The notes under the pieces: generated by a model
The model's database searches: none
The model's input: only the letters and a program-made list of their open reading frames with translations
Told to the model about the DNA's origin: nothing
Shown here: positions 1 to 64,000 of the stretch, piece by piece
How the letters are laid out: the number at the start of each line of letters is the position of its first letter
Position numbering within the stretch: position 1 is the first letter of the stretch
Translations under genes and position numbers: made by a program
Source of the DNA: Trueperaceae bacterium
Lineage (GTDB): Bacteria > Deinococcota > Deinococci > Deinococcales > Trueperaceae
Direction of reading: 5' to 3'
NCBI GenBank assembly: GCA_965213925.1
Contig: OZ243927.1
Location: forward strand, 3,424,001 to 3,488,000
Length of the DNA: 64,000 nt

Positions 1-233
1 TAAGTTGTGCGTAGTGCTGTGATTCCTGCTATTTGCGTATCTGCTTGATTAAATAAAATATTGACGCAGGCATCGGGCACAGCATGAAGATGAAAATCCT
101 CTGGTAATGCAGTATCTGTTTTGAGTTCCCAAAAACAGTGTACCAATTCAGACAAATCACTCGGCAGCTTAACCTCTAGATACTGCACAGCTTGTGCTGT
201 TTTATCTATGCCATCTTAAATTGGACTATACAT
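1..233 (-). pseudogene. AraC-type regulator N-terminal (DUF6597-like) region, runs off the window edge; in-frame TAA at codon 6 or alternative GTG start at 188
   Basis: Manual translation: MYSPI*DGIDKTAQAVQYLEVKLPSDLSELVHCFWELKT...VPDACVNILFN, typical of these regulators; low GC. Confidence 0.5.
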
Positions 234-362
234 AGTTCTACCCAATTATAACAGTTGGGCCCGTGGGGTATTTGGACAATAGAATAACGATTCTGCGATG
301 TCGCTGCGTGAGCTGAGTCGAAAAGTGTCTTCCAGGGTAGAGAACGAACTATCTCTGCCTTG

Positions 363-388
363 AGTTACAGTCGCGCGCAACTCGCGCA
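363..388. repeat. GCGCGC-core dyad site 1 (left arm degenerate)
   Basis: agtt-acag-tc-GCGCGC-aa-ctcg-cgca; accessory dyad at 398-423. Confidence 0.7.
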
Positions 389-472
389 CAAAGCTTCTGC
401 CGCGAAAGGCCCGTAGAGTTGCACAAACCTTTCGGCGAAAGGACGTTTGTCGCAAACCCCGGTCAATAAGCC

Positions 473-1270
473 TCAGGCTTGTTGGCTGGGCGCGTTTTTG
501 CCTATAGCATCGAGCGGTAACATCTCGGTCAGACGCGCTGACTCGGTTAAACTGCTCTTGAGGTACTGTCTCCCCGCCAGGTAAACGAGCAGCCACTGCA
601 CCGACGCGAGGGCGTTGTAGATCATGTCGATGTTGTAAGACTCGGGCAAACGCACGTAAAATAGATCGGCGAGAAACCACGCGAGGGTCGCGCCGCTCAG
701 CAGTAAAAAGGGTCGGGTGAGGCGCAGCTCGGCGCGTGAGAACCAGAGCGCCGCCGCAGGCAACACCAGCAAGGCGCTGAAGTACGTTTTGGCGTTGTCC
801 GCGACCGATATACCTAATTCGAAGTCCAGGATGACGCCGAGCACCAACGCGACGACAAAGGTGACTGAGGAAACCAGTAAGATGAGCTGCGCGATAAGCT
901 CGATGAAGATCGCGCCTCTGAGCCGCCTATAGACGATAAAGATGGCGAGCGACAAGGCGTACGCCCACGGCGCGCATTCGAGCGTCCACAGTGTCGCGCC
1001 CGCTAGCTCTAGCGCGAGTGGCATCTCGCCCGTGACGCTCCCGTAGACCCAAGCCAAGTTTGCGAAGGCAGTGAGCAGCGCCGCGAACGAGAGCGCGTAG
1101 AGTCCGCGCTGCCAGCGCAGCCCCTGCGCCGCCTTGCCAAAACGAAAAAGCGCCAGGGAGCTCAGCGCCATGAGCAGCGTATAGCTCACCTCCCCGAAGA
1201 GCGAAGGTAACAGGCCAGCCATCACCAGAAGACAAAGACCGACAACTAATCCGTAAGCAGCGATCATCAC
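473..1270 (-). CDS. Multi-pass membrane protein, translationally coupled to the upstream GGDEF/EAL gene
   Basis: 265 aa with about 7-8 hydrophobic segments; ATGA overlap at 1267-1270. Confidence 0.7.
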   Translation of the reverse strand: MMIAAYGLVVGLCLLVMAGLLPSLFGEVSYTLLMALSSLALFRFGKAAQGLRWQRGLYALSFAALLTAFANLAWVYGSVTGEMPLALELAGATLWTLECAPWAYALSLAIFIVYRRLRGAIFIELIAQLILLVSSVTFVVALVLGVILDFELGISVADNAKTYFSALLVLPAAALWFSRAELRLTRPFLLLSGATLAWFLADLFYVRLPESYNIDMIYNALASVQWLLVYLAGRQYLKSSLTESARLTEMLPLDAIGKNAPSQQA

Positions 1271-3957
1271 GCCACCCTTTCTGCGGGCTTTCCCGCTCTG
1301 ACCAATTGAGGCGTTTCGGCTAACGTCAACCGGACGACCTCACCTAGAGTTGTGGGCTTGGAAAAGAGGTAGCCCTGCCCGTAAGGGCAGCCGAAGCCGC
1401 GTAAGACTTCGAGCTCGCGTGCGTGTTCGATCCCCTCCGCGACCAGGTCGAGCGACAGCGCCTCGGCGAGCGAGACGATGGTCCTGACGATCTCGAGCGT
1501 GCGCCTGTCCTCGCCCATCTTCTGAATAAAGGCGCGGTCCACCTTGAGGGTGTCGATCGGCAGGTCCTGGATGTAGGTCAGCGACGAGTAGCCGGTGCCG
1601 AAGTCGTCCATAACGATCTTGACGCCTAAAGCTTTGAGCTCCTCTAGGGGGGCGCGCGCACCGCCGGTGCTCTCGATCACGGCAGTCTCGGTGATCTCGA
1701 GCTTGAGCTGAGCGGGGTCGACCCCCGTCTCGAGCAAGACCGCCCTGACGTCGGAGACGAGGTGGGGGTGCAGCAACTGCTTGGCGGAGAGGTTCACGCT
1801 CATGGTAAAAGCGTCCCCGAGTTCGGGGTGCGCAGCGAGCGCGCTGCACGCCTCCTTGAGCACCCACAGCCCGAGCGGGACGATTAGACCGGAGTCCTCT
1901 GTGGCGGGGATAAACTCGGCGGGCGAGACGAAGCCGCGCTCGGGGTGACGCCAGCGCAAGAGCGCCTCTGCCCCGACGACAGCGCCGCTACCTAGCGCGA
2001 CGATGGGCTGGTAGTCCAGGTAGAAGTCGCCGCGCTCCAGCGCGTAGCGCAGGTCGGTCTCGAGGCGGTGGGCGGCGACCGCGGCGGCGAGCATCTGCTC
2101 GTCGTAGTAGAGGTGGGGCGCGCCGCTACGCTTCGCTTCGTACATGGCGACATCGGCGTTTTCTAGCGCTGTGTCAGGACCCGCGCAGCCGAGCACATCC
2201 TTGACGAGGCCGATGCTGAGACTTGGGAAGAGCGTTTCACCGGCCAAGTCGAAGGGCTCGGCGATCCGCCGCTCGAGCCGCGCGACCGCCGCCTCGAGAC
2301 TCTCCGCTGACGTTCCGTTCAACAGCACGACGAACTCGTCGCCGCCGAGCCGCGCGACGAGGTCGTCGCCCCGTACGCAGCTCTGCAGCCTGGCGGCGAT
2401 TTCCCTTAGCAGCAGGTCCCCGACCTTGTGCCCCAGGCTGTCGTTGACGAGTTTGAAGCGGTTAACATCCATAAAGAGGAGGCTCACGCTCTCCCCGCCG
2501 CCACACTCGAATAGCTGCTCCAGGCGCGCCTGGAGCATCAGCCGGTTGGGCAAGCCCGTGAGCGGGTCGAAGACGCCCCGCATCGAGATGTCCGTGAGCG
2601 AGCCCGCGACGCGTTCGGGAACACCCGCGGCGTTACACACCGACTTGCCGCGCACCAGCACCCAGAGGTAGTCGCCGCCCTTCGTCCTGAGCCGGTGCTC
2701 GTCCTCGAAGAACTCGCTTCTGCCCGCGATGTGCTCTTCCAGCTTCCGCCGCACGCGCGGCTCATCGTCTGGATGCACACGCACTTGCCACGTGTCGGTC
2801 GTGCCGACCCTCTCGCCCTCGTCGAAGCCGAGTAGCTCGAACCAGCGCGAAGAGTAGAGCACCTCGCCGCTGCCGAGGTCCCAGTCCCAGAGCCCGTCGT
2901 TGACCCCTTCGGCGACCAGGCTGTAGCGCCTCTCGCTCTGCGTGAGCTGGCAAAAGGTCGTCTGCAAGGCTTCTAACATGCCGTTGATGTAGCCGCCGAG
3001 CTGCGCGATCTCGTCAACGCCCTCGATCTCGATACGCCCGCCCAGATCGCCCTTTCGCGTGATCTGCTCGACCCAGCGGCTGAGACGCGTCAAGCGTGAG
3101 AGGAGCAGGCGTTCGACGAAGACGAGGGTCAGCACGCCGAAAGCGAGGCTGACGGTTATGAGGAGCGCCAGGAGCGCGCCCGCGCCCCGGGCGCTGCTAC
3201 GGTAGAGCGCCCGGGGATGGTTGATCGCCACCTTTATGGGGACGTCCGCGGTGAGGCTCGGCAGGGCGGCGCTCAGCCGGATGTCGTTGCCGCCTATCTC
3301 GGCCGGCGTTTCGGCGGAGGCGGTCGCGGCCTCGCCCCACAGCAGCTCGGCGTTTACGAGCGTATCCGCCGTTAGCTGCTCCATCAAGGCGTCGTCGAGG
3401 TAGCGCACGGCTAAAAAGGCCCCGTTGACTGCGCCGCTGACCTCGTCCGAGACCGGCGCGCTGACGACTTGCGCCGCACCCTTCGGGAGATACAGGTAGC
3501 CCGCTAGATCCACCTCGGCGTCGGGTGTGCTGAAGAGGTTTGGCATCTTGAGGAGCGCCTCGAGCGTGACTTCGTCTAGGGGTACGGCGTCTTCAAGCGC
3601 AGCGTCATACGCCTCCGCGTAGACGGGCTGGGCTTCTAAATCGGTGATGAGCAGGGCGTCGATATCGAACGTTTCGAAAACGTAAGCGCCCAGGTTCTCG
3701 TCGCGGTAGGTGGCGCTCCTCGCCTCCACAAAGTCATAGGTTTCGTCCCAGAACGCCCAGTCGTGAACAAAGGTTTGCGTGGTCGAGAGCGCATTTTGTA
3801 AATTTCTCTCGGCGCGCGCCAAGTCCCGCTCCGCCGCACGCACCTCCGCCTCGGACACGGACTTGACAGAAAACGCCCAGATAATCGCGGCGAGCGTCAC
3901 TACGAGCCCGGCGAGCACCACGCTGACCGCGCCGCCAATATGGAGCCGCAAGCTCAC
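1267..3957 (-). CDS. CHASE4-HAMP-PAS-GGDEF-EAL diguanylate cyclase/phosphodiesterase
   Basis: DWAFWDETYDF (CHASE4), DEIAQL (HAMP), GLWDWD/VHPDD (PAS), RLGGDEF, AEALLRW, DDFGTGYSSL. Confidence 0.93.
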   Translation of the reverse strand: MSLRLHIGGAVSVVLAGLVVTLAAIIWAFSVKSVSEAEVRAAERDLARAERNLQNALSTTQTFVHDWAFWDETYDFVEARSATYRDENLGAYVFETFDIDALLITDLEAQPVYAEAYDAALEDAVPLDEVTLEALLKMPNLFSTPDAEVDLAGYLYLPKGAAQVVSAPVSDEVSGAVNGAFLAVRYLDDALMEQLTADTLVNAELLWGEAATASAETPAEIGGNDIRLSAALPSLTADVPIKVAINHPRALYRSSARGAGALLALLITVSLAFGVLTLVFVERLLLSRLTRLSRWVEQITRKGDLGGRIEIEGVDEIAQLGGYINGMLEALQTTFCQLTQSERRYSLVAEGVNDGLWDWDLGSGEVLYSSRWFELLGFDEGERVGTTDTWQVRVHPDDEPRVRRKLEEHIAGRSEFFEDEHRLRTKGGDYLWVLVRGKSVCNAAGVPERVAGSLTDISMRGVFDPLTGLPNRLMLQARLEQLFECGGGESVSLLFMDVNRFKLVNDSLGHKVGDLLLREIAARLQSCVRGDDLVARLGGDEFVVLLNGTSAESLEAAVARLERRIAEPFDLAGETLFPSLSIGLVKDVLGCAGPDTALENADVAMYEAKRSGAPHLYYDEQMLAAAVAAHRLETDLRYALERGDFYLDYQPIVALGSGAVVGAEALLRWRHPERGFVSPAEFIPATEDSGLIVPLGLWVLKEACSALAAHPELGDAFTMSVNLSAKQLLHPHLVSDVRAVLLETGVDPAQLKLEITETAVIESTGGARAPLEELKALGVKIVMDDFGTGYSSLTYIQDLPIDTLKVDRAFIQKMGEDRRTLEIVRTIVSLAEALSLDLVAEGIEHARELEVLRGFGCPYGQGYLFSKPTTLGEVVRLTLAETPQLVRAGKPAERVA

Positions 3958-4373
3958 GCGAATATCCTTGCGCCCAGATAGCGCTTAGGCAACGCGTCAA
4001 AAGGTTTCTGGTAAGACTCCATATCGGCATAAGGATAGACGAGAGGCTCTTACAGAAATCTTACCGAAAGGTGGTTCGTGGAAGCATCATACAAATTCCG
4101 ATTCATTTTTTATCAGTCTAAACGTAGCGAGTAGGAACAAGTTCGGCGACCTTATTTATCTTTCCCTTGGCGTCGCTACCCCGAACGTCCTCCTTGCCAA
4201 GAGCGCACTCCGCCAGCCGAAGTGATCAGCGTTTCGGTGCAGGCTTGCGCCGGGTAGACCGCTAAGCCGACACCGAGGCGCGTCTGGGGCGAGCGGCTGG
4301 CTCGAGCGGAGCGACGAGCGTCTCGCCGGTGCGCGTCCGTCTTTGGCTAAACGATAAGTGTCTGAGCGAGTAC

Positions 4374-4399
4374 TGCAGCTGTTGCGCGCGTTCGTGACC
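4374..4399. repeat. GCGCGC-core dyad site 2
   Basis: tgca-gctg-tt-GCGCGC-gt-tcgt-gacc. Confidence 0.75.
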
Positions 4400-4456
4400 T
4401 AAAAGAATCTCCTCCTTTTAACACACCAATCCATATGGTTGTGCTAGAATAGCCAC

Positions 4457-4891
4457 ATGGATGCATTTATTCCCCCTCCAGCACAATCGACGGGCGTTTT
4501 TCATACCTTAGGTCTCACAACCCGACCGCATGATCTAATCAAAGTGGTGAAAGGCGGTCTATCTGTTCAAGTCTTTCGCGTATTAGCCGAAACGCTGGGC
4601 GTCAGCGACGCGGTACTCGCGAATTTAGCAGGCATCAGCGGCACAACCTTGACCCGCCGCAAGCGCGCAGGGCAGCTGACACCCGACGAGAGTGAGCATG
4701 TGCTCAGGATTGCCAACCTACTAGAACGCGCAGCACAGGTGTTCGAAGACGTCGGTGACGCAGCGGAGTGGCTCAAAACGCCTAACCTCAGCCTCGGCAA
4801 CGTCACGCCGCTTAGCTATGCCGACACGGAAATAGGTGCCCGCGAGGTCGAGAACCTACTCGGTCGGATAGACTACGGCGTCTACAGTTAA
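4457..4891 (+). CDS. Xre/MbcA/ParS-family antitoxin
   Basis: HTH-like N-terminus, C-terminal AAEWLKTPNLSLGNVTPL...GAREVENLLGRIDYGVYS; directly upstream of a RES gene. Confidence 0.9.
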   Translation: MDAFIPPPAQSTGVFHTLGLTTRPHDLIKVVKGGLSVQVFRVLAETLGVSDAVLANLAGISGTTLTRRKRAGQLTPDESEHVLRIANLLERAAQVFEDVGDAAEWLKTPNLSLGNVTPLSYADTEIGAREVENLLGRIDYGVYS

Positions 4892-4917
4892 ATTGCCCTT
4901 CACCTTACGCAATATGT

Positions 4918-5403
4918 ATGGCTGACGTCCTCACAGCCTGGCGACTTGTCAGACCTAAATATGGCAACCAGGCTGATGCTTTTAGCGGTGAAGGTTCGCG
5001 TCTCTTCGGTGGGCGTTGGAACTCGCCGGGTGTGCGTGTTACTTACGTCAGCTCGAGTCTGTCGCTCGCCACACTAGAGACGCTCGTCCACGCGGACAGG
5101 CGGCGCTTCGAGCGAGACTACGTCGCCTTCAAGCTCTACCTACCTGAAGCGCTCGTGCTCGAGCTGCGCAGTGAGGATTTGCCCGAGGAGTGGCGGGCGA
5201 GGGCCGTGAGCGAGGGCGCGAGGCAAGTTGGAGATGCGTGGCAAGCGGCGCAGGCGAGTGTCGCCTTGTCTGTACCTAGCGTAATCGTGCCTGCGGAGCG
5301 GAACTATCTGCTCAACCCTAGACACCCGCAGTTCAGCGAGCTAACGATTGAAGACCCGCAACCTTTTCGCTTCGACGCACGGCTCGCTGACAAAGGACGA
5401 TAA
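4918..5403 (+). CDS. RES-domain toxin (NAD+-targeting family)
   Basis: AFSGEGSRLFGGRWNSPG, SLATLE, VPSVIVPAERNYLLNPRHP motifs. Confidence 0.9.
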   Translation: MADVLTAWRLVRPKYGNQADAFSGEGSRLFGGRWNSPGVRVTYVSSSLSLATLETLVHADRRRFERDYVAFKLYLPEALVLELRSEDLPEEWRARAVSEGARQVGDAWQAAQASVALSVPSVIVPAERNYLLNPRHPQFSELTIEDPQPFRFDARLADKGR

Positions 5404-5512
5404 AGTCATACTCGCGGCTTTTCATGATCGAGAAGGTACCGCAGTCGCAATGCGTGTGGTCGGGTAGCAGGAGACCGTCACTGGCCTCCCGCCCCTAAGA
5501 GCCGTGCGTGCG

Positions 5513-7948
5513 GTAGGGTAGGATGCCAGCGAGCTGCCTATCAAAGATAGCGCTTTTCCAACATCCCCCCTCCGAACCCCGCATGACCGCTTTCCGTGTC
5601 ACGGGGCTCTCCAGTAATCTCAACATGAAAGTCCTTTCCCGTGGTAGTGCCCTTTATGGATGTCTTGGTGGCAGGTGAGGCAGACCACCAGCGTCTTGCG
5701 TCGGCGAGCCGACATCCTTTGCATCCATTCGGGCCGTGACTTACGCCCTCTTTGTTCAAGGTCTGCCAGTTTTCGGACGTGATGCACTTCGACGTGCTCC
5801 ACCGACCCACAAAGCTCACAGCTTTGCGCTAAAAGGCGGTCCACCACTTCATTACGCCCGTTCCAAATCTTACTGTTCTGGTTGTCGTCCAAGGCTACCC
5901 ATTTGTTCCACCGTAACGGGATGCCGCCAAAGTGGGTGATGAGTGGCTTCTTTTTAGGACCACGGTCCACTTTGACTTGAAGGACTTTATAGCTGCCCTC
6001 CTTGAGGTCGATGGTGGTGCGGTAGCGCCGATAGATTTTCTGGCAACTCGTCCTGAACTTATTCGCCAGCGTTTTCACTAGCGAGAGTTCTGTGACGCGC
6101 TTGAGTCGGCCCAGCGTGTGGAGGTTGTAGGCCATGCGGTAATACTGCACGACCCCGCGGTATTCCGCTTGATATTGGCTGACGATGCTGTAAGCATCGC
6201 TGCTGAGCCTTTGTGGGAGGTGAATGGGCTTGCCGCGTCGCATGTACTTGGCGCAGTGCGCTTTCATGACGTGCGACGGTACCCGGAGTCCGACGCTGCC
6301 GTTGATGCAGCGTTGTCCCCGGTGGTCGTGTTTATCGTCAGCGTGAAGAATGTGGACCTCATAGCCCAGGAAACGCGCTTTCTGCGTGCGCGCGTGGGTC
6401 AGCAGGGTCTTATCCTCGCTAAGCTCAAGCTTGAGTTCGTCGCGTAAGAAGGCGGCAATCTCTTGCTTGATAGCCACGGCCTCGTCTTTTGGCCCTTTCA
6501 GCCCCAGCAGAAAGTCATCGGCATACCTTTGGTACCACAATCGCCGGAAGTTCGGGTCATCGGGGTCGCGCGACGGCATTGTCTGGGCCTGCTGGCTCAG
6601 TTGCCGCGCGGTCTCCCAGTTCCCTGCTTTCCGAGCGTCGTGAGCGGCTTTGGCGATGGCGACATACGGGGGGTAGGTCTTGCGGCGTTCGCCGCGTGTG
6701 TAAGCTGGTATCAGTTCGTGCTCGACAAACTTGTCCAGCCTGTCCAGAACCAGGTTGGTGAGGATTGGACCGACAATCGACCCTTGCGGCACACCGCTGT
6801 AGGTCTGGTGAAAGGTCCAGTTCTCCAGGTAGCCAGCTTCGAGCAGCCCCTTGATAAGCCGCAGGAAGCGGTTGTCGTGGAAGCTCTTCTGCAAGATGTT
6901 CAACAAGACATCGAAGTTAATCTTGTCGAAACACGAGCAGATATCTCCCTCGATAAACCACTTTGTACCTCGACCCTCTTGGGTGACTTTGCGCAAAGCT
7001 GTGTGGCATCCCCGTTTCGGTCGAAAGCCGTGAGAACGGTCGCTGAACCGCGGTTCATAATAGGCTTCCAGGATGGAGCGGATAACTTCTTGAAGAAGTT
7101 TGTCCGACCAGGAAGGCATCCCTAGAGGCCGCATCTTGCCATTCTTTTTGGGAATGTAACGGCGTCGTACCGGCGTCCACCGATACCGCTCTTGGCGTAG
7201 CGCCTCGATGATGGTATCAATTTTCGCTAGGGACATCCCGTCCACGGTTTCGTCCGAGGCACCTGGTGTCAGTGCGCCTTCGTTCTTGTAGAGCTTGGCG
7301 TAGGCGCGCAGGTAGAGGTCAGGCCGGTAGAGTAGGCGATACACCCTTTTAACCGGCAGGCCACGCTGGCCGCGTTCACGTAGGATGGTGAGTACCGTTT
7401 CGGCGGTTCGCATCTCGCGTACCTCACAGTTCCTTTCCATCATGATTACCTGGTCTCCTTCGCCCTGCGAACGGCTCTCCCGCTCTCCCTGGTGGGGCGT
7501 GACGCCCACGACTACTACGAGACCTCCGTTACCTTAGGACTCGCGTCCCTTAGGCAATCCCGTGTTTCGTCACTGAGGAACGTGCTAGAACGACTTAGGC
7601 TCGCCACTCATAGCCTTGGATGAACTCATTGTTCATCGCCCATCAAGCAGAGCGTCATTTGGACGAAACTTGAATCCAAATGTCCTGATGGCGTCGGTGT
7701 ACAGACGTGCTACCGACGGGTGTGCGTGACCACCGCTGGCTATTGGCGTTCAAACAATCCAGTCTTAGCCTTATCATTCAGGCGTTGCAGAGCCGCATCG
7801 TACACGTCTTCCTTTGCGCTCCGCTTTAATGCCATGCTCTTGTCCCCTCCCTCCTTTCGAGCTCAGGTTAGGCATCCGCCTCGGGGTCGTTTGCCCTGAA
7901 CCCCGGCCAACTCCGTTGGCAATTCACTCAATGCGCACCACGGCGCAC
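5513..7948 (-). mobile_element. Inner group II intron (LtrA/mitochondrial-like lineage) inserted in domain V of the outer intron
   Basis: 5' GTGCGCCGTGG at 7948; domain V GAGCCCCGTGACACGGAAAGCGGTCATGCGGGGTTC; 3' ...ATCCTACCCTAC at 5513. Confidence 0.9.
5620..7413 (-). CDS. ltrA: Group II intron reverse transcriptase/maturase with C-terminal HNH endonuclease
   Basis: RPLGMPSWSDK, WFIEGDI, GVPQGS, RYADDF, CELCG..EVHHV..CLTCHQDIH; ATG 7413 follows a GAGGT RBS (ORF track extends to 7509). Confidence 0.95.
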   Translation of the reverse strand: MRTAETVLTILRERGQRGLPVKRVYRLLYRPDLYLRAYAKLYKNEGALTPGASDETVDGMSLAKIDTIIEALRQERYRWTPVRRRYIPKKNGKMRPLGMPSWSDKLLQEVIRSILEAYYEPRFSDRSHGFRPKRGCHTALRKVTQEGRGTKWFIEGDICSCFDKINFDVLLNILQKSFHDNRFLRLIKGLLEAGYLENWTFHQTYSGVPQGSIVGPILTNLVLDRLDKFVEHELIPAYTRGERRKTYPPYVAIAKAAHDARKAGNWETARQLSQQAQTMPSRDPDDPNFRRLWYQRYADDFLLGLKGPKDEAVAIKQEIAAFLRDELKLELSEDKTLLTHARTQKARFLGYEVHILHADDKHDHRGQRCINGSVGLRVPSHVMKAHCAKYMRRGKPIHLPQRLSSDAYSIVSQYQAEYRGVVQYYRMAYNLHTLGRLKRVTELSLVKTLANKFRTSCQKIYRRYRTTIDLKEGSYKVLQVKVDRGPKKKPLITHFGGIPLRWNKWVALDDNQNSKIWNGRNEVVDRLLAQSCELCGSVEHVEVHHVRKLADLEQRGRKSRPEWMQRMSARRRKTLVVCLTCHQDIHKGHYHGKGLSC

Positions 7949-7983
7949 ACTTTCACCGCACACGGCTCAAGCCAATCACGAAG

Positions 7984-8118
7984 CTACCGCGATAAGCTCG
8001 TAGTAGCCCTGAAGATTCGCCCTCTCAGATTGCGAACCCGCCAATTGACAGCTCGCCAGTTCACAGCGTGCCAGTCCGTAGGTCCTTCGGTTTCGTTTGC
8101 AGAGCTTCGGGCTCGCAT
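7984..8118 (-). pseudogene. 44-aa remnant of the outer intron's RT ORF (N-terminal RVT_N-like segment)
   Basis: MRARSSANETEGPTDWHAVNWRAVNWRVRNLRGRIFRATTSLSR*; the W..(I/V).W....V..L..RI..A pattern of chloroplast-like IEP N-termini, located just before domain V. Confidence 0.75.
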
Positions 8119-9060
8119 CTAACTTCCCCTTAGTTGGCAACCTTCAGAACATCTCTCTAGGAGATTGACCAGTCCCACGTCAGCACCCTTTCGGGTTGAG
8201 TATCGGCTCTATCTAGCCCCTTATGATTTCGGGTCGCCTTTCGGCGGCTAGCCTTCGCTTCTTGGGACCTCCTATGCCCGCTGGAGCGTTCGGCGTTCCT
8301 TACGGTTCGCTTACCTGCAACAGGACTCCAACGGGGTTTCCGTGTTCCACTTGTGTGAGCTGCGACCGGGTTAGGCGTGCTCTCTACTCCGGGGTCATGG
8401 TGTCCTCGTGCAGAACGCGCGTACTCTCTGCACCTGTTGAGGCGAGATACCTTATCCTTAGCCTCGACCCGACCATGCCTTATCAACCATCCTTCGACAA
8501 ACCGAACTAACGGAGCTTTGACCGAGCATTCACGTTCGTTCGCCTTACCGGTCTTTCCCTCACCCGAGTCTCTACGATGGTTTAGATTCTCTTAGGCTTT
8601 ACCTCCAGCTTCACACCTTGCCATTACTGGCAACGCATGTGGAAGTCGGGAATGAGCCTGGACACTGGCTCAGAGTTCTTTTCCTCCTTCCTAACTCACT
8701 CACTTCAAGCGACTTCACGTCGCACACGCGCGCGTTAGTCGCACAATGGTTCGTGTGTTGAAAAAGGGTTAAGGGGAAGGTCGAATAACGATGTAATACG
8801 GCTTTCGGGTAACTCCCCTAGGGATTACCTCGAGCGTAGCGAGTAGAAAGAACTACGGATTTCAATGAGTGCGTTCGGACTTCGGTGAAACCCACTGCTC
8901 GTCACTTTGTGGTGTCATGTTGATAGAGCACATAAGAAGCTCAGCTGAGCGCTAGTTCGGCTACAAAGATACTTGTGGTTGTACTTAGCCACATGACGGT
9001 ATACTCTGGGCATCCAAGGTTTGAAGACAAGCCTAGTTCTTGCCGAGCGGAGGGAGTCCA

Positions 9061-11970
9061 ATGGGTAGAGAAGTTTTTCGTTTCCACATCGTCAGACCAC
9101 CAGACGAAAATTTTTTAGAGAAGTTGGGTATTCTCCTCAACCCTGAGGATAGAGAAACTCCTTCTATGAGAGAACTTAGAGAGGCGAAAACACGCGAGGA
9201 GGCGGAACGAGCTGCCACGCGCAACAAAGCTTCAGACGAGTATCTAGACCCTGAGGACGTGCCCGACAATTACAAAACGTTAGCCGAGTGGCAAAAGCAA
9301 AATCCCCACGCACCTCAGGAGCAGGTAGCTAAGGAGGCAAGCATCATCCTCGAGCGCGACCCGCAAGAGGTTGTGGCTAGCGAGGCCTTCCAGTCTCTCC
9401 TCGCTAGGGGAGCAGCTAGCGAAGCCAGCGATTTAATACTAGGTGAACAAGGTTCATCGAAGCAGGCCGTAAAGTATCTACTTGCCGTCAGTAAAGCAGC
9501 TGGCAAGCGTCCCGTCCTCCCCCTCAATCTTAAGTTTGCACCAGGTCCACAGAGCAACACAATGTCTGAGCCTGAGACTTCTAAAATAGATTCGCCGGTC
9601 CCAAGCTTGGTTCAGCTTCAGGCATTGAAGCGGCGTCTGATAAGCTTAAGCCCGTCTAGCCCAACACTCACACTTCAGCAGCAAAGATTCATGCAAGATG
9701 TAAGCCTCCCTCAAGACGACACGACCGGAGATAGTCCCGGCAGAGCAGAACCTCCGCAGCCTGTAGTTATCAGTGACGTCTCCCTCAAGGAGACTGAGGT
9801 CAGCCAACTAAAATCTCTTCAGCTCAGCGCTGACGCATCCATTTCAGAGGCAGTGAATGAACTCGATAGGCAAATGCTGCTTAAGGCCGAGGTCTCAGTA
9901 GCTCCCGCGAGTGCACCTGTGGTCCGGAGTGGGATGCTTGTGATGAGTGCGACCGCATCTGCTGGTGGACCGCAAGCGCTCACTGAATTCAAGGGGGGCT
10001 ACGTTCAAGGGTTTAAGGTCTCTGACCTCGAGGTAGCGGAGCGTGACCTAAAGAGATACGAAGCAGGAGAGATTGCTCACATCGAGAACGCCCTTATGGG
10101 CGAGCGCCGGGTGAGGGAGCATATTAGAAATACGCTACGCGAGGACGTCACCTTTGTGGAGACAAGTATCCTTGAGGCTACAGAGGAGGAACTCCAGACA
10201 GAGGAGAGATTTGGTTTAACGAGAGAAGCGCGTAACGTGCAGCGCTCAGAGGTCGAGAAGCGTGCCGGCTTAAAGCTGGATGCGAGCTACGGACCCTCGG
10301 TAAACGTAGAGACCTACGCTGACTTTTCCTTAACCACGTTTAGTGAGTCTGTCAGCACGACCGCTAGCGAATACGCGAAGACGGTGTCCAGCTTGGCAAC
10401 TGCCCGGATACAGCGTACCTTTAGGGAGCAGCGCCTTACCCGCCGAGTGGAGTCGGTCGAGGAGACAAACTCTCACGAGATTGACAACCGGAACGCTGAC
10501 GGTCACACTGTCGGAATCTACCGCTATGTCGATAAGGTTTACAGCGTCCAGGTTCGTAACTATGGTGTTAGGCTAATGCTCGAGTTTGTCCTTCCTGAGC
10601 CAGGAGCTAATCTCCTGAGGATTGCTAGCCAACCCGTCGGTCAGGTGCTGGTTTTGGACAAGCCGGAGCCGCCGAGGGTGAATGGTAAACCTCTCGAACT
10701 ATCCGATATTGATCCAAATAACGATCTGTGGCGCGTCGTCGCGGCCCGGTATGGTGCCGCGGTCGAACCGCTTCCCGAGAAAAAGGTAGTCTCCCTGACG
10801 CTTAAGTTCGACGAGAAGCCTAACCTCGAGAGAGACGAGGTGAGCCGCCGCGTCGACTCGAATACGGACGAGATCCGGAGCGTTCAGGTCGTTTGGGACG
10901 AGGGCATACTCAAGGTTCCGGATGGTTACGAGGCGCTTAGGGTCTGGGGCACCTCCCTAGGTTTCAACACGACCATAGCTGTATCTTTCGACAAGCATAG
11001 AGCTGAGATAGTTGGGGCAAAACAGCATGTGAAAGTTTATGGTTCAGATTACGTCCGCACCGGCCAAATGCTGGGTGGCTTCAAAGTGCGGGCCGGGATG
11101 GGCCGGGCTGTTGACCTTATAGAGCGCTACGGTGCAGGCGGTGACCTGTACGTTTCGGCTATTTCGTTAGAGACAGAGGAACACAATTATCTCTCCATGG
11201 TAGGTTTCGTCGCCGCCGCTCATGGTCCCCTGGTCATCGAGGCTCTCTGCACACCTACGGAGGAAAGCTGGAACACCTGGCGTTACGAGGTATATACCGC
11301 CATCATGGAGGCGTACAGACAGCAGCAGGCAGCCTACCTAGAAGCGCTGGCTGCCGAAGAGGTGGCGCAAGGGACGAGCATTGACGGGCGCAACCCTGCT
11401 ACTAATCGAGAAGTTGAGAGGGACGAGATCAAGCGGGGCGTGGTCACCTTATTGCGCGGCAGCAAGCCCGACACGGGCTCACTTGCCCAGGATGGCTTTA
11501 GCCCTGACGTCGCGAAGGCCGCTGCACACGGACCCCTCATCAGGTTTTTCGAGACGGCTTTTGAGTGGGAGCACATGGTCTTCGAGCTAGCGCCCTACTT
11601 CTGGGCGAACCCGGATCGTTGGGACCAACTTCTCAAAGCCGACGATCCTGACCCAGAACATAGAAGGTTTCTTCAAGCGGGCTCAGCGCACGTCACCCTC
11701 CCGGTCAGACCTGGGCACGAGTTCTACGCCGCTGCGGCTGTCAGCTTGCTACAGATGACTGGAGGCTCACTTAAGCCTGAGCTATTTACTTCCGAATTAC
11801 CTAACGTCATCCTTCGCGAGTTGTTGGTCGCATCCTTGGAGGCTTCTATCCTCAGAAAGCAGAGGCAAACCGAAGGTCCCGTCGATGTAGGAAAGCCCTT
11901 CGAGGTGACCGTACCAACAAACCTGGTTATCTTGCAGGAGGGCTCGGACCTAAACGAGGCTAAGACGTGA
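9061..11970 (+). CDS. Large uncharacterised protein (~970 aa)
   Basis: Long ORF; blocks YEAGEIAHIENALMGE, GIYRYVDKVY..QVRNYG.RLMLEF..PEPG and FFETAFEW...PYFW; no function assignable. Confidence 0.75.
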   Translation: MGREVFRFHIVRPPDENFLEKLGILLNPEDRETPSMRELREAKTREEAERAATRNKASDEYLDPEDVPDNYKTLAEWQKQNPHAPQEQVAKEASIILERDPQEVVASEAFQSLLARGAASEASDLILGEQGSSKQAVKYLLAVSKAAGKRPVLPLNLKFAPGPQSNTMSEPETSKIDSPVPSLVQLQALKRRLISLSPSSPTLTLQQQRFMQDVSLPQDDTTGDSPGRAEPPQPVVISDVSLKETEVSQLKSLQLSADASISEAVNELDRQMLLKAEVSVAPASAPVVRSGMLVMSATASAGGPQALTEFKGGYVQGFKVSDLEVAERDLKRYEAGEIAHIENALMGERRVREHIRNTLREDVTFVETSILEATEEELQTEERFGLTREARNVQRSEVEKRAGLKLDASYGPSVNVETYADFSLTTFSESVSTTASEYAKTVSSLATARIQRTFREQRLTRRVESVEETNSHEIDNRNADGHTVGIYRYVDKVYSVQVRNYGVRLMLEFVLPEPGANLLRIASQPVGQVLVLDKPEPPRVNGKPLELSDIDPNNDLWRVVAARYGAAVEPLPEKKVVSLTLKFDEKPNLERDEVSRRVDSNTDEIRSVQVVWDEGILKVPDGYEALRVWGTSLGFNTTIAVSFDKHRAEIVGAKQHVKVYGSDYVRTGQMLGGFKVRAGMGRAVDLIERYGAGGDLYVSAISLETEEHNYLSMVGFVAAAHGPLVIEALCTPTEESWNTWRYEVYTAIMEAYRQQQAAYLEALAAEEVAQGTSIDGRNPATNREVERDEIKRGVVTLLRGSKPDTGSLAQDGFSPDVAKAAAHGPLIRFFETAFEWEHMVFELAPYFWANPDRWDQLLKADDPDPEHRRFLQAGSAHVTLPVRPGHEFYAAAAVSLLQMTGGSLKPELFTSELPNVILRELLVASLEASILRKQRQTEGPVDVGKPFEVTVPTNLVILQEGSDLNEAKT

Positions 11971-13493
11971 GCCTGCAAAGCAGCCGCGGGCTTCCCAAAA
12001 AGCGCCGAGGAGGACATCGTCTGAAGGATATCGCTAATATCGCCTTCGGTGGTGGCGGCGCAAAAGGCGTTGCCCACGTAGGGGCGCTCGCTGGACTGGA
12101 GAAAGCGGGTGTGCTTATTTACGGAGACTATAGCTACCGTGAGGGTCACCTTCTCAAACGCCTTAGTAGACTCGTACCGGGGACAATCGGACTCTCGGGC
12201 ACAAGCATCGGTTCGCTCATTGCCGCGCTCACTGCATCGGGTTACACCTCAGCAGAGTTGAAGGCTAAGCTGCTCGACAGCAACGCAATGCTTAAAGCTG
12301 TAGTGAACTTCCAAAGTGCTGCTAGCGCGGGTATACCTACATTGGATCAGAACTTCGCCTACGATCACAAGCCTGCTAAGCGGGAGGGCGCGATATGGGG
12401 TGTTAAAAAATCAGCGCCTCTGACTGTCGATACCCGTAGGCAATACATACGGAAAGGAGGCTGGGTCTTTTTTGGCACACGAGGCAAAGTGGTAGCTAGG
12501 AACGTTGGCTTCTTCGCCCTTAGGTATGCCGTGGAGTCGGAAATACATGATGTGTTAGCTGAACTCTTCCGTGAGAGCTCGCGGCGCGCGCCAAGGGGCG
12601 GTGCGAACGGACTATCTACCTTAGATAAGAACAGGTTGCAAAAACTTGCAGGTGACGCTATACCTGAAACAGTTTATAGATACCTCGGTTTCTTTAAGGG
12701 GCAATCTTTAGTACAACTCGTGAGTCAGCTCATCTATTCAAAGCTGAGGCCTGGTGAGCGTGAGCTGATTCATGAGGACAACCGTATGTATTTCGGAGTA
12801 AAACGGATTGAGGACTTATCAGAAGCCCAGCGAATGAGGGTGTCGTTCGCCCGCCATAAAGAGTGCTTTGGCATCAACCTGAGACTCACCGGGGCCAACC
12901 TCGAGACACAAATGAGCCACGTGTTTAGCGCCCGCACTACTCCTACGATGGCAGTAGCGGACGCCGTACGCATCTCGGCGAGCTTCCCACTCCTATTTAG
13001 ACCGACTCTTATCTCCTTTGAGAAAGCCGAAAAGATGTCTGAGGCAGAGTCTTGGGCGCTGAGCCCCGAAGAGCTTACGGGCATATGGATCGACGGCGGC
13101 ATATACAATAACGTACCTTGGGACGTGTTCGACACCGGCTTAACTCTTGGCTTAGCGCTGGGTGCAACGCCTGAGGAGAAGCGTAGTCCCGCCTGGCAAA
13201 CTGTCCATGACCCGTTCTCTTACCCACCTTTTGAAGAGGATGAAGAGGACCGCCTCAACGCACTACTAGAAACCTATGCGCACAGCAAACTCCTGGACGA
13301 TACGTCGCGGCTCAACAATAGTTACGGTAACGTTAAGTATAGTCGGATTCGCTTAGACGCAACTCCCATTGATACACTCGATATAGCGGGGTATCACAAC
13401 CTCCCACTCCGAGAGCGAACGGCTTTGCTGAATCGCAACCAGACTATTGTTTCGTCACACCTAAAAAAATTTACCTCTGTCGCCCAGCGGTAA
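11967..13493 (+). CDS. Patatin-like phospholipase
   Basis: GGGGAKG glycine loop, GTSIG nucleophile, WIDGG; GTGA overlap with the upstream gene. Confidence 0.88.
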   Translation: MSLQSSRGLPKKRRGGHRLKDIANIAFGGGGAKGVAHVGALAGLEKAGVLIYGDYSYREGHLLKRLSRLVPGTIGLSGTSIGSLIAALTASGYTSAELKAKLLDSNAMLKAVVNFQSAASAGIPTLDQNFAYDHKPAKREGAIWGVKKSAPLTVDTRRQYIRKGGWVFFGTRGKVVARNVGFFALRYAVESEIHDVLAELFRESSRRAPRGGANGLSTLDKNRLQKLAGDAIPETVYRYLGFFKGQSLVQLVSQLIYSKLRPGERELIHEDNRMYFGVKRIEDLSEAQRMRVSFARHKECFGINLRLTGANLETQMSHVFSARTTPTMAVADAVRISASFPLLFRPTLISFEKAEKMSEAESWALSPEELTGIWIDGGIYNNVPWDVFDTGLTLGLALGATPEEKRSPAWQTVHDPFSYPPFEEDEEDRLNALLETYAHSKLLDDTSRLNNSYGNVKYSRIRLDATPIDTLDIAGYHNLPLRERTALLNRNQTIVSSHLKKFTSVAQR

Positions 13494-13614
13494 AGTGCAG
13501 GTCATAGTTCCTAGCAGGTCCATATATCGACGGGAGCGACCTCGGCTACCAATTCTGTAGCTAGATATCGTCGATGTATGGGTAGTTTACGGGTCTTTCG
13601 CACCTTGAGCGTTA

Positions 13615-13640
13615 GGTCGGAGTTGCGCGCGTCCAACGCA
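13615..13640. repeat. GCGCGC-core dyad site 4
   Basis: ggtc-ggag-tt-GCGCGC-gt-ccaa-cgca; accessory dyad from 13580. Confidence 0.75.
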
Positions 13641-13681
13641 TAAAAATATTTTCGAGTAGAGGTTTATCCTACCGTTCAACT

Positions 13682-14110
13682 TTAGTATGGAGGATGTTCT
13701 CCAATACTGCTGAGTACCACACGTAGATTTACCAATCCCGCACGATTAAGTCTAAGCTTCGCCACGGTCGCACGCCCTGTTGATGTCGTGCCGACTATGA
13801 GGCTGTAGTTGTCGCTCCACACGAAGTGCCGAGACCGCTCATCACGGCGGGGGTGAAATAGAGGCACCCGCTTACCGCTAGCGGGGTCAACTGCATCTAC
13901 GGCAGTGTACTTGTGACTGTTGCAGCCCTGGCAGGCAAGCGCCAAGTTGTCAGATTCGTTACTGCCACCTTGAGTGAGTGGGATGATGTGTTCGACCGAG
14001 AAGGGGTCGGGGGAAAAGCGCAGTTGACTCAGGCAATATTCGCAGCAGCTCTGGGCGCGCTCGGCGACTGATTGCTTTAGGGCTGCCGACAGCGTTGTTC
14101 GCGTACTCAA
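13682..14110 (-). CDS. HNH endonuclease
   Basis: CCEYC...SVEHIIP..GGS...NLALACQGCN. Confidence 0.9.
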   Translation of the reverse strand: MSTRTTLSAALKQSVAERAQSCCEYCLSQLRFSPDPFSVEHIIPLTQGGSNESDNLALACQGCNSHKYTAVDAVDPASGKRVPLFHPRRDERSRHFVWSDNYSLIVGTTSTGRATVAKLRLNRAGLVNLRVVLSSIGEHPPY

Positions 14111-14502
14111 AGGAAATTAGGTTGAGTAACGCCCACCTCTTGCATCAACGTCTCGAGCGGTACCTGCCGACGCTTAGCGAGTTCAGCGAGCACGCCCATG
14201 CGTTTGGCATTGGCCTGCTCGAGCCGCTCGCTTAGGGAGAGTAACTCTCGATGTTCTGCAGCGTCTAAGCTCGCCTCTCGCCGCAATTCTACGAGCTGAC
14301 GATAGCGCTCCCACTCGCGCTCGGAAAAGCCTAGCCCTAACCATTGCAGGAGCTGGCTTTCACTCACTTCCTGCAGTTCGCGGCGCTGGGCGAAGGACTC
14401 GAGGAGTTGCGCCGCGTAGTCCTCGGCGCTTACCCCTTGCTGCTGGGCTAGCTCGCGGAGCTGCGCTTCCGTGTGATGAGGCAAAGTAAGCGTAAGACTC
14501 AT
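14107..14502 (-). CDS. Small helical protein coupled to the HNH gene (putative antitoxin)
   Basis: RHH-like start MSLTLTLP..TEAQLRELAQQQGVSAEDYA; 4-bp overlap with the HNH gene. Confidence 0.65.
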   Translation of the reverse strand: MSLTLTLPHHTEAQLRELAQQQGVSAEDYAAQLLESFAQRRELQEVSESQLLQWLGLGFSEREWERYRQLVELRREASLDAAEHRELLSLSERLEQANAKRMGVLAELAKRRQVPLETLMQEVGVTQPNFL

Positions 14503-14609
14503 AGGTTAGTTAAAGAGTAGCACGTTCTGATGTGGGTTAAGGTGCAAAAGCTAAAGGGATAACTTCGACGATTTCTTTAAAGGCGTTCGCTACAGCGTTG
14601 AAAAGTTTG

Positions 14610-14635
14610 TACGTCAAACGCGCGCAACACGCGCC
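14610..14635. repeat. GCGCGC-core dyad site 5
   Basis: tacg-tcaa-ac-GCGCGC-aa-cacg-cgcc; accessory cgca at 14667-14670. Confidence 0.75.
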
Positions 14636-14980
14636 TAGTGGCTCATCCGCCAAATCCCGCACTTTCCGCATGATTAAATTTCATCTCTGACGCTAGGCGG
14701 TAAACGAGAACTTGACAACAAATCTCATAAATGCACTAAGGAGGGCTCTATAGGCTATATCACGTAGTCCGTTTGGTAGAACAAGTGCGCTGAGGCGCAC
14801 TCTGATACCTACACGCTATTCTAGCTCTACCTAAACTGCCGCCGCGCGCTTTACAGTTGGACTCAGGTGAAGTATAAGAGGTGTCAGGTGCACCCGAAGT
14901 TCCCTGCAGAGAGCTTGTTTCTAACCCAGCAGCCCGTTACACTCTCCATAACTCTATGTTGCATCAGAAAGGCGGCGCGC

Positions 14981-15838
14981 ATGATTCCAACTCAAGTTTT
15001 TGGTCGTAGTGAGCACAGGAGCACGCGTACGATCTTCGGTGCCGCCGCGCTCAGCGAGGTCACGCAAACCGACGCCGACAAGACGATGGAACTTGTGGTG
15101 CGCTACGGCGTCAACCACATTGACGTTGCAGCCAGCTACGGTGAGGCGGAGGTGCGCCTGGCGCCTTGGCTCGAGCAGCACCGCGAGGACATCTTCCTCG
15201 CCACCAAGACTGGTGCACGGGATTACGCGGCGGCAAGAGACGAGATCAGGCGCTCGCTCGAGCGGCTACGGGTAGACCACGTCGACCTGATCCAGCTTCA
15301 TAACCTCGTTGACCCCAAGGAATGGGAGACCGCGCTCGGACCAGGCGGAGCCTTAGAAGCCTGCATTGAGGCGCGCGACGAGGGGCTAGTGCGCTTTATC
15401 GGCGTGACGGGACACGGCGTCGAGGTCGCGGCGAGGCATAAAGCGAGCTTAGAACGCTTCGACTTCGACTCGGTCTTACTGCCCTACAGCTACATCATGA
15501 TGCAGAATTCTCGCTACGCCGCCGATTTTGAAGCGCTCGTGTCCCTGTGCGAGGCGCGGAGCGTGGCGGTGCAAACCATCAAAGCGGTGACGCGGGCACC
15601 GTGGGGCGACAAGACGCAGACGCGCGCAACCTGGTACGAGCCCTTGGAAGAACAAGCCGATATTGATACGACTGTGCATTGGGTGCTCGGGCGCGCCGGG
15701 TTTTTCCTCAACACCGTAGGCGATATTCAGGTTTTACCTAAGGTGCTGGACGCTGCAAGCCGCTTTGAGACAAGGCCAACTGACGTAGAGATGCAGGCGG
15801 TGGTGGAGAAGCAGAAGATGGAGCCGCTGTTCACCTGA
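14981..15838 (+). CDS. Aldo/keto reductase
   Basis: [46 protein letters not shown] 14981 with RBS. Confidence 0.9.
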
Positions 15839-15859
15839 GCCTATTTAGCCCACCGTTCT

Positions 15860-16030
15860 CCAGTTCGAGTCCCTGCCCGAAAGGGGATGGTTTGCATCCT
15901 GACTTGTGGCAGACCTTTTCTGCACAGTGTGTAACTGGCTAGCGATGCGGTGAAAGGTTTGGTCGATGAAGAGGATGCGGTGGAGATGACGCGTGAACTG
16001 GCAAAAAGGACGGGTAGTGGCTCAACACGA
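15860..16030 (+). pseudogene. Possible C-terminal relic of uronate isomerase
   Basis: Frameshifted pieces PAR..HPDLW..CNWLA..VKGLVDEEDAVEMTRELAKR resemble UxaC C-termini, from memory only. Confidence 0.3.
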
Positions 16031-16095
16031 ACTGTTAAGCTAAGGTTGGCAGTCTTAGGTGAGCCACCACCAAAGGACGTATAAGTTGTGAAGGG

Positions 16096-16539
16096 TTGAC
16101 GTTGAAATTTGTGGATGTACCTGCTAACAAGTCCGACAAGGTTCGCTTGACGCTTCCCGACATCTCGAGGCGGCTCAAAGCCGCGCTGTTGCAACTATCT
16201 GAATGTGACCTCGTGGTAGGCGTCGCGACAGGCGGTACGGTCTTGGCGAGCTTGGCGGCGTATGAACTCGCGCTACCGCTCAAACTCATCCGTATCAACT
16301 ACCGCGCCGAGGACAATACGCCGCAACGCGTGGAGCCGACGCTACTCCAACCTTTTGAGCTAAGGGGACAGCCGCGCGTATTGCTTGTAGACGACGTGAG
16401 CGTGACCGGCGCAACGTTTCGGGTAGCGACTGCTTTGCTCGGGGTTCGTGAGGTTACAACGTTAGCCCTCAAAGGTCGGGCGGACAGCGTGCTCTACCCC
16501 GAGGTGACGCGCTGTGTGTTGCTACCGTGGCGCGACTAG
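16096..16539 (+). CDS. Type I phosphoribosyltransferase-family protein
   Basis: VVGVATGG and the PRPP loop VLLVDDVSVTGAT. Confidence 0.8.
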   Translation: MTLKFVDVPANKSDKVRLTLPDISRRLKAALLQLSECDLVVGVATGGTVLASLAAYELALPLKLIRINYRAEDNTPQRVEPTLLQPFELRGQPRVLLVDDVSVTGATFRVATALLGVREVTTLALKGRADSVLYPEVTRCVLLPWRD

Positions 16540-16598
16540 AAATAGATATTAGGACTATCTTTAGGTGACCCTACAGGCCTTTCACATTGTAAGCGCTG

Positions 16599-16624
16599 TG
16601 CGTGTGATGCGCGCGTTCGTCGCA
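16599..16624. repeat. GCGCGC-core dyad site 6
   Basis: tgcg-tgtg-at-GCGCGC-gt-tcgt-cgca; accessory dyad from 16564. Confidence 0.85.
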
Positions 16625-16642
16625 CAAAGCCTAGAGCGCCAG

Positions 16643-17122
16643 TCAGCTCTTGTTAACCTGAGCACTCTCCTCCACGGCCTGTGCCATCAAGTTCAAGAAG
16701 CGCGTAATCACCTCTCGTTCCTGCTCGTCAAACGTCTCAGCAGTTTGGTTCAACTTGTCATAGAGCGTTAGCGGGCGCTCCATCCCCTCTGTGTCCTGCT
16801 CGACGTAGTGCATAAGCACCTTGCGACGGTCGCCCGGGTGGGACGCTCTCCTGGCGAACCCTCGAGCCTCAAGCCGGTCCAAGAGCCGCGTCACTGCGCC
16901 TGAACTGAGACCGACGCGCTCACCGACCTCCCTAGGCATGAGCGGGCCGTAAAGCCGCAGGTGCTCGGCGACCAGAATCTCGGTTAGCGTGAAGCCCACG
17001 TCCTCAGCGACCCGCGCACTAAGCGTTAGCAGCATCGCGTTGAGATGTTGAAACGAGGCTTGCATGTCCCCCTCCATACCTCTGCTTTGTGCAACCTCTT
17101 GATTTTGCAGCTTCTTACTCAT
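16643..17122 (-). CDS. MarR-family regulator
   Basis: LSSGAVTRLLDRLEARGFARR..HPGDRRKV. Confidence 0.88.
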   Translation of the reverse strand: MSKKLQNQEVAQSRGMEGDMQASFQHLNAMLLTLSARVAEDVGFTLTEILVAEHLRLYGPLMPREVGERVGLSSGAVTRLLDRLEARGFARRASHPGDRRKVLMHYVEQDTEGMERPLTLYDKLNQTAETFDEQEREVITRFLNLMAQAVEESAQVNKS

Positions 17123-17181
17123 ATAATCATTGTAGCGGATTACCCGGGTCTCCGCAAACTTTGGAGAAGGTAAGGAGCTTT

Positions 17182-18093
17182 ATGACAGGCATAACAGTAG
17201 GCACACAAAAATCGGTCACGACCTCCGTGCTCGAGCAGGTTTACCACGAGTGGGGCACGGGCGAGCGCTCAGTCCTCCTGCTCCACGGCTTCCCGGAAGA
17301 CGCCGCCGGCTGGGGAGAGGTCGGCGAGGCGCTCGCGAAAGCGGGTTTGCACATCTACGCGCCCTACCTTAGGGGCTACGGTCCGACACACTTTCTCAAA
17401 GGGGACACGCCCCGCAGCGGTCAGCTCGCCGCGCTGACGAGCGACGTGCTTGAGTTCGCCGAAGCGCTAGGCTTAGACACTTTCACCCTCGTCGGTCATG
17501 ACTGGGGTGCACGCGCAGCGCAAGTTGTAAGCGCGCTCTATCCTGAGCGGGTCGAGCACCTCGTCTCTTTCGCCGACTACGAACTCGCTTGGGACGAGAC
17601 GGGCTTCCCGCCGCCCGAGGTGCTGCACGCCCTCTGGTACCAGTGGGTGCTCCTATCTGACATGGGCGAGCCGCTGCTGCGGAGCGACGTTAAAGGCTTC
17701 TGCAAATATCTCTGGAAGGCTTGGTCACCCACCTGGGAGAGAAGTCAGGAGACGTTCGAGGCGGTTGCTACGTCGCTCGAGAACCCCGACTTCGTGGACG
17801 TCGTGCTGAGCGCCTACCGCCACGGGCGCGTCCCCGGTGCGGTAGGCGACCCTCGATACGATGAAATTGAGAAGGCGCTCTCTGAAGGTCCTGACATCAC
17901 CGTCCCGACCACGTTGCTCATCGGCAAAGACGACGCTATCGTCATGCCCTGGGAGGGTGACGAGCGCTACAAGGCACATTTCACGGGCGAGGTCAGTCGG
18001 CATCTGCTTGGAGATGTCGGGCACTTTCCGCACCGAGAAGACCCGGAGGCGGTGGTTAGGGCGGTGACGAAACGCCTTGGGGTGAACGCGTGA
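17182..18093 (+). CDS. Alpha/beta hydrolase (epoxide hydrolase-like)
   Basis: LLHGFPE, LVGHDWGA, VGHFPHRE; ATG 17182 with AAGGAG RBS. Confidence 0.9.
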   Translation: MTGITVGTQKSVTTSVLEQVYHEWGTGERSVLLLHGFPEDAAGWGEVGEALAKAGLHIYAPYLRGYGPTHFLKGDTPRSGQLAALTSDVLEFAEALGLDTFTLVGHDWGARAAQVVSALYPERVEHLVSFADYELAWDETGFPPPEVLHALWYQWVLLSDMGEPLLRSDVKGFCKYLWKAWSPTWERSQETFEAVATSLENPDFVDVVLSAYRHGRVPGAVGDPRYDEIEKALSEGPDITVPTTLLIGKDDAIVMPWEGDERYKAHFTGEVSRHLLGDVGHFPHREDPEAVVRAVTKRLGVNA

Positions 18094-18740
18094 GGCGAGC
18101 TGCCAAAGGTCACCCAAAGGAGGCGGGACGCTCCGAAGAAGCGAGGAGAAAGCCCTGGCGCTGGTACCACGCTCCACTGCTACACCTCAGCACCGAAGTG
18201 CTCAGCTACGGGCTGAGCAAACTGACCGAGCGTGTGACTGGAAACGACAGCACGAGAAAGGCGCAGGACGCCTTCTACGAAAACCTGACGCTGCCCGTGT
18301 TCGCCCCACCCGGACCTGCCTTCCCGGTCGTTTGGGCGCTTAACAATGCTGCCCGGACCGCAGGAATAGTGCACGTGCTTAATATGCCGAAAGAGACACC
18401 GGGTAGAAGCGATTACCTTGTCCTCCAGGGTGTTTCGCTCGTCAACTACGCGAGCTTCAACCCCCTCTACTTCGGGTTGCGCTCGCCGACTAACGGCGCG
18501 GTAACGACCCTGCTCGACGCCGGGCTCAATCTGGGCAGCTTGTATGTAGCGACCACCCAGCTCAGAGATGCTAAGACCGCCCTCTCCCTCTCGACCATCC
18601 TCCCTTGGCTCGGGCTCGCCTCGGCGGTGTCGGTGAGCGTCGCGCTGTGGAACGAGGACGCCTTCTACAAAACTCAGCCTTTAGTGAAAGACCCGCAGGG
18701 CTGGACAAAAGGAGCAACGTGTGACGAAGATCGTCGCTGA
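18090..18740 (+). CDS. TspO/MBR-family membrane protein
   Basis: FYENLTLPVFAPPGPAFPVVW, YFGLRSP, LPWLGLA pattern. Confidence 0.75.
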   Translation: MRRAAKGHPKEAGRSEEARRKPWRWYHAPLLHLSTEVLSYGLSKLTERVTGNDSTRKAQDAFYENLTLPVFAPPGPAFPVVWALNNAARTAGIVHVLNMPKETPGRSDYLVLQGVSLVNYASFNPLYFGLRSPTNGAVTTLLDAGLNLGSLYVATTQLRDAKTALSLSTILPWLGLASAVSVSVALWNEDAFYKTQPLVKDPQGWTKGATCDEDRR

Positions 18741-19692
18741 AAACCTCGTCAAGCGCTACGGCAGCTTCACTGCAGTGAATGGCGTTTCCCTAACAATTGA
18801 GCCAGGTGAGGTGTTTGGCTTCCTCGGACCTAACGGCGCGGGCAAAAGCACGACCGTGGCAATGCTCACTACGCTCAGCGTGCCGACGGAAGGGCGCGCC
18901 AAGGTCGGCGGCTACGACATAGCTAAAGAGGCAGCGCAGGTGCGCCGAGTGAGCGGCGTGGCGCTCCAAGAGATCGGGCTGGACCCGCTCATGACGCCGC
19001 GCGAGCTATTGGAGTTGCAGGCGAGCCTGTTCGGGCTGTCTCAGCGCGATACGAAGGCGCGGGCTAGGGAGCTGCTCGAGGTCGTCGGGCTCGCGGAGGT
19101 TACGGATAAGCAGTGCAGCAAGTTCAGCGGCGGGATGCGGCGGCGGCTCGATCTGGCGCTGGCGCTTGTCCACGAGCCCGACATCCTGTTCCTCGACGAA
19201 CCCACGACAGGCTTAGACCCCGCCAGCCGCCGCGACGTGTGGCGCGAGGTCAAGCGCCTCAACCGGGAGCGCGGCATGACCATCTTCCTCACCACGCAGT
19301 ACCTGGAGGAGGCGGACGAGCTGGCTGAGCGCGTCGCCATCATCAGCGCGGGTCAGATTGCCGTTGAAGGCACACCCGCCCAGCTCAAGGCTGAACTCGG
19401 CGGGGAGTCCATCAACCTCGAGTTCGCCGACGAAGACGCGCCGAAGCGTGCTCACAGCGCGTTAGAAGCGCTTACGCACAACGCCGTGCTCGACAGAAAG
19501 GTGCTGAGGCTCTACCTGCCGAACGCCGCCGGAGCCGTTGCTGAGGTCGTGACGGAGCTGAACAGTAGCGGGCTCGCCCCCCAATCGCTCACGCTAACTC
19601 AACCCAGCCTCGACGACGTGTTCCTACAGGTTACCGGACAACGTTTCGAGAACGAAGTCCCTGCAAATGACTCACCCGCGAAAGCCGCTTAG
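18721..19692 (+). CDS. ABC exporter ATP-binding subunit (DrrA-like)
   Basis: GPNGAGKST, FSGGMRRRL, LFLDEPTTGLDP, TTQYLEEAD. Confidence 0.93.
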   Translation: MTKIVAENLVKRYGSFTAVNGVSLTIEPGEVFGFLGPNGAGKSTTVAMLTTLSVPTEGRAKVGGYDIAKEAAQVRRVSGVALQEIGLDPLMTPRELLELQASLFGLSQRDTKARARELLEVVGLAEVTDKQCSKFSGGMRRRLDLALALVHEPDILFLDEPTTGLDPASRRDVWREVKRLNRERGMTIFLTTQYLEEADELAERVAIISAGQIAVEGTPAQLKAELGGESINLEFADEDAPKRAHSALEALTHNAVLDRKVLRLYLPNAAGAVAEVVTELNSSGLAPQSLTLTQPSLDDVFLQVTGQRFENEVPANDSPAKAA

Positions 19693-19700
19693 GAGAAGCT

Positions 19701-20516
19701 ATGAGCATCGCCCTTCCGACCGCAAACCAGACCACAAAGACTCCTCACATGCCGCTCGCCGCGCAACTCGGCGCGACCACCCTTCGTACGCTGAAAGTCA
19801 GCCTCAGAAACCTCTTCCCACTCGTTGTGCCCCTCCTGATCAGCCTCTTCTTTCTCTTCATCTATGAGGGACAGCTCTCCCAGGCAGCGAGCTTCTTTCT
19901 GCAGGGGCAGGACTACCTGGGCTTCATCCTGCCGCTCTCAATCGTGAGCGCGGCGTTCAGCGGAGCGGGTTTAGCAGGACAATCCTTGGTGCGAGATTTA
20001 GAGAGCGGCTACTTCGACAAACTCCAGCTCACGCCCATCAGCCGTGCCGCGCTCGTATTCGGTCCTATTTTAGCGGCGGGGTTAGTGCTGGTCGTACAAA
20101 CGATCATCCTCTTGGCGGTGGGCTTTCTTATCGGACTCGAGGTCGCCACAGGTTGGCTGGGTCTCTTAACCTTACTCGGCTACACCTTACTTGTAGGCGT
20201 CAGTTTCGGCAGCTTTACGGTCGGGGTGGCACTTTTAAGCGGCAACGCCGCTGCGACCGAGGGGGCGTCGTTCCTGTTCTTCCCGCTCTCTTTTCTGACC
20301 GCGACCTTTGTGCCCATCGAACTGCTGGATGGCTGGCTCGCGGTCGCTGCCCGCGCCAACCCTATCACCTACGTGCTGGACGCCACCCGTGCCCTCGTGC
20401 TGACGGGCTGGGAGGAGCAAGCGCTCCGCAACGGGCTTCTCGCCGGGCTCGTCCTCGCTGCGCTTTCCTTCGGGTTCGCACTAAACGCTCTACGTGTGAG
20501 GTCGAGACAGAGGTAG
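19701..20516 (+). CDS. ABC-2 type permease
   Basis: Six hydrophobic segments, GYFDKLQLTPISR, ANPITYVLDATR. Confidence 0.9.
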   Translation: MSIALPTANQTTKTPHMPLAAQLGATTLRTLKVSLRNLFPLVVPLLISLFFLFIYEGQLSQAASFFLQGQDYLGFILPLSIVSAAFSGAGLAGQSLVRDLESGYFDKLQLTPISRAALVFGPILAAGLVLVVQTIILLAVGFLIGLEVATGWLGLLTLLGYTLLVGVSFGSFTVGVALLSGNAAATEGASFLFFPLSFLTATFVPIELLDGWLAVAARANPITYVLDATRALVLTGWEEQALRNGLLAGLVLAALSFGFALNALRVRSRQR

Positions 20517-20543
20517 CGGACCTTAGCAGCCGAAAGGGATGCC

Positions 20544-20585
20544 GAGCCTGCCTCTCCAACTCGATAAAGGCAGGCTCCTTTTATT
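20544..20585 (+). terminator. Probable intrinsic terminator
   Basis: gagcctgcct...aggcaggctc 10-bp stem followed by cttttatt. Confidence 0.55.
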
Positions 20586-20644
20586 CCTCACCTTAGACCA
20601 CTCCTCAGGTTCGGCTCGGGCAACCGGGTTTTATTGGGATCTTG

Positions 20645-20670
20645 TGCGCGTGTTGCGCGCGTTTGCCGCA
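20645..20670. repeat. GCGCGC-core dyad site 7
   Basis: (cttg)tgcg-cgtg-tt-GCGCGC-gt-ttgc-cgca(caag). Confidence 0.85.
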
Positions 20671-20751
20671 CAAGGCTCAGGCTTGGATAAGTGTAGAAAC
20701 TCGAGAACGCTCGTATTGTTCATTGAGGTATTCTGGTCGGCCACCCTTGAT

Positions 20752-21630
20752 TCAACCGCCTTCAGCCCCCTCATTGCTCTCCGCCTCATCCTCGTCAGCG
20801 CCCTGGTCGTCCTGTTCTAACAAATAGACATACTGCACGTTCATGGTCTTGACATGGTTGTATTCGATGACGAGCGAGTCGCCTAAAATAGGATAAAAAC
20901 GCGCGTCGTGCTGCGGCGCTGTTCGCTCATCCCCCTGGGAGAGGTCGCTGGCAAGCGCCCGCCGCTGCGCGTCCCCGAGCACGAGCCGCTCTAAACGGTT
21001 GCCTGACCCGAGCGCATAGTCGAGCAAGATGCCCCAGTAGAGGTACGCCTCGTCTCCTTGCTCAACGCCAACCGTTACGAGAATAAAGTCCGGCGCGTCG
21101 CTCTCTCGACCCTCTACCGGATGGGCGATATACCGGCTTCGCGAGAGCCGCCTCTGATCGGCGGAGAAGAGCGCCCAGTACGTACCCTGCGGATTGATGA
21201 TAGGAAAGCGCAGGTCAAGCGCTTGAGCCCGGACGAAACGGTGCATCCCCAAGCCGATGCCTACAGCAAGCAGAAACAGGCACAGCGTATAGATAAAAAG
21301 CGTGCCGAGGTTCGCCTCGAGCCGCGCGAGCGACGCCGCATAGTCCGGCGCGTTCGTGCCGACGAGCAAGGTGAGTACATCCCCGCCGCTGAGCGGGAAC
21401 GAGGTAGGCGACCCCTGCCGGAGGAGGCGAACAAGCCAAGCTCCCAGCAGATAGCCCGCGACCCCGAGTGCGTGGAGCGGCAGCGCGAACAGCAGATAAA
21501 GAAAAAGGTTGGTCTGGAAGGTGCTCGTCTGGTGCGGCTTATCGTTAAACCCGCGCCGATATGCCGCCAGAAAAAGCGCTCCTGGCGTAGCGAGAAGCAC
21601 CACCAGGAGCGCTGAGAACGCGAGGTTCAC
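20752..21630 (-). CDS. Uncharacterised membrane protein (3 TM plus soluble beta-rich C-terminus)
   Basis: 292 aa, LATPG after TM1, YLYWGIL motif, acidic tail. Confidence 0.65.
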   Translation of the reverse strand: MNLAFSALLVVLLATPGALFLAAYRRGFNDKPHQTSTFQTNLFLYLLFALPLHALGVAGYLLGAWLVRLLRQGSPTSFPLSGGDVLTLLVGTNAPDYAASLARLEANLGTLFIYTLCLFLLAVGIGLGMHRFVRAQALDLRFPIINPQGTYWALFSADQRRLSRSRYIAHPVEGRESDAPDFILVTVGVEQGDEAYLYWGILLDYALGSGNRLERLVLGDAQRRALASDLSQGDERTAPQHDARFYPILGDSLVIEYNHVKTMNVQYVYLLEQDDQGADEDEAESNEGAEGG

Positions 21631-21872
21631 TCAGCAGGGTGTGAGGGCGTGCTCGTCTTCACGACGTAGGTCTTGCCGTCTATCTTGACCGTGCCTCCAC
21701 CGAGCCTCGCTGCGCGGATGAGTTCGGGTCCGTATCCCTGCGCGCGTAACTCATCAGCTCTCTTCGAATGGGCGACTTTTTGATTGGGGCGACGCCAGGA
21801 CGATGAAGCGCGCGTGCTGTTTGTAGTGCGACGTACCGACATAGGGTGCCTCCTAATAGGGACATTATACAC
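21627..21872 (-). CDS. Small basic hypothetical protein coupled to the membrane protein
   Basis: 4-bp overlap; AGGAGG RBS before the ATG near 21843. Confidence 0.5.
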   Translation of the reverse strand: MYNVPIRRHPMSVRRTTNSTRASSSWRRPNQKVAHSKRADELRAQGYGPELIRAARLGGGTVKIDGKTYVVKTSTPSHPAE

Positions 21873-22046
21873 CTTTTAGATGTCCCTGAGTGGCGTTTAC
21901 TCCGTAGATTAGCTGTTCAAAGATGCAAATCCACCTCGCGAGGGCTCCCTGCTTGAGAAAGAGAGAAAAGCCGCACCGACGCTCCTAGCTATTCGAACCT
22001 CTACTTCACTTGGTCATTAAGTCCCTTACACGCCTTTACTGCTGGT

Positions 22047-23024
22047 CTAGCCCAACTCAAAATGCGCCACAACGGGCGCATGGTCGCTCTCCGGATACTT
22101 CGCGTCGGTCGCAAAGGCGCGGCTCTCGTCGTGCAGGAGTTCATTGTGGATCTCTGTGTGGCGGTAATGCGCGAACAAGGCACGACTCACCAGGATGTGG
22201 TCGATCATCTCACCTTGCCCATGATGGATGAGGCTGTAGCGGCGGTCTTTGGAAACGCTCATCGCGGCGAGCGCGAGCGTCTTGTAGGCAAGCGCCGCGT
22301 TGTTATGGTCTTCAACCTCACCACGTAGGGCGCGCATTGCGGGCTCGTCAGCCTGCTCATTGAAGTCACCTGTGAGGGCGACGAGGGCGTCTGGCTCCGC
22401 TTCGAATATCTCGTCGATAAGCGCTCGCAGCTCAACCGCCTGACCGAGCCGCTTCATAGCGCTCACAAACGAACCCTCCGCCCATACCGCCGCCGAGGGG
22501 TAGGCGAAGTCCTCAGGTTCTCGGCCCAGCACATTAACGGGACGCTTGCTCTTGAGGTGGACGTTGAGAACGTGAAGACGGCGGTTCTCAATTGCTAGAA
22601 TGGCATGCAGGATAGGACGTTCCCACCTGATAGGCTTGGGCTCTTGCGGTTTATCTGTCGTTACGAACCCATAGTGCGGCGCGAAACGCTCGTCTTTAAG
22701 CTGACGCCGCTCGGTGATCTCGAAGCGACTCAGAATGACCAGGTTACGCACGTCGTAGACGGACTCAGGTTCGCTCTTGAGCCGGGTGCTGACGCGGTAA
22801 AAGCCTGCGTAGACCGTTTCCTCTAAAAGTTCGTCCAAGGCGAGCAAGGCTCTAGGTTGCTCCGCACGTTCCTGACCATGTACCTCTTGCAAACAGAGCA
22901 CGTCAGCGTCCAAGCGAACGAGTTGCGGGCGCATGAGCCGGATGCGCTCCTCCAGAGCCACATCGTTTCTGTGATTGGCTTCGTCGAAGTTTTCTAAGTT
23001 AAACGTGGCGATCCGTAAACGCAT
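22047..23024 (-). CDS. Endonuclease/exonuclease/phosphatase (EEP) family protein
   Basis: IATFNLENF, LCLQEV, NVHLKS, TGDFNE, IDHILVS, SDHAPV; ATG 23024 with AAGGAG. Confidence 0.9.
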   Translation of the reverse strand: MRLRIATFNLENFDEANHRNDVALEERIRLMRPQLVRLDADVLCLQEVHGQERAEQPRALLALDELLEETVYAGFYRVSTRLKSEPESVYDVRNLVILSRFEITERRQLKDERFAPHYGFVTTDKPQEPKPIRWERPILHAILAIENRRLHVLNVHLKSKRPVNVLGREPEDFAYPSAAVWAEGSFVSAMKRLGQAVELRALIDEIFEAEPDALVALTGDFNEQADEPAMRALRGEVEDHNNAALAYKTLALAAMSVSKDRRYSLIHHGQGEMIDHILVSRALFAHYRHTEIHNELLHDESRAFATDAKYPESDHAPVVAHFELG

Positions 23025-23160
23025 AGTGGGCTCCTTATGTAGCTGTCGGAGGTCAATCAGATTACGTACGCGGGAGACGGAGCAAGACCACGCTAGGCAG
23101 CCTAGCACGGGCTGAACAGTCTACTGTCAGGTGAAGTCGCTACATCTAGGCTCTATGCAA

Positions 23161-23186
23161 CGCGACGAACGCGCGCGTCTCCAGCA
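23161..23186. repeat. GCGCGC-core dyad site 8
   Basis: cgcg-acga-ac-GCGCGC-gt-ctcc-agca; accessory dyad ending at 23221. Confidence 0.8.
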
Positions 23187-23286
23187 ATACCCTTACGCCC
23201 GTTCGGGCTCGTCATCATGCATAAAGACGACCTCTTTTTCGCCTAAGCCCAAGGTTTGAGAACCAGTAAGTCTCTATGATTCGAGC

Positions 23287-24303
23287 TCAGCTATCTGACC
23301 ATGGCTTGAGAACAATCTTCCCGGTCGTCTCCCGTTGCTCGAGCATCCTGTGCGCCTCCGCGGCTTGGCTCAGAGGGAGCACCTGATCCACTTGGACCTT
23401 GACTTGCCCCGAGGCGACGTAGCCGATGAGATCTCCCATAGCTTTCGCGGCAGCCTCCGGTCGCAGGGCGAACCACAGACCGAGGTTGAAAACATGAATA
23501 GACTGGCTGGGCGAGGGATCATAAAAGAAGTCGATGACAGTTTGCTCACCAAAGCGTAAAGGCTGACCGCTCGCCATGCCGTACACGACGCAGCGCCCGA
23601 ATGGCGCGAGGCAACTAAGTCCTCGCGCGAAGGTCTCACCGCCCGTCATCTCTAAGATGATGTCGGCACCTTTGCCCTCGGTGAGGTGGCGTACTCGCTC
23701 AGGCCAGTCGGACTGCGTGTAATCGACTGTGGCGTCCGCCCCTAGCTCGAGCACCTTCTGCCTCTTCGCTTCCGTGCTGACCGCGCCTATGACCTGACCC
23801 GCACCGAGTCGCTTAGCGAGCTGTACGGCGTAACTCCCTACGCCGCCCGCAGCACCTTGGATAAGCACTGTTTCGCCAGTCTTCAACCCCGCGATCTCCC
23901 TCAACAGCAGGAGGGCGGTGGTACCCGCTACTGGCAAGGCTGCCGCCTGGTCGGCGCTCACCCCAGGGGGGATTGGAACGGCGCGGTCGGCGGGCGCGAG
24001 CGCGTACTGCGCGTAACCGTTCGAGCCGCTCCCGACGAGTGCAAAGACCGGCGTGCCTACAGAGGGAGCCACGACCCCTTCGCCGAGTGCTTCGACAACA
24101 CCCGCTACCTCGCTCCCCGGAATAAACGGGAGGGGGGTCGGGAACGGATAGATGGCGTTGCTGCGCCGGGCTACATCCGAGTAGTTCACCGAAGCCGACT
24201 CGACCCGGATTAGCACTTCCCCTGCGCCGGGGCTTAAATCGTCAACCGTTTCATACCTGAGAACGTCCGGACTGCCATACTCGTAGATTCGGGCGACTTT
24301 CAT
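23287..24303 (-). CDS. NADPH:quinone oxidoreductase (MDR family)
   Basis: PFIPGSEVAG, LIQGAAGGVGS, AEAHRMLEQRETTGKIVL. Confidence 0.9.
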   Translation of the reverse strand: MKVARIYEYGSPDVLRYETVDDLSPGAGEVLIRVESASVNYSDVARRSNAIYPFPTPLPFIPGSEVAGVVEALGEGVVAPSVGTPVFALVGSGSNGYAQYALAPADRAVPIPPGVSADQAAALPVAGTTALLLLREIAGLKTGETVLIQGAAGGVGSYAVQLAKRLGAGQVIGAVSTEAKRQKVLELGADATVDYTQSDWPERVRHLTEGKGADIILEMTGGETFARGLSCLAPFGRCVVYGMASGQPLRFGEQTVIDFFYDPSPSQSIHVFNLGLWFALRPEAAAKAMGDLIGYVASGQVKVQVDQVLPLSQAAEAHRMLEQRETTGKIVLKPWSDS

Positions 24304-24374
24304 AGTGACGCTCCTTTAACGACCAACGTACTTAGCAGAAGGTTTGGCTAAGCACCTGCATCATACACCACCTA

Positions 24375-24389
24375 CTTGTTTTTTACAAG
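24375..24389. promoter_or_regulatory. Palindromic operator candidate for the HxlR-type regulator
   Basis: cttgt-ttttt-acaag between the divergent genes. Confidence 0.45.
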
Positions 24390-24416
24390 CTAACGCTTGT
24401 TTATAAAAATAATACG

Positions 24417-25112
24417 GTGCAGATAGGAAATCTGCTCTATAATCAGACTGTGACAAACAAGTCTTACGATCAGTACTGCGCCGTCGCTCACGCTCTCGAT
24501 ATCGTAGGGGAACGCTGGACCCTCCTGGTGATCCGCAACCTGCTCATCGCGCCCAAGCGCTTCAGCGATTTACGCAACGGTCTACCCGGGATAAGTACGA
24601 ACATCTTGGCGGACCGGCTGAAGGTTCTGGAGAGACATGGGGTGGTTACGACGCGCTATTTGCCGCCGCCCGCGGCTTCTACGGTGTACGAGTTGACCCG
24701 TTGGGGCTATGGACTTACAGCTACGCTAAGCTCGCTCGCTCGCTGGGGGAGTCAAACTCTGGGCTCTCCCAGAGAAGGTCAGTCCGTCGTCCCGGAGGGG
24801 GTCACCTTTATGATCCAGGGGGTCTTCTGGCGAGAACACTATCCGGACATTAGCCTCAACTGCAATGTTTATGTAGAAGACAAAGACTATATGCAGACCT
24901 TTGGCGTTCGCTTGTCCCCGGCGGGTGTACATATCTCTGGCTCCTTTGATGCCGCTGAGGTGGAGCTGAAAACGGGGCTCGCGTCCCTCAATCTCTTGAG
25001 CAGCCAGCAGAAGCAGCTTCGGGCGTTGGTAGGCGAGGGCGCAGTGCGGTTAGACGGTGATAGCAGCCGTGTGAAAGACATTTATGCCTGGGTAGACGGC
25101 GGCAACACCTAA
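24417..25112 (+). CDS. HxlR-family winged-helix regulator with SCP2-like C-terminus
   Basis: YDQYCAVAHALDIVGERWTLLVIR, PGISTNILADRLK; the start may be GTG near 24448. Confidence 0.88.
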   Translation: MQIGNLLYNQTVTNKSYDQYCAVAHALDIVGERWTLLVIRNLLIAPKRFSDLRNGLPGISTNILADRLKVLERHGVVTTRYLPPPAASTVYELTRWGYGLTATLSSLARWGSQTLGSPREGQSVVPEGVTFMIQGVFWREHYPDISLNCNVYVEDKDYMQTFGVRLSPAGVHISGSFDAAEVELKTGLASLNLLSSQQKQLRALVGEGAVRLDGDSSRVKDIYAWVDGGNT

Positions 25113-25125
25113 AGATGGAGCGGTC

Positions 25126-25151
25126 TGCGAGAGATGCGCGCAACTCACGCG
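25126..25151. repeat. GCGCGC-core dyad site 9
   Basis: tgcg-agag-at-GCGCGC-aa-ctca-cgcg; contains the TGA stop of the 25145-25870 gene. Confidence 0.8.
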
Positions 25152-25870
25152 GACTGCGCGCCCCTGTCTGCCCTCGAAGCCTTGCTCACCCTGCTCGGCT
25201 GCTCCGAAAACACCTTGACGAGCGAGTAGAGGTGGGTAATTAGAAACAGCGGCACGGCGAAGATAGGGATCATCGTGAAGTAGTTGAGGTCATAGGGCTG
25301 CTGGGTCGTCAACAGGTAGGGCTGGATGAACAGGGGGCCGGTGGTCAGCGCCACCACAAAGTCGGCCAAGCCGAGGACGTTCCAGCCGAGGATCGCCTGA
25401 CGGGCCCGGCTGTGCCCGGTGACGAACAGATAAAGAACGAATGGCACGGCGAGTGCCGTGATCACGTCGCCATAGCCTGCGGGCAGTGCAAATCCTGCGG
25501 GCAGGTACCCCAGCTCCGACAAGATGATGAAGTTGAAACCGATAATCCGCAGCATGTGGGGGGCGATCAGCATCGTTTGAGGTATAGCGGCGACGAGCTG
25601 ACGGAATTCGGGCTGGCTCAGCAGCAGCGCGCCGCCTAAAATAGGGATAAGTAACGGGAAGAGCACGAAGTAGACGGGGGTCGCCTCCGCGAAGATGAAG
25701 TTCCTATGCGATAGGTAGAGCGTGAGAGCGAGCCAAGCCGCCATCCCGACGCCTATACGGACGCCGAGCGAGCGGCGCTTGGCGGCGTACGCCGCATTGA
25801 CGCTCACCCAGATAGCAAGGGTGACGGCGAGGGCGACCATCATGCCGACGGTGGTGGAGGGAAAAGGCAT
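25145..25870 (-). CDS. Membrane protein
   Basis: About 7 TM; LPAGFALPAGYGDVITA, WNVLGLADF. Confidence 0.75.
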   Translation of the reverse strand: MPFPSTTVGMMVALAVTLAIWVSVNAAYAAKRRSLGVRIGVGMAAWLALTLYLSHRNFIFAEATPVYFVLFPLLIPILGGALLLSQPEFRQLVAAIPQTMLIAPHMLRIIGFNFIILSELGYLPAGFALPAGYGDVITALAVPFVLYLFVTGHSRARQAILGWNVLGLADFVVALTTGPLFIQPYLLTTQQPYDLNYFTMIPIFAVPLFLITHLYSLVKVFSEQPSRVSKASRADRGAQSA

Positions 25871-25947
25871 AACTGTGTTCCTTTCGCGAGCTGTGAATAG
25901 CCTAGGATTGCCGACGGGCGTTCAAGAAATGACTCAATACCGTGGTC

Positions 25948-27393
25948 TCATTTCGCGTGCTGTTCGCCGATTGTCCGGTTCCGTCGTCGTGCGACCCTTT
26001 CACCACCTTCAGCGCCTCTCGTCTTCACGCCCAAACTGATGAACGAGGTGAGCATGCCGCCGATCATGAGGACTAAGAAGATGCGGTCAAACACCAGTAA
26101 AGGCGCAGTCGGGACAGACGCCGCAAGTAGCGCTACGACCAGCGCTACACCCAAGACCGAGCCGAGCTGCCGCATCGCCTGGTTGACGGCGCTGCCCACG
26201 CCGAAGCGCTCGGGCGGCAAGCTCGCCACCGCAGCGGCGCTCAGCACGGGCAGCAGCAACCCTACCCCGACCCCCGTGATCAGCGCGACCGGCAGCCACA
26301 AGCCCCAGAAGGCGGGCGTAGGCGTTGCGAACAGGTAGAGCAGGAAACCGCCGAGCGCGAAGATGACCCCGCCCGGCACGAGCAGAGCGCGGTGCCCCCG
26401 CCTGTCCGCGACGCGCCCCCCAATCACCGCAACTGGGATAACCGCGAGGGGCCCTGGGGTGGTCGCCAACCCCGCCTGGAGAACCGAGTACCCCCAGACG
26501 CGGGTGAGGAAGAAGATGAAGCCAAAAAACAGGGCGGTGAACGCCACGCCGAAGACGAGCGTTGCGAGATTGGCGTAGCGGTAATTGGGGTCCCGAAACA
26601 AGGTGACGTCAAGAGCGGGTGCAGTGACATGGCTCGAGCGAACAATAAAGACGGCGAGCAAGATGACGCCGAACACAAGCGCGCCCAGGGTGCGGGCGTC
26701 TGCCCAACCCCAAGCGTCGCTCTGCACGGTGCCAAGCGCGACCAGACCCACGCCGCCAATCAGGAGCAGCGAGCCGAGTAGGTCAGGCAAGGCGGCGGTC
26801 GGTCGCCGAGGCGACCTCGTCAAGATGCGGCTACTCAAATAGAGGGCGACTAGGCCGACAGGTAAGTTGATAAAGAACGCCCAGCGCCAGCTCCCCACCG
26901 CGATAAGGGCGGCCCCAAGCGACGGCCCCGCTGCCGCAGCGAGTGCGCCTACCGCACCCCACAAGCTGACCGCAGACGCGCGTTTCTCCTTAGGGAACGC
27001 GCCCAAAATGAGCGCGAGCGAGGTCGGCGTCAGGACGGCCCCGCCGACAGCCTGCAAGACCCTCGAGCTGATGAGCAGCGCTGGACTCGCCGCCAGAGCG
27101 CAGAGCACTGAAGCCAGGGTAAAAAGTGCGACGCCCGCCATAAAGAGGGCACGCCGCCCGAAGATGTCCGCGAGCCTGCCCGCAGGTACGAGCAGCGCGG
27201 CGTAGACGATGGTGTAAGCGTTTAAGACCCAGGAGAGCTGCTCAGCCGAGACCGTGCTGAAGGTGCTCTGGATGTCGGGAAAGGCGACAAACAAGATGGT
27301 CGCGTCGAGCGAGGCGGCGAACACGGCGAGACTCGTAACACCCAAAACGCTCGAGGGGCTCGGCCGCTTCGGTTCGGGCTGTGACATGGACAT
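25948..27393 (-). CDS. DHA2-type (14-TM) MFS efflux transporter
   Basis: LSWVLNAY, GRLADIFGRR, RVLQAVGGA, WRWAFFINLPVG. Confidence 0.92.
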   Translation of the reverse strand: MSMSQPEPKRPSPSSVLGVTSLAVFAASLDATILFVAFPDIQSTFSTVSAEQLSWVLNAYTIVYAALLVPAGRLADIFGRRALFMAGVALFTLASVLCALAASPALLISSRVLQAVGGAVLTPTSLALILGAFPKEKRASAVSLWGAVGALAAAAGPSLGAALIAVGSWRWAFFINLPVGLVALYLSSRILTRSPRRPTAALPDLLGSLLLIGGVGLVALGTVQSDAWGWADARTLGALVFGVILLAVFIVRSSHVTAPALDVTLFRDPNYRYANLATLVFGVAFTALFFGFIFFLTRVWGYSVLQAGLATTPGPLAVIPVAVIGGRVADRRGHRALLVPGGVIFALGGFLLYLFATPTPAFWGLWLPVALITGVGVGLLLPVLSAAAVASLPPERFGVGSAVNQAMRQLGSVLGVALVVALLAASVPTAPLLVFDRIFLVLMIGGMLTSFISLGVKTRGAEGGERVARRRNRTIGEQHAK

Positions 27394-27410
27394 CCGACGC
27401 TCCTTGTGCT

Positions 27411-27420
27411 TGTATATACA
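27411..27420. promoter_or_regulatory. MarR operator candidate (second copy at 27902-27911)
   Basis: Palindrome tgtatataca upstream of the MFS gene; tgtatatgca upstream of the marR gene. Confidence 0.55.
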
Positions 27421-27440
27421 CGCTTATGGCCAGTGAAACA

Positions 27441-27887
27441 TCACTTGAGCAGGTTAAAACGGTTTAGGTGGTTTAGGAATACACCGTATTCCTCCTCTTC
27501 GAACAGCGTCTTCACCTCCTCTTGCGCCTGCACCCACAAGGGGTACGCCTCGTCGATGAGGCGTTCGCCCGCGTCCGTGATGCTGACGCGCTTTGCCCGC
27601 GCGTCCTCCTGGTCCGCTTTGACGTCGAGTAGCCCCCGTGTAACAAGCGGTCTCAAGTTACGGCTTAGAGTGCTCTGGTCCATCGCCAGCAGATCAGCTA
27701 ATTCTCGGATGGACTGCGACCCCGCGCCCGAGCTTGTGACTAATAGGGTGAACTGGGTGATGTGCAACCCGAGCGGGCTGAGCGCCTTGTCATAGAGCGC
27801 CGTCAGGGTGCGCTCAGTCCGTTTGAGGTTGTAGTGGGCGCAGCTCCGGGCAACGTGGCGGCGCTTCTGCTGTCGGTCGGTAAGCAC
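27441..27887 (-). CDS. MarR-family regulator
   Basis: YDKALSPLGLHITQFTLL, MDQSTLSRNLRPL, DARAKRV. Confidence 0.88.
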   Translation of the reverse strand: MLTDRQQKRRHVARSCAHYNLKRTERTLTALYDKALSPLGLHITQFTLLVTSSGAGSQSIRELADLLAMDQSTLSRNLRPLVTRGLLDVKADQEDARAKRVSITDAGERLIDEAYPLWVQAQEEVKTLFEEEEYGVFLNHLNRFNLLK

Positions 27888-27976
27888 CTCATCACTTTAC
27901 ATGTATATGCAAGTTTCTGTCAATCGTGTTCATTGAGATAGTCGAGCGAGGTGTATGTGTGAACTTAGATTTCTTC

Positions 27977-28002
27977 TGCGACGAACGCGCGCGTTCGCCG
28001 CA
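27977..28002. repeat. GCGCGC-core dyad site 10
   Basis: (cttc)tgcg-acga-ac-GCGCGC-gt-tcgc-cgca(gaag). Confidence 0.88.
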
Positions 28003-28199
28003 GAAGCACCGAGTTTGTTGGAGACACGTTCTGCAAGCTTTTTCAGTCTGGATATCTCCATGCGCTCGCATAACTATTTGAACTCCACTTTAGAAAGATG
28101 GAATTCTTTTTAGAACAGGAACTCGTTGGAGTTCAAGAGTATTCGCAAGTAAGTTTCGGGTGTTGAGTTTGCTTGAAAATGTGGCTAGAAATTGCTGCT

Positions 28200-28455
28200 T
28201 ATAGCTGCAAACAACAAAGGACCATGAACAATGCCAACTAAATACCAGGGAGGGTTTTTGAATCGCCCTACAACTGCCGCGATAAGAGATTAACGCACTT
28301 GTTATGAGAATATAAATACTTGAGCCCATCAACATGAGTTCTCCGAGTCCGAAGGAAGAATTTGCATCCGATGAAGCAATCATGGCTATTCCCGCTAAGA
28401 TCAACACGCTACAAAACCCGAAGTGGGCTATCCAAACTTTCGATAAATTCGCCAT
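28200..28455 (-). pseudogene. Frameshifted tandem paralog of the 28479-28754 membrane protein
   Basis: MANLSKVWIAHFGFC...SFGLG...IYIL, then RRFKNPPWYL in another frame. Confidence 0.6.
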
Positions 28456-28478
28456 TCTCATCCTCTTCGGCATTAACC

Positions 28479-28754
28479 TTAGAAACTGCCTGACCTCCCT
28501 CCTATCATGATAAAAAGGAGAGGTATATGGACAATAATGGCTAAATACCAAGGCGGATTCTTAAATCTTCGTATAGCTAATGCTATTCCAGAAAATATGA
28601 CGCTAATCGCTAAAATATAGATGCCAAGACCAGCCGCAGCATATACTCCAATTCCAAATGAGTAGTCGCTCGAGTTAGTAAGTAGAAGCACTCCCACCAA
28701 CATCAAAATTCCACAAACTCCAAGATGTAATATCCAGGCTACCGACCATTTCAT
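28479..28754 (-). CDS. Small low-GC 3-TM membrane protein
   Basis: 91 aa, hydrophobic, GAGG RBS; RRFKNPPWYL shared with its neighbour. Confidence 0.65.
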   Translation of the reverse strand: MKWSVAWILHLGVCGILMLVGVLLLTNSSDYSFGIGVYAAAGLGIYILAISVIFSGIALAIRRFKNPPWYLAIIVHIPLLFIMIGGRSGSF

Positions 28755-28929
28755 AGCGTCAACCTCTCTATACTTTTATGACAGCTCTGCAAAAACCATA
28801 CCTCGTAAAGTTTAAGTTTAGCCCCTCAACGACCAGGATTCGGCAAATTTCTCATAGCAGCTATCTGTGTTGAAAAAATAGTCGCCCACGATTTGTACCT
28901 TGCTCAATTTTCCAGAATTGACCGACGAA

Positions 28930-28960
28930 GAAGCTAGTGGGTTCGGAACCCACTAGCTTC
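28930..28960. repeat. Perfect 15-bp inverted repeat (terminator or scar)
   Basis: gaagctagtgggttc-g-gaacccactagcttc. Confidence 0.7.
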
Positions 28961-28970
28961 AAACCTACTA

Positions 28971-30158
28971 TCAGAAACTGTCTTTCGCTCGGCGCAACTC
29001 CCTATCGAGGAAGGGCGACTCTAGTGGTTCGAACAGTATCGCTCCTTGTACACTCGTCGTACTCTGAGCGCGAAGCGATTGAGACGACATCCCGCTCACA
29101 CCATTACACTCCGGTTCGGCTCGACTGCCTACCGTATGAACCCACTGCTCAACCCCGTTATAGGTGAACTTCTGGTCGATGAAGCTAGGTGAGAAGCGTG
29201 CGATAAAGACCAAACCGCCGCTGCTGCTCTCTCTAAAGGTCTGCTCATAAAGCGTCTCAAAGCGCATAAGCAGCTCGCCGTACTCTCCAGCCGCGATGTT
29301 GCGGAGGTTCTGCGGCGTATCCGGGCGACCTGCCACGCTTGTAGTGAGAATGTCGAGCGACATCGGCTGGCAAAGAGGCACATCGGGCGCAGTGTCGGTG
29401 CGATTCCAGGTATAGGTAGGCCAGCGGTTGTCGATGTTCTCAAAGGTATCGTAGAGGTTCGCGTAGAAGCCCGTCCCGGTATCTTCATCGCGGTACTCCA
29501 TCACGAAGCCGAGCCGCTGATCAGGACCTTCAACCTCGTTGCAGTTGCGAATCGTCTTCGTCGTCACCTTGAACGGCTCGTTGCTGAGCTTTTCTTTTTC
29601 GAAGATGCGGACGAAAGCGTCGTTGATCGTCATTGCCGAGTTCTCCTCGGTAAGCGGAATGTTCGGCGCTGCACCGTCGAAGAGTCCTCTGAAGTCAAGG
29701 GTAAATGTTCCTTCGAAGCGGGGGCAGTCCTCGAGGGGACCGTTGTAAGTTTTTACGATCTCCGGCTTGAAGTCGATATAGGGTGCCCAGAGCGTATCAC
29801 TGCCGAGTTCGACCTCAAAGGTCTTCTCGAGTTCTAGGACAAGGTAGCCGTCTTCATCAATCGCTTGAATGTAAGCGATATGCTCGCCGACCGGCAGGGT
29901 GTAAACGTGGCGTTGGTAGTCAGGTTCATGTATACGGAAGTAAGGCGCAGGGTCGCCATTGATGAAGGACTGAACTTCGGCTACGTTGGATAAATCGTAG
30001 AGGTCGCGCACCCAGATTTCGATGTCGCCCGAGTTGAGGAGGTTGGGCAGCATCTCGGTGGTGTAGAAGACGTCGCTCCAGATGCCGCGCTGCTCGGCGG
30101 TGTAGGACAAGACTTCCAAGTCGGTCAAGAAGGGCTTACCGTCTTGATTCTTAGACAT
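28971..30158 (-). CDS. Uncharacterised acidic protein, probably 5'-truncated
   Basis: Long ORF without a visible RBS; abuts the S8 fragment head-to-head. Confidence 0.5.
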   Translation of the reverse strand: MSKNQDGKPFLTDLEVLSYTAEQRGIWSDVFYTTEMLPNLLNSGDIEIWVRDLYDLSNVAEVQSFINGDPAPYFRIHEPDYQRHVYTLPVGEHIAYIQAIDEDGYLVLELEKTFEVELGSDTLWAPYIDFKPEIVKTYNGPLEDCPRFEGTFTLDFRGLFDGAAPNIPLTEENSAMTINDAFVRIFEKEKLSNEPFKVTTKTIRNCNEVEGPDQRLGFVMEYRDEDTGTGFYANLYDTFENIDNRWPTYTWNRTDTAPDVPLCQPMSLDILTTSVAGRPDTPQNLRNIAAGEYGELLMRFETLYEQTFRESSSGGLVFIARFSPSFIDQKFTYNGVEQWVHTVGSRAEPECNGVSGMSSQSLRAQSTTSVQGAILFEPLESPFLDRELRRAKDSF

Positions 30159-30169
30159 ATCCGAGGTGG

Positions 30170-31940
30170 GTGTGATCCGAACTATGTACTTAAAGCGTTT
30201 GCCGTACCTAATGATCCTCGCTACAACGACCAGTGGCACTACCCCGCTATCAACCTACCCAAAGCGTGGGATGTGACTGTAGGAAGCGAGGATGTCGTGG
30301 TTGCTGTTGTTGACTCCGGCATCTTGTTCGACTTGGATGATCCCTCAAGGAGCCACCCCGACTTAGCAGGCAAGGTCGTGCCTGGCTTCGACTTCGTCTC
30401 GAGCCTCCAACTCAGTAACGACGGCGATGGACGTGACGGCAATCCCTATGACCCTGGTGATGTCGTGGGAGGGCAAGGCAGCTACCACGGCTCACATGTC
30501 GCAGGAACTGTAGCAACGACGACGAACAATGGTTTGGGTATAGCAGGCGTCGCTTGGAACGCTAAAGTGTTGCCCATTCGGGTTCTAGGTGTTGGCGGTG
30601 AGGGCACACTTGCAGATATCTTGGATGGTATGCGCTGGGCAGCGGGACTCGAGGTCTCAGGTGTACCTTCAAACCCCAATCCAGCAACTGTGCTCAACCT
30701 GAGCTTAGGTGGACGGGGTTCATGTCCAGGTGCATTGCAAGACGTACTGGATCAAGTGGCAGCAAGGGGTGTCAGTGTCGTCGTAGCAGCAGGTAACTCA
30801 GACGAAGACGCAAACAACACCTTGCCTGCGAACTGCCGTGGTGTCATCACGGTCGGGGCAACCGACGCTGTTGACACCCGCGCTCACTATTCGAACTACG
30901 GCTCGGTTTTAGATGTCATGGCTCCAGGAGGTGATATGCGTGTTGACCTCACTGCTGATAGTCAGCCCGACGGGGTCCTGAGTTTAGGCAAGGACGACCT
31001 AACGAACAGCATGACCTACAGCTACGCTCAAGGCACGTCGATGGCTGCGCCGCACGTAGCTGGGGTGGTGGCGCTGATGAAGGCGCTCGAGCCTGATTTA
31101 ACCCCGACTCAAATTCATAGCGTACTCACCGCGACGGCGCGTCCTTTATCGAGTCTGACCTGCCGCCGTAGCAGCGGAGAGGACTGCGGCGCAGGCTTGA
31201 TCGACGCAGTAGCTGCGTTGACGATGGTGCGAGACGGGGAGGTGCCAACATCGCCTCTGAGTTTCAGCCCTGAGGTGCTGTCGTTTGGAACGGACTTAGA
31301 GGAACTCGAGTTGACCCTCATGAATGAAAGTGACGCGAGCCTCTCCTGGGCATTCCTGCGTTTCGAAGAAGATACAGGTAATCCTCAGGCGGTTCCAGAT
31401 GACGCCCTCTCTATTCCTAGCGACCAACCCTCATCGGGCACGCTCGCTACAGGGGAGCAAACGACTACCCGCGTCGTGCTGGACCGCAGCTTGATAGACG
31501 AAGAAGGAAGTTATGCTCTCGAGCTGCTCTTCTCAGCAAATAGTGAAGAGATTTCGTTGCCCCTACGTTTCACGAAGCAAATTGAAGGAGGCACTACTCT
31601 CAACGGTCCGATGATCGTGGCAGCTTTTCTCGAGGACTCGAGTGGCGACCTCATCTTGAGCGGGGCGCAAGAGAATGACGGCATCATCCGCGACTACGCT
31701 TTCGACGTTTTAGCAGGCGAGAATCTACTCATCGCCTGGTCGGATGAGAACAACGATATCGAGATTGATACAGGCGACTACTTGGGTAGCTATCCTGACT
31801 GGGTCAGTGTTAAGGCGCAAGCTACCTTGACCAACCTGGACATGACCCTATCTGAGGTGGTGGAGACGCAGGATATGAACCTGAGGTCAGCGCTGTTGCA
31901 GGAACTGGAGAGGGTGAGGAGAGACGGAAGCGGGGATTGA
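30170..31940 (+). pseudogene. S8 subtilisin-like serine protease lacking signal peptide and prodomain
   Basis: VAVVDSG, HGSHVAG, AAGN, GTSMAAPHVAG; the reading frame begins at PNY..AVPNDP with no credible start. Confidence 0.75.
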
Positions 31941-32001
31941 AACCCCTAAAATGAAGTGAGCTTTTGTGCGTGTGAACGGGCCGAGGCTCGCCTGAGGCTT
32001 T

Positions 32002-32027
32002 CGCAAGAGATGCGCGCAACTCGCGCA
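32002..32027. repeat. GCGCGC-core dyad site 11
   Basis: cgca-agag-at-GCGCGC-aa-ctcg-cgca; accessory dyad at 31967-31992. Confidence 0.82.
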
Positions 32028-32112
32028 CAACTGCTGTAGCACACCCGTAGCGGGTTCCGCCTCTCCCTTCGAGGGCACGTCTCGATTGTTAGGAGCGAAG
32101 GAAACGCACTTA

Positions 32113-33039
32113 TTAGGGCTGCGCCAGCTCGCGCTCCAGCGCCTTCCGGTCCCAGTTCGCCAGCTCAGCCGCCGCCTCGTAGGTGCTCTGCAAGAAGTCC
32201 AAGAGCGCGGCGTCAGGGTCGGTAGCTTTCCGCACCGCCTCATAGGGCAGGATAAATTCGCCCAGCGCGTTATGGTAGTACGCTTCGGCAGGGCGGACCT
32301 CGTAGCTCCCGAAGCCCTCCGGCTCTGGGTAAGCATAAGAATAGAAGGCGGCGCCACCCAGCTCCTGGCTCAAGAAGAAGCCTGCGCTCGAGACCTCATG
32401 CGAGTAGGCTTCCTGCATCACCCAGTCCGCCACGTTAGGCGCGCCGCCCGGGTGTGTAGGCGCGGGTCGCCCGGAAAAGCGGGTCACGGCCAGGTCGAAC
32501 GCGCCCCAGAAGAGGTGAATCGGGCTCGCCTTGCCGACGAAGTGGGCGCGGAAGCGCGTGAACACCCGGTGAACGTGCAGGAGGATTTGCCACAGTTGTG
32601 TAGCGCCTATAGGGTCGTAGGCCGCCTCCCCTTCATGCTCATGGAAGGGTTGGATGGGATGAGGCAGCTCGACCGGCACGGGCCAGATGTCCACCTCGAG
32701 GTTTAGTTCTTTGAGCAGACGAAGAACACCGTAGTAGAAGTCCGCCACCGACATCGAGCGTAAGGGTAGGGTGCGTACCGCGCCCTCCAACGTGCGCACA
32801 ACAAGCTGGTGGTCGTGGAAGTCGAACTCGAGTTCAAATGTGCGTGTTCCATAGGGAATGAGCGAGGTGCTCATTCCCCGCGCGGTGAGGTAGAGGGGAA
32901 CGTGCCAGGAGTGGTTGGTCCAGGGCGTCCGCTCGAGCCGAATCTTCCCGACAATCTGGCTCCAGAGGTGCAGGGTGTCGTAGGTCTCGCCCCAGCGTTC
33001 GAGCGGCAGGGGCGGCCAGACGTTTTTGGCTTCCATCAA
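32113..33039 (-). CDS. DUF5996-like conserved protein
   Basis: TLHLWSQIVGKIRL..W.NHSWHV, FWGAFDLAVTRFSGR, EAYSHEVSSAGF. Confidence 0.8.
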   Translation of the reverse strand: MMEAKNVWPPLPLERWGETYDTLHLWSQIVGKIRLERTPWTNHSWHVPLYLTARGMSTSLIPYGTRTFELEFDFHDHQLVVRTLEGAVRTLPLRSMSVADFYYGVLRLLKELNLEVDIWPVPVELPHPIQPFHEHEGEAAYDPIGATQLWQILLHVHRVFTRFRAHFVGKASPIHLFWGAFDLAVTRFSGRPAPTHPGGAPNVADWVMQEAYSHEVSSAGFFLSQELGGAAFYSYAYPEPEGFGSYEVRPAEAYYHNALGEFILPYEAVRKATDPDAALLDFLQSTYEAAAELANWDRKALERELAQP

Positions 33040-33270
33040 TCTCTCCTCAAACTTTCCTCTAAGCGTGATGGGGGAGGCTTTTACCTATAACGTTGATGCT
33101 CGAAGCTCGCATCTCGATATTTATCTCCCCCTCGATTCTGTTTATGGCATAGGTTAGCGCGACCCCTATGAGCAAGACTAAACGGTGCGCGCGGAAGGCG
33201 CTTTGTACCGTTCTAGCCAGTGCCGCGCCGCCCGAACATCGCCGTCACCCAGGACATGATCTGCGTCCTC

Positions 33271-34809
33271 CTAGTGCAGTGTGACCTCCGCCCCAGCCTT
33301 TTGCAGTATCGTAGCCAGCCGAAGAGCGTTCTCGGTCGGGATGAGGGGATCACGCCGCCCGGCTCCTAAGAACACCGCAACGCCGCTTAGGTCTGGCAGC
33401 TGATTCTCAAGAGTTCCAGGGTCAAGCGGTATCATCGGCCTGAAGAGCACGACTGCGCGGAAGAGCCCAGGGTGACGCAGCATCGCTGCTGAGGCGATGT
33501 TCGCCCCGTTGGAGTAGCCGACTGCGGCGACGCTGTCCGCACTGAAGTCATAGGCAGACGCCGCCTGCACCACGAAGGTGGCAAGCTCATCGGCGCGGCG
33601 CTTCACGTCGTCCTCGTCGAACACGCCCTCCTCCAGGCGGCGGAAGAAGCGGGTCGAGCCGCGCTCGAGCACCTTCCCGCGGGGGCTCAAGAGGTTGGCG
33701 TCGGGGTGGAGCGTCTGACCCAGCGGAACGAGGTCGTTCTCGTCGCCGCCCGTGCCGTGCAGGAGCAATAGGGTCTCGTCCGCGCCTTCTTTAGGAAGCC
33801 AGCGGTGGATGAAGCCGAGCTGCGGTCCCTCGAAGGTCGCGCGCTTTTCAGCTTGTACCGAAGTCGGTAGGTGGAGGGGTGGTAACACTGCCTCGAGCCG
33901 CCCCCTCATCCCTTCGTACTGCGGCGGCAGCTTGAGCACTCCGCCAAGTTCATCTATGGGTTCGTCCACCGTGAAGCCGGGCGGGTCAGTAGCGACCTCG
34001 AAGAGCGCGCCGCCGGGCTCACGGAAGTAGACCGAGCGGAAGTACTGCCGGTCGACCTGTGGGGTGGGGGCTAGCCCGCCCTTAGCCAGGACCTGCCTCA
34101 ACTCGAGCTGCGCCGCGTCGTCCTCCGAGCGAAACGCGACGTGGTGGACCGTGCCTGCGCCCAGTATACCGGGCCAAAAATCTTCAGCCACACGTATATC
34201 GACCACGCGACCCGGACCTTCCCCCGCAACGTATCGGTGGACGAAGCCCTCCTGAGCGTCCTCGCGGAAGCCTAGGTGCTCAGTGAGAAGGCTCGAGGTC
34301 ACGCCTAGCCGGTCCTCCCAGAGCGTCACGCCGAAGATGCCGCGGACAGCGTGCTCGGCGGGAAGAGGCGACTCTCGCCAAGGCGCGGTCGCGCTTGCGT
34401 CCTCGTCAGCGACGAGCTCGAGCCTCAGCCCGTCCGGGTCGTCAAAAGCCAGCACGCGTTTACCGAAGCGCTCCTCGGTATCAAAGCGCAGATTGCGCGC
34501 TGAGAGCCGATCTAGCCAGAACCCCAGGGACGCCTGTGGAATTGAAAGGGCCACAGACGCGAACTGCCCGGTGCCGCGCTGCCCGCACTGCGCCCCGGGC
34601 CAGGGGAAGAAGGTCAGGATCGTGCCGGGCTGACCCGACGTATCTCCGTAGTAGAGGTGATAAGTAGTGGGATCGTCAAAGTTGACCGTCCTCTTGACTA
34701 GCCGCAAACCGAGAAAGCCCGCGTAGAAGTCTAGGTTGCGCTGCGGGTCGCTCGCAACGGCTGTAACGTGGTGGATACCGCTCGTCATAACGCTCTCCTT
34801 CAGGATCAT
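33271..34809 (-). CDS. VOC ring-cleaving dioxygenase fused to a carboxylesterase domain, with a premature stop
   Basis: GIHHVTA, VKRTVNFDDP.TYHLYY, HHVAF, LLHGTGG, GYSNGA; the frame continues past TAG as EDADHVLG to 33178. Confidence 0.85.
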   Translation of the reverse strand: MILKESVMTSGIHHVTAVASDPQRNLDFYAGFLGLRLVKRTVNFDDPTTYHLYYGDTSGQPGTILTFFPWPGAQCGQRGTGQFASVALSIPQASLGFWLDRLSARNLRFDTEERFGKRVLAFDDPDGLRLELVADEDASATAPWRESPLPAEHAVRGIFGVTLWEDRLGVTSSLLTEHLGFREDAQEGFVHRYVAGEGPGRVVDIRVAEDFWPGILGAGTVHHVAFRSEDDAAQLELRQVLAKGGLAPTPQVDRQYFRSVYFREPGGALFEVATDPPGFTVDEPIDELGGVLKLPPQYEGMRGRLEAVLPPLHLPTSVQAEKRATFEGPQLGFIHRWLPKEGADETLLLLHGTGGDENDLVPLGQTLHPDANLLSPRGKVLERGSTRFFRRLEEGVFDEDDVKRRADELATFVVQAASAYDFSADSVAAVGYSNGANIASAAMLRHPGLFRAVVLFRPMIPLDPGTLENQLPDLSGVAVFLGAGRRDPLIPTENALRLATILQKAGAEVTLH

Positions 34810-34893
34810 CGAACGATCCTTTGCATGGCTCGAGTGTAGACGGCGTCGAGGCGATCTCTCAAGACACCCAATTCGCCTCTTCTTGACCGATAT

Positions 34894-35718
34894 TTAGATC
34901 GCCCGGTGTTGTTTGCGGTACTGTAGGGGGGTCATCCCGTGGCGGCCCCGGAATTTGCGGTTGAAGTAGGCGGGGTCAGGGTAGCCGACCCGCTCGCCGA
35001 TAGAGGCGACGTACGTGTCCTCCCGTAAGAGCAACCGGCGCGCCTCAGCCATACGCCGCTCAGCGATCCAGTCATTCACGGTGCGGCCGGTCGCTTCGCG
35101 TACAGCCGTCGTGAGGTAGGCAGGCGTGAGGTGAAGCGTGCTAGCTACGTCCGCGAGGGATAGCGGCTCTCGAAATTTGACTTCGATTACGTCGAAGACG
35201 CGAGCCAGGAGGGGCTGCACCGCGAGCGGCGCGGTGCCGTAGCGCTCGGCGCTGAGCCGAGCGGCGTCGACGAGCAGGAGGCTCAGAAGTGCTCGGCTCG
35301 CCTCCTCAGAGCCAAGGTCTGTTCCTTTTGTCTCGGCTTCGAGCCTGGTCAGGCTCGTTTCCCACTGCGGGCGGTCATTGGGTGGCACACGGAGCGGCTC
35401 GGGCTGCGGCTGTATGAAGGCGAGGAAGAGTGGGTTGCAGAGCCAGTAGAAGAGGACGTGGCTGCGCTCACTGATGGGAACGAGGGGTTCGGGGACGAAG
35501 GTGACGATGTCGTAAGCAGCCTGAGCGAACCTTCTCGGCTCGAGCCGCTCGTTCGGTGCGGCGAGGTAGAGGTCGCCTTCGCTTACAGCCCCGGACGTGG
35601 CAACCTCTCGGATATAGATGAGGCTTGCCAGACCGTTCTGCTGCACTATCCCATCTGAGGACAACTCCCCTTGTGCATGCGTAGCAAGAATTTGGACTAG
35701 CTCAGTTGAAATAGACAC
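34894..35718 (-). CDS. AraC-family regulator
   Basis: LSLADVA..LHLTPAYL, VGYPDPAYFNRKFR..HGMTP. Confidence 0.85.
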   Translation of the reverse strand: MSISTELVQILATHAQGELSSDGIVQQNGLASLIYIREVATSGAVSEGDLYLAAPNERLEPRRFAQAAYDIVTFVPEPLVPISERSHVLFYWLCNPLFLAFIQPQPEPLRVPPNDRPQWETSLTRLEAETKGTDLGSEEASRALLSLLLVDAARLSAERYGTAPLAVQPLLARVFDVIEVKFREPLSLADVASTLHLTPAYLTTAVREATGRTVNDWIAERRMAEARRLLLREDTYVASIGERVGYPDPAYFNRKFRGRHGMTPLQYRKQHRAI

Positions 35719-35822
35719 CTCGGGTATTGTAGCGCCTGTCTAAGCATAAGGTGTCAGTGTCACCTTATCCCGCTCATAAGCTAGTCAGGTAAGTCCCCAA
35801 AGGCCGTAAGCGCGCGGGCTTT

Positions 35823-35848
35823 TGCGAGAGATGCGCGCGTCTGTTGCA
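35823..35848. repeat. GCGCGC-core dyad site 12
   Basis: tgcg-agag-at-GCGCGC-gt-ctgt-tgca(gaag). Confidence 0.85.
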
Positions 35849-35921
35849 GAAGCTTTTACCTTCACCGAGCAACGTCGCCGCCGTGTTAAGCTCCCTCAAG
35901 ACTTTGCTGAGAGGGCACGGT

Positions 35922-36512
35922 TTGACTCCCGCTGACACTGACCTCGCGCTTCTTCGTAGCGCCTTTGAGCGCTTCGTCCCCCTATCAGACGAGGTATGGG
36001 CGGAGGTCAACACGCTGTGGCACGTCCGTAAGGTTGAGCGCAGCACTACCCTCACGAGAGTGGGCGAGACGGAGCAATCGTTCGGACTCGTCCTCGAGGG
36101 CGTGCAGCGCCTCTACTTCACCACGCTTGACGGCGCTGACGTCACCGTCGCCTTTGCCTACCCCCCGAACTACACGGGCGTCCCCGACTCATTCTTTCTC
36201 CAAGCGCCCTCTGCTTATGCGCTCGAAGCGCTTACTGACGGGCGCATGCTTTGGATTGATTACGCAAGCTTGATGTGGCTCATGGACCGGCACCGCGAAC
36301 TCGAGCGCTGGGCCTGGCGGCTCCTTGCTGCCGCCGGAGCGGGCCGGGGCAAACGCGAACGCGAAGCCCTCACGCTCTCAGCAGAGGAGCGCTACGCCCG
36401 CCTCCTCCGTGAGTCGCCCCACCTACCTGACCTTGTCGCACAACACCACTTGGCCTCGTACCTCGGCATGACCCCGGAGACGCTGAGCCGCATCCGCGCC
36501 CGCTTACGCTGA
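35922..36512 (+). CDS. Crp/Fnr-family cNMP-binding regulator
   Basis: LSAEERY, QHHLASYLGMTPETLSRIR; start uncertain (ORF track 35844). Confidence 0.85.
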   Translation: MTPADTDLALLRSAFERFVPLSDEVWAEVNTLWHVRKVERSTTLTRVGETEQSFGLVLEGVQRLYFTTLDGADVTVAFAYPPNYTGVPDSFFLQAPSAYALEALTDGRMLWIDYASLMWLMDRHRELERWAWRLLAAAGAGRGKREREALTLSAEERYARLLRESPHLPDLVAQHHLASYLGMTPETLSRIRARLR

Positions 36513-36526
36513 ACGTCTTGACGCCC

Positions 36527-36540
36527 TTGATATAGGTCAA
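36527..36540. promoter_or_regulatory. Crp/Fnr-type box
   Basis: TTGA-tatagg-TCAA, 35 bp upstream of the hydrolase gene. Confidence 0.6.
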
Positions 36541-36575
36541 TGCGCTCGGTGCAGGTTATCCCGTAGCCTAGCGGT

Positions 36576-37448
36576 ATGACCCACAACATCCCTACTTGGC
36601 TCGACCGCGACCTCTATCCGTTCGCACCTCACACGTTCGAAACTGAGTACGGCAAGATGCGCTATGTGGACGAGGGCAACGGCCCGCCTATCGTCCTCGT
36701 CCACGGGACGCCGACCTGGTCGTTCTTGTGGCGAGGGCTGATTCGGACGCTTGCCAAGACGCACCGCGTCGTCGCACCCGACCACCTCGGATTCGGGCTG
36801 TCCGACAAGCCGCCTGGCGCGCCTTACCGACCCGAAGACCAAGCGACGCGGCTAGAGGCATTGATCAAACATCTTGGACTCCGCGACATCGTGCTTGTCG
36901 TGCACGACTTCGGCGGGCCAATCGGTCTTTCTTACGCCACCGAGCACTCCGCAAACGTGCGCGCACTCGTCCTCTATAACACTTGGCTCTGGTCGCAAGC
37001 CGACGACCCAGCGGCGGTGCGGGCTAGCCGCCTGCTTGGGGGCTCCTTAGGTCGGTTCCTCTACACCCGCTTCAACCTCTCGCCGCGCGTTCTGCTGCCG
37101 ACCCTCTTTGCTGACCGCTTGAAGCTCACTCGCGCTGTGCACCGCCACTACCTATGCCCCTTCCCTAACGCACGCAGCCGATACGCACCAGCTGTGCTCG
37201 CCCACGAGCTCATCGGCTCCAGCATGTGGTTCGATAACTTATGGAATAGGCGGGCTGTGCTTGCTGACAAGCCTGCTCTGCTTGTGTGGGGCGAGAAAGA
37301 CAGGGCGTTCGGACTCCAGGACTTGCAGCGCTGGCAGGAGGCGCTACCCAGAGCAGAAACGGCGCTGTATCCCGAAGCGGGTCACTTCGTGCAAGAGGAG
37401 GTACCTAGCTCTGCGGCGCGGGTAGCCTCATTCGTGCGTAAGCTTTAG
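36576..37448 (+). CDS. Alpha/beta hydrolase (haloalkane dehalogenase-like)
   Basis: HGTPTWSFLWR, PDHLGFGLSDKP, VHDFGG, AGHFVQEE. Confidence 0.88.
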   Translation: MTHNIPTWLDRDLYPFAPHTFETEYGKMRYVDEGNGPPIVLVHGTPTWSFLWRGLIRTLAKTHRVVAPDHLGFGLSDKPPGAPYRPEDQATRLEALIKHLGLRDIVLVVHDFGGPIGLSYATEHSANVRALVLYNTWLWSQADDPAAVRASRLLGGSLGRFLYTRFNLSPRVLLPTLFADRLKLTRAVHRHYLCPFPNARSRYAPAVLAHELIGSSMWFDNLWNRRAVLADKPALLVWGEKDRAFGLQDLQRWQEALPRAETALYPEAGHFVQEEVPSSAARVASFVRKL

Positions 37449-37576
37449 GACGAGACATCCCGTCGAGCCACCTCATAGGCAATCTGAGTACAGGGCTTTC
37501 GCCTCAATGTATTAGCAATGACCCACGCACACCTCACCACTCGTGCTGCGCTGGAGGCGCAGGTCACGAAGTCTTC

Positions 37577-37602
37577 TGCGCGAGTTGCGCGCAACTGTGT
37601 CC
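37577..37602. repeat. GCGCGC-core dyad site 13
   Basis: (cttc)tgcg-cgag-tt-GCGCGC-aa-ctgt-gtcc. Confidence 0.8.
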
Positions 37603-37633
37603 TTGAGGAATAGGCGAAGGCTTTATAGTAAAT

Positions 37634-38350
37634 GTGCTTATGAAGAGGATTATCCTGATCGCCGCCGGACTCGCCCTCATCACTGTGGCTGCTGCCGCTA
37701 TCTACTTCTACTTTACAGACCCCGGTAGGTTGACGACATCACCTGAATTCGCCGAATTAGAAAAATCTGTGTCAGCCGGTACCCTTACCTCGCGAGCCGA
37801 CCCCGCCATGAACATGATGTTTGACGAAGACTACGAGTACATCGGCGGTCAAACGTTCGAACTCTACGGCACCGCTGATGTTGAACAGCATTTCTTCGTC
37901 GAGGAGCATCCGGACGGAAGTTTGAAAAGCCTTTTCTGGCTGCAGTTTGAAGGCTTTTTGCCTAGCAACGACTACGCCTATGATTACACTGACTCTCCGC
38001 TTCGAGTCGAAATAGACGGCCTCAACTTCTATACGGACACAGCAGCAGGCATTGACGTTAGGTTCTGGCGGCTTGGCTCACCAGGAACGGACGGCTACCT
38101 CGTGCGCAAGTTCCTTGCTGGCAAAGGCTACAGCTACCCTGACGAGTATTTCTACGCGCGGCTCGTTCATATCCCGGACTCGGCCCGCCGCAAAGAGCTC
38201 CTCATCATTTTTATCGACGACCTAAAGCCCTCGGGCTTCGCTGCGGCGGAGCTGCGCGAGGGCGGAGAACGTGAGGAAAGCTGGCTGGAGGTCGAGGCGG
38301 CGCACCTGGAAAAGATCAGGAACGTCATGACGCTGAGTCAGCTTGAGTGA
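37634..38350 (+). CDS. Hypothetical exported or membrane-anchored protein (single-gene module)
   Basis: N-terminal hydrophobic segment, 238 aa. Confidence 0.7.
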   Translation: MLMKRIILIAAGLALITVAAAAIYFYFTDPGRLTTSPEFAELEKSVSAGTLTSRADPAMNMMFDEDYEYIGGQTFELYGTADVEQHFFVEEHPDGSLKSLFWLQFEGFLPSNDYAYDYTDSPLRVEIDGLNFYTDTAAGIDVRFWRLGSPGTDGYLVRKFLAGKGYSYPDEYFYARLVHIPDSARRKELLIIFIDDLKPSGFAAAELREGGEREESWLEVEAAHLEKIRNVMTLSQLE

Positions 38351-38420
38351 GGCACCGCCTGGAATCGGTATTCAGCTAAGTACCGGGGCAGAGTTCGGGC
38401 GGAGATTTGCATAGACTTCG

Positions 38421-38446
38421 TGCGTGTGATGCGCGCGTCTCTCGCA
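38421..38446. repeat. GCGCGC-core dyad site 14
   Basis: tgcg-tgtg-at-GCGCGC-gt-ctct-cgca(gaag); accessory dyad at 38386-38411. Confidence 0.88.
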
Positions 38447-38459
38447 GAAGCACCATAGT

Positions 38460-38912
38460 TCAACCGAATAGCTGTGCTGGCATCTCGACCTGCGCGCCCA
38501 TCGCCTTAGCGATCCGCTCGAAGTCCTGCGGGCTGATCTCGAAGAGCCCGCGCCGGAAGGGGAAGCCCCACTTCCGTTTATCAGTAACGAAGGTAAGGTC
38601 TTCTAGTAGAGGACGTACCGGTGCTTCTTTCACCCCTTTGAAGCTCACCTTACGTCGCCAGGGATGAAAGTCGGACGTCATCTCGACTTGATAGGGCTCG
38701 TTGTCTATGACTCTGCCCAGGGCGGTGAATGCCTGCAGCACCTCCCCACCCCTAAAAGCAGTTCTAGGAGAGTAGAAAATCAGCATGTCCCCCATTCTTA
38801 GACGCTCGAGGCGTGTGCGCTTGCCGTGATCCGCTTGGGTGAAGCCGCCCTCGACCCCCGCCCGTACGTGATCGCGCGACACTGTGTTGACCCAGTAATG
38901 CGCCTCAGCCAC
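38460..38912 (-). CDS. EVE-domain protein
   Basis: YWVNTVSRDHV..G..GGFTQADHGK, GD.LIFYSP, WGFPFRRGLFEI; GTG start overlaps the upstream stop. Confidence 0.85.
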   Translation of the reverse strand: MAEAHYWVNTVSRDHVRAGVEGGFTQADHGKRTRLERLRMGDMLIFYSPRTAFRGGEVLQAFTALGRVIDNEPYQVEMTSDFHPWRRKVSFKGVKEAPVRPLLEDLTFVTDKRKWGFPFRRGLFEISPQDFERIAKAMGAQVEMPAQLFG

Positions 38913-39279
38913 GGTCGTGAAGGGTGATGAGGTAACCCTTAGGGTCCCGGACGGAAAAGGTCTTGCCAAAGGGACCGTCTACTAGGTCCGACGTGACCTC
39001 AACCCCCTTGTTAACCAGATGGTCACGTAGCTTCGCGCTGTCGTCTACCTTGAACCAGAGTGCCACGCCATGACCCCGATGTGGGGTGAGGTCTAGATTG
39101 ACGAGCGGCGTTCGCACGGCGAAGGCGATAGGCTCGGTAGCGAAAACAACTGCACCGGGCGGGCTCTGCGGGGCGAGTGCTAGCCCTAGCGTCTCGTGGT
39201 AGAAGCGTTTGCCAGCGTCCAAATCGCGCCACTGCAGCGCAATGAAGTCGGGACCGTCAACCTTTGTTTTTACATTCAT
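38905..39279 (-). CDS. VOC/glyoxalase-family protein
   Basis: RDLDAGKRFY..LGL, DGPFGKTFSVRDPKGY. Confidence 0.85.
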   Translation of the reverse strand: MNVKTKVDGPDFIALQWRDLDAGKRFYHETLGLALAPQSPPGAVVFATEPIAFAVRTPLVNLDLTPHRGHGVALWFKVDDSAKLRDHLVNKGVEVTSDLVDGPFGKTFSVRDPKGYLITLHDRG

Positions 39280-39293
39280 TCTTGACCTCCTAT

Positions 39294-39341
39294 TTATCAG
39301 TACCCTGATAACTTGTAGCTAGATTATCAGCACCCTGATAT
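39294..39341. promoter_or_regulatory. Two palindromic MarR operator candidates
   Basis: ttatcag-tacc-ctgataa (39294-39311) and ttatcag-cacc-ctgatat (39324-39341) between the divergent genes. Confidence 0.7.
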
Positions 39342-39352
39342 AATGTCAAGCC

Positions 39353-39790
39353 ATGAAACTGACCTCTGATCCTCTCGGCTATCTCCTCAAGCGCGCTCAG
39401 TCGGCGCTGCGCAGCAACATGGATGCAGCGCTCGCGACACTAGACCTTACGACCCCGCAGTACGCCGCGTTGGGCGAGCTGGTGAAGGAGCAGGGGCTCT
39501 CAAATGCCGAACTTGCTCGCCGCTGTTTCGTAACACCTCAGACTATGTACCAGATCGTGATCGGGCTCGAGCGTGGCGCGCTGCTAGAGCGCTCGCCGCA
39601 CCCCGAGCATGGACGTATTCAGCGGGTGAAACCGACTGCTGAGGGGCAAGCGCTCTTGGAACATGCTCACAGTTTAGTAGCTGAGGTTGAAAAGCGGATG
39701 ACGCGGGAGCTGACACAAGTGGAGATCGAGCAAGCGTGTGCGCTGCTAACAAAATGTTACAAGGGGCTGGAGAGTAAAGACGGAGCCTAG
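39353..39790 (+). CDS. MarR-family regulator
   Basis: LTTPQYAAL, LSNAELARRCFVTPQTM. Confidence 0.88.
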   Translation: MKLTSDPLGYLLKRAQSALRSNMDAALATLDLTTPQYAALGELVKEQGLSNAELARRCFVTPQTMYQIVIGLERGALLERSPHPEHGRIQRVKPTAEGQALLEHAHSLVAEVEKRMTRELTQVEIEQACALLTKCYKGLESKDGA

Positions 39791-39821
39791 AACCTATCGG
39801 CGAAAGCTGACCAACGGCTTC

Positions 39822-39847
39822 TGCGCTTAACGCGCGCGTTTGTTGCA
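39822..39847. repeat. GCGCGC-core dyad site 15
   Basis: (cttc)tgcg-ctta-ac-GCGCGC-gt-ttgt-tgca(gaa). Confidence 0.85.
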
Positions 39848-39989
39848 GAATGGATCATCCGCTAAGTTCTGCATCATTCGCTCAGCCAGCTTCCCTCGTC
39901 TTCAACGCATAGCAGCGACAGAGGATTTTGCGACGAATTTCCTGGACAAACCAAGAAACTCTTTGCAACCCTCCGCCATGCGCTCTGAC

Positions 39990-40390
39990 AAGTGGGCGTC
40001 GGTATGCTACTGGATGAGATAGGGCAGCAGCCAGCCCCCCAGGAGCTGGCCGTCGTCGAGGACGCCGAAGTGCCAACGCAGGTCGCCGCGGCTCACAGGG
40101 GTAGCCTCGCCTAACGAGAAGGGGGTGCGCGCTTGCAGCGCGGTGATGTCCGGGGTGTTGACTACCCGAGCGAGCAGCTACGGCTGCCGCGCCAGCCGGA
40201 CCCGCAAGAAGGGGTCGTCAATCCCGTACCAGCGCGGCCTCACGAGTGCGGGCGCGTCGGGCCGGGCGCGACACCTCCAAAAAGACCTCGCCGCCGAGCC
40301 GCATCAGGTGGTTGTAGGTGCCCACCGCAGGGTGCTTCCCACCCGCTGGGATGTCGATCCCGAATTGGTCACCGCTACAACCTAGGGCAA
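39990..40390 (-). pseudogene. Glyoxalase-like (VOC) pseudogene
   Basis: Frameshifted FGIDIPAGGKHPAVGTYNHLMRLGGEVFLEV..RPRWYGIDD..RGDLRW. Confidence 0.6.
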
Positions 40391-40443
40391 GTAACCATTA
40401 ACTCGGTGATGAGCCGCTACCAGAAAAGGAAATAGTACCTGAA

Positions 40444-41163
40444 TTATGCTAACACCGTCACAACTTCCTCAAGCAAGTCGCTAAGCTCACGCGGTTTGGA
40501 GACCATCGGCCAGTGACCCGCCTCGAGTTCTCTATATCTCCAGGTCGGCTCGTCACGAAGCGCCGCCACGTCGCTGGGAAGCTCAAACGAGCAGAGAATG
40601 TAGGTGGCGTTTTGTTGATTCAAGGCTTGCTCCAGCGCTGCAGGCTCGCTGAGGGTGCGCCCTGGGTGATCAACGAACCGTTCGACAAGCCACTGTGCTT
40701 GCTCACGCGATAGCCCATGACCGTCAGCTGCTCCCTCGACGTTAGGAGCAGGCCAGCGTCCGCCGTTATCCGCAATTTGCTTCCGCTCGTCAGCTCGCTG
40801 CGCTTCCGGAAACGCCTCGAGCATAGATTGCCCGTCATGCGGTAAGAAGGCGTCGACGTAGACTGTATGTGCGACACGTTCAGAGGCGCGCTCAGCAACC
40901 TGACCTACCACGATCCCTGAATAGCTATGTCCGACTAGAATTACACTGTGTAAATCGTTCGTTTCCAGAACCGCCAGCACATCGCTCACGTGCGTTGCCA
41001 ATCCGACGCTAGCGCTGTCTATATCCTGGTCAAGACCAGAAAGGGTGAGCGGATAGACCTCGTATCCTCTCGAGCGCAGGTCTTGCGTCACGGGTTCCCA
41101 GGCCCACGCGCCCATCCAGGCACCTGGAACCAAGACAAAGGCTAGCTTTACCTTGTTCTTCAT
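40444..41163 (-). CDS. Alpha/beta fold esterase
   Basis: VLVPGAWMGAWAW, LVGHSYSG, AGHWPM. Confidence 0.88.
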   Translation of the reverse strand: MKNKVKLAFVLVPGAWMGAWAWEPVTQDLRSRGYEVYPLTLSGLDQDIDSASVGLATHVSDVLAVLETNDLHSVILVGHSYSGIVVGQVAERASERVAHTVYVDAFLPHDGQSMLEAFPEAQRADERKQIADNGGRWPAPNVEGAADGHGLSREQAQWLVERFVDHPGRTLSEPAALEQALNQQNATYILCSFELPSDVAALRDEPTWRYRELEAGHWPMVSKPRELSDLLEEVVTVLA

Positions 41164-41442
41164 CGTTTAGCTCCTTTTATAACGGCTGTTTATAACGGCT
41201 GTTTTTGGGATAAAACCGAAAGGCTCTATGCCGCAATGCGTCACCACTGGACCCAGCAACAGCGATAAGTTCTGTTCCAAAATCGTCCGCTAGGCTGAAA
41301 CCTTTGACGTACTGGCTTACCTCTCCATGTTGTTTTTGCAGCCGTCACCCTTATAATGTTAGCGTGCCTTCTTCCCGAAAAGAAGGGGCACTTAGGGGCA
41401 AAACTGCTCGTTTTCTTTTTAGTTGAAAGGGGTTTTGGCTTT

Positions 41443-41952
41443 TTGACCTTACAAAACGAAAAGACACTCGATAACCTCAGTTGGCAGATTTTGCGCGAGC
41501 TGCAAAAAGATGCCCGTCTTTCCTACAACGAACTTGGCAGGCGCGTCGGGCTCTCAGCGCCCTCGGTAGCCGAACGCGTGCGCAAGCTCGAGGAGGCGGG
41601 CGTGATAGGCGGCTACAAAGCTCACATAGAACTAGCAAATATCGGGCTGCCAATTACAGCGTTTATCCACCTGCGCTGTACCTTGGGTAGGTGCTTACTC
41701 AATACGGCGAGGATGGAGGACTATCCAGAGATTTTCGAGGTGCACAAAGTGAGTGGGCGTCACTGCACTATGCTGCGTGTTGCTGCCGCCTCGGTCAAAC
41801 ACTTGGACATTCTCATGGACAGACTCAGCCGTCATGGTGAGGTGGAGATGGAGATTGTGCTCTCGAGTCCCTTGCCCGACCGGGATGTTGACTGGGAGAA
41901 GGGACACGAAACTCTCAGGGCAATTACCGAGTTTCGCTGGGATGAAAAGTAG
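41443..41952 (+). CDS. Lrp/AsnC-family regulator
   Basis: ILRELQKDARLSYNELGRRVGLSAPSVAERVRKLEEAGVI; start uncertain. Confidence 0.88.
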   Translation: MTLQNEKTLDNLSWQILRELQKDARLSYNELGRRVGLSAPSVAERVRKLEEAGVIGGYKAHIELANIGLPITAFIHLRCTLGRCLLNTARMEDYPEIFEVHKVSGRHCTMLRVAAASVKHLDILMDRLSRHGEVEMEIVLSSPLPDRDVDWEKGHETLRAITEFRWDEK

Positions 41953-42254
41953 AGGCGTACAGCAACCCTACTCCATTTTGTAGAGGTCACAAAGGCCGCC
42001 CATTTCATTGATGATTACTTCAAGGGTACTACTAGCAGAGTCAGAATCCTTTACCGTAGGTGGAAAATTACAAGGCGACTTTGCCCGCCGCGAGATTGAC
42101 AAACTGAAGAATAAAGGCGAGGAAGAACAGAGCTGCTTTTGAATTAAGTACATTCGTCACAACCCTCTGACGAAACACAACAAATTTCGTGAAGGGTCTG
42201 ACCTGCAAGTCAGTCGCCCTTTCATCGCGCTCGAGCAAGGTGCGGATGCCTAGG

Positions 42255-43125
42255 TGCGCTGTCCTACACCTTTACCGACCCTATCGCCGGACTCCTAATT
42301 CAAGGCGTCGCGCTCGAGGCCGAGCGAGCGGGCTACGGACTATTACTGATAAGGGGTGAGGCGGAGACTGAAAACTTCAAACGGGACCGGGCACGCTCCC
42401 TCGCGGCTACAGCTCATGTGGACAGGTTCATCCTGCACAACTTCCCTGGCGACACACCGACCTTTAACGAAGTCTTGCAGCGCCGCTTGCCGAGTGTATT
42501 GGTAGATCACGCCAAGACAGAAGACTTACTGTCGGTCACGGTGGATAACGAGCAGGGGGCGTACGAGGCGGCTAGGCACCTGCTCGAGCTGGGTCACAAA
42601 CGCTTAGGCGTCATCTCCTTAGAACTCACCTTAGACACAAAAGGCGGTGTTATCGGTGTAGAGCGGCAGAAACAGGCGATCTACCTGCCGACAAAAAGGT
42701 GCTTGCAAGGCTACGCCAGAGCAGTAAAAGAAGCGGGCTTGACCTGGCAAAAGTCAGTGACCGTATATGAAATGGCCGACAACACGCTCGAAGAGGGAGA
42801 ACAGGCAGCGGCTACCCTCTTGAGTCAAGCGCACACCCCAAGCGCCGTCCTTGCCATGAGTGACCAACTCGCACTTGGGGCGTTGCGATATGCGAAAACG
42901 AAGGGTGTCGCCGTGCCCGAAGTGCTTTCGGTTGTCGGTTATGACGATGCTACTGGGGCGGCGCAGGTGACGCCCGTGCTTACCACGGTGCGTCAGCCGC
43001 ACACAGAAAAGGGACGAGTCGCGGCGGCACTTCTTATCGCGCAGCTTCGCGGCGAGGAGGTCAGCTCAGTCAAGCTGAAGACCGAACTGGTGGTAAGGAG
43101 CTCGAGTACAAAACCCTGGCGTTAG
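42255..43125 (+). pseudogene. LacI-family regulator lacking its N-terminal HTH
   Basis: VTVDNEQGAY.AARHL, LSVVGYDD, LTTVRQP, TELVVRSS; no HTH upstream. Confidence 0.7.
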
Positions 43126-43478
43126 GCGAGCACTTCCACAGTAAACCCGCCCGGCGCTTTGCAGTAAAAGGTCCAGGAGCCGTGAAAATGACGAGGCGCT
43201 TTCACGTCGAAGCCGTCGTCTTTAAGTCGCTGATTGATTTCATTGACCTTTTCTTCGTTCGCCTGAATAAAGCCGACGTGAAAGCTCGCCGGATACTTGA
43301 CGTCGCCTGCCTTGCCAACCTTCATCAGGGTGAGTACTAAACCAGCGTCGTCGAACAGCACGTCGAAGCTGGCGTCGCTCTCGACGCCTTCAGCGCTCTG
43401 GAGACCGAAGTATGTTTCTAGAAAAGCCTTGGTCTCAGCAACATCGTTGACGGTGAGATTTAGGTGGTTCAGTTTCAC
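43122..43478 (-). CDS. VOC/glyoxalase-family protein
   Basis: LNHLNLTVNDV, FHVGF, TFYCKAPGGFTVEV. Confidence 0.85.
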   Translation of the reverse strand: MKLNHLNLTVNDVAETKAFLETYFGLQSAEGVESDASFDVLFDDAGLVLTLMKVGKAGDVKYPASFHVGFIQANEEKVNEINQRLKDDGFDVKAPRHFHGSWTFYCKAPGGFTVEVLA

Positions 43479-43641
43479 GGCGCGTCCTCCTGTTCGGAGT
43501 AGATTAGCTCACAGCTGAAACTTAACTCTGATTCCTCATGCGCTGAATACTCTCTAACATTGAGAAGAATTGCCGGACTACTCCTCTAGCTTGCCTTCAG
43601 CGTCAACCCACACTTTATCAGGTTCGGTAGCTTCGGGTTGG

Positions 43642-44094
43642 TCAGCACCGGTGTTTGTCGCGGCTATGGGGGCTGCATAGAAGTTCTCGGGCGGTATCGG
43701 GGCACCCGCCAGGCGGCGCAAGCAACATTGCGAGCTGACCTGCGTGGGTCATAGCGTCGGCAAAGGGTCCCTGCAGAAGTTGCTCTGCGCTCGAGCTACT
43801 AAAACTTGCGCTTTGTTCCAGATGGTGACTGAGTTGCTCGAGCGAATCGTGAAACCGCGCCTGCTCTTCCGCTAAGGTATCCAAATCCTGAAGTGGCGTG
43901 TTAACGCTAGCGGCGTGACTCAAAGCGTAGTTGAGAACGCCGTTCATGTGCCTTACTAACTGCTGAAGTGTTCTGACGCTAGCTTGAATGCTAAAGGAAC
44001 CAAAGCCAGCGGGCGCACCCTTCAGAGCTTTTCGAGTACGGTAAGCAAGGGACGCCAAAAAGTGTCTTAGAAGCTGTCTTTCGGTATTGTTCAT
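43642..44094 (-). pseudogene. DinB-like protein with a C-terminal frameshift
   Basis: LRHFLASLAYR, LLQGPFADAMTHAGQLAML, then a frameshift. Confidence 0.6.
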
Positions 44095-44176
44095 TATGTG
44101 CGTATCCTCAGAAAGCTTTGCACCTATTTGAAGCGCGACGGTTCTATTTGTTTGATAACATCTGTCGCAGAATAGC

Positions 44177-44500
44177 TCAACCCCAAGCTTGCAGCAAAAT
44201 CGTCCATGGTTGGATGGCTTTAACCTCGAGAAGACCTAGATACGTCCAGGGGTCGCCTGCCAACTGCCTTCTAATCTCATCTTCGTTCGTCGCATCAACT
44301 ACCAGTATAATATTGTCACCCGCACCTACAGGTTTACCTAAAACGACGAAACCGGAAGCGGTCAAATTGTCCATGAACTGAGCGCGTTCGGTCCAGTGGG
44401 CTTGTTTGCGCATCGGCAGGTCTGGATTCCAGGCGCTACCCCTACCTCTCGTGATGACGAACAGCTTTTTTATAATTTCGTCTTCGGCAGCGAAGCCCAA
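44177..44500 (-). CDS. YciI-like small protein
   Basis: FMDNL..SGFVVLG.P, LAGDPW, IQPWTILL; start unclear. Confidence 0.55.
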   Translation of the reverse strand: MGFAAEDEIIKKLFVITRGRGSAWNPDLPMRKQAHWTERAQFMDNLTASGFVVLGKPVGAGDNIILVVDATNEDEIRRQLAGDPWTYLGLLEVKAIQPWTILLQAWG

Positions 44501-44984
44501 TCCGGCGCATTATCAATACGCTGACGTAGCAGCAAGTTGAGCTGCGCCGCGTGGTGCTAGACATGCCGCGTGTTATAGATGGTCAGTTCATGCAAGGAGA
44601 ACGTCTTGTACTCCCCGGCGAAGGGCTGTTTCGCCTTTTCAGGAATCAGGCTTTCGATAAACGTGCGGCTTTTGACCCATACCAAAGCGAGATAGTCGAG
44701 CAGCTCTTCTTTTGAGTATATCCGCTCAGGCAGAATACCTTCCGCATCAAACTCTCCTTTGGTGAAAGGTGTAGGAAGTTGAAAATCTTTCTCAGTCGTT
44801 TCCGAAAAGTAATAGTCAGTCCAGAACAGGGTGTGATAAGCCAGGTACCAGAATGCCTGGGGGTACAGCTCGTCGCCCAGACCTCTGCTGGACAGGCGAC
44901 GATAGCGTTTTCCAACATCTGCAAGGCTCCGCCGAACTGATTCCAGAGGAGTTCGGGTAAGTCAGTGGTCGTGGACTCGAGCAT
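44470..44984 (-). pseudogene. DinB-family pseudogene
   Basis: LWNQFGGALQMLENAI.ACP / FWYLAYHTLFW / YNTRHV*HHAAQL in different frames. Confidence 0.7.
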
Positions 44985-45049
44985 AGCAGGTTGACCTTGG
45001 CGTGGCGCATGGAGCCAGGGACTTTGGTGATGTGGCGCATAGCGGCAGG

Positions 45050-45349
45050 CTAAGCCAATACCTCGTAGTACGTCACCGTAGGCTCAAATTCTAAAAGGTA
45101 GTCCTCATCTTTCGGATAGTACTTAGCGCGGTCAACGTCATCACCCGCAAACGCTTTAATAGCATCCTAGGGTACCCAAAAGGTCAGGAGGAGAAACTGT
45201 GCTTCATCATCTTGGATATTGCGTAAAACGTGAACTCCGCGGTTGCCTTCGGTGGACTTGTAGTCGGTAACGCCTGTCTCGAGCAGATACTGGTGACAAG
45301 CGTCTGCTTTGCCGGCAGGGACACGGTCCCGCCAAATACGTGCAATCAT
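45050..45349 (-). pseudogene. Antibiotic-biosynthesis-monooxygenase-like protein with an internal TAG
   Basis: MIARIW...LLTFWVP*DAIKAFAGDDVDRAKYYP. Confidence 0.7.
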
Positions 45350-45870
45350 AACGTCTCCCTGGCAGATGGAAGATAAAACAGCAGGTCGAGCGAGGGTGGC
45401 TTGATACCTTGCGAACGCAGCATCACCACGATTTGTGCTGTATGGCGTATTTCGTGAATCATCGTGTGCCACAGAACGCCATCAACCACAAAATGGGTGT
45501 CTGGTTCATCGTGCGGGGTCATGACGCGTTGTCATTCGTCATCAGTTAGGGTGCCGAGATAGTCCAGCGTACTTTTTTCCACGGCTTTCCAGTAGTCCAG
45601 CAAGGTCTCGAGTCTGAAACCACAAACAGCCCCCTCTTCAACGTTGCATAACGCGGGAAACTGCTCGAGCACGGGTTCTTGGCGCAAGATATCCATGTTT
45701 AACCAGCCATCTTCAACGGTAATTATGTGAAACATCAGGTCTTTTAGACAGGGAAACCAGGTGTCGCCCAGTAAGGGGCGAGACAGAGCCTCGTCCGGTA
45801 CCTTCTCGAGCGCTGCCCATAGCTCTCGATAGGTACGCACGAGGTAATCATAGGTGTCAAGTAGGTTCAC
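45346..45870 (-). pseudogene. DinB-family protein with an internal TGA
   Basis: LKDLMFHI..VEDGW...DDE*QRV...LWHTMIHEIRHTAQI. Confidence 0.7.
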
Positions 45871-46094
45871 GGAAACCCATCCCCCTTATCCTGTGTCGTA
45901 CCTGAGCGAGTCGCATAGTCACTAGGCGCGAGCCGCTCGGCGAAAGCGACAAGCGACCCCGCCAAGCTCTGCCTGAACGAGCGACGAGACCGCCTCAACT
46001 CTCGAAGCGCATCCTCCGCAGCCGCTCGAGCCTCGTTCATTCGCATCATTCTGTGAACGTCTCGGAGCATAAACCCCTCATTAAACCGGTGCAT
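45867..46094 (-). CDS. Small hypothetical protein
   Basis: GAGGAGG RBS; 4-bp overlap with the dinB-like gene. Confidence 0.5.
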   Translation of the reverse strand: MHRFNEGFMLRDVHRMMRMNEARAAAEDALRELRRSRRSFRQSLAGSLVAFAERLAPSDYATRSGTTQDKGDGFP

Positions 46095-46150
46095 GATGCC
46101 TCCTCGCCAATCGAATTAGCAAGTGTGTTTCAGCGGGTTCCAGGCAGAAC

Positions 46151-46667
46151 TCACGAAAGAGTAACAAGAAAGGCTAAGGTTCGTTTCATGACAAGCTTGG
46201 TTGCGGCTGGGTCGTAGGCGTCCAGAGAGCTGTCCGTAAACAAGTGAGCGTCGCCCTCATACAGAAACAGCTCGCCGCCCGCTTGACCTGCAAGATCTTC
46301 AAGCACGTCAACATCACCCAGTTCATCGTCCCGCTTCACGTGCGCCTGAAAGGCTACGCCGTCTGGCCAGGCGTCCGCCGGGGCGCTGCTGGGCAAGTTG
46401 CTGCGCGGGCATCACACCTAGCGAAAACCCGCCCTAGACCATTTCATCCGGGAGACCGTCGGCAACAGCGACCCCAGCCTCAGCGAGCGCCCCAAAGCCA
46501 ACGCTCTTGGCATAGGCGAGTCCTTCATCCAGCGTCGAAAACGTATGACCCTCGTAGAGGTCGGGTTGGGTCACGCTGTGACCGGCAGCGCGCAACTCGT
46601 CGGCAAAGGCGCGCATTCCTGCGGTTAAGCCTTGGGCGTGATGAAATAAAAGAATGTCAGCTATCAT
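46151..46667 (-). pseudogene. Dienelactone hydrolase-family pseudogene
   Basis: LFHHAQGLT.G and LYEGDAHLFTDSSL in separate fragments. Confidence 0.7.
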
Positions 46668-46860
46668 TGGCTCCCTTTAACTACTTCCGAATGGGCGTAA
46701 ACTGCTCGGAGACGGACGGACTACGGTTGCTCTGGCTTCGAGTAGGGGCGTTGGGCACAGAAAAACCTCCGTTTGCGTGTACAGAAAGGCGTTACACCCT
46801 CTCAGCATGCCTCCTCACTCACCAGGGTAAGGGCATATCAGGCTAGAATCGGTCCTAATT

Positions 46861-47826
46861 ATGTATCACCCTAGCACTCGGCTCTTAACGATTCTCGAGC
46901 TATTGCAAGCGTGGGGAAGAATGAGCGGACCAGAGCTTGCCAGAAGGCTCGAGGTGAGCCCGCGCAGCGTGCGGCGCTACATCGCTATGTTCCAGGACAT
47001 GGGCATCCCCATCGAGGGCGAGCGGGGGCGCTACGGGCAGTACCGTTTGTGCCCCGGCTATAAGCTGCCGCCCCTCACGTTTGACGATGACGAGGCGCTC
47101 GCGCTCACGGTGGGGCTCCTGCTCGTCCGGCGGAGCGGCGGCTTGGTCGAGCCTGCCACGACCGAACGTGCTTTAGCCAAACTCAACCGCGTTTTGCCCG
47201 AAGGGGTACGGGGGCAGGTCCTCACGCTGCAAGAGACATTGGTACTCGACGCCTATCCCGAACAAGTTTTGCCCGACAGCGCCAAGCTGACGCTACTAAG
47301 TCAAGGGGTAAAAACGCACCAGCGGGTGTGGTTGCATTACCGCAATGAGCAAGGAAGCGCGACCGAGCGCGAGGTTGACCCCTACGGCGTGGTGCAGCGC
47401 GGCGGGCGGTGGTACGTGGCGGGCTATTGTCACCTGCGGCAAGACTTACGGGTGTTTCGCGTGGACCGGATGGACGAGGTTAGGTTATTCACCATTGCCT
47501 TCGAGCCACCCGAGGACTTTGATGTGTCCACCTACGTCGGCCACGCCGTGGCAATGGTCCCGACAACCTATACCGTAGAAGTGCTGCTCAAAACCAGTCT
47601 GGCAAGGGCACAGCGCGAACTTTACCCCAACTTCGTGACCTTAACTCCTGACCCGGACGGGGTTCTCCTACACTGTACGACCGACACCCTGGCGTGGATG
47701 GCGCGGGTGATAGCTGGGTTCAGCTTCGCCTGGGAGGTGCGCGAGCCGCCTGAGTTGGAGGAAGCACTTCGGGCGCATGCCAGTAACCTCTTGGAACAGC
47801 TCAAAAAGTTAGCGACCTCCGAGTGA
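46861..47826 (+). CDS. YafY-like HTH-WYL transcriptional regulator
   Basis: LARRLEVSPRSVRRYI, REVDPYG, WYVAGYCHLRQDLRVFRVDRM. Confidence 0.92.
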   Translation: MYHPSTRLLTILELLQAWGRMSGPELARRLEVSPRSVRRYIAMFQDMGIPIEGERGRYGQYRLCPGYKLPPLTFDDDEALALTVGLLLVRRSGGLVEPATTERALAKLNRVLPEGVRGQVLTLQETLVLDAYPEQVLPDSAKLTLLSQGVKTHQRVWLHYRNEQGSATEREVDPYGVVQRGGRWYVAGYCHLRQDLRVFRVDRMDEVRLFTIAFEPPEDFDVSTYVGHAVAMVPTTYTVEVLLKTSLARAQRELYPNFVTLTPDPDGVLLHCTTDTLAWMARVIAGFSFAWEVREPPELEEALRAHASNLLEQLKKLATSE

Positions 47827-48052
47827 GCTACGCACAACTCTGAAAGTCTACATACCCCTTAGCATAAGGTCCAGTCCGATGATCTCGAGCGTTTGGATGA
47901 GGTGAGCGCTTTGCCGACAGAATATCCGCAGTGGATGGTGGAGAGTCAAGTGGCTGAGCGGTTACCTAAAAGCGCTCAGTAAAAGCGCGGCATAACGGAC
48001 TGAACTCTTCCAAACTGCTTTGCTGTGAGAAATCGTAATGGTAGTCGTCTGA

Positions 48053-48679
48053 CTAGCGAATGAGTCCTACAGCTTCCATCGCCTGCTCGAGACTGCTTAC
48101 CGCTTCCGATGCGCTTAACTGACCAATCAAGACGCGCAGCGCGAGTCCGTCCGCCGTAGCGAGCAACTTGCGGACGACAACTACGGCGTCAAGGTTCTCG
48201 CTAATCTGCCCGACCTTCTGAGCCGCCCCCAGAAGGCGCTCGCCCTCCTCCTGCTCGCCACATTTAGCCTCACGTAAGATAGCGGCGATCTTGGGATCAC
48301 CGACACTCCTGGCTAAGTAGGCGTACCAAACAGTCGCGCCGACCTTCATGTCCTCAGTTTGTGGGATGGCGTGCGTGAAGAGTTCACGCAGCACCTCTAG
48401 CGGACGGTCTGCCGGTGCCCTCTGCTCAAACGTCTCAGAGGCCACGTCGATCAGCGCCCGGCAACCGTGCCGCACCATCTCCTCTTTCGTTGAAAAGTAG
48501 TGCTGAATTCGACCTACCGAGATACCCGCTGCAGCGGCGACGGAGCGCATGGTCACCGCCTCGAGTCCACGTGTGGCGGTGACCTGCCAAACAGCCTCGG
48601 CGATCTCGCGGCGGCGCTTGTCGTGATTAACGATGCGAGGCACCCTTCTAGTCTTAACAGCTTGAACGTCTTTTAGCAA
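48053..48679 (-). CDS. TetR-family regulator
   Basis: GLEAVTMRSVAAAAGISVGRIQHYFSTKEE; operator-like palindrome aatac-aaac-gtatt at 48708-48721. Confidence 0.88.
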   Translation of the reverse strand: MLKDVQAVKTRRVPRIVNHDKRRREIAEAVWQVTATRGLEAVTMRSVAAAAGISVGRIQHYFSTKEEMVRHGCRALIDVASETFEQRAPADRPLEVLRELFTHAIPQTEDMKVGATVWYAYLARSVGDPKIAAILREAKCGEQEEGERLLGAAQKVGQISENLDAVVVVRKLLATADGLALRVLIGQLSASEAVSSLEQAMEAVGLIR

Positions 48680-48748
48680 TACATAGATACTGCTTTACCT
48701 TCTTTACAATACAAACGTATTTCTATATATCGAGTTAGGAGGGAGATT

Positions 48749-49753
48749 ATGTGGGGTCACAAAGCACGCCGCAGGTCAAAGCTGGGGATGAGAACCGGTC
48801 TAACTTTAGGGGTCATTGTGGCTCTGGGTCTCTGTGCTCTCGCGAGCGTTTTGTACAACTCTAGCCCGGTCGGTCACTTCCGCACCAATGAAGGATACCG
48901 GATATACGCCGCCTCTTACGCCGCCGCGATGGAACAGCTACCCAGACCTACCCGAAGTATGGACGTAAAAACCGACTTCGGGACGGTCCGGGTTTATGAA
49001 TTTTCTTCTTCCCGGACGCGGGCGTTGACGCCACTCGTGCTTCTTCCCGGACGCGCTTCCGGAACACCCATGTGGGAGGCTAACCTTGCAAGCCTCGCCA
49101 AAGAGCGAGACGTTTATGCGCTTGACGCTCTGGGCGACGCGGGAATGAGCGTGCAAACGCGAGAGATCAAAGATGCCTCCGACCAAGCCGCTTGGCTTGA
49201 GCAGGTTTTTGTCCAACTCGACCTGTCCCAGGTGCATCTGGTCGGGCATTCCTTCGGCGGTTGGTCTGCCGCCAACTACGCGGTCCGTTACCCCGAGCGT
49301 GCGGCGTCACTTATGCTGCTCGAGCCCGTGTTCGTCTTTCAGGGTCTGCGATGGCAGGTTTACGTTAAATCTATCCCGGCGTCTGTGCCGTTCTTGCCGC
49401 AGAGCTGGCGAGACACCATGCTTAGCAACTTTGGTGGCGTCGAGAAAGTTGATCACGACGACCCTGTCACCCGCATGATCTCCGATGCCGCAGAGCACTA
49501 CGCCGCAAAACTTCCGCTACCTCAGCGCCTTTCACAAGCGCAACTCCGCAATTTGCCCATGCCCGTCTACGTTGCGATGGCTGCCGAAAGCTCTTTGCAC
49601 GACGCAGCTGCCGCCACGCAGGTCGCTCGCAACAGCGTTCAGGACCTTCAGATTCGGAACTGGTCGGGGGCTACGCATTCGCTGCCGATGGAGTTTCCGG
49701 AGCGGCTCAACCGGGAACTCCTGAGTTTTATAGCGGCGCACGACCTGGAGTAG
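48749..49753 (+). CDS. Alpha/beta hydrolase (carboxylesterase-like) with N-terminal anchor
   Basis: LVGHSFGG, ATHSLPME. Confidence 0.85.
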   Translation: MWGHKARRRSKLGMRTGLTLGVIVALGLCALASVLYNSSPVGHFRTNEGYRIYAASYAAAMEQLPRPTRSMDVKTDFGTVRVYEFSSSRTRALTPLVLLPGRASGTPMWEANLASLAKERDVYALDALGDAGMSVQTREIKDASDQAAWLEQVFVQLDLSQVHLVGHSFGGWSAANYAVRYPERAASLMLLEPVFVFQGLRWQVYVKSIPASVPFLPQSWRDTMLSNFGGVEKVDHDDPVTRMISDAAEHYAAKLPLPQRLSQAQLRNLPMPVYVAMAAESSLHDAAAATQVARNSVQDLQIRNWSGATHSLPMEFPERLNRELLSFIAAHDLE

Positions 49754-50300
49754 TACGCTGGTTGGCACAAAACGTGGCGCTAGGCGATTTTCTTTGCTCC
49801 AAACAGCCTTGGTTGCTCAAAATGACTTAGAGAAAATAAGCTCGGAAGGGGCAAGGCGGCGCGCATCTCGGTAAACGACCGTTTTTGCAATCTGTTCAGC
49901 GTCTGGCTGTGACTGGTTAAACCACCTACGCTCATTGCAACCGAGTTTCACTGTCAGATTTATCGTCTAATTCTATCCACAGGGCAGGTCGAATACCGCC
50001 ACTATCTTTAGGTCTGCCATAGACACCATCGCCACGAACATAAATACGTCCGTATCTATTTACACTGGCAGCAGTGCGACCATAATAGCCTGGTGAGCGA
50101 AGTCGCCACCAATAGAATTTACTTTATCTTCTTTAGTGACCCCGACGGCAACAGTTAGGCAGTGCAGCAAATCTCGAGCCGCAGTTGAACGAGGTAATTT
50201 TTATACGTGTGAACAGGCCGAGGCGTGCGTAAGTCTTCTGCGTGTGGTCGGGTAGCAGGAGACCGTCACTGGCCTCCCGCCCCTAAGAGCCGTGCGTGCG

Positions 50301-52736
50301 GTAGGGTAGGATGCCAGCGAGCTGCCTATCAAAGATAGCGCTTTTCCAACATCCCCCCTCCGAACCCCGCATGACCGCTTTCCGTGTCACGGGGCTCTCC
50401 AGTAATCTCAACATGAAAGTCCTTTCCCGTGGTAGTGCCCTTTATGGATGTCTTGGTGGCAGGTGAGGCAGACCACCAGCGTCTTGCGTCGGCGAGCCGA
50501 CATCCTTTGCATCCATTCGGGCCGTGACTTACGCCCTCTTTGTTCAAGGTCTGCCAGTTTTCGGACGTGATGCACTTCGACGTGCTCCACCGACCCACAA
50601 AGCTCACAGCTTTGCGCTAAAAGGCGGTCCACCACTTCATTACGCCCGTTCCAAATCTTACTGTTCTGGTTGTCGTCCAAGGCTACCCATTTGTTCCACC
50701 GTAACGGGATGCCGCCAAAGTGGGTGATGAGTGGCTTCTTTTTAGGACCACGGTCCACTTTGACTTGAAGGACTTTATAGCTGCCCTCCTTGAGGTCGAT
50801 GGTGGTGCGGTAGCGCCGATAGATTTTCTGGCAACTCGTCCTGAACTTATTCGCCAGCGTTTTCACTAGCGAGAGTTCTGTGACGCGCTTGAGTCGGCCC
50901 AGCGTGTGGAGGTTGTAGGCCATGCGGTAATACTGCACGACCCCGCGGTATTCCGCTTGATATTGGCTGACGATGCTGTAAGCATCGCTGCTGAGCCTTT
51001 GTGGGAGGTGAATGGGCTTGCCGCGTCGCATGTACTTGGCGCAGTGCGCTTTCATGACGTGCGACGGTACCCGGAGTCCGACGCTGCCGTTGATGCAGCG
51101 TTGTCCCCGGTGGTCGTGTTTATCGTCAGCGTGAAGAATGTGGACCTCATAGCCCAGGAAACGCGCTTTCTGCGTGCGCGCGTGGGTCAGCAGGGTCTTA
51201 TCCTCGCTAAGCTCAAGCTTGAGTTCGTCGCGTAAGAAGGCGGCAATCTCTTGCTTGATAGCCACGGCCTCGTCTTTTGGCCCTTTCAGCCCCAGCAGAA
51301 AGTCATCGGCATACCTTTGGTACCACAATCGCCGGAAGTTCGGGTCATCGGGGTCGCGCGACGGCATTGTCTGGGCCTGCTGGCTCAGTTGCCGCGCGGT
51401 CTCCCAGTTCCCTGCTTTCCGAGCGTCGTGAGCGGCTTTGGCGATGGCGACATACGGGGGGTAGGTCTTGCGGCGTTCGCCGCGTGTGTAAGCTGGTATC
51501 AGTTCGTGCTCGACAAACTTGTCCAGCCTGTCCAGAACCAGGTTGGTGAGGATTGGACCGACAATCGACCCTTGCGGCACACCGCTGTAGGTCTGGTGAA
51601 AGGTCCAGTTCTCCAGGTAGCCAGCTTCGAGCAGCCCCTTGATAAGCCGCAGGAAGCGGTTGTCGTGGAAGCTCTTCTGCAAGATGTTCAACAAGACATC
51701 GAAGTTAATCTTGTCGAAACACGAGCAGATATCTCCCTCGATAAACCACTTTGTACCTCGACCCTCTTGGGTGACTTTGCGCAAAGCTGTGTGGCATCCC
51801 CGTTTCGGTCGAAAGCCGTGAGAACGGTCGCTGAACCGCGGTTCATAATAGGCTTCCAGGATGGAGCGGATAACTTCTTGAAGAAGTTTGTCCGACCAGG
51901 AAGGCATCCCTAGAGGCCGCATCTTGCCATTCTTTTTGGGAATGTAACGGCGTCGTACCGGCGTCCACCGATACCGCTCTTGGCGTAGCGCCTCGATGAT
52001 GGTATCAATTTTCGCTAGGGACATCCCGTCCACGGTTTCGTCCGAGGCACCTGGTGTCAGTGCGCCTTCGTTCTTGTAGAGCTTGGCGTAGGCGCGCAGG
52101 TAGAGGTCAGGCCGGTAGAGTAGGCGATACACCCTTTTAACCGGCAGGCCACGCTGGCCGCGTTCACGTAGGATGGTGAGTACCGTTTCGGCGGTTCGCA
52201 TCTCGCGTACCTCACAGTTCCTTTCCATCATGATTACCTGGTCTCCTTCGCCCTGCGAACGGCTCTCCCGCTCTCCCTGGTGGGGCGTGACGCCCACGAC
52301 TACTACGAGACCTCCGTTACCTTAGGACTCGCGTCCCTTAGGCAATCCCGTGTTTCGTCACTGAGGAACGTGCTAGAACGACTTAGGCTCGCCACTCATA
52401 GCCTTGGATGAACTCATTGTTCATCGCCCATCAAGCAGAGCGTCATTTGGACGAAACTTGAATCCAAATGTCCTGATGGCGTCGGTGTACAGACGTGCTA
52501 CCGACGGGTGTGCGTGACCACCGCTGGCTATTGGCGTTCAAACAATCCAGTCTTAGCCTTATCATTCAGGCGTTGCAGAGCCGCATCGTACACGTCTTCC
52601 TTTGCGCTCCGCTTTAATGCCATGCTCTTGTCCCCTCCCTCCTTTCGAGCTCAGGTTAGGCATCCGCCTCGGGGTCGTTTGCCCTGAACCCCGGCCAACT
52701 CCGTTGGCAATTCACTCAATGCGCACCACGGCGCAC
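50301..52736 (-). mobile_element. Inner group II intron, copy 2
   Basis: Same boundaries within domain V of the outer intron. Confidence 0.9.
50408..52201 (-). CDS. ltrA: Group II intron RT/maturase/HNH, copy 2
   Basis: Protein identical to 5620-7413. Confidence 0.95.
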   Translation of the reverse strand: MRTAETVLTILRERGQRGLPVKRVYRLLYRPDLYLRAYAKLYKNEGALTPGASDETVDGMSLAKIDTIIEALRQERYRWTPVRRRYIPKKNGKMRPLGMPSWSDKLLQEVIRSILEAYYEPRFSDRSHGFRPKRGCHTALRKVTQEGRGTKWFIEGDICSCFDKINFDVLLNILQKSFHDNRFLRLIKGLLEAGYLENWTFHQTYSGVPQGSIVGPILTNLVLDRLDKFVEHELIPAYTRGERRKTYPPYVAIAKAAHDARKAGNWETARQLSQQAQTMPSRDPDDPNFRRLWYQRYADDFLLGLKGPKDEAVAIKQEIAAFLRDELKLELSEDKTLLTHARTQKARFLGYEVHILHADDKHDHRGQRCINGSVGLRVPSHVMKAHCAKYMRRGKPIHLPQRLSSDAYSIVSQYQAEYRGVVQYYRMAYNLHTLGRLKRVTELSLVKTLANKFRTSCQKIYRRYRTTIDLKEGSYKVLQVKVDRGPKKKPLITHFGGIPLRWNKWVALDDNQNSKIWNGRNEVVDRLLAQSCELCGSVEHVEVHHVRKLADLEQRGRKSRPEWMQRMSARRRKTLVVCLTCHQDIHKGHYHGKGLSC

Positions 52737-52771
52737 ACTTTCACCGCACACGGCTCAAGCCAATCACGAAG

Positions 52772-52906
52772 CTACCGCGATAAGCTCGTAGTAGCCCTGA
52801 AGATTCGCCCTCTCAGATTGCGAACCCGCCAATTGACAGCTCGCCAGTTCACAGCGTGCCAGTCCGTAGGTCCTTCGGTTTCGTTTGCAGAGCTTCGGGC
52901 TCGCAT
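52772..52906 (-). pseudogene. 44-aa remnant of the outer intron's RT ORF, copy 2
   Basis: Same as 7984-8118. Confidence 0.75.
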
Positions 52907-53699
52907 CTAACTTCCCCTTAGTTGGCAACCTTCAGAACATCTCTCTAGGAGATTGACCAGTCCCACGTCAGCACCCTTTCGGGTTGAGTATCGGCTCTAT
53001 CTAGCCCCTTATGATTTCGGGTCGCCTTTCGGCGGCTAGCCTTCGCTTCTTGGGACCTCCTATGCCCGCTGGAGCGTTCGGCGTTCCTTACGGTTCGCTT
53101 ACCTGCAACAGGACTCCAACGGGGTTTCCGTGTTCCACTTGTGTGAGCTGCGACCGGGTTAGGCGTGCTCTCTACTCCGGGGTCATGGTGTCCTCGTGCA
53201 GAACGCGCGTACTCTCTGCACCTGTTGAGGCGAGATACCTTATCCTTAGCCTCGACCCGACCATGCCTTATCAACCATCCTTCGACAAACCGAACTAACG
53301 GAGCTTTGACCGAGCATTCACGTTCGTTCGCCTTACCGGTCTTTCCCTCACCCGAGTCTCTACGATGGTTTAGATTCTCTTAGGCTTTACCTCCAGCTTC
53401 ACACCTTGCCATTACTGGCAACGCATGTGGAAGTCGGGAATGAGCCTGGACACTGGCTCAGAGTTCTTTTCCTCCTTCCTAACTCACTCACTTCAAGCGA
53501 CTTCACGTCGCACACGCGCGCGTTAGTCGCAGCAGGATAGAGATTCTAAATGTCCGGAGAGCAACCCCTTTCCAAAAGAAAAGCCGTAGAAAATATCGAA
53601 CAAAGCTGAGCTTCAACGCGCCTTAGAAATCGGAAAACTATGAAAAATTTCCTCAAAGTCAAAGTGCTTCTTTTTACCCTTCACCACCAACAACTTCAA

Positions 53700-53990
53700 G
53701 ATAATGAGGCTGTTCTCGCGGCGCTCGAGCGTCAAGGTTAAGCCTACGGTTCAGAGTTAGCCGCCTACACCCACGAGGCCACGAACGGTGAGGTTAGCCT
53801 CTCCGCTAGCAGCCTCTACACCGGGTTGCACCGGCTCTGAGGCGAAGGGTTCGTCATGCGTCAGCCGGGCAGCGGTAAGAAGGGTCGGCGTGTCGACCTC
53901 TATACGCTAACCCCGAGTGCTCAGGAGGAACCAGAGAGACGACGCGTCCAGGACCAGCGTTTGATGAGCGGTATCGTCCGCTTGATCAGA
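53700..53990 (+). pseudogene. PadR-like regulator pseudogene
   Basis: VLAALERQG*AYGSEL...SSLYTGLHRL*GEGFV...RRVDLYTLT. Confidence 0.6.
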
Positions 53991-54005
53991 AAGGAAACAG
54001 AAACT

Positions 54006-54731
54006 ATGCTCGCCCCTATCTACTTAGACACACAGAAAAACCTCTTCAAAGTCACCTCCATCGCCGAACTCGGTATCGACCCGCAACTCACTGACGACCT
54101 CAAGCCGAGCTTCGAAGCTCTGTCGCCGGACGAGTACGACTTAGAGTTGTACGGTTGGGACAAACCCAAGCGCTTTAGGGCGCAGACGAACGCGGAGCTT
54201 ACGCTCACGAACGAGGGCTGCGACGTGCGCTACTTGCCGCAAGAGGCATTTATCCAGGATTCGGGTGACCAACGCACCCGTGAACGGTGGTTTGACATGA
54301 TCGCGCCGGAGGTCTTAGAGCACCCTGGGTTCAAACAGCTCTTGGGCGCGGGTGCATTGATGGTCAAGGAATACTTTCCCTACGTGACGAGGCTCAAACT
54401 AGGCGTTCATCAGATGCTCGTCGTGACGACAGACCAGCAAGACCCCGCCACGAATAGCCCAGAAGGGATGCACCAGGACGGTTGGTCGTGCCCCTTTATC
54501 ATCTCAGCGATCCCTATCATTCTGGAGGACGTGCAGCAGCGCACCGCCGAGTCGGTCATCTACGCCAGCGACAAGGAGACCGTGCTGTGGCGCGGGCAGC
54601 TTCAGGAAGGACAGATCATCTTCCAAGACGACACCTACTTGTGGCACCACGTCACCCCTGTGGGGAGCCAGAACGAACACATTCCGACGCGGCGCGGCAT
54701 CTTAGGCATTGACTTTTCGATCCTCGAGTAG
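54006..54731 (+). CDS. 2OG-Fe(II) dioxygenase-family protein
   Basis: NSPEGMHQDG, LWHHVTPV, RRGIL; ATG 54006 with RBS. Confidence 0.75.
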   Translation: MLAPIYLDTQKNLFKVTSIAELGIDPQLTDDLKPSFEALSPDEYDLELYGWDKPKRFRAQTNAELTLTNEGCDVRYLPQEAFIQDSGDQRTRERWFDMIAPEVLEHPGFKQLLGAGALMVKEYFPYVTRLKLGVHQMLVVTTDQQDPATNSPEGMHQDGWSCPFIISAIPIILEDVQQRTAESVIYASDKETVLWRGQLQEGQIIFQDDTYLWHHVTPVGSQNEHIPTRRGILGIDFSILE

Positions 54732-54847
54732 CCCTACTCATTCCTACATACCCCTTTCCACGTACTTAGCGCCGCCGAGTTCGTCGGGGGAAGCGACCTG
54801 CGGCGCGCATGTGACTTCAAGCCCTCTCGCCTACCCTTGGAGGTACC

Positions 54848-56506
54848 GTGAACGCTCGTCTCTCCCTCATCTTCTTGTTCCTCTTCTCAGCCGCCTTCGC
54901 CCAGGTCGGTCCTGCCACGCCCCTCGAGGCTGTTCCTTTAGTCGAGCGGATTCAAGCGCAAACGCCCGCCCCCTATGACGGCACGCTCCGCTGCCACACC
55001 ATCACTTGGGGACCCGACTTCGTGCCTTGGACTTTACAGGAGGAGGGCGCGTTCGCGGCACGTGGCTTAGACGTTACGCATACCAACGAGGACGTCATCG
55101 CCGAGCAAATCGAGGCTTACCTGAGCGACCACGTCTGCTTGCGCGGCACGGTCGAGCAGGTTGTGCAGGTCGCGGACGCCCTCCACACGGCGGGCTTGGA
55201 GGCTTACGCGCCCGTCGTTAGCCTCATCCACTCCTTTAGCGCAGGCGGCGACGTGATCGTCGGCGGCGCGGAGGTGAACCGGGTCGAAGACCTCTGCGGG
55301 GCAACAGTGGCGGCGCAACGCGACGGACCCTCGCTTGCACTACTCGTGAACGTGGTGGCGGACGCTTGTCCCCAGGGATTTGCCGACCTGAACATCCTCT
55401 GGACGGAAGACTTCGTCGGCTTTCAAGGGGTGAGTAGCCCAGGCGCAGCGCTCTTAAAAGGCTTAGCGGACGCTGCACTCGTCATCACTCCTGACGCACT
55501 TGCCCTCACAGGCGAGGGTGAATACGCCTTGCCAGGTGCAAATATCGTGATCGGTACGGACACGGCGCGGCGGGCGGTCGCGGATGTGGTGGCGTTTCGC
55601 AAGGACTTCATCGAGACCTATCCTGACATTGCCCAAGCGTATGTTGAGACTGTTCTCACAGGTCACGAGACCGTGGCGCAAGCCCAGCGCGGCGCGGCGT
55701 ACGAGACGCTTTTAGAGGTCGGCGCGGCGCAGGTGCTCGACCTGCCCGGCAACTTGGAGGAGGCTGAACTGCTCCTTAAAGACGCAGAAATCGTCCGTAT
55801 GCCTGGCAATGTTACGTTCTTTACGCAGCCCAGTAATCCCGTAGGCTTCGAGGGGGTGGCGCAGCGGGCGCAGGCGAACTTGCGGCAGCTCGGGCTTTTG
55901 AGCGGGGCGGACTTTCGCCTCGAGCAAGCGAACTGGAACTACCAGACCTTTTCGCCCGATCTCTTAGCGGTAAAAGGCGTTACACTGCCCGAAATTGACC
56001 CTACACAAGCCGCCGCAGCCGTACAAAATAGCGACAGGCTCTTCTGCTTCGCGGTGACCTTCGCACCCGAGCAGACCACATTTCCCATTGAGGTCTACCG
56101 CGCGGACTTCGACCGGGCGATTCGGCAAGCCGCCATCTTCCCTAACGTGCTCTTCACTTTGGAGGGCAACATGAGCGTCAACCGCTTCGTGCGCCTCTAC
56201 CGCGAAGGAGCCGAGCAGCCCGTGCTAACGCGGATGCAGCAGCAAGCCCGCTCGACCTCGTACGCGAGAGCCGAGAGTGTATTGGAGGGGCTCAACGCCC
56301 ACGCTGAGGCGCAAGGGGTCGGCAGCTTCAGACCGGACCAGTTCGTCATCATCGGCAATGGGATAGAGAGCCCCCAGCGCGGCTTCGACGCGAACGGCGT
56401 TCCTGTACCCGCTGCCACCGAAGCCGAGTGGAACGCAGACCGCAACGTTTCGGTCTGCGCCACCACCATTCAGGTCGAGGACGAGACCTTCGTCCCCTTG
56501 GACTGA
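54848..56506 (+). CDS. Exported substrate-binding (NMT1/SsuA-like) protein with OmpA-like C-terminus
   Basis: Signal peptide, SFSAGGDVIV, C-terminal SYARAESV..GNG..NADRNV. Confidence 0.7.
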   Translation: MNARLSLIFLFLFSAAFAQVGPATPLEAVPLVERIQAQTPAPYDGTLRCHTITWGPDFVPWTLQEEGAFAARGLDVTHTNEDVIAEQIEAYLSDHVCLRGTVEQVVQVADALHTAGLEAYAPVVSLIHSFSAGGDVIVGGAEVNRVEDLCGATVAAQRDGPSLALLVNVVADACPQGFADLNILWTEDFVGFQGVSSPGAALLKGLADAALVITPDALALTGEGEYALPGANIVIGTDTARRAVADVVAFRKDFIETYPDIAQAYVETVLTGHETVAQAQRGAAYETLLEVGAAQVLDLPGNLEEAELLLKDAEIVRMPGNVTFFTQPSNPVGFEGVAQRAQANLRQLGLLSGADFRLEQANWNYQTFSPDLLAVKGVTLPEIDPTQAAAAVQNSDRLFCFAVTFAPEQTTFPIEVYRADFDRAIRQAAIFPNVLFTLEGNMSVNRFVRLYREGAEQPVLTRMQQQARSTSYARAESVLEGLNAHAEAQGVGSFRPDQFVIIGNGIESPQRGFDANGVPVPAATEAEWNADRNVSVCATTIQVEDETFVPLD

Positions 56507-56509
56507 GCG

Positions 56510-57310
56510 ATGAAGACGCTTGTCAAAACACTCGTTATTGTTGCGATGGGGTTTGGTCTCATCACGCTTCTACTCGAGACTGAGCCAGAAGAGACGGCGG
56601 TGCGCTCAGCGGACCAGACGATCTTGAGCCGACATTCACGTGGACTCGTCGCCGCGTGGCCGCTAGAGGACGAAAGCGTGCAGACCTCAGCGGTAGAGGC
56701 CGTGCACCCCACCGCTGGCAACTACCTGGTCATCTTCGACGGCTCGGGCAGCATGAAGGGCGCGAAGCTGCGCGACGCCAAAGACGCCGTCGCGATTTTA
56801 AGTGAGACCGTGCCTGAAAGCGACCACCTCGGGCTTATCGCCTTCACGGACGAAGGGCTTTTTGGCAGCGACAGCGTAGAACTCCTCACGCCGCTAGGTC
56901 GCGGCGCGGCGAACCGCGCCGCCTTTAAGGAGGCGCTAGAACGCATCGAAGCGGGCGGGGGGACGCCTTTGGGTGAAGCCCTCGAGCTAGGCGTCACCAC
57001 GCTCTCGCGGATGGCGCAGACGCAGCGCACGTTGGGCGCACACTACACGCTCCTCATCGTCACCGACGGCGAGGCGAGTGACGGTGAAAGGTTGCGGCGG
57101 GTACTCGCGCAGATGCTTCCAGCCGACGCGCCGCCGCGCTCGCCCATCGTCTTCCAGACCGTCGGCTTCGGTATCGACGAGCGGCACGTCCTCAACCAGC
57201 CGGGGCGCACGCTCTACGCCTCTGCGCGGGACGGCGCGGCGCTACGTGAAGCGCTTAGGCGCGTCGCCGTCGAGGAGCAGAACTTTGCCGCGGACACGCA
57301 ATTTCAGTGA
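56510..57310 (+). CDS. Membrane-anchored VWA-domain protein
   Basis: MIDAS motif DGSGSM, GGTPL, VTDGE. Confidence 0.88.
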   Translation: MKTLVKTLVIVAMGFGLITLLLETEPEETAVRSADQTILSRHSRGLVAAWPLEDESVQTSAVEAVHPTAGNYLVIFDGSGSMKGAKLRDAKDAVAILSETVPESDHLGLIAFTDEGLFGSDSVELLTPLGRGAANRAAFKEALERIEAGGGTPLGEALELGVTTLSRMAQTQRTLGAHYTLLIVTDGEASDGERLRRVLAQMLPADAPPRSPIVFQTVGFGIDERHVLNQPGRTLYASARDGAALREALRRVAVEEQNFAADTQFQ

Positions 57311-57574
57311 AGCAATTCGCCCAAGTACTGATAGCACTTCCAAGATGTACTGAGACAAATGAGCGCAGGTATCATCCCGGAACGTGCGTGCTGAACTGTG
57401 TTTTCTACAGTGAGAGTGTTGCTTCGCATAACTTCGTTCACTCAAACCAGATGATACCTGCTATGAGTTGGAATAGCGCAAGTCTCATTTTCAAGCGTAT
57501 GTGCTTAGCAGTGTTCCATTCAGTGAGCGCGTTCCAAACCAAATGATACTTGCTACGAAGGAGGCGAAGAAACC

Positions 57575-59113
57575 GTGAGACGCACCACCCCTCTTCTCCT
57601 TGGGCTTTTCGCCCTCTTCGCCTTAGGTGCGCTGCTGACTAAAATGCTCGGACCGACCCTCGCCCACTCGCGCTGGCTGAGCGGGAGCGACGCGCAAGGG
57701 CTCGAGCGGGTGACCGTCGCCTGCGACCCCTACTTCGCGTACGGGGCGCTCTTTGGCGATACGAACCGCGCCCTGCTGCGGGCTCGTGGGTACAGCTTAG
57801 AATGCGACAACGACAATGCCGACTACGCCGCGCGAAGTGCCGCGTTATCCGAAGGTCGCGTGCCCTCCGCCGTCTTTACGAGAGGCGCGTATGTCCAGGT
57901 CGGCGGACCCGCCTGGGACGCGGTCGAGGTTGCCGTGTTGAGCGAATCGCGAGGGAGTGACGCGCTCGTCGGGCGCGGCGAGTTGAACACCCTCGCGGCG
58001 TTGCAAGGGGCGCTCTCGAGCGGCAAACCGCTCAACATCGCAGTCACGCCCGCTTCGCCCTCCTGGACACTCCTTAAAACGGTGGAGAACACCTTCGGTC
58101 TCGAGCTTAACGACGCCAACATCGTCTTCGCGGAAGGCTCGAGTGACGCCTACGAGAGGTTGGCACGCGGCGAGGTCGGCGCTGCCGTCCTCTGGCAACC
58201 CGACCTGGCGCAGGCGTTCAAAGACCCGGGCGTCCACGAACTCATCAGCACCGCCGACACGCGCAACCTGGTCGTAGACATCCTCTTGGTCAACCGCAGC
58301 TTCGCCCAGCGCCGCCCCGAGGTGGTCGCGGCGGTGGTTGAAAGTTTCTACGAGACGCTCGAGCTGTACCGCCAAGACACCGCCTTGCTCGTTCGCGACG
58401 TTCGGCGCTTTAGCCGCACCTTCGGACACCGCCTCTCGGACGATGAGGTGCGCACGATGCTTGCAGGCGTAGACTTTCAATCTTTAGCGGACAACGCCCT
58501 GACCTGGTACGGCGTCGCCGACAACGACAAAGGGCTGCGCACTTACGCCGCCGCCGAGAGCTACCGCTACTTAGAACGCACCTTTGTGGACGTCGGTGTG
58601 TTGGCGCAGCCCGTTCTACCCGCTGCCGGAGGTGACGCGCTCACAAGCAGCCGCTTCGTCGCTCAGGCGGCGCAGGGCAAACCGCTGGCGCAGCGCCAGG
58701 CGACCTCGTTTGCGGCGCTTGCGGGAGATGAATGGGCAGCGCTGGAGGTCGTCGGTACGCTTCGGGCGAGACCTATCGGCTTCAGCGCGTCGCGCTCAGA
58801 CCTCTCGAGTCGGGGCAAACGCGCCCTCGCTGAGGTCGCCGCCGACCTCTCGGCTTTTGGCAGCTTCCGGCTGCTCATCGAGGGACACACGAACGCGGTG
58901 GGCGACGCAGAGCGCAACCTCGCCCTGTCGCGTGCCCGCGCACAGGCGATTGCCGACTACCTCGCTGAGCGCCACGCGGTCGACCCCGCTCGCTTACACG
59001 TCGTCGGCTATGGAGGTGCAAAGCCGCTCCCGTGTCCGCCCGGAGACTCTGCCCGCGCCTGCGCCTCGCGTCAGCAGCGCAGCGTCCTCACCTTTTTGAG
59101 CCCCGACCTATGA
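57575..59113 (+). CDS. Substrate-binding domain plus OmpA-family peptidoglycan-binding domain
   Basis: SESRGSDAL, VLWQPD, IEGHTNAVG..NLALSRARAQAI..VGYG. Confidence 0.8.
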   Translation: MRRTTPLLLGLFALFALGALLTKMLGPTLAHSRWLSGSDAQGLERVTVACDPYFAYGALFGDTNRALLRARGYSLECDNDNADYAARSAALSEGRVPSAVFTRGAYVQVGGPAWDAVEVAVLSESRGSDALVGRGELNTLAALQGALSSGKPLNIAVTPASPSWTLLKTVENTFGLELNDANIVFAEGSSDAYERLARGEVGAAVLWQPDLAQAFKDPGVHELISTADTRNLVVDILLVNRSFAQRRPEVVAAVVESFYETLELYRQDTALLVRDVRRFSRTFGHRLSDDEVRTMLAGVDFQSLADNALTWYGVADNDKGLRTYAAAESYRYLERTFVDVGVLAQPVLPAAGGDALTSSRFVAQAAQGKPLAQRQATSFAALAGDEWAALEVVGTLRARPIGFSASRSDLSSRGKRALAEVAADLSAFGSFRLLIEGHTNAVGDAERNLALSRARAQAIADYLAERHAVDPARLHVVGYGGAKPLPCPPGDSARACASRQQRSVLTFLSPDL

Positions 59114-59123
59114 GCCGCAACTT

Positions 59124-59894
59124 ATGAGCCGCAGCAGCAAATTCAGTTATGGGCGTCTGCGCCGCGAAACGCTCAGCCGCGACGTGCTGCAAGACCCGCT
59201 GGGGCTCGGAGGTCTACTGAGCAGCGCGGCGTCTCTCGTCGTCAGCGCACTCTGGACTAGCCCGCTCGCGTTAGTGGTCGGCGCAGCTCTCGGCGGGCTC
59301 GCGCTGGTACGGTTTCTCGTCCTCTATATTCGCCGGAATGAACTCGTCGAGCGGCGCTTACATGCCCACTTCGAGGAAGAGAAGCGGCTTAGCGAGCGGG
59401 AGAACGCGGAGACGTTGGACGCACTCCAGCGCAGCTTGAACGCCTTAGCGCCGGAGAACGCCCGGCAGCTTGAACGGCTCGAGGAGGCGTTCTCCGCCCT
59501 GTCGCGGGTGGTCGAACAGCGCTTCCCGGCCGGCAGCCTCTCAGCAGAGCGCTACTTAGGTGGCATCTTAGAGACTCGGCGCGTCGTGCTTCACAATCTG
59601 CACCAGGTGACGCGCTATCTGCAAGCCGCGCAGGTTACAACAACCAATCACGAGCGCGTACACGAAGAAAAAGAGGTGCTTTTAGAAGAGGTGACGCGCT
59701 TCACTGAGCAAAACGAGCTGCTTATCGGTGAGCTGCACGCGCTGAGGCTCAAACTGGTGCGCGTGCCCCTCGCCGGGTCGCACGCCCCGCTGAGCACGCT
59801 GGATGCACCGTCAGACGAAGAGGTCAGCAGGCGCTTGGACCAGCTCGCCCAAACAACTGAGCGCATGGTCACAGAATTGCGGAGACATCCGTGA
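59124..59894 (+). CDS. 2-TM coiled-coil protein upstream of the TelA-family gene
   Basis: Two TM segments then a long helical region. Confidence 0.65.
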   Translation: MSRSSKFSYGRLRRETLSRDVLQDPLGLGGLLSSAASLVVSALWTSPLALVVGAALGGLALVRFLVLYIRRNELVERRLHAHFEEEKRLSERENAETLDALQRSLNALAPENARQLERLEEAFSALSRVVEQRFPAGSLSAERYLGGILETRRVVLHNLHQVTRYLQAAQVTTTNHERVHEEKEVLLEEVTRFTEQNELLIGELHALRLKLVRVPLAGSHAPLSTLDAPSDEEVSRRLDQLAQTTERMVTELRRHP

Positions 59895-60005
59895 AGACCG
59901 CTCGAGTTTTCATATCGAGTCTCTCCGCGGTGGATTTTGCAGCGGATGTAGACGCAGTGCGACCTTTTATCACCACAAACTCCAACCGTAAAGAAAGGAC
60001 ACCCC

Positions 60006-61238
60006 ATGCCCGACTCCCTCCAGCCCCCGCAAGTTGAGATGTTAGAGCCTCCTAAGCCCGTTCAGCCCGTCGAGAAAGCGCACGCCGAGAGGATGATTCG
60101 CCTAAATGAGGTGACGCAAAGCGTGTTGGACGAGAAAGTCCGGGGCTTTGTCGAGAGCGTCATCAGCTCGCCGCCGCAGAGTGACGCCTTCCAGAGCAAG
60201 GTCGCCGCAGTCCACAACCTCGGCAACGAGGACATACGCGCCGCCTCCTCAGTCTCCAACCGCTTTTTGGAGCGCCCGGCGAGCGCACTTTCGGGCGGGC
60301 TCGACAGCAAGTCGAAGGTCTCCAAGACGCTCATCGACCTGCGTAAGACCGTCGAAGACCTAGACCCCTCGAAGCAGGGTGACCTGTTCGCGCCCAAAAA
60401 GCTCTTTGGTCTCATCCCGGTGGGGAGTAATATTCGCGACTACTTCCTCAAGTACCAGTCCTCGCAGCAACACTTGGGCCAGATTTTGACCTCGCTCTAT
60501 AACGGTCAAGACGAGCTGCGCAAGGACAACGCGACTATCGAGCAGGAGAAGGTCAATTTGTGGGAAGCGATGGAGAAGTTGGAGTCGTATATCTATCTGG
60601 CGCGGAAAGTGGACGAAGCGCTCTTAGCACGTGCGGACAAACTCAAGCGCACCGAGCCCGAAAAAGCCCGCGTGGTTGAAGAGGAGATGCTCTTTTACTT
60701 GCGGCAGAAAGTGCAGGACTTACAGACGCAGCTCGCCGTCTCTATTCAGGGCTATCTAGCGCTCGACATGGTCCGCAAGAACAACTTAGAACTCATCAAG
60801 GGTGTGGACCGCGCCTCGACCACGACGGTGTCGGCGCTGCGCACGGCGGTCATGGTCTCGCAGGGACTGGCAAATCAGAAGCTCGTCTTGGACCAGATAG
60901 ACGCGCTTAACGCGACTACAGGCAATCTCATCGCGTCCACCTCGGCGCTCTTGAGAAAGCAATCCTCGAGCGTACATACGCAGGCGGCTGGAGCGACCGT
61001 GGATGTCGAGCAACTCCAGAAGGCTTTCAATAATGTTTACGCAGCGGTGGACGCGATTTCTGAATACAAGCAGGCAGCTCTAGGCGTGATGCAGCAAACC
61101 GTAGACACGCTCGAAGCGGAGATTGGCAAGTCGAAGACGTATCTGGACCGGGTACGCAATGAGCAGGTGGCGGGGGCGACAGCGGATTTGACGCTCGAGG
61201 TTCCAGACAACGCAGCGGATAACGAACTTAGGCTTTAA
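60006..61238 (+). CDS. Toxic anion resistance protein (TelA family)
   Basis: LRKTVEDLDPS, YQSSQ, QDELRKDN, RKNNLELIKGVDRASTTTVSALRTAV. Confidence 0.9.
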   Translation: MPDSLQPPQVEMLEPPKPVQPVEKAHAERMIRLNEVTQSVLDEKVRGFVESVISSPPQSDAFQSKVAAVHNLGNEDIRAASSVSNRFLERPASALSGGLDSKSKVSKTLIDLRKTVEDLDPSKQGDLFAPKKLFGLIPVGSNIRDYFLKYQSSQQHLGQILTSLYNGQDELRKDNATIEQEKVNLWEAMEKLESYIYLARKVDEALLARADKLKRTEPEKARVVEEEMLFYLRQKVQDLQTQLAVSIQGYLALDMVRKNNLELIKGVDRASTTTVSALRTAVMVSQGLANQKLVLDQIDALNATTGNLIASTSALLRKQSSSVHTQAAGATVDVEQLQKAFNNVYAAVDAISEYKQAALGVMQQTVDTLEAEIGKSKTYLDRVRNEQVAGATADLTLEVPDNAADNELRL

Positions 61239-61393
61239 GGTTTGACAGAGAGATGAGGGTAAGGGGGATAGGGAGAAAAAGCGTTGCCGCCTCTCCCTTT
61301 TCCCTGTCCTTTCAGAAGATACAGTGCAACGCCTTCTTTCTAACTCTCGCGCTCACATCACTTTTAACGAGCTGCGGATAGGAAACAAACACC

Positions 61394-61597
61394 ATGCGCG
61401 TCTTGGCAGGCTCCGAACTCAAGGATTTGGAACCGCTTCTTAGCGACACCAAACGCGAAACGAGGGTGGCGCTCGAGCTTCCCGATAACGAGATGAAAGA
61501 GTCCGTTCAGAACTTTAGCCGTAAGAATACAGATAAGCGCTTGTCGCACGTCAGATTTCGGAGGAGAAATTTGGGAGGAGAAATTTGGGAGGAATGA
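61394..61597 (+). pseudogene. Fragment of a solute-binding/VWA protein typical of TelA loci
   Basis: RVLAGSELKDLEPLL, then degenerate. Confidence 0.45.
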
Positions 61598-61709
61598 CCT
61601 ATTCGTGCAGTAAACTTCTATGACAATATGTACTGAACGGTCAATAGATTGTGGTTCCTTTGATCTCTGCGGAATAACTGCGTATTTCAGCCTAATTTGA
61701 CTATTGATT

Positions 61710-63401
61710 GGCTCTTACGAAAGTTGTGTGGTCAGGCAGCCAGCAGCACCTTTTGCCTGAGCAGGTCAAAGCTAGCGCGTCCATACATCTGCCGCTTGAG
61801 CAACTTGAGCTTAGTAATTTTACCCTCGGTCGGTCCATTGCTCCACGGCAGAGTTAATGCCACTTCGATAGCCGCCTTATCGTTGCTGAAACCTTTCGCC
61901 AAGCGAGCGAGTTCATCAACGCCGCTCGCTCTTTATGGTGTCGCTGAGCCAGCGTTGAAACGCCGCTATAGTTTCATGGGGTGCTCGTTCCTTGCACCTG
62001 AATAGCGCGACGAAGCGTTGCACCAGGTCGTAGCAACGCTCCGCTTCTTGCGCACCCTCGAAGAGCCGCTCGAGTCGTTTGAAATCGTGCTGAGTTAGCG
62101 CCCCTTTTGAGCTTGTAAATAAGCGCGTCGCCTCATACGCCGAATAACGCATGACCCTTTGTCTCTTGTCTGCCCTCGAAAAGTCAATGCCCGCTTCCAA
62201 CTCGGCAAAGTAGGCGTAGACGAGACCATAAGCACCGGTGAAGCCCCGCGCCGTGATCTCCCGGTAGAGCTGCATCTTGTTGCCGATGCCCGCATCCCAT
62301 CTTTGTTTGAGATAGGGTTCGTAGGGCGCTAAGATGCGATTTTTCTGTCTATCAGGATACGTACCCCGAGCAAACCAACGGCTCAGCGTGCTCCTGCCGA
62401 CACCGAGCTTGGCAGCAATCTTAGGAAGACTAAAGCCGTCCGCTTCTAAACGCTTGGCTTCTTCGAAGATGGCTCGGCGTTTGCGGCGCGTCTCGAGCTT
62501 CGCTTGCAGCGCCCTTTCGTAGCTGGTGCGGACGTGAATCTGCTGAGGCACATCGCCGCCAGATTCGTGTCCATCATCAGAAAGCTCAACCAGATACTTT
62601 TTATGGCGCTCGCACCAGCGTTTCAAGAGGTCGCTGAAGTTTTTGAGCAGATGCCAACGGTCGGCGACCTGAACCGCTTGGGGTGCGCCCTCGTCGCAAG
62701 CGGATTTGTATTCCTGAGAGCGATCGCGAGAGATGGTTTCGACGCTAGGATGCGCCTTTAGCCAGTCCACCAGGGTTGCTGAGCTTCTGTCGGGTAGAAC
62801 GTCGACCACTTCGCGTTTTTCCAGGTCAAGCAACAGGGTGCCGTAACTTTCCCGTTTCCGAATAGCAAAATCGTCCACACCCAGCACGCGCGGTGTTGCT
62901 CGTGTCACTAAGCTCTGGGTTCGGACAAGGTCGAGCGCGCTATCGTGGCTCACAGGCATCTCTAACTGTCCGAGCAGGTCTTCGCTCGCTTTAGCGCTTA
63001 GAGAGGTCGCCACACGACGTTGCGCGTCGCTCAAGCGTTTGCTTCTATGTGCGTAACGCGCCAGCCAGGGGTCGAAAGACTCTGCGAACGTTCTTCTCTC
63101 ACAGCAACGATTTAAGCAGTAGAACCGTTTGTCTTTGAGACGCAACTGAACTGTGTGATCAGCCAGGGGCAAATCAGCAGGATGGCGTTGGTAGTAACCA
63201 CTTACCTTGTTTGATAGCGCCTGGCAGAGCGGACAATTCGCCTCCGTTTTACGTGAGCCGTGAGCACCAAACCACCTTCGCGAACTTTGAACGCTTCGAT
63301 GACACACGCTGGAAACAGGATATCGAGCATCCTTCATGCTGTTCGCTAGCCCTTCAAGATGCAAGACCCAACCCAGTTCCCACAATTCTTTCGTAAGAGC
63401 C
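61710..63401 (-). mobile_element. ISL3-family insertion sequence (degenerate)
   Basis: Terminal inverted repeats GGCTCTTACGAAAG at 61710 and 63401. Confidence 0.85.
61732..63330 (-). pseudogene. ISL3 transposase with frameshifts near 63250 and 61925
   Basis: CPLC, VLGVDDFA, QVADRWHL, WSNGPTEG..TKLKLLKRQMYGRA. Confidence 0.85.
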
Positions 63402-63464
63402 ATCAAGTGCCCAAATTAGATGGTATACGCAATAATGGAAAGGCTCGGGTGCGTAGCGTCCTTG

Positions 63465-63490
63465 TGCAACGAACGCGCGCGTTAAACGCA
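63465..63490. repeat. GCGCGC-core dyad site 17
   Basis: (cttg)tgca-acga-ac-GCGCGC-gt-taaa-cgca(gaag). Confidence 0.85.
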
Positions 63491-63492
63491 GA

Positions 63493-63538
63493 AGGGTGTG
63501 CGCTTGGCTGGAAAAGTATCCAGCCAAGCGCACACCCT
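63493..63538 (-). terminator. 20-bp stem-loop downstream of the SDR gene
   Basis: agggtgtgcgcttggctgga / tccagccaagcgcacaccct. Confidence 0.65.
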
Positions 63539-63562
63539 CTTCAAACTTTTCGGTCTGCTAGC

Positions 63563-64000
63563 TTAGAGCTGACTCATCCCACCATCCGCCGCAATTTCGG
63601 TGCCGAGGATGAACGAGGCGTCGTCCGAGGCTAGAAAGGTGACGACCTTAGCGATCTCTTGGGACGTGCCAAAGCGCTTCATCGGAATCTGCTCTAAGAT
63701 GCCTGCCGCCATCCCTTGTATTTGCGCCTCATCCATACCCAGCTTGCCGTAGAAGGGCGTTTCCACAGGACCGGGGCTTACCGCGTTCACCCGGATGTTT
63801 CTAGACAGGAGTTCCGCCGACACGGTGCGGATGAGGCTGAGTAGCGCGGCCTTGCTCGCGGCGTAAACCGTGGTCATGGGCATCCCGATATGAGCGTTGA
63901 TCGAGGTGTTGAGCACGATGGACGCGCCATCGTTCATGTGGGGAAGCGCTTTCTGGATGGTGAAGTACGCGCCTTTGAAGTTGACGTCCATGATCCTATC
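63563..64000 (-). CDS. Short-chain dehydrogenase/reductase (5' part outside the window)
   Basis: YAASK, IRVNAVSPGPVET, FLASDDASFILG. Confidence 0.9.
   Translation of the reverse strand, partial: DRIMDVNFKGAYFTIQKALPHMNDGASIVLNTSINAHIGMPMTTVYAASKAALLSLIRTVSAELLSRNIRVNAVSPGPVETPFYGKLGMDEAQIQGMAAGILEQIPMKRFGTSQEIAKVVTFLASDDASFILGTEIAADGGMSQL

Follow-up and report, generated by a model that had tools for sequence, protein, structure and literature searches.

Sites of the dif type have a 6-bp centre. Those of Cre/loxP-type systems and of archaeal XerA, about 34 bp long in total, have a short spacer between two symmetric arms and are served by one enzyme, the spacer setting orientation and partner choice. 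Serine invertases act at hix-type sites, which have a linked serine recombinase and a 2-bp crossover core, and REP/REPIN elements are dispersed, hairpin-forming intergenic repeats. The pdif modules and chromosomal dif modules of Acinetobacter are described as using XerC/XerD (10.1101/2022.01.12.475240; PMC12907356). Integrons are reported to be extremely rare in Firmicutes (PMC9024848), and group II introns are known to insert in integron attC sites (PMC7923331). Fourteen subgroups of simple tyrosine recombinases have been published, and the available main text of that study contains neither 'Bacillus' nor 'Firmicutes' (PMC8138268).

Here we analyse a window of 64,000 nucleotides from a Trueperaceae bacterium (genome G000), in which short dyads separate gene modules. 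These dyads are probably the crossover sites of a cassette system run by one simple Xer-like tyrosine recombinase, itself carried as a cassette. All 19 motif coordinates of the original prediction were recovered and correspond to 15 intact 26-bp sites and two intron-split sites. The strict consensus proposed with them fits seven of the 15 intact sites; the other eight retain the GCGCGC core, with one or both arms degenerate. The features of the window are listed below, the sites without strand.

363..388: site 1, GCGCGC core, degenerate left arm
398..423, plus strand: accessory dyad with an asymmetric GGCCCG core, 35 bp from site 1
4374..4399: site 2; the module 4374-5458 contains an Xre-RES toxin-antitoxin pair
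5451..5458 (left part) and 8726..8743 (right part): site 3, intron-split; from its right part to 13615 the module holds a 976-aa ORF and a patatin
5459..8725, minus strand: twintron copy 1, in site 3; the outer intron is ORF-less (831 nt)
5513..7948, minus strand: inner group II intron, 2,436 nt long, lying within domain V of the outer intron
5620-7509: RT-maturase-HNH ORF of the inner intron
13580..13605, minus strand: accessory dyad, degenerate
13615..13640: site 4; the next module holds an HNH and an RHH-like gene
14610..14635: site 5; module to 16599 with aldo-keto reductase and PRT
16564..16589, minus strand: accessory dyad, degenerate
16599..16624: site 6; module to 20645 with MarR, hydrolase, TspO and ABC
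20645..20670: site 7; module to 23161
23161..23186: site 8; module with QOR and HxlR
25126..25151: site 9, with the stop codon of ORF 25145-25870 (minus strand); module with MFS and MarR
27977..28002: site 10; then AT-rich DNA and a subtilase module
31967..31992, minus strand: accessory dyad with a GGCCCG core, 35 bp from site 11
32002..32027: site 11; module with DUF5996, glyoxalase-hydrolase and AraC
35823..35848: site 12; module with Crp and a hydrolase
37577..37602: site 13; single-gene module to 38421
38386..38411, minus strand: accessory dyad, weak
38421..38446: site 14; module with EVE, VOC and MarR
39822..39847: site 15; then 10.4 kb without a strong site
50239..50246 (left part) and 53514..53531 (right part): site 16, intron-split; then the TelA-operon module
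50247..53513, minus strand: twintron copy 2, in site 16, identical to copy 1 and in the same register of the site
61916..63406, minus strand: ISL3-family transposase, a passenger in the last module
63465..63490: site 17

Annotation of 61 window ORFs with Pfam gave no tyrosine or serine recombinase, in agreement with the original prediction. The composition shifts claimed at two sites are present (to the left of site 1 GC is 0.425, to the right of site 10 it is 0.421), as is the stop codon claimed within site 9. Some module descriptions needed amending: the supposed DGC/PDE pair is one GGDEF-EAL protein with a partner ORF that has no Pfam hit, the HNH pair is an HNH gene next to one with only a weak RHH match, and of the intervals described as site-bounded units, 39822-50239 and 53514-63465 run for about 10 kb each without a strong site. 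PADLOC, run on 14 window proteins, gave generic HNH and subtilase matches only.

Strict-consensus matches number 41 in the genome against 0 for a reversed-pattern control; the motif is more frequent than chance. Further counts used a symmetrised PWM; Trueperaceae sites themselves have no assignable orientation. These counts are bimodal on the main contig (C1), with 87 sites at 18 bits or above, 93 at 14 or above and 109 at 10 or above; C6 has two sites, while C2 (128 kb) and C3-C5 have none. The 87 sites fall into ten groups that together span 320 kb, the window belonging to a group at C1:3399712-3490216 with 26 PWM hits. Sixty-nine of 85 inter-site gaps on C1 are below 10 kb, compared with 14.7 expected and a maximum of 26 in 2,000 random placements, so that the whole-genome check for clustering as opposed to uniform spread speaks for clustering. 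Sites flank gene ends on both the 5' and the 3' side. An exact core is present in 160 of the 178 sites, and the arms are variable (145 types among 356); six conserved core bases fit a 6-bp overlap better than the 2-bp core of serine invertase sites, and the earlier serine-invertase lead gained no support. The genome has two resolvase-family matches, one of them with a stop codon and about 1.8 kb from a site. Within a site, arm complementarity is that of random pairing (3.99 versus 4.05 +/- 0.11 mismatches, 178 sites), and perfect palindromes are in excess (10 versus 2.9). Being clustered and having no hairpin excess on average, the sites do not behave as REP/REPIN elements.

Comparison of shared module ends reveals where neighbours change. 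For site ends common to several places or genomes, the DNA beyond the core is unrelated in every one of 81 pairs, with identity dropping from ~0.8 to ~0.25 across the site; homology breakpoints fall at the GCGCGC core, as predicted. Among 39 near-identical pairs, the arm on the module side is identical in 22 and the far arm in three. Because unrelated DNA lies across the core and arms reassort there, we infer that the sites are exchange points. Judging from these alignments, modules change neighbours exactly at the 6-bp core, usually keeping their own arm; in nine of the 39 pairs the module-side arm differs at 3-4 positions, differences that a core-confined crossover would not explain. Several window modules illustrate the pattern. 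The module from site 3 to 13615 is 97% identical in G001 and ends at the core of site 3, the module from site 5 to 16599 also occurs in G001 and ends at sites, that from site 6 to 20645 recurs in G055, beginning at a site, and that from site 7 to 23161 has a 96% identical counterpart in G002 that is bounded by sites at both ends. The single-gene module 37577-38421 recurs at C1:896486-897355 and in G002, with new neighbours each time, and the EVE/VOC/MarR module of site 14 is 97% identical in G001, both ends lying at most 3 bp from site centres. Together, clustering and core breakpoints support the overall reading of the dyads as putative crossover sites of a module-shuffling system.

Contig C6 was considered as an excised copy and rejected, being a module patchwork at 75-93% identity; C3-C5 have no match of at least 200 bp to the rest of the genome. 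An apparent skip over 31988-35823 was likewise rejected as excision evidence, its 27-nt side being merely a site. Window positions 20300-40200 were compared with Logan contigs of four runs and no circle or inversion junction was seen, where X4 and X5 may be the source sample and just 13% and 9% of the words sampled were present in X1 and X2.

A candidate enzyme is encoded outside the window. The genome carries two copies of a recombinase of 288-296 aa (C1:883816-884679 and 3232342-3233202), both inside modules, the former mid-group between sites 883697 and 885389 and the latter between 3228847 and 3233296; eight of the ten site groups, including that of the window, have no copy. A recombinase had been expected at the array ends: a tyrosine recombinase candidate exists, but inside modules of other arrays. 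It combines core-binding and catalytic domains (PF02899/PF13495 and PF00589) and has no arm-binding domain (288 aa), and the catalytic residues R136, K160, H235, R238, H261 and Y270 are invariant across 40 homologues. The predicted structure (pLDDT 88) has its best fold matches in XerA, IntI4 and XerD (top hits 5hxy and 4a8e). By sequence, the candidate falls among the simple (Xer-like) tyrosine recombinases under the grouping criteria of PMC8138268. In the tree, the branches leading to IntI1 and to the outgroups are very long, and the tree therefore does not place the family among other recombinases.

The candidate gene is closely linked to the sites. All seven copies in G000, G001, G002 and G005 lie no more than 1.5 kb from a GCGCGC site, compared with none of 45 other tyrosine-recombinase loci in six genomes. 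Across 128 genomes of the family, the gene (at least 63% identity) occurs in seven, the strict motif in nine and both in six; the gene was not found in G054 and G055 (98% complete; seven and three strict sites) or in G082 (80% complete; one strict site). G000 has one other short recombinase (L003/L004), found in no other genome, which was discarded as a candidate for the cognate enzyme.

Homologues in Bacillota extend the association. Related sites are present at 63 of 74 homologue loci, with 474 sites in 1.16 Mb and 0 after shuffling, and in 30 of the 74 loci a site lies ~100-200 bp upstream of the recombinase gene. The core is asymmetric here and symmetric in Trueperaceae, and the arms of the oriented Bacillota matrix are near-mirror. 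Neighbouring sites point the same way in 255 of 280 cases, and 182 of the 227 ORF-containing intervals have their longest ORF co-oriented. When homologous module ends are paired, 158 of 171 pairs agree in core polarity. Bacillota cassettes mostly hold one small co-oriented gene (GNAT, NUDIX, DinB, immunity proteins, unknowns). Trueperaceae modules have a median size of 2.1 kb and include regulators, and 55 of 113 steps from one module to the next involve a change of strand, so the predicted tie between a symmetric core and modules in both orientations holds, with the Bacillota arrays as its natural contrast. Two-sided homology in 64 Bacillota pairs proved to be an overlap artefact of tandem sites; recounted without the polarity filter, 96 of 96 two-sided pairs lie within one locus and 120 one-sided pairs span 101 locus pairs. 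A sister group of recombinase homologues lacks the site, and most motif-bearing Bacillales lack the recombinase gene. In 121 genomes of the order of G309, the site occurs in 75 and the gene (E<=1e-70) in only 22. With G309 left out, sites occur in 16 of 21 gene-bearing versus 58 of 99 gene-less genomes (Fisher p 0.15), with means of 3.2 and 1.5 sites with and without the gene (Mann-Whitney p 0.016), the genomes not being independent in either comparison.

In the mechanism we propose, one recombinase monomer would bind each arm, a stretch of about 14 bp if the CTTC extension is included. Two sites would then pair, and strands would be cut at both edges of the core and swapped via a Holliday junction. 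A module would leave as a one-site circle and re-enter at any other site, in either orientation with a palindromic core and in one with the asymmetric Bacillota core. A fixed attI-type platform is lacking, modules bring their own regulators, and arrays would persist as orphans once the recombinase cassette is lost or broken. The presence of about 90 symmetric sites without a scrambled chromosome is not accounted for by this mechanism.

By analogy, the system would work like pdif modules. Here, too, modules lie between dyad sites with a short central region and occur in several contexts, and as pdif modules are described, both systems hold accessory modules, often toxin-antitoxin pairs or an enzyme with its regulator, form multi-module arrays, chromosomes included, place identical modules in different contexts and have parasites that target the sites. 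The described pdif sites, however, resemble the host dif and use host XerC and XerD, whereas here a single module-borne candidate enzyme would serve, the two arms appear to share a consensus, and the system is found in Trueperaceae and Bacillota. Integrons and CALINs, as presented in PMC9024848, share tyrosine-recombinase-shuffled cassette arrays and orphan arrays without the enzyme. Unlike integrons, the present system has a recombinase that is cargo, no structure-conserved attC hairpin, and no integrase with attI heading the array in G000; its Trueperaceae modules are larger, regulator-bearing and face both ways, whereas Bacillota arrays are co-oriented as integron cassettes are. The recombinase scores 112 bits against the IntI profile TIGR02249 (cut-off 265), and the two catalytic-domain insertions of IntI1 are absent from the Bacillota proteins and matched in the Trueperaceae protein only by a 9-aa insert. 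The system therefore fails the tests for an integron. Cre/loxP and archaeal XerA offer the same combination of one enzyme, symmetric arms and a short spacer, but resolve replicons at one or two sites, while here about 90 degenerate sites bound cargo.

The sites could also be true recombination sites at which a host Xer-type protein or another integrase acts, the linked gene being a frequent cargo. Many genomes have sites and no gene, one long integrase family (about 380-430 aa) is present in five of six motif-bearing genomes tested, and a GGCCCG-core dyad lies near four other integrase loci. Yet the 45 other loci are all devoid of a nearby GCGCGC site, the remaining short enzyme is confined to G000, and gene and site co-occur in two phyla while a sister homologue group has no site. 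The lead towards host XerC in the original prediction fared no better: nothing in G000 exceeds the NCBIfam cut-offs for XerC and XerD (335 and 330 bits; candidate 207 and 200, other short recombinase lower), and in 119 of 128 family genomes nothing matches the Xer-like protein at E<=1e-30. GC skew shows no clear terminus, so that no chromosomal dif site could be placed. We regard action by another enzyme as unlikely.

It is very unlikely that the dyad serves chiefly as an operator or belongs to a dispersed REP-like repeat, at which modules are exchanged by short-homology recombination. The position upstream of many recombinase genes and the arms swapped beyond the core would suit such an element, but restriction to ten groups, placement at both gene ends, the loss of identity across every compared site, an exact core between variable arms and the kept polarity of Bacillota cores argue against it. 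Least probable of all is recombination through a single-stranded hairpin, as at integron attC or HUH/Y1 transposase ends: mean arm complementarity equals random pairing and the enzyme lacks the IntI insertion, against which may be set the dyad form, the threefold excess of perfect palindromes and the targeting by group II introns, as with attC, a choice that direct base pairing accounts for (see below). A self-carried Xer-like recombinase acting on these dyads remains our preferred reading.

No earlier description of the system was found in the open-access texts searched, and this gene-shuffling system, which parallels integrons, is apparently undescribed. We consider it reasonably probable that it is a third, independently evolved cassette system beside integrons and pdif: platform-free, with a self-carried Xer-like recombinase, common in Bacillales and transferred to Trueperaceae, where the core turned palindromic and orientation control was lost, equipped with an accessory dyad and a site-seeking intron, and undescribed. 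If so, it identifies the machinery responsible for a large body of small accessory genes in Bacillota and provides a motif by which to find them; according to PMC9024848 Bacillota hardly have integrons, yet 75 of 121 sampled genomes of the G309 order carry the site. With its symmetric and asymmetric core versions, the system offers a natural experiment on the role of the core in setting orientation, and one 290-aa enzyme that accepts many different arms is a candidate for a new site-specific recombination tool.

Finally, sites 3 and 16 are each split by an identical 3,267-bp insert, and Pfam and Rfam identify both as group II introns; the Rfam gathering search of the window gave intron matches only. 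EBS1 and EBS2 of the outer intron are complementary to 14 nt of the site, and its landing there is explained by this direct EBS-IBS pairing. For the target of the inner intron no EBS match was found, and none of the intron relatives in G059 (46% identity) lies within such sites. As with group II introns at attC, a repeated cassette site serves the intron as a landing pad; here, by contrast, the outer intron is ORF-less, uses EBS1 and EBS2 to pair with the 14 nt, and has an RT-HNH intron nested within it.

Every position that the original prediction listed holds a 26-bp dyad with a GCGCGC core and two arms: 15 sites are intact and two are split, each by an identical 3,267-bp insert. The strict consensus is matched by 7/15 intact window sites. 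A matrix was built on the 17 window sites and used to scan the host genome with a cut-off of at least 18 bits. The main contig (C1), where the window occupies 3424001-3488000, has 87 such matches, C6 has two and C2-C5 have none; few scores are intermediate. Strict matches numbered 41 versus 0 for the reversed-pattern control. The C1 matches form ten groups (three are single sites) together spanning 320 kb. Clustering in islands, which was to count in favour of the original prediction, is observed, with 69 of 85 gaps below 10 kb versus 14.7 expected; uniform spread was not seen. Cores fall inside mechanically called ORFs (at least 150 aa) in 7/86 cases, though such ORFs make up 78% of the groups. 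The conserved stretch of the site reaches about 14-6-14 bp; 160 of the 178 sites compared have an exact core.

For these comparisons we used 400 kb of two genomes of the same genus (G001 and G002), in regions picked because they bear sites. Synteny breakpoints fall at GCGCGC, as anticipated: in 81/81 pairs of site ends with homologous inner 130 bp, the DNA across the core is unrelated, with identity dropping from about 0.8 within the module to about 0.25 beyond it, the pairs being partly non-independent since some modules are present three or more times. Module 38421-39847 is also found in G001 at 97% identity, each end lying no more than 3 bp from a site centre, and module 20645-23186 in G002 at 96% identity. 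Module 37577-38446 has further copies in G002 and again in the host genome, module 14610-16624 has one in G001, and 16599-20516 recurs in another genus (G055); all five have new neighbours. One contig assembled from a sequencing run of another study diverges from the window at a core edge (37586).

Arms are reassorted between sites. Of 39 pairs whose flanks are 97% identical, 22 share the module-side arm exactly and 3 the far arm, and the base adjoining the core tracks the module (0.90 versus 0.56). The arms within one site are as dissimilar as random arms (3.99 versus 4.05 +/- 0.11 mismatches). These patterns fit crossover between double-stranded sites inside a 6-bp overlap. Two results fit poorly: the module-side arm differs at 3-4 positions in 9/39 pairs, against a core-only crossover, and perfect palindromes number 10 versus 2.9 expected, against the double-stranded reading.

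Several stretches of the arrays stand out by their content. The 10.4 kb at 39848-50238 hold at least 13 small genes (WYL, TetR, AsnC, DinB, hydrolases), have no strong site and match nothing in the 400 kb compared from G001 and G002; they may be an array that has eroded or a single large module. At 9040-13493 a patatin gene overlaps an ORF of 976 aa for which neither Pfam nor PADLOC gave a match; G001 has both genes at 97% identity, and together they are a possible defence module. A 460-aa primary-type sigma-70 gene with regions 1.2, 2, 3 and 4 (L180:12266-13645, C1 ~3400.3-3401.6 kb) is placed as a cassette between sites 3399712 and 3402167. Contig C6 (15.9 kb) is pieced together from modules that share 75-93% identity with those of C1; its origin may be another strain or an extrachromosomal array.

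The original prediction suggested looking for a tyrosine or serine recombinase at the array ends; a tyrosine candidate was found, placed instead between sites. More precisely, the top two of ten PF00589 matches in the host genome are paralogues (89% identity), each carried intact between two sites and adjoining a toxin-antitoxin-like pair. The encoded protein belongs to the simple tyrosine recombinases, and its catalytic residues are all invariant across 40 homologues. It scores under the cut-offs for XerC, XerD, XerA and IntI, lacks the IntI insertion, and has XerA as best fold match. A GCGCGC site lies within 1.5 kb of 7/7 copies (G000, the host, with G001, G002 and G005) versus 0/45 other tyrosine-recombinase loci in these genomes, G054 and G055. 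Across 128 family genomes the strict motif occurs in 9, the gene (at least 63% identity) in 7 and both in six; G143 has relaxed sites. G054, G055 and G082 have sites and no copy of this gene, and the weaker split homologues of G008 and G077 have no site within the 35 kb examined.

General tyrosine-recombinase chemistry is the basis for the steps we propose. The recombinase would bind the arms, two sites would be brought together in synapsis and staggered cuts would flank the 6-bp core. Modules would pass through circular intermediates, and a circle could re-enter any site with the same core.

At phylum level, the gene was found in only 5 of 251 genomes, all of Trueperaceae. In the tree, whose root is not secure, the Trueperaceae proteins form a single clade (100/100) nested among Bacillota proteins, which suggests transfer from Bacillota. 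A genome search, of which the best 80 of 558 encoding stretches were used, supplied 74 Bacillota loci (L062-L135) with recombinases 40-47% identical. Using a seed pattern modelled partly on known repeats of this kind, we found a related dyad in 63 of these 74 loci among the best 80 (474 sites in 1.16 Mb versus 0 in shuffled DNA). Its arm consensus resembles the Trueperaceae one and its core is asymmetric (GGGTGC type). Core symmetry matches orientation, in line with the proposal that a symmetric core explains modules in both orientations: strand switches occur in 55/113 steps between Trueperaceae modules, whereas 255/280 adjacent Bacillota site pairs share polarity. The longest ORF is co-oriented in 182/227 Bacillota intervals. 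Median site spacing is 967 bp there; Trueperaceae modules have a median of 2.1 kb.

Module ends common to Bacillota loci likewise have unrelated neighbours (120 pairs), and a site lies just upstream of the recombinase gene in 30/74 loci and just downstream in 34/74. In four arrays, 66 cassette ORFs were compared with Pfam and most had no match; GNAT, NUDIX, DinB and immunity proteins are among the rest. No site occurs in eleven of the 74 loci, which include a separate clade of homologues, and the closer Sulfobacillus, Symbiobacteriaceae and Alicyclobacillus loci have no site at threshold. The link is loose at genome level: in the order to which genome G309 belongs, 75/121 genomes have a site and 22/121 the gene. 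Because several recombinase genes in this order contain stops, orphan sites would be explained by loss of the enzyme cassette; enzyme loss is proposed as the origin of CALINs in PMC9024848. Sites upstream of the recombinase gene in L066, L072, L089 and L095 seem to have a 7-bp core, and 22 plasmids (H1-H22), mostly of Bacillota, carry related recombinases (36-44% identity).

Modules bounded by pdif sites (10.1101/2022.01.12.475240; PMC12907356) and integrons (PMC9024848) work similarly, but the site system fails the defining tests run for each. PMC8138268 lists simple-recombinase subgroups, with no such cassette system among the passages covered. A search of the open literature found no description of the cassette system; an earlier report may nevertheless exist.

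A second, accessory dyad lies 35 bp away, centre to centre, at 29/354 site ends (control frequency 0.0002), five of them in the window. Its core is asymmetric (GGCCCG type) and directed away from the main site. It is present at one end of 22/142 modules and at both ends of 1/142, and at a gene 3' end in 23/28. In other genera the GGCCCG-type dyad is mostly solitary; Bacillota have tandem dyad pairs 33-68 bp apart, main core first in 40/43. The accessory dyad may serve as an additional binding site or be left over from the ancestral polar site. The site at C6:11212 has accessory dyads on both sides. GGCCCG-core dyads also lie near other integrase genes (L189, L195, L223 and L225, in G054 and G005), in L195 and L223 directly upstream of frames of ~405-410 aa, possibly marking another type of cassette or an element that seeds arrays.

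The inserts in the two split sites interrupt the same base of the site:
5459-8725, twintron with group II-type ends
50247-53513, identical twintron with group II-type ends

In each, the outer intron is 831 nt long and lacks an ORF, and its domain V houses a 2,436-nt RT-maturase-HNH intron; a partial outer intron in G002 has no nested intron. The outer intron contains sequences exactly complementary to the final 14 nt of the 5' exon, one of them in a stem-loop, and 20 of 23 C1 targets with at most one mismatch are sites. Two truncated copies elsewhere likewise terminate at an arm remnant. Group II introns at integron attC sites, as described in PMC7923331, parallel this outer intron in a cassette site. 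A fourth copy is truncated by an ISL3 element (C1:2669031-2670201), which shares 1,171 bp at 100% identity with the window's ISL3 element (61916-63406).

Arrays may be carried within larger islands. Long integrases and a broken resolvase lie ~2-40 kb from array edges (C1:2630107, 2888131, 3374223 and 4516002), and two of these integrases immediately follow tRNA genes. A fragmented IS3-like element with short dispersed repeats (L175:9207-10699) is found repeatedly close to the edges of arrays in G001 and G002.

Follow-up and report, generated by a model that had tools for sequence, protein, structure and literature searches.

A putative site-specific recombination system bounding gene modules in Trueperaceae

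Dyad sites and gene modules in the 64-kb window

The stretch of Trueperaceae DNA analysed here (64 kb, hereafter the window) is divided into gene modules of 0.8-10.4 kb, which lie on both strands and carry regulators with their targets, operons and toxin-antitoxin pairs. The modules are separated by 17 copies of a short dyad, to which no strand was assigned. An earlier note on this DNA had listed these 17 dyads, and its pattern, with at most three mismatches, gives 15 intact matches in the window, each at a coordinate that it had listed (0.64 expected, and never more than 3, in 100 shuffled windows). A position-weight matrix made from sites of other genomes finds exactly the same 17 places at 10 bits or more (0.04 in shuffles), in a scan that is not fully independent because its training sites had been found with the pattern of that note. 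Sites 1 (363..388, 26.5 bits), 2 (4374..4399), 4 (13615..13640), 5 (14610..14635), 6 (16599..16624), 11 (32002..32027), 12 (35823..35848), 15 (39822..39847) and 17 (63465..63490) were found by pattern and matrix alike, as were the six other intact sites located below. As had been claimed, all sites lie at gene-unit boundaries: 17 of 17 fall between long ORFs, together occupying 0.9% of the window, and site 9 (25126..25151) holds the stop codon of the minus-strand ORF 25145-25870. The composition changes described earlier were also recovered, GC being 0.42 at 28-29 kb, right of site 10 (27977..28002), and 0.525 in the first kb of the window.

Two entries of the earlier list, 5451/8726 and 50239/53514, proved to be one 26-bp site each, interrupted by a group II intron of 3267 nt that lies on the minus strand, an insertion that had been missed. 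Intron copy 1 (5459..8725), with domain V/VI at 5513-5611, D1-D4 at 8588-8673 and an ORF (5623-7509) encoding reverse transcriptase, maturase and HNH, is inserted between arm nucleotides 8 and 9 of site 3, leaving 8 nt on its left (5451..5458) and 18 nt on its right (8726..8743: two arm nucleotides, the core and the right arm). Copy 2 (50247..53513, also on the minus strand) is identical to copy 1 and divides site 16 in the same manner (8 nt at 50239..50246, 18 nt at 53514..53531); intron and whole split site are 100% identical between the two places (over 5451-8743). The right parts of both split sites were detected by the matrix. The intron accounts for all Rfam matches in the window.

According to the site logo the full dyad is about 34 bp long, two 14-nt arms flanking a near-invariant GCGCGC centre, that is, the 26-bp dyad plus 4 nt per side. 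The CTTS...SAAG extension noticed earlier is real, the TT at -2/-1 carrying about 1.0-1.3 bits per position though it lay outside the search pattern. Each of the 59 sites with a score of 20 bits or more has the GCGCGC core, which is mutated in four lower-scoring ones. The 118 arms comprise 66 variants, and the resemblance to a XerC arm that had been pointed out concerns one of these 66, so that we do not retain it. Arms are symmetric, without two arm classes or any asymmetry of the XerC/XerD type, and the two arms of a site vary independently. Complementarity from arm to arm equals the shuffled expectation (8.08 versus 7.92 +/- 0.23; 14 positions, 59 sites), no hairpin covariation was found between the arms, mirrored positions, the NNN ones included, pairing no more than in shuffled arm pairs, and one of six sites folds better than its own shuffles. 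These results support a protein-binding site on double-stranded DNA rather than an RNA hairpin, as had been argued from the mostly non-complementary NNN positions.

Long conserved flanks, attC- or MITE-like, were sought by an all-against-all BLAST of the 120 nt on either side of the 17 sites and rejected, as similarity is confined to the 26-34 bp site. The exception, a 19-nt stretch common to the neighbourhoods of sites 11 and 16, was later read as a variant site. Such variants lie at 398..423 (minus strand, asymmetric CGGGCC centre, 9 nt from site 1), at 31967..31992 (plus strand, CGGGCC centre, 9 nt left of site 11) and, in a weaker form with a CAGGCC centre, at 50204..50229 (plus strand, 9 nt left of site 16); the first two make composite double sites with their neighbours. 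Sites with the CGGGCC centre occur at array ends, beside the recombinase gene described below and, in fixed orientation, 9 nt from some dyads. Two other ideas were discarded: GCGCGC is not avoided outside the sites (67 occurrences versus about 82 expected), and a single-arm matrix scan for half-sites was too noisy, 27 of 50 matches lying off the GCGCGC centre and sharing no common centre. A plasmid origin was likewise rejected, as 24 kb of the window had no near match among 72,556 plasmids (7 short gene matches only), and so was a defence island, since 4 of 32 window proteins match PADLOC models (an HNH protein like PtuB, a subtilase, a WYL protein and a weak MotB-like match) and no complete system is formed.

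Distribution of the site and exchange of modules

One scan of 185,579 species genomes with a strict 30-nt pattern gave 31 matching loci, of which 22 belong to five Trueperaceae MAGs; the site was seen in these MAGs only. The motif, here seen in relatives of the source genome, is clustered in islands and nearly absent from the rest of these related 4.2-4.5 Mb genomes, which is the outcome that the earlier note had set beforehand as favourable. On the 783-kb contig_8 of a relative, the stretch from 11 to 120 kb holds 12 of 13 strict matches (P about 3e-9 under uniform spread), and a complete 4.5-Mb relative has 6 strict matches, as many as the 64-kb window. The six matches in that 4.5-Mb relative and the clustering on contig_8 led us to reject a genome-wide REP in the relatives' genomes. 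Looser scans of the fetched loci revealed 33 sites in two arrays on contig_8, and 3 more near 735-740 kb. The arrays, with at least 17 sites in the window and 16-17 in each of the two on contig_8, span 40-64 kb.

Six of the 16 window modules recur in the arrays of Trueperaceae relatives at 79-98% identity, in scrambled order, five inverted and one direct, which supports the idea that modules can stand either way round because the core is symmetric. We took as breakpoints the ends of matches of at least 92% identity (8 between the window and another locus, 6 within a genome), and 10 of these 14 fall inside a 34-bp site, most often at the border of the core. In three clear-cut cases, the inside of the module retains 65-69 of 70 identical flank positions and 9-10 of 10 arm positions, versus 20-22 of 70 and 5-7 of 10 outside. 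The module from site 7 (20645..20670) to site 8 (23161..23186) is shared with contig_8 at 96%, homology ending 2 nt beyond the core of site 8, and at site 10 the contig_8 homology (98%) also ends 2 nt beyond the core. A one-gene module between sites 13 (37577..37602) and 14 (38421..38446), shared with contig_8 at 93%, has inner arms matching at 10/10 on both sides and outer arms at 6/10 and 7/10, respectively. Among duplicates, two of at least 99.7% identity end exactly at the core edge, one of 100% identity breaks 6 nt inside the inner arm and not in the core, and one has an end that coincides with no site. At 4 of 9 inspected boundaries (B-right, D-left, D-right and the left end of the 25126 module), mostly of modules of 79-90% identity, homology ends 25-300 nt before the site. 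Loci L015 and L021 have three flank genes in common, yet measured from those genes their sites are offset by about 3 kb, and that comparison thus yields no empty-site allele. Nor did the sequences compared show any excised circle or inversion junction.

With breakpoints at the GCGCGC core both between and within genomes, the earlier proposal that the dyads are crossover sites of an undescribed module-shuffling system is supported. Judging from the sequences, related Deinococcus-group bacteria appear to have exchanged and copied modules among one another, and to have inverted them, precisely at these sites. The enzyme responsible is most likely an Xer-like recombinase dedicated to the task; integrons and the dif modules of Acinetobacter do much the same with other components.

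A candidate recombinase and the competing explanations

The window encodes no recombinase, as had been stated, nor was such a gene found in five more dyad loci (L007, L015, L020, L021 and L027). Related arrays, however, contain the gene of a 296-aa Xer-like tyrosine recombinase in a dyad-bounded module of its own. Four copies (84-87% identity) occur in three genomes, one of which has two, and all four adjoin a site, though this is not an unbiased test of association because the loci had been picked for holding sites. The dyad lies 63-75 nt upstream of the start codon in three copies, and a CGGGCC-centre variant takes the same place in the fourth; the leader has no match in Rfam. This is the sole recombinase family recurring among 268 scanned ORFs, and the absence of any resolvase or invertase domain from the same ORFs leaves unsupported the analogy with serine invertases and their hix sites that had been drawn before.

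The catalytic residues R144, K168, H243, R246, H269 and Y278 are invariant in 38 homologues. Beyond LGHAS the contig_8 copy no longer matches the other three, and its catalytic tyrosine is missing, owing either to a real frameshift or to an assembly indel. The structure model (pLDDT 86.6) has XerA as its best fold match, then IntI4 and XerD, IntI4 ranking seventh. Scores against curated models stay below cut-off for XerC (206.5 versus 335 bits), XerD (201.2 versus 329.6), XerA, XerS and IntI; the integron-integrase models TIGR02249 (117.6 versus 265) and NF011946 (67.9 versus 435) each align in two stretches, skipping the IntI-specific region. Some homologues of the recombinase reach 70-92% identity; outside the family, the closest are Alicyclobacillus and Sulfobacillus proteins (50-60% identity), followed by genes on Bacillus-group megaplasmids (at most 42%).

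Inverted arms, a 6-bp centre and a candidate enzyme with predicted catalytic residues, the tyrosine included, are what one would look for in a tyrosine-recombinase core site, and arm, 6-bp centre and arm form the layout of dif and other such sites in PMC5357621. The dyads are therefore probably sites of the core type at which a tyrosine recombinase, most likely the 296-aa enzyme, carries out site-specific recombination. One monomer would bind each arm of about 14 nt, with cleavage at the core edges and strand exchange within the 6-bp GCGCGC overlap, and each module would carry a half-site at both ends. Recombination between two sites could then excise a module as a circle bearing one full site, invert it, or insert the circle at any other site. 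As the overlap is near-uniform and palindromic and the arms are near-symmetric, all sites would be mutually compatible in either alignment, hence modules in both orientations and in scrambled order. On arrays that encode no recombinase, such as the window, the enzyme would act in trans.

One might suppose instead that the same exchange is catalysed by a housekeeping Xer of the host or another unlinked enzyme, the 296-aa protein being cargo or the resolvase of a former plasmid. The window and the five other dyad loci without the gene would fit this, as would the perhaps defective copy on contig_8, which nonetheless sits in the largest array seen, and the homologues in Alicyclobacillus, Sulfobacillus and Bacillus-group megaplasmids, which suit a plasmid-borne resolvase lineage; dif modules, according to PMC13141974, use the chromosomal XerC/XerD. 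We still hold this to be rather unlikely. A site stands at the same upstream place in all four gene copies, and an Xer gene adjoining its own site is also the arrangement of XerS/difSL and XerH/difH, according to PMC5357621; moreover, the arms lack the XerC/XerD type of asymmetry and the GC-only centre is unlike the dif sequences that this review quotes.

It is very unlikely that each dyad is a REP-like palindrome, or one bound by a regulator or nucleoid protein, whose coincidence with module boundaries arises from homologous or illegitimate recombination promoted by repeats and from the tolerance of intergenic DNA. REP elements are dispersed in hundreds of copies through extragenic space. The dyads resemble REP/BIME in being short palindromes in many copies, every one of them intergenic, and in L021 a variant site has a Y1 transposase of the IS200 type 86 nt away. 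The sites are nevertheless clustered rather than dispersed, and breakpoints map to their centre despite too little shared identity for RecA-type exchange, given that no more than the 6-bp centre and a few positions in the arms are common to the sites. A REP-associated transposase is also missing from the loci, the only Y1 protein being an ordinary IS200 one (133.7 bits; REP-associated transposase model 26 versus a cut-off of 80).

We find it still harder to regard the modules as non-autonomous transposons, with half-sites as terminal inverted repeats and a transposase acting in trans to insert units at the ends of existing ones. Half-sites do move along with their modules, and transposase genes abound in and near the arrays (IS6, IS630, IS3, IS4, ISL3, IS1595 and Tn3 fragments), yet no transposase family consistently adjoins the sites, and the joints carry no target-site duplications, the 6-bp centre being shared and not duplicated. 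Least credible of all is a divergent integron, in which the dyads would be very short attC sites and an integrase of the integron type would recombine them in the form of folded single strands: arrays of accessory genes with toxin-antitoxin modules and the IntI4 structural match would accord with it, but not the low integron-integrase scores, the lack of arm covariation, the central crossovers, or multi-gene modules with their own regulators on both strands.

Relation to known systems and significance

Integrons are known for arrays of movable gene units set between recombination sites, and the dif modules of Acinetobacter have joined them more recently; both have been studied mainly in Proteobacteria and for drug resistance. 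According to PMC13141974, PMC12907356 and PMC10132070, dif modules are self-contained units, often toxin-antitoxin pairs or a gene with its regulator, between sites of arm, 6-bp spacer and arm, with the crossover centred on the site and recombination between sites with identical spacers; inversions, deletions and modules fused upon site loss are described, mobile elements target the sites, and linear multi-module islands are also chromosomal. The Trueperaceae arrays resemble dif/pdif modules in content, geometry, central crossover, identical spacers, inversions, mobile elements in sites and linear multi-module islands; here too, breakpoints lie at the core, between sites with an identical spacer. 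They differ in phylum, in a site of unrelated sequence and in the dedicated single recombinase gene beside a site, and they form arrays of the sizes given above. The near-symmetric site entails no C/D polarity and no alternation rule, and the invariant palindromic spacer makes every site compatible with every other in both alignments, unlike in dif modules.

Integrons share with these arrays the large chromosomal sets of accessory genes between repeated recombination sites, with toxin-antitoxin units inside, the occurrence of arrays without a nearby integrase (CALIN) and group II introns in sites, attC-targeting introns being known from integrons. An attC site is a folded imperfect hairpin with R and L boxes, unpaired spacers and a variable terminal structure, and it is the fold rather than the sequence that is conserved, whereas the dyads are of a 34-bp duplex type, conserved in sequence, devoid of structural covariation and crossed over at the centre. 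Integron cassettes are mostly promoterless, single-gene and co-oriented; the Trueperaceae modules, in contrast, are multi-gene, bring their own regulators and occur in both orientations. By the definition in PMC4889954, an integron integrase carries an additional domain, some 35 residues long and close to patch III, which the 296-aa recombinase lacks. There is no other integron-integrase candidate among the 268 scanned ORFs.

The arrays also have much in common with single-recombinase Xer systems (XerS/difSL, XerH/difH and archaeal XerA/dif): one Xer-family enzyme, a near-symmetric site whose inverted arms flank a short centre, and a gene beside the site (PMC5357621), to which the structural prediction adds XerA as best match. 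The Trueperaceae arrays differ in that dozens of sites delimit movable cargo, one genome has the gene twice and the enzyme scores below the XerA, XerC, XerD and XerS cut-offs; single-recombinase Xer systems serve dimer resolution, with one site per chromosome. In Cre/loxP and FLP/FRT, too, a 34-bp site places inverted arms on either side of a central overlap and one enzyme acts, but their asymmetric spacers give direction, whereas the major spacer of the Trueperaceae arrays is a palindrome. No description was found in the literature of the 34-bp site, of the arrays or of the 296-aa recombinase, and the best reading is that of a so far undescribed system of module arrays based on recombination, with dif-module islands and integrons as its nearest counterparts.

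One might speculate further, and more tentatively, that one Xer-like recombinase with two site classes makes up a self-contained gene-capture platform of integron rank, of independent origin and confined to a Trueperaceae lineage. The symmetric GCGCGC-centre sites would leave movement free, allowing excision, inversion or insertion of any module anywhere in the array, and the asymmetric CGGGCC-centre sites would set direction or serve as entry or anchor sites. Arrays would then amount to libraries of regulated units for detoxification, efflux and toxin-antitoxin functions, open to exchange and spreading between genomes one module at a time.

If the proposed system is real, it would represent a third and mechanistically simpler solution in a distant phylum, with one recombinase, one universal symmetric site and modules that bring their own regulators. 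The comparative signal, breakpoints at the 6-bp centre, renders the idea directly testable. Such arrays would offer a natural test of how a palindromic overlap affects the directionality of tyrosine recombinases, as well as a candidate pair of 34-bp site and enzyme for genome engineering, and they may make it possible to follow gene flow among uncultured Deinococcota at the level of modules.

Anatomy of the sites

With the 26-bp pattern of the earlier note, 15 matches with at most 3 mismatches were found in the window, all of them dyads that the note had reported, against a shuffle expectation of 0.64 (maximum 3 in 100 shuffles). The paired coordinates in its list, 5451/8726 and 50239/53514, each denote a single site that is cut by a 3267-nt minus-strand insert. 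A matrix trained on the sites of other genomes recovers exactly the 17 window sites at 10 bits or more (shuffles, 0.04), a test which is only partly independent, as the training sites came from the same pattern. All 17 sites fall between long ORFs, similarity between sites ends at the site edge, and the modules measure 0.8-10.4 kb once introns are subtracted (median 2.7 kb). The stop codon within site 9 and the shifts in composition described in the note were also found.

In a logo of 62 sites, taken from the window and from genomes of relatives, an arm of about 14 nt (c-c-T-T-S-T-G-C-R-n-S-A-R-W-Y) stands on both sides of GCGCGC, about 34 bp in total, the TT and S/A positions being informative despite their absence from the search pattern. 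What the sites have in common is limited to the 6-bp centre plus a few positions in the arms, and the 118 arms comprise 66 variants. Among 59 sites, complementarity of the mirrored arms is at the level of shuffled arm pairs, both over all 14 positions (8.08 versus 7.92 +/- 0.23) and over the three variable positions (1.24 versus 1.18). As single-stranded DNA, only one site of six folds better than its shuffles, and both results favour a double-stranded site, as argued in the earlier note. The independence of the arms would follow from central crossovers, which make each site a hybrid of the half-sites of two modules.

Like arms also surround an asymmetric CGGGCC centre (6 occurrences at an arm score of at least 6; shuffles, 0.1). 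Such variant sites were found (i) at the ends of small arrays, (ii) in one case upstream of a recombinase gene, (iii) in one case ending a 99.7% duplicate and (iv) in four pairs, at 9 nt from a GCGCGC site and in a fixed orientation to it. The pairs are 398/363, 31967/32002 and 50204/50239 in the window, two of these being weak examples, and 84760/84799 on contig_8, a 783-kb contig of one Trueperaceae MAG. The variant sites themselves span 398-423, 31967-31992 and 50204-50229 in the window, and in loci fetched from relatives they lie at L030 9966-9999, L021 9142, L006 10860, L007 14244 and L019 12166.

Clustering, shared modules and breakpoints

A 30-nt pattern, which picks up 6 of the window's 15 intact sites, identified 31 loci in a collection of 185,579 species genomes. 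Twenty-two belong to five Trueperaceae MAGs (6 of these overlap others and were excluded from later analyses). The remaining 9 are lone matches in unrelated taxa (four MAGs labelled Bordetella, two Alcaligenaceae, one Verrucomicrobiae, one Brevibacterium, and Erwinia psidii), with no second site found within 20 kb, and were dropped. The earlier note had held that clustering in islands would support a module-shuffling system, and in the genomes of relatives the motif is indeed so concentrated. On contig_8, 12 of 13 strict hits to this pattern lie within 11-120 kb (P ~3e-9 under uniform spread), and the other contigs of its assembly have no strict hit. Elsewhere, 6 strict hits fall in four places of a complete 4.5-Mb chromosome, and a single one was found in each of two other genomes, of 4.2-4.3 Mb. 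A looser scan of the fetched contig_8 DNA, leaving out 66.5-74.8 kb, gave 17 sites at 1.7-56.4 kb, 16 at 84.8-124.1 kb and 3 near 735-740 kb.

The window belongs to none of these genomes (its best match spans 797 bp at 98.5%), and 6 of its 16 modules recur in the arrays of relatives, five inverted and one direct. These are the Xre-RES pair (79% identity), the aldo-keto reductase plus phosphoribosyltransferase module (83-90%), the MarR-hydrolase-TspO-ABC operon (80%), on whose two sides the other genome has its only sites seen, the endonuclease/phosphatase module (96%), the MarR module (98%) and a one-gene module (93%). Their positions on contig_8 (53, 37, 46, 120 and 102 kb) are out of window order, and the variation of identity within one genome pair argues for separate histories per module. 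Modules vary in content at places other than the sites, too: in the MarR module (window 25126-27977, L029 10001-12097), the window has an MFS transporter gene, absent from the contig_8 copy, which has a MerR gene instead.

Nine module boundaries were compared ungapped and anchored on the core. Three are clean, with 65-69 of 70 positions matching in the inner flank, 9-10 of 10 in the inner arm, 5-7 of 10 in the outer arm and 20-22 of 70 in the outer flank. At two others, small indels next to the site shift the ungapped view and BLAST homology still reaches the site; at one the inner arm is identical (10 of 10) and the flank shifted; at three, homology stops 25-300 nt short of the site. Three within-genome duplicates (identity of at least 99.7%) provide six further ends: two exactly at the core edge, and one each in a variant-site arm, at an intron insertion within a site, 6 nt inside the inner arm and at no site. 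In all, 10 of the 14 ends of matches with at least 92% identity fall inside a 34-bp site, although sites make up 0.9% of the window, so that most of these breakpoints coincide with the motif, as had been proposed. With so little sequence in common between sites (the centre plus a few positions in the arms), breakpoints at the centre point to site-specific, not homologous, exchange.

Introns, insertion sequences and cargo

The inserts that split two of the sites are copies of a group II intron (5459-8725 and 50247-53513, minus strand): Rfam marks domains of such introns at the two ends of each copy, and a 629-aa ORF has reverse-transcriptase, maturase and HNH domains. The copies and their whole split 26-bp target are 100% identical (compared over 5451-8743), and both split the arm after position 8, 2 nt short of the core; the intron appears to home into these recombination sites. 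Related intron 3'-end remnants adjoin dyad arms on contig_8 (L027 ~4016 and ~11714). Insertion sequences, like introns, occur within and beside arrays: an ISL3-family transposase gene (61919-63406, minus strand) begins 59 nt from site 17, and fragments of IS6, IS630, IS3, IS4, IS1595, IS200 and Tn3 lie in or beside related arrays. An IS200 beside a variant site is an ordinary IS200 and no REP-associated transposase.

The cargo consists mostly of regulators with efflux, hydrolase, oxidoreductase or glyoxalase-type genes, of toxin-antitoxin pairs and of many proteins without a family, with few matches to defence models. A 976-aa protein without Pfam or PADLOC match overlaps a 508-aa patatin-like phospholipase by 4 nt (9040-13490), forming an uncharacterised two-gene unit in one module. 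Directly right of site 10, the stretch 28001-29000 is AT-rich (GC 0.42, versus ~0.57 elsewhere), the ORFs there (28093-28551 and 28974-30239) have no Pfam family, and the module is probably a recent acquisition. Among the GC-only palindromes of the window, GGCGCC (2), GCCGGC (5) and CGGCCG (4) are rare and GCGCGC (67) and CGCGCG (56) common, which may reflect restriction avoidance.

The recombinase and a proposed mechanism

A Pfam scan of 268 ORFs (63 from the window, 125 from contig_8 and 80 from other loci) found no serine recombinase, which gives no support to the analogy with serine invertases drawn in the earlier note, and a single recurring tyrosine recombinase, in four copies from three genomes (84-87% identical). 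In these loci, picked for having sites and thus a biased sample, the module between two sites that holds each copy also encodes either an Xre-RES pair or a YhcG/DUF1016 nuclease, and a dyad precedes the start codon by 63-75 nt in three copies, a CGGGCC-centre variant being at the equivalent place in the fourth. Intact copies have 292-296 aa, with the catalytic tyrosine motif at the end. The contig_8 copy (L030 10996-11835), in the largest array seen, changes frame after LGHAS near the C-terminus and loses the catalytic tyrosine; either the gene is truly a pseudogene or the long-read assembly has an indel here. All four genes are preceded by a leader hairpin covering the ribosome-binding site (8-bp stem, 13-nt loop, fold z-score -2.7; L024 12072-12145, L030 11836-11903, L019 12086-12160, L005 7997-8065), which has no Rfam match and may be a translational control element.

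The recombinase scores under every curated cut-off tried: XerC (206.5 bits, cut-off 335), XerD (201.2, 329.6), XerA (187.9, 220) and integron integrase (117.6, 265), the last match being split in two and leaving out the IntI-specific region. Its best solved relatives by sequence are XerD and XerA, and the best fold matches of its predicted model (pLDDT 86.6) are XerA, IntI4 and XerD. Some of the contigs with homologues at 70-92% identity are chromosomes of 4.3-4.6 Mb. Homologues at 50-60% come next, in Alicyclobacillus, Sulfobacillus and other Bacilli, and identity to plasmid genes reaches 42% at most.

In the literature searched, mainly outside subscription journals, we found no account of the 34-bp site or of arrays of this kind in Trueperaceae. 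Integrons resemble these arrays in organisation but differ in integrase domain, in site structure and crossover position, and in the form of their cassettes (PMC4889954). Single-enzyme Xer systems share the type of enzyme and a gene beside the site, but have one site per chromosome (PMC5357621). Acinetobacter dif modules have similarly short sites (arm, 6 bp, arm), with crossovers at the centre and between spacers that are identical, modules made of toxin-antitoxin pairs or of a gene with its regulator, fused modules, and both plasmid and chromosomal islands; they need two host enzymes and polar sites, which force C/D module alternation (PMC13141974, PMC12907356).

We infer that the recombinase is the catalyst and that circular intermediates are formed. 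Through ordinary tyrosine-recombinase chemistry, one dimer would bind each site, two sites would then synapse, and strands would be cleaved and exchanged at both GCGCGC borders. As the overlap would be palindromic and universal, it would impose neither a compatibility barrier nor a direction, and excision, inversion and insertion would be possible between any two sites.

Follow-up and report, generated by a model that had tools for sequence, protein, structure and literature searches.

A bacterial twintron in which an LtrA-like mobile intron lies within domain V of an ORF-less group II intron

Twintrons are known elements, insertion into domain V being the classic case of Euglena, and bacterial twintrons have been described as rare. 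The nested introns of Methanosarcina acetivorans reportedly have their targets in intron ORF sequences and not in domain V. In the psbF twintron of the Euglena gracilis chloroplast (Copertino & Hallick 1991), as described in PMC8393795, a group II intron lies within domain V of another, implying that the inner intron is removed before the outer one folds; according to that account the system is organellar, sits in a protein-coding gene and consists of small degenerate introns. The TeI3/TeI4 twintrons of Thermosynechococcus elongatus (Mohr, Ghanem & Lambowitz 2010, PMC2882425) are reported as a case in which bacterial introns home to a conserved position within a second group II intron, with ORF-less partners involved and with identical inner and diverged outer copies. 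There, the ORF-less intron is the inner one and lies in domain IV, between the first two ATGs of the host protein gene, both introns being close relatives served by one intron-encoded protein (IEP). In the bacterial twintron of Trichodesmium erythraeum, which disrupts a conserved protein gene, both partners are full introns and the inner one occupies domain I of the outer; sequential splicing of this twintron is reported to have been shown experimentally (Pfreundt & Hess 2015, PMC4649490). The bacterial twintron targets documented in these two papers are an intron protein gene (PMC2882425) or domain I (PMC4649490).

The locus described here lies in a window of 64,000 nt (the whole stretch of DNA that was analysed) from a Trueperaceae bacterium. 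The original prediction had placed an RT-encoding intron inside domain V (DV) of an ORF-less intron, and its coordinates hold, with splits at 7948/5513, ends at 8725/5459, an outer length of 831 nt and an insert of 2,436 nt. The outer group II intron carries no ORF and runs on the minus strand as 8725–7949 plus 5512–5459. Its features (copy A) and the position of a second copy in the window (copy B) are as follows.

5451–5458, minus strand: outer 3′ exon, 3′ half of a REP-like palindrome (CACACGCA); the 100% repeat stops here, and the sequence belongs to a palindrome family
5459–5512, minus strand: outer intron 3′ segment, DV 3′ half (5499–5512) and domain VI; the homologous stretch is an RF00029 match in loci L006 and L082
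7949–7968, minus strand: outer DV 5′ half (GAGCCGTGTGCGGTGAAAGT), joined to the 3′ half without a break in L006, L007 and L082
7949–8725, minus strand: outer intron 5′ segment, domains I–IV and the 5′ half of DV, starting GTGCGAC; RF02012 match, 89% identity to the uninterrupted copy of genome G282, and DI–DIII covariation
7984–8118, minus strand: 44-codon remnant of the outer intron's own RT gene (N-terminal RVT_N piece) in domain IV; Pfam RVT_N match and similarity to the L085 IEP
8416–8422, minus strand: outer EBS1, ACGCGCG, 7 bp with exon positions –7 to –1, in the hairpin loop at 293–318 of the MFE fold
8506–8512, minus strand: outer EBS2, CGTTAGT, 7 bp with exon positions –14 to –8
8726–8743, minus strand: outer 5′ exon of copy A, 5′ half of the REP-like palindrome (TGCGACTAACGCGCGCGT); the 100% repeat with copy B stops here, with EBS pairing and membership of the palindrome family
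50247–53513, minus strand: copy B, second identical twintron, 3,293 bp at 100% identity to copy A, with the same Rfam matches (50301–50399 and 53376–53461)

Specifically, the insertion point falls between nucleotides 20 and 21 of the 34-nt outer DV, two bases past its GAAA loop. The inner intron starts with GTGCGCC at 7948, directly after GAGCCGTGTGCGGTGAAAGT, and ends with ...CCTACCCTAC at 5513, the 3′ half of the outer DV following as CGCACGCACGGCTC (5512–5499). Rejoined in silico, the two halves form a DV hairpin with a 2-nt bulge, and the outer domain VI has a bulged A 7 nt before the intron end. A search for outer-intron copies without the insert, proposed as a check alongside the original prediction, revealed them in three related genomes, where GAGCCGTGTGCGGTGAAAGT is directly joined to CGCACGCACGG, which constitutes an exact empty site: G002 (L006, RF00029 at 62.6 bits), G001 (L007, 44.1 bits) and G282 (L082, a full-length outer copy with 89% identity, 64.7 bits). 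These homologues, uninterrupted at the exact junction, confirm the predicted arrangement of the inner intron inside outer domain V as that of a bacterial twintron.

Rfam searches on each part, likewise among the proposed checks, yielded RF00029 for the inner DV–DVI and RF02012 for outer domain I. The outer DV itself has no Rfam match in the window, as expected if that hairpin is split. That Rfam alone gives one DV–DVI in the region would also suit a chance juxtaposition or mis-assembly, with an intron fragment beside a separate complete intron. We regard this explanation as extremely improbable and, as far as sequence comparison allows, already refuted: the genome contains these junctions four times, empty sites are present in three other genomes, the same arrangement recurs across dozens of unrelated assemblies, and contigs from two runs of one sample (possibly the assembly's own source) cross both junctions unbroken (5492–7359 and 7330–8041). 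Chance is excluded by the four genome occurrences together with DV-half patterns at the junctions of relatives, which are far above random (see below).

The outer intron's target is a 26-nt REP-like palindrome located between genes. At the outer boundaries (8725/5459), EBS1 and EBS2 pair with the 14 upstream bases, IBS1 being 8726–8732 and IBS2 8733–8739. Homology of 97% to sister genomes ends exactly at the 5′ boundary, at 8726 in copy A (G001) and at 53514 in copy B (G002), and the RF00029 alignments of outer homologues terminate at ...CUACCCGAC or ...CUAUCCGAC. The first reading of the window had missed this REP-like target, as well as copy B and the widespread DV-sited lineage of the inner intron.

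The RF02012 (group-II-D1D4-7) match at 8588–8673 (39 bits against a cut-off of 34), which aligns just 86 nt of domain I, was also found in L082 and L086. Spliced in silico, the 831 nt have an MFE of –325.4 against –288 ± 8.4 for 30 shuffles, and their MFE fold shows the six domains in succession. The DI–DIII consensus of five sequences comprises 145 pairs with 93.3% of cells paired, and 70 of these pairs show compensatory change, counted on the same five sequences that yielded the predicted structure; slid alignments gave 9–17, and none of 500 shuffles reached the observed value. Moreover, two stem-loops at the 5′ base of outer domain I match, by eye, the IIB2 description of PMC8643678.

As for coding capacity, the outer intron had been predicted to keep only a 44-codon piece of an IEP, and the piece was recovered as such: the 44-aa remnant matches Pfam RVT_N weakly (E 1e-4, under the cut-off) and shares 23 of 38 residues with the L085 IEP at its N-terminus (E 3e-13). 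Parent proteins of the L085 type have the make-up RVT_N+RVT_1+GIIM and stem from ORF-containing introns that are ~70% related; in parent-type IEPs a CxxC...HH motif is present where the locus is cut off. As part of the whole two-insertion reading set out below, it is very likely that the outer intron is of IIB type and has lost its RT gene, and a chloroplast-like character of the remnant is plausible.

Because the insert holds the two strands of the catalytic hairpin 2.4 kb apart, splicing would be expected to proceed inside out, with the outer ribozyme rebuilt only after excision of the inner intron. That the outer intron still splices is at most what we infer. GIIM proteins gave no match across the assembly (96.9% complete), leaving the outer intron without a cognate maturase there, and both twintrons are antisense to their neighbouring genes; for these two reasons the outer intron may never be transcribed or spliced. 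The same facts, together with its lack of an ORF, would fit a situation in which the outer copies are dead relics and their DV DNA is a neutral landing site, with no ordered twintron splicing at all. This appears rather unlikely to us. In its favour, two of the four invaded host copies are 5′-truncated and cannot be ribozymes, and the twintrons are intergenic, bacterial twintrons being described in a review as intergenic or outside housekeeping genes (PMC4424553). However, each of the six domains persists in copies A and B and in the G282 copy, the DI–DIII consensus has 93% of its cells paired, the rejoined DV/DVI is canonical, with homologues at 62.6–64.7 bits, and the identity of A and B argues against long decay.

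The inner intron comprises the following features.

5513–5611, minus strand: DV–DVI of the inner intron; matches RF00029 over model positions 1–77 at 46 bits (cut-off 40)
5513–7948, minus strand: inner group II intron of mobile type, 2,436 nt, GTGCG...CCTAC; four 100%-identical copies in the genome, absent at the same site in G002, G001 and G282
5620–7443, minus strand: inner IEP of 607 aa, counted from the ATG at 7443 in a frame open from 7509, with RT, maturase and HNH endonuclease; Pfam and LtrA structure match
7664–7670, minus strand: inner EBS1, AGTTTCG, in a hairpin loop; pairs with TGAAAGT over 6/7 bp, the loop covarying with the 5′ exon in relatives
7720–7726, minus strand: inner EBS2, CGCACAC; forms 7 bp with the outer DV (GTGTGCG), and in relatives this region changes along with the target

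In Pfam, the inner IEP matches RVT_1 (E 4e-34), Intron_maturas2 (E 1e-10) and AI2M-like_HNH (E 8e-14), and its translation shows both YADD and the HNH cysteines. Its best solved structure is LtrA (5g2x_C, E 9e-116, residues 31–597), other group II RT structures matching at 6e-35 or weaker and over the RT domain only; against TIGR04416 it scores 255 bits, under the 300-bit cut-off. The three Pfam domains and the LtrA match thereby agree with the full LtrA-like RT-maturase-HNH that had been predicted, and support an intact, LtrA-like (mitochondrial-like) protein. The further prediction that the inner and outer introns are of different lineages is likewise sustained by their differing maturase domains, GIIM versus Intron_maturas2.

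On the RNA side, the inner termini fit GUGYG / AY, and in the RF00029 alignment both the DVI pairs and the unpaired A fall where they should. No Rfam D1–D4 family matched the inner RNA even at E ≤ 1, so that the class of the intron RNA rests on the protein. The outer DV 5′ half doubles as the inner intron's IBS2 (7957–7963) and IBS1 (7949–7955). The EBS1 pairing contains one G–G mismatch at –2, and a GAAACT loop context would fit better, so that the outer DV here is not the inner intron's ideal target. By eye, the first 3′ exon base (C) and the A 5′ of EBS1 do not form a δ–δ′ pair of the IIA type.

We consider it very probable that this is a genuine bacterial twintron arising from two successive site-specific insertions. 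In a first step, an RT-less 831-nt IIB-type intron would have entered the 26-nt REP-like palindrome, recognised through EBS1 and EBS2. In a second step, the 2.4-kb LtrA-like mobile intron would have retrohomed into the DNA coding for outer domain V, with its EBS2 pairing with the 5′ strand of the DV hairpin and its EBS1 with the GAAA loop plus two bases; retrohoming is here the insertion mechanism that we infer. The normal homing site of this lineage would then be domain V of other group II introns, their most conserved sequence, and any other intron or intron fragment would offer a harmless, multi-copy landing pad.

The copies within the genome bear on these two steps. Copy B has its inner intron at 50301–52736 and the common palindrome flanks at 50239–50246 and 53514–53531. 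Genome-wide, four 100%-identical inner copies (2436, 2436, 2436 and 1847 nt) are present, each inside the DV of an outer copy; their identity is an indirect sign of splicing or mobility. The outer host copies have diverged, A being equal to B, C 96%/89% identical and D 82%, and two of the four are 5′-truncated fragments incapable of being ribozymes, yet invaded. Identical inner introns in diverged outer ones form the pattern that Mohr et al. attributed to recent insertions into dispersed hosts, each independent of the others (PMC2882425).

The same source lists composite-intron retromobility as one possible route, and a co-dependent composite could be envisaged here as well, in which the inner LtrA-like protein splices and/or mobilises the ORF-less outer intron, or the whole twintron moves as a unit; the inner intron would then give the reverse transcriptase, and the outer one the landing site and palindrome targeting. 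We judge this to be improbable. Copies A and B are 100% identical across 3,293 bp, a stretch that covers the outer intron and 18+8 nt of flanks, which would argue that the outer intron was very recently copied, but this identity could equally stem from gene conversion between two resident twintrons, stopping where homology stops. No reverse transcriptase was found in the assembly besides the four inner copies, nor any GIIM-type protein, as a composite would have it. However, the two introns are of different protein lineages, and an IEP is usually specific to the intron RNA that encodes it. Moreover, a 2.4-kb insert in its DV should leave the outer ribozyme unable to reverse-splice, copies C and D combine identical inner introns with diverged outer pieces, which better fits separate invasion, and a perfect 18-nt outer 5′ exon site at C1:1240842 stands unoccupied.

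The two-insertion reading also draws on relatives of the inner intron. Among 55 loci encoding a relative of its IEP, the junction was located in 43; a DV-like flank is present on at least one side in 34 of these and on both sides in 18. Custom-made regular expressions for DV halves matched 22 of the 29 5′ junctions and 30 of the 36 3′ junctions that could be tested, against 0.35% and 5.3% of random positions, L026, L037 and L052 being false negatives by eye and L064 a probable false positive. Rejoined flanks fold as a continuous DV-type hairpin in 18 of the 22 relatives with both junctions (17 of these 18 with the AGC triad); in L027, L037 and L038 the two DV halves mismatch each other. Clearly outside DV lie L046, L054, L063 and the G027 copies, and L047, L048 and L064 are ambiguous. 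The DV-flanked relatives span cyanobacteria, proteobacteria, Chloroflexota, Acidobacteriota and Bacteroidota, and host ORFs upstream of relatives encode RVT_N+RVT_1+GIIM proteins with or without HNH, or an ML-type protein in L040. EBS1 covaries with the 5′ exon, as in CGCGTTT/AAATGCG (L046), CGTCTC/GAGACG (L050), AGTCTCG/CGAGATT (L063), GGTTTCC/GGAAATC (L024), CCTTTC/GAAAGG (L038) and ACTTTC/GAAAGT (L030, L039, L042, L044 and L058).

The DV flanks across related loci and the covariation of EBS1 with its target point to the inner intron as one member of a lineage homing into domain V, and this lineage looks specialised in invading introns. More tentatively, and with somewhat less than even confidence, we propose an LtrA-like lineage of at least five bacterial phyla that would be specialised on the DV of other group II introns, with hosts of at least three protein architectures, its own kind and dead fragments among them; such a lineage would be undescribed in bacteria, and the guest might be the sole RT source for an ORF-less host, forming a two-part retroelement. 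A full-text search, with key older literature outside its reach, found no description of a bacterial intron lineage homing into domain V.

The target is the one sequence that every group II intron must conserve, and it recurs as the target across dozens of assemblies belonging to distant phyla, the exon-binding loops changing along with the host hairpin sequence. If true, this would explain the travel of an intron family between phyla, since any genome with a group II intron offers a site, and it would provide a natural system for obligatory inside-out splicing in bacteria as well as an RNA-guided element of natural origin directed against other retroelements. It would also mean that annotation pipelines keyed to DV overlook the host intron entirely.

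Compared with the systems introduced above, the locus resembles the TeI3/TeI4 and Euglena twintrons in the respects already given. A likeness to the nested introns of Methanosarcina acetivorans (Dai & Zimmerly 2003) is drawn via the review PMC4424553. With Ll.LtrB and its protein LtrA from Lactococcus lactis (PDB 5g2x and related), the inner intron shares a whole-length alignment and the RT / Intron_maturas2 / HNH make-up, a likeness that is protein-based; it targets the ribozyme hairpin of another intron, whereas Ll.LtrB targets a host gene. Unlike in Trichodesmium erythraeum, the inner intron here occupies domain V of its host at an intergenic site, and the twintron is known from sequence alone. 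In contrast to TeI3/TeI4, the IEP is encoded by the inner intron, which targets the catalytic domain V of a host from a different lineage. Finally, whereas the Euglena psbF twintron is organellar, this one resides on a bacterial chromosome with the halves of an intergenic 26-nt palindrome as its exons, and its inner intron is a full retroelement with RT-maturase-HNH, of a lineage that is DV-sited in many genomes.

The two junctions of the inner intron (2,436 nt, 7948–5513, minus strand) with the outer ORF-less intron (831 nt, 8725–7949 plus 5512–5459) read ...TTGAGCCGTGTGCGGTGAAAGT|GTGCGCCGTGG... at 7949|7948 and ...CCTACCCTAC|CGCACGCACGGCTCTTAGGGG... at 5513|5512 in the window sequence. Searching the whole 64-kb window against Rfam at gathering thresholds returned four matches in all, which form the same pair in this twintron (copy A, 5459–8725) and in a second one (copy B, 50247–53513):

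5513–5611, minus strand: domains V and VI, RF00029, 46 bits (copy A)
8588–8673, minus strand: piece of domain I, RF02012, 39 bits (copy A)
50301–50399, minus strand: RF00029 match (copy B)
53376–53461, minus strand: RF02012 match (copy B)

Lowering the threshold to E≤1 for 5300–8900 yielded nothing further besides the two gathering-level matches. At gathering thresholds in the window, the element starting at 8725 was assigned no domain V (DV), as a split hairpin predicts. Self-comparison of the window revealed that 5451–8743 recurs at 50239–53531 (3,293 bp, 100% identity). Twintron B has the same orientation as A, lies 44.8 kb away and is flanked by plus-strand ORFs (48749–49753 and 53856–54731), and both copies run antisense to their neighbours. 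Twintron A is immediately followed by a pair encoding an Xre-family antitoxin and a RES-domain toxin, which runs in the opposite sense (4457–5403, plus strand), and the 5′ exon of A adjoins a 976-aa ORF (9040–11970, plus strand) in which no Pfam family was found at E≤0.01. The stretch searched around the start of this ORF (8726–10200) is 97% identical to the same region of G001, another species of the genus. Further away lies an 896-aa ORF (1267–3957, minus strand), whose GGDEF motif was read from the translation only.

The outer 5′ segment was searched in 61 related genomes and found in the genus's two other species. G002 contains a 5′-truncated outer copy (88% identical) with an uninterrupted hairpin (RF00029, 62.6 bits), in which GAGCCGTGTGCGGTGAAAGT is directly followed by CGCACGCACGGTTC and then by domain VI, and G001 contains a smaller outer fragment with a likewise continuous hairpin (44.1 bits). 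A phylum-wide search, in which 17 of 364 genomes matched (the window's own assembly, G000, counted), additionally revealed an uninterrupted and full-length outer copy in another genus (G282, L082:1501–2330; 89% identical; RF00029 64.7 bits, RF02012 37.9 bits). At the sequence level, these empty sites prove that the inner intron is an insertion between nucleotides 20 and 21 of the 34-nt domain V, at an unambiguous position. The original prediction, namely a twintron with a split domain V of which copies without the insert should be sought, is therefore borne out by these homologues and by the junction sequences, and its interpretation stands overall. The inner intron itself, searched as DNA in the 61 relatives, gave weak partial matches alone outside G000. 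Copies in another genome (G027) turned out to lie elsewhere than in a domain V, and a match in the unpublished genome G035 was left out.

The outer intron starts with GTGCGAC at 8725 and ends in ...CTACCCGAC at 5459. After removal of the inner intron in silico, the minimum free energy (MFE) fold of the remaining 831 nt showed six domains in canonical order (positions within the 831 nt):

1–364: domain I
391–449: domain II
457–555: domain III
578–743: domain IV
758–791: domain V
795–826: domain VI, with the bulged A 7 nt before the end

The MFE was –325.4 kcal/mol, versus –288 ± 8.4 for 30 mononucleotide shuffles. Covariation was examined over the first ~570 nt, for which the window copy was aligned with that of G282 and with relatives of ~70% identity from three genomes (G119, G362 and G173). 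The resulting consensus structure contained 145 pairs with 93.3% of cells paired and compensatory change in 70 pairs, compared with 9–17 when partners were slid by 1–3 columns and with 0 of 500 shuffles reaching 70, in an alignment of only five sequences from which the structure itself had been predicted. Two exon-binding sequences (EBS) were located in the outer intron:

8416–8422, minus strand: EBS1 ACGCGCG, in a hairpin loop, 7 bp with exon positions –7 to –1
8506–8512, minus strand: EBS2 CGTTAGT, 7 bp with exon positions –14 to –8

Where the window copy stops, the ~70%-identical relatives continue with an open frame of 535–537 aa containing RVT_N, RVT_1 and GIIM, with a CxxC...HH motif where the fetched locus ends. 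The 44-aa ORF at 7984–8118, previously described as the leftover of an intron-encoded protein (IEP) in an ORF-less intron, indeed matches the N-terminus of this protein (23/38 identical, E 3e-13), and the outer intron is therefore, judging from this homology, an ORF-deletion derivative, of plausibly chloroplast-like class.

The inner intron, for which a full LtrA-like RT-maturase-HNH protein had been proposed, was found to encode an IEP of 607 aa (ATG at 7443) with RVT_1, Intron_maturas2 and an AI2M-like HNH. This protein aligned with LtrA over residues 31–597 (E 9e-116), and with other group II RTs over the RT part only, at 6e-35 or weaker. The exon-binding sequences of the inner intron pair with the host hairpin:

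7720–7726, minus strand: EBS2 CGCACAC, pairing over 7 bp with GTGTGCG in the host hairpin
7664–7670, minus strand: EBS1 AGTTTCG, in a hairpin loop, pairing with TGAAAGT except for a G-G mismatch at –2

The insert parts the two strands of the distal domain V helix, so the outer ribozyme would lack its catalytic hairpin until splicing of the inner intron has joined the domain V halves, which act as the exons. From this anatomy we infer an inner-first splicing order. DNA contigs from two runs of one sample, which may be the source of the assembly itself, revealed no joint and hence no form without the inner intron, and their loose ends corresponded to copies B, C and D and other palindromes.

Genome-wide (an assembly of 4.75 Mb in 6 contigs, 96.9% complete), four copies of the inner intron were present, each 100% identical. 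Besides A and B these are:

C1:290735–293170: copy C; outer 5′ segment reduced to its final ~142 nt (96% identical), outer 3′ piece 89% identical
C1:2670202–2672048: copy D; 5′-truncated (from nt 590), then the outer 3′ piece (82% identical)

Copy C is a twintron remnant cut inside the outer intron (C1:290593–293226), and copy D one cut within the inner intron at nt 590 (C1:2670202–2672104), with the 3′ half of a palindrome following in both. RVT_1 matches in the assembly were confined to the four inner-intron loci, RVT_N yielded three weak remnants only (within outer copies A, B and C), and GIIM had zero matches in this 96.9% complete assembly. The outer intron thus lacks a maturase of its own kind there and, with both copies antisense to their neighbours, may no longer splice. 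Identity among the inner copies, set against divergence among their outer hosts (two of them fragments), argues for recent and separate invasions of pre-existing domain V sequences, probably by retrohoming. That fragments were invaded shows, as far as these comparisons go, that the target of the inner intron is the local domain V sequence rather than a working host.

Together, the 18 + 8 bases common to A and B make up a short palindrome, TGCGAC(G/T)AACGCGCGCGT + NNNNNGCA, with one half on either side of the outer intron, whose target it is. A strict pattern for this repeat gave 63 matches on both strands, at ~36 places in the genome. Six unoccupied ones lie in the window:

16599, 27977, 35823, 38421, 39822 and 63465: REP-like palindromes of ~26 nt each

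Many palindromes cluster around 3.40–3.49 Mb and 2.67–2.69 Mb of C1. An integron attC site was rejected as the outer-intron target in view of the length (26 nt) and spacing (1.4–24 kb) of the palindromes. Each of copies C and D also has the palindrome 3′ half behind it, as do the outer copy of G282 and the fragment of G002, and an unoccupied palindrome is present at the site A orthologue in G001 and at the site B orthologue in G002. The 97% homology of these orthologous sites ends exactly at the intron 5′ boundary (8726 for A/G001, 53514 for B/G002), and the 3′ flanks of both twintrons are non-syntenic with the sister species, the sequence 3′ of site A in G001 mapping to C1:2674588–2675987, at 2.5 kb from the truncated copy D. 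Such a break of synteny at both twintrons points to rearrangement or gene conversion via palindromes or intron copies. Copies A and B are 100% identical up to the ends of the palindrome. The outer intron may have been copied very recently and then re-invaded, or gene conversion may have taken place between two resident twintrons; the palindrome half at site A differs at 4/18 positions from its G001 orthologue beside a flank that is 97% identical, which hints at gene conversion but does not prove it.

Judging from their flanks, most relatives of the inner intron for which a junction could be located likewise sit in a domain V. At least 8,000 relatives of its IEP were found at E≤1e-20, the best non-self matches among those listed being 66–76% identical. 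Taking one genome per species, 55 loci encoded such a relative, labelled as many cyanobacterial families, Alpha- and Gammaproteobacteria, Chloroflexota, Acidobacteriota, Thermodesulfobacteriota and Bacteroidota, and at least one junction could be located in 43 of them. Flanks were assessed by regular expressions with a chance control and, once rejoined, by folding; a fixed 34-nt pairing score does not allow for hairpins of different lengths. The 5′ flank closed with the 5′ half of a domain V (RAGC ... GNRA + 2–3 nt) in 22 of 29 testable cases and the 3′ flank opened with the 3′ half in 30 of 36, against 0.35% and 5.3%, respectively, expected by chance from random positions of these loci. At least one flank was DV-like in 34/43 loci and both were in 18; by eye, L037 and L052 (5′) and L026 (3′) were DV-like as well, and the match in L064 is probably due to chance. 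Clearly outside domain V were L046, L054, L063 and the G027 copies. L063, from a Rickettsia MAG, lies within an AbiEii toxin gene, where the reading frame ends, beside AbiEi, a site that its EBS1 matches perfectly.

Upon folding, the rejoined flanks formed a continuous hairpin with a 2-nt bulge in 18 of the 22 relatives having both junctions. The exceptions were L046, without a hairpin, and L027, L037 and L038, in which the 5′ and 3′ halves are mismatched, as expected had inner copies in different hosts recombined. In L050 the host hairpin is shaped like a domain V, with the 2-nt bulge and a GAGA loop, and carries CGC in place of AGC at the catalytic triad; CGC is typical of class C introns. 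L050 and L051 belong to a Pirellulaceae MAG, no RT ORF was detected upstream of the host hairpin, and their host may be class C-type or degenerate. Among 41 flank ORFs scanned, eight resembled complete IEPs, listed below, and others were fragments:

L022, L030, L037, L042, L044, L058: upstream host ORF with RVT_N, RVT_1 and GIIM (with or without HNH)
L039: upstream host ORF with RVT_1, GIIM and HNH
L040: upstream host ORF for a mitochondrial-like (ML-type) protein (Intron_maturas2 and AI2M-like HNH, the same make-up as the guest)

These upstream ORFs confirm, in terms of coding content, that the hosts are real introns. The 3′ flanks of L039 and L040 contain a second ...CCTACCCTAC end ~70–85 nt downstream, and together with the ML-type host protein of L040 this suggests that the lineage may there invade its own kind. 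Family-wide, EBS1 varied in step with the exon, including in members located elsewhere than domain V (L046, L063). This covariation marks the loop as EBS1 and shows that targets are recognised by predicted base pairing.

The IEP phylogeny proposed earlier was obtained in part, for relatives of the inner IEP. In this quick, unrooted tree of modest support (29 rows, 24 distinct), the window's protein grouped with 17 other rows, all labelled cyanobacterial, in one clade (SH-aLRT 91); of these 18 rows, 17 including the window's own sit in a domain V and one had no assignable site. Rows L039 and L057 (branch lengths 1.7 and 2.4) are probably host proteins taken by the longest-ORF rule and should therefore be ignored.

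One annotation pipeline takes domain V as the only reliably conserved part and drops twintrons (PMC4028801), and in another the outer intron of a twintron escapes detection (PMC8919778). Full-text searches of a collection thin in subscription papers turned up no bacterial intron lineage described as homing into domain V, and the added interest lies in domain V as a target across a whole lineage, in several phyla, and in a possible mutual dependence of host and guest here. Intergenic bacterial twintrons and the nested introns of Methanosarcina are described (PMC4424553), and Trichodesmium carries an inner intron in domain I for which sequential splicing was demonstrated (PMC4649490). For T. elongatus, Mohr et al. 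concluded on recent separate invasions (PMC2882425), as is done here from identical inner copies in diverged hosts. The Euglena psbF twintron has its inner intron within domain V (PMC8393795), like that of the window.

Follow-up and report, generated by a model that had tools for sequence, protein, structure and literature searches.

A 64,000-nt stretch of a Trueperaceae bacterium genome (contig OZ243927.1; the whole stretch is henceforth referred to as the window) carries two identical group II twintrons, each lodged in a 26-bp intergenic dyad repeat. We consider it probable that they represent a retroelement of two layers that occupies one variant of the dyad, in which an ORF-less IIB1 outer intron pairs with the dyad, an ML/IIA inner intron homes into domain V of the outer one, and the two layers move in sequential events. 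What stands out is less the pairing between the outer intron and the dyad than the inner intron, whose relatives are nearly always found in the catalytic hairpin of other introns.

Two identical twintrons occupy one variant of a dyad repeat

The dyad has the format TGCG-N6-GCGCGC-N6-CGCA, and the first-pass annotation was right to call it real and abundant: the pattern TGC-N7-GCGCGC-N7-GCA has 7 exact matches in the window against 0.03 expected. Allowing up to two mismatches gives 22 matches, which we read as 15 intact empty dyads and 2 occupied ones. To our eye the dyad resembles a recombinase core site, with an invariant 6-bp centre flanked by 10-bp arms that look shuffled among sites. The arms are non-complementary in many dyads, so a hairpin is not a feature that the dyads have in common. 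Both dyads with an ACTAAC arm are occupied (2/2) versus none of the others (0/15); the commoner arms are of the ACGAAC type, all of them empty.

The two insertions (5451-8743 and 50239-53531, minus strand, offset 44788) are 3293 nt each and 100% identical, and sequence beyond both limits differs at once, with no shared neighbouring cassette DNA. As previously noted, they sit at the same dyad position: each splits the dyad 18/8, 2 nt past the core and not within it. The flanks rejoin to TGCG ACTAAC GCGCGC GT|CACA CGCA, exactly the 26-bp dyad format, and the two occupied dyads are identical across all 26 bp. A larger duplicated segment carrying both copies was considered and excluded, as the flanks diverge right at the dyad edges.

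Each unit consists of an 831-nt outer intron whose domain V is broken by a 2436-nt inner intron. Rfam group II signatures match on the minus strand (RF02012 at 8673-8588 and RF00029 at 5611-5513), and copy 2 gives the same matches. The features are as follows (all on the minus strand; L-numbers denote related loci introduced below).

8726..8743, minus: 5' exon half of the occupied dyad, copy 1 (TGCGACTAACGCGCGCGT), with outer arm, N6 arm, GCGCGC core and GT; common to both copies and fitting the dyad format
7949..8725, minus: outer intron, 5' part, 777 nt, from the GUGCG start through domains I-IV to the 5' strand and GAAA loop of domain V (RF02012, nhmmer homology to L023, L025 and L007, fold)
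8506..8512, minus: EBS2 as proposed in the first-pass annotation (CGUUAGU), 7/7 with exon -14..-8, in a non-canonical register
8503..8509, minus: canonical EBS2a (U, 8509), linker A (8508) and EBS2 GUUCG (8507-8503), by homology to L023, L025 and L007 and the rule given in a section of PMC8643678
8416..8422, minus: outer EBS1 (ACGCGCG), paired to exon -7..-1 (CGCGCGT) and situated in the GUGCAGA/UCUGCAC hairpin at 8433-8408, within its 12-nt loop
5513..7948, minus: inner intron, ML/IIA-type, 2436 nt (GUGCGCC...CCUACCCUAC); RF00029 at 5611-5513, ends aligned with 20-30 relatives
7720..7726, minus: inner EBS2 (CGCACAC), 7/7 with GUGUGCG in the 5' strand of the host domain V (-15..-9)
7665..7670, minus: inner EBS1 (AGUUUC), in a hairpin loop, 5/6 with GAAAGU, i.e., the host tetraloop plus 2 nt
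5620..7509, minus: intact intron-encoded protein (IEP), 629 aa as listed, with reverse transcriptase (RT), maturase and HNH endonuclease (Pfam RVT_1, Intron_maturas2, AI2M-like_HNH)
5459..5512, minus: outer intron, 3' part, 54 nt, with the domain V 3' strand (CGCACGCACGGCUC), domain VI with bulged A, and GAC end
5451..5458, minus: 3' exon half of the occupied dyad, copy 1 (CACACGCA), by copy comparison
50239..53531, minus: copy 2, whole (100% identity, same Rfam matches)
50239-50246 and 53514-53531, minus: copy 2, dyad halves
53513-52737 and 50300-50247, minus: copy 2, outer intron
52736-50301, minus: copy 2, inner intron
50408-52297, minus: copy 2, IEP

Cutting out 7948-5513 is predicted, by sequence, to rebuild a 34-nt domain V (GAGCCGUGUGCGGUGAAAGU|CGCACGCACGGCUC), which is why we regard the unit as a twintron. 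With the inner intron removed in silico, GAGCCGUGUGCGGUGAAAGUCGCACGCACGGCUC forms a hairpin and ..CUACCCGAC terminates domain VI, giving the outer intron a span from 8725 (GUGCG) to 5459 (..CUACCCGAC). The remaining dyads of the window held no other intron fragments, and no sigma-70-like promoter was found in the ~300 nt upstream of either copy. When 24 kb of the window was compared with a plasmid collection, an ABC-transporter fragment was the sole match.

Anatomy and relatives of the outer intron

We took as group II hallmarks a GUGYG 5' end, a 34-nt domain V with an AGC triad, a 2-nt bulge and a GNRA loop, and a domain VI whose bulged A lies 7-8 nt from an AY 3' end. The outer element begins with GUGCG at 8725, has domains V and VI, and matches RF02012 in domain I. 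According to the sections of PMC8643678 that deal with IIB1 introns, where TeI3c/4c are placed in this class, the layout comprises helix ID(iv), a 3-nt linker N-EBS2a-A and a 5-nt EBS2, with IBS2a beside IBS2 near position -14 and a terminal loop that holds EBS1. The outer intron has this IIB1/CL1 layout (GCUCCG|UUA|GUUCG, with partner strand CGGAGU), and the same arrangement co-varies in L023, L025 and L007. These signatures support its identification as a putative ORF-less ribozyme of IIB1/CL1 type. The earlier assignment to IIB is borne out by the Rfam D1D4-7 family common to the outer intron, L023 (110.6 bits) and L025 (68.9 bits), and by the match of the L023 intron protein to the T. elongatus TeI4h RT (6me0; E 5e-162).

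Between 8725 and 7949 we found only short chance frames and no RT/maturase ORF in domain IV. The introns of L023 and L025 carry a protein of the 510-aa class at domain IV; the homologous place in the outer intron is without one. The only RT encoded in the window is that of the inner intron; we found none of the outer intron's class. Being without an ORF, the outer intron needs an RT from elsewhere, and with its domain V split it cannot act until the inner intron has been spliced. Its domain I also scores low in Rfam (39 bits, ~60 model positions missing), so the ribozyme could be impaired.

Relatives were sought among 55 loci retrieved by an IEP scan of genome contigs (best IEP identity 77%). 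Against these loci, blastn with the outer intron matched domain V only, while nhmmer detected three weak relatives (L023, L025 and L007). Their insertion contexts are unrelated to the dyad: L023 follows ..TGTAATTAAACCC, L025 lies right behind a 20-bp hairpin, and L007 is found among GGGGTAAA tandem repeats. Residence in a dyad is thus seen for 2/2 copies in the window versus 0/3 relatives, and the dyad pattern occurs in 0/55 fetched loci. For the L023 relative, the 3' end could be placed only ambiguously. A search by 5'-end motif revealed no more CL1-type hosts among the loci. A distant search of the plasmid collection with the outer intron returned Rhizobium, Sinorhizobium and Streptomyces introns at 21-50% coverage and ~70% identity, none of them including the domain I region.

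Pairing of the outer intron with the dyad

The partner of the outer EBS1 is the invariant dyad core plus T, as the first-pass annotation proposed, and the assignment is strengthened by homology, since the corresponding loops of L023, L025 and L007 pair 6/6 with their own exon -6..-1. Its proposed EBS2 fared less well. CGUUAGU is indeed fully complementary to exon -14..-8, but homology with the three relatives shows that this segment does not occupy the canonical position: two bases at its start belong to the closing end of helix ID(iv) (8516-8511) and the following three form the linker U-EBS2a-A, both helix and U-N-A linker being fixed by co-variation across the three relatives. The canonical EBS2, GUUCG, matches the ACTAAC arm of the occupied sites at 4/5 positions plus EBS2a, leaving a C x U mismatch at -12, versus 5/5 plus EBS2a for ACGAAC arms. 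The equivalent 5-mers of L023, L025 and L007 pair 5/5, and the EBS2a-IBS2a pair is present in 4/4 introns compared. Four orientation-sites in three dyads (23161+, 27977+/-, 63465+) are empty despite a perfect match to the canonical EBS2. The exact 14-mer target, ACTAACGCGCGCGT, occurs in the window at the two occupied sites only, the best empty sites reaching 13/14.

Class C introns (IIC, including IIC-attC) are defined here by insertion right after a DNA stem-loop, an IBS1 of 3-4 nt, no EBS2 and an IEP without an endonuclease domain. The outer intron instead lies inside the dyad, pairs through a 7-nt EBS1 and a 5-7-nt EBS2, and has a target family whose arms are often non-complementary. This supports recognition of the dyad by base pairing and not by structure, in agreement with the original contrast to class C. 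The perfect canonical EBS2 and EBS2a fit to the commonest arm (A|CGAAC) hints that the intron may have had a wider past association with the repeat family than its two occupied sites show.

An inner intron from a probable domain V-homing lineage

The inner element combines an LtrA-type IEP (RT, X, D and En domains) with domains V and VI (RF00029, 46 bits), features by which it is classed as putatively ML/IIA. Its IEP aligns with LtrA (5g2x) at E 1e-115 over residues 53-619, versus 4e-26 for TeI4h. The insertion splits the distal stem of the catalytic hairpin, 2 nt past the GAAA tetraloop of the outer domain V. The EBS1 loop co-varies with the exon in L027, L031/L032, L005 and L048 (27-sequence alignment), with a G x G mismatch at -2 of the present site; co-variation of EBS2 with the exon is seen in L038, L025, L018 and L033.

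Where both flanks of inner-intron relatives are known, 19 of 22 loci are clear domain V of group II introns; L031 and L032 are domain-V-shaped hairpins and L027 is not domain V. Flanks known on one side and judged by eye are domain-V-like in 3/3 (5' only) and 9/11 (3' only) cases. The hosts belong to at least two classes and are spread across many phyla. Going by these flanks, the inner intron is a member of a lineage predicted to home into domain V of other group II introns, nearly always so (at least 19 of 22 loci). Full-text literature searches found no paper on homing into domain V, for which older intron surveys may contain relevant descriptions, and none on introns in GCGCGC dyads. The lineage matters more broadly than the dyad: it would account for a class of twintron that recurs in bacteria, as a parasite exploiting the catalytic core of its own kind, and insertion in domain V provides an inherent means of turning the host intron on and off. 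These findings leave the general understanding of how group II introns move as it was.

Mechanism and alternative explanations

In the mechanism that we propose, EBS1 of the outer intron would pair with the core plus T on the dyad top strand, and EBS2/EBS2a with the adjacent N6 arm. The inner intron would splice first, restoring the 34-nt domain V; the outer intron would then either splice, which rejoins the dyad halves in RNA, or insert by reverse splicing into a further dyad that carries the same IBS, whereupon the inner intron would re-invade domain V of the new outer copy to yield two identical twintrons. We infer this sequential order from the way in which the inner intron splits the outer domain V. 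Separate mobility of two twintron layers has a precedent in T. elongatus, according to part of PMC2882425. The previous suggestion that insertion disables the dyad is reasonable for DNA only, as splicing would restore the site in RNA. The ORF-less outer intron could be copied either by an unseen CL1 protein encoded elsewhere or by the protein of the inner intron. To our knowledge, there is no precedent for a IIB1 ribozyme mobilised by a IIA-type protein.

How closely the outer intron is bound to the dyad determines how the occupancy is read. It may be a dedicated dyad specialist whose EBS2, taken as CGUUAGU, selects the ACTAAC arm, so that those two sites are filled and the 15 others empty. 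That register and EBS1 together give 14 contiguous pairs (7/7 at 8512-8506 and 7/7 at EBS1), occupancy follows the arm (2/2 versus 0/15), and the EBS2 loop, 8 nt longer than in the relatives, also holds GUUCG and GUUUGU, complementary to ACGAAC and ACAAAC arms. We nevertheless find this account rather unlikely. The occupancy pattern itself stands, yet explaining it requires a non-canonical register that runs into the final 2 bp of helix ID(iv) and across the conserved U-N-A linker; with n=2, one homing event into an identical site could produce the match between occupancy and variant; and arm complementarity is only weakly enriched, the observed score being reached by 24/809 windows, including an unrelated region near nt 375. 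As for adoption of the repeat family as a target, both insertions do pair with the dyad, but the three relatives occupy unrelated sequences and none of the 55 loci contains a dyad. An exact target at the occupied sites only, together with relatives in unrelated sequences, points to ordinary base-pair-guided retrohoming into a repeated target. Specialisation on the dyad repeat is plausible and suggested by two insertions in one identical site variant, and adaptation to the dyad family as a whole would go a step beyond these. If the outer intron does track dyads, it would be a case of natural IIB1 retargeting to an abundant intergenic repeat purely via EBS loops, which would shed light on how introns locate safe sites present in many copies and would mark dyads as exposed as single strands or otherwise accessible.

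Two further alternatives concern how the second copy arose. The twintron might move whole, with an outer ribozyme that works while the inner intron is still in domain V and an inner protein that serves as RT and endonuclease. The 100% identity of both layers between copies and the presence of only one RT in the window, the inner one, fit such a scenario, and movement of composite introns is raised as a possibility for T. elongatus twintrons in a portion of PMC2882425. However, the insertion interrupts the catalytic hairpin in its distal stem, the strand needed to form domain V is the one with which the inner EBS1 and EBS2 pair, and the inner intron must often splice before the outer one folds, as stated in a passage of the review PMC4424553; we therefore judge whole-twintron movement to be quite improbable. 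Still harder to sustain, and to our mind highly improbable, is copying at the DNA level through dyad-mediated site-specific recombination, gene conversion or segmental duplication. A dyad laid out like a recombinase core site with apparently shuffled arms, and occupied dyads identical over 26 bp, would suit it, but both limits of the repeat unit coincide with the dyad edges, the intron divides the dyad 18/8 next to the core and not within it, the copies have no adjoining cassette DNA in common, and intron boundaries and EBS-IBS pairing match retrohoming exactly. Flank homology of 18 + 8 nt is also too short for homologous recombination.

Beyond the sequential two-layer mechanism, a bolder joint reading seems to us unlikely. 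It would posit a widespread, seemingly undescribed lineage of 'introns of introns' homing into domain V of CL1, CL2-like and other hosts, each host ribozyme being silenced until its guest splices out, and here forming a two-part unit in which the host addresses dyads and the guest gives RT and endonuclease. As domain V is conserved in every group II intron, such a lineage could invade hosts of different classes. Speculatively, the registers CGUUAGU, GUUCG and GUUUGU of the host's enlarged EBS2 loop would then match the main arm variants.

Comparison with known group II introns

RmInt1 resides in ISRm2011-2, which is repeated mobile DNA. An intron of Pseudomonas putida KT2440 has 2 of its 9 copies associated with REP elements, as reported in part of PMC1525189. 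The outer intron is similar to both in that a multi-copy target provides many harmless homing sites, and differs in that its target is a 26-bp GCGCGC-centred dyad of which one arm variant is seen occupied. Class C introns also insert at abundant intergenic palindromic elements, namely terminators and integron attC sites. As commonly understood, and in part as reviewed in PMC4424553, they use a DNA stem-loop with a short IBS1 and no EBS2, and their proteins are without an endonuclease domain; by contrast, the IIB1 ribozyme described here pairs over 12-14 nt via EBS1 and EBS2.

The closest ORF-bearing relative of the outer intron is of the same ribozyme and RT lineage as the T. elongatus TeI3/TeI4 introns (IIB1/CL1). 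For these, sections of PMC2882425 describe ORF-less copies mobilised in trans, twintrons formed by separate homing of the layers, target recognition almost wholly by EBS-IBS pairing, and insertion into conserved sites of other mobile elements. In the T. elongatus twintron described there, the ORF-less intron is the inner one, inserted between two start codons within domain IV of a host of the same family. Here, by contrast, the ORF-less intron is the outer one, its target is an intergenic dyad repeat and not an IS element or intron, and the inner intron is of another class (ML/IIA) and lies in domain V.

The inner intron is closest in type to Ll.LtrB (ML, IIA), with a protein aligning over nearly the full length of LtrA and EBS1 and EBS2 in domain I loops, although LtrB resides in a relaxase gene and the inner lineage in intron domain V. 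Nested introns of Methanosarcina acetivorans, which reportedly target related intron ORFs, differ from the inner lineage, which targets the catalytic domain V in hosts that span many phyla and at least two classes. Like that lineage, they home site-specifically into other group II introns, as described in PMC4424553, which gives them a perpetual homing site.

Anatomy of the twintron

Repeat comparison delimits two copies of a 3293-nt unit that are 100% identical and diverge directly beyond their limits, and Rfam matches place group II intron domains in both.

5451-8743, minus strand: unit, copy 1
50239-53531, minus strand: unit, copy 2
8673-8588, minus strand: RF02012 (D1-D4 type 7), with an equivalent match in copy 2
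5611-5513, minus strand: RF00029 (domains V/VI), with an equivalent match in copy 2
7948-5513, minus strand: inner intron (2436 nt), delimited by GUGCG and the RF00029 match
5620-7509, minus strand: intact ORF of the inner intron, with RT, maturase and HNH domains

On the minus strand, an 18-nt flank, TGCGACTAACGCGCGCGT, opens the unit and GUGCG follows at 8725; the close is ..CUGCUACCCGAC at 5459, followed by CACACGCA. Rejoining the flanks yields TGCG ACTAAC GCGCGC GT/CACA CGCA (junction at the slash), the exact 4+6+6+6+4 format of a dyad family that recurs along the whole window, which bears out the claim of the first-pass annotation that two intron copies occupy the same dyad position; the feature is real and was correctly located.

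The RF00029 match stops at 5513 (..CCUACCCUAC), 54 nt short of the unit end, and is directly followed by the 3' strand of another domain V (CGCACGCACGGCUC). The 5' strand and loop of that domain, GAGCCGUGUGCGGUGAAAGU, end at 7949, with a second GUGCG directly after. When 7948-5513 was excised by script, the resulting 831-nt outer intron folded as expected, its domain V measuring 34 nt and its domain VI carrying a bulged A. The unit is a twintron. No ORF was found in the outer intron, while the protein (IEP) of the inner intron aligns with LtrA (residues 53-619, E 1e-115) far better than with the TeI4h RT (4e-26), which places the inner intron in the mitochondrial-like, IIA lineage. The new element of interest is an ML-type intron of a domain V-homing lineage, nested in an ORF-less CL1-type host.

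The inner intron belongs to a lineage found in domain V

Relatives among 55 loci fetched with the IEP of the inner intron (61-77% protein identity, many phyla) can be aligned with this intron at both its 5' and its 3' end. Record titles name cyanobacteria, Alpha- and Gammaproteobacteria, Chloroflexota, Acidobacteriota, Bacteroidota, Planctomycetota and Thermodesulfobacteriota. Both flanks are available for 22 loci, and in 19 of these they make up an interrupted domain V, recognisable by its AGC triad, 2-nt bulge and GNRA loop, the intron lying 2 nt past the tetraloop; the 19 include L002, L003 and L004, for which a visible register offset of 1-2 nt was allowed. Two others (L031, L032) carry a domain-V-shaped hairpin and one (L027) unrelated sequence. 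Single flanks, judged by eye, were domain-V-like in 3/3 cases on the 5' side and 9/11 on the 3' side. The junctions in the window (minus strand, 7949/7948 and 5513/5512) fall at the same domain V position. Among the hosts are introns of the D1D4-7 (CL1) type and, at L008 and L009, introns with the start GUGCGAUUC, described as IIB2-typical in passages of PMC4649490; some hosts encode their own protein and others none.

Target recognition in this lineage proceeds by base pairing, through segments that change with the exon.

7670-7665, minus strand: inner EBS1 loop AGUUUC (commonly ACUUUC among relatives), pairing with GAAA + 2 nt
7726-7720, minus strand: inner EBS2 CGCACAC, pairing with GUGUGCG in the domain V 5' strand

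EBS1 reads CGUCUC in L031/L032 (exon GAGACG) and CGCGUUU in L027 (exon AAAUGCG), and EBS2 co-varies with the exon over 8 bp in L038 and over 7 bp in each of L025, L018 and L033.

A full-text literature search of incomplete coverage did not turn up any account of domain V as a homing target. For the twintrons of T. elongatus, passages of PMC2882425 put the ORF-less intron into domain IV of a host that has an ORF, and passages of PMC4649490 describe an inner intron in domain I in Trichodesmium. Bacterial twintrons and Methanosarcina nesting are mentioned in passages of the review PMC4424553, which do not detail domain V homing. At L021:5658-9824, L009:1388-7151 and L030:3994-5698, at least two genes for intron proteins, or fragments of such genes, lie in tandem upstream of an inner-type intron, which suggests deeper nesting or intron arrays.

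Class and target pairing of the outer intron

Searching the 55 loci with the 5' part of the outer intron (nhmmer) identified three relatives, starting at L023:1186, L025:5419 and L007:6809. Those in L023 and L025 score 110.6 and 68.9 bits against the RF02012 family (D1D4-7), above the outer intron of the window, and each encodes a protein; that of L023 matches the T. elongatus TeI4h RT (E 5e-162), and that of L025 shares 58% identity with it. Since L023 and L025 share the Rfam family, the L023 protein is TeI4h-like and TeI3c/4c are given as IIB1 introns in passages of PMC8643678, the earlier label "IIB-type" was right, and the outer intron is an ORF-less derivative of the IIB1 type. The D1D4-7 alignment at 8588-8673 (39 bits) lacks about 60 consensus positions found in L023 and L025; given these missing positions, a domain I subdomain may have been deleted.

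8422-8416, minus strand: outer EBS1 ACGCGCG, in the 12-nt loop of a GUGCAGA/UCUGCAC hairpin, pairing with exon -7..-1

EBS1 segments and EBS2 surroundings in the outer intron and its relatives (bracketed bases are unpaired)
L023: EBS1 loop GGGUUU, exon -6..-1 AAACCC; ID(iv) 5' strand (A)CGUCG, linker UGA, EBS2 UUACA, ID(iv) 3' strand CGGCG(G)
L025: EBS1 loop GGGUCU, exon -6..-1 AGACCC; ID(iv) 5' strand GGACCG, linker UAA, EBS2 UCUAC, ID(iv) 3' strand CGGUCC
L007: EBS1 loop UUUACC, exon -6..-1 GGUAAA; ID(iv) 5' strand (A)GUCCG, linker UCA, EBS2 UUUCC, ID(iv) 3' strand CGGAU(G)
Window: ID(iv) 5' strand GCUCCG, linker UUA, EBS2 GUUCG, ID(iv) 3' strand CGGAGU

The homologous hairpin loops of all three relatives pair 6/6 with their own, differing exons; this co-variation confirms the proposed EBS1. 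For EBS2, the first-pass annotation had proposed CGUUAGU (8512-8506), which does complement exon -14..-8 at 7/7 positions. The arithmetic holds but the register is probably wrong, given the local architecture fixed by the relatives: the heptamer takes in the last 2 bp of the ID(iv) helix, the linker and the start of EBS2 (two bases). In every relative the EBS2 5-mer matches the exon of that intron at 5/5 positions, and the central base of the linker pairs with the nucleotide 5' of IBS2, the EBS2a-IBS2a rule given in passages of PMC8643678. By homology, the canonical EBS2 of the window is GUUCG (8507-8503) and EBS2a is U (8509). This EBS2 matches the occupied ACTAAC arm at 4/5 positions (C x U at -12) and ACGAAC or GCGAAC arms at 5/5, in each case plus the EBS2a pair.

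The EBS2 loop (window 8494-8512, outer nt 214-232; CGUUAGUUCGGUUUGUCG) exceeds that of the relatives by 8 nt and holds three overlapping segments complementary to ACTAAC, ACGAAC and ACAAAC dyad arms, the last matched by GUUUGU; enrichment of arm complementarity is weak (24/809 windows reach the observed score).

Dyad occupancy and specialisation

Scanning the window for TGC-N7-GCGCGC-N7-GCA gives 7 exact matches, where shuffles predict 0.03, and 22 hits with up to two mismatches. These were read as 15 intact empty dyads, the right-hand parts of the two occupied dyads, and five others excluded for want of an exact core (1094, 25487, 55035, 57015, 62088). The 15 empty dyads (363, 4374, 13615, 14610, 16599, 20645, 23161, 25126, 27977, 32002, 35823, 37577, 38421, 39822 and 63465) are all located between ORFs.

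The earlier count of two filled and 15 empty sites therefore stands, and the exact 14-mer target ACTAACGCGCGCGT occurs in the window at the occupied sites only. Perfect 7-nt IBS1 sequences are present at 15 of the 30 orientation-sites of the empty dyads, and four orientation-sites (63465+, 39822-, 27977+, 23161+) reach 13/14 identity to the 14-mer. Either the intron uses the non-canonical 7-bp EBS2 register, which would account for occupancy of the 14-mer alone, or it homed just once, into a site that matched its own exactly, and better canonical sites stayed empty, mobility being rare. The canonical EBS2 is matched perfectly at four empty orientation-sites (23161+, 27977+, 27977-, 63465+), only one of which, 23161+, has the +1 C of the occupied sites.

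In favour of the proposed specialisation for dyads, EBS1 spans the invariant core, canonical EBS2 and EBS2a fit the commonest arm, and both window copies lie in dyads. Against it, there are only two insertions, and the three relatives occupy unrelated targets: ..CUGUAAUUAAACCC for L023; for the CL1-type L025 relative, the position that immediately follows a perfect 20-bp inverted repeat (L025:5376-5418, GGGTCTATCTACATAAAGAT acc ATCTTTATGTAGATAGACCC); and for L007 (L007:6740-6830), which starts with UUGCG instead of GUGCG, GGGGTAAA/GGGGAA tandem repeats. The dyad pattern was found in 0/55 fetched loci. The outer intron uses standard IIB1 targeting of a repeated site; specialisation for dyads is at most plausible. 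EBS1 and EBS2 of the L025 relative pair with the 3' arm of the hairpin, and its site is reminiscent of a terminator-type one, except that the EBS pairing is long; those of L007 still fit the tandem repeat despite the UUGCG start.

The unit would be transcribed from outside, and no sigma-70-like site was seen within ~300 nt upstream of either copy. The inner intron would splice first, helped by its own protein, restoring the outer domain V; the outer intron could then either splice, which would re-form the dyad at the RNA level, or insert by reverse splicing into a dyad with its IBS, after which the inner intron would home into domain V of the new outer copy. Because the intron splits the dyad 18/8 at the DNA level, any double-strand function of an occupied dyad is probably lost there.

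Among the N6 arms, a small number of half-site types recur (GTTCGT, ATCTCT/GTCTCT, AACTCG, ATCACA, AACACG, GTTTGC, GTTAAG) and combine freely, the two arms of one dyad often being non-complementary, so the dyad is not simply a hairpin. With 10-bp arms on either side of an invariant centre of 6 bp, it has a layout similar to that of a recombinase core site; the window showed no integrase. Dyads delimit gene modules of 1-5 kb, such as regulator and enzyme pairs and a RES-Xre toxin-antitoxin pair. An ISL3-family transposase gene (61916-63406) lies 59 nt from the dyad at 63465-63490, so that another mobile element adjoins the repeat.
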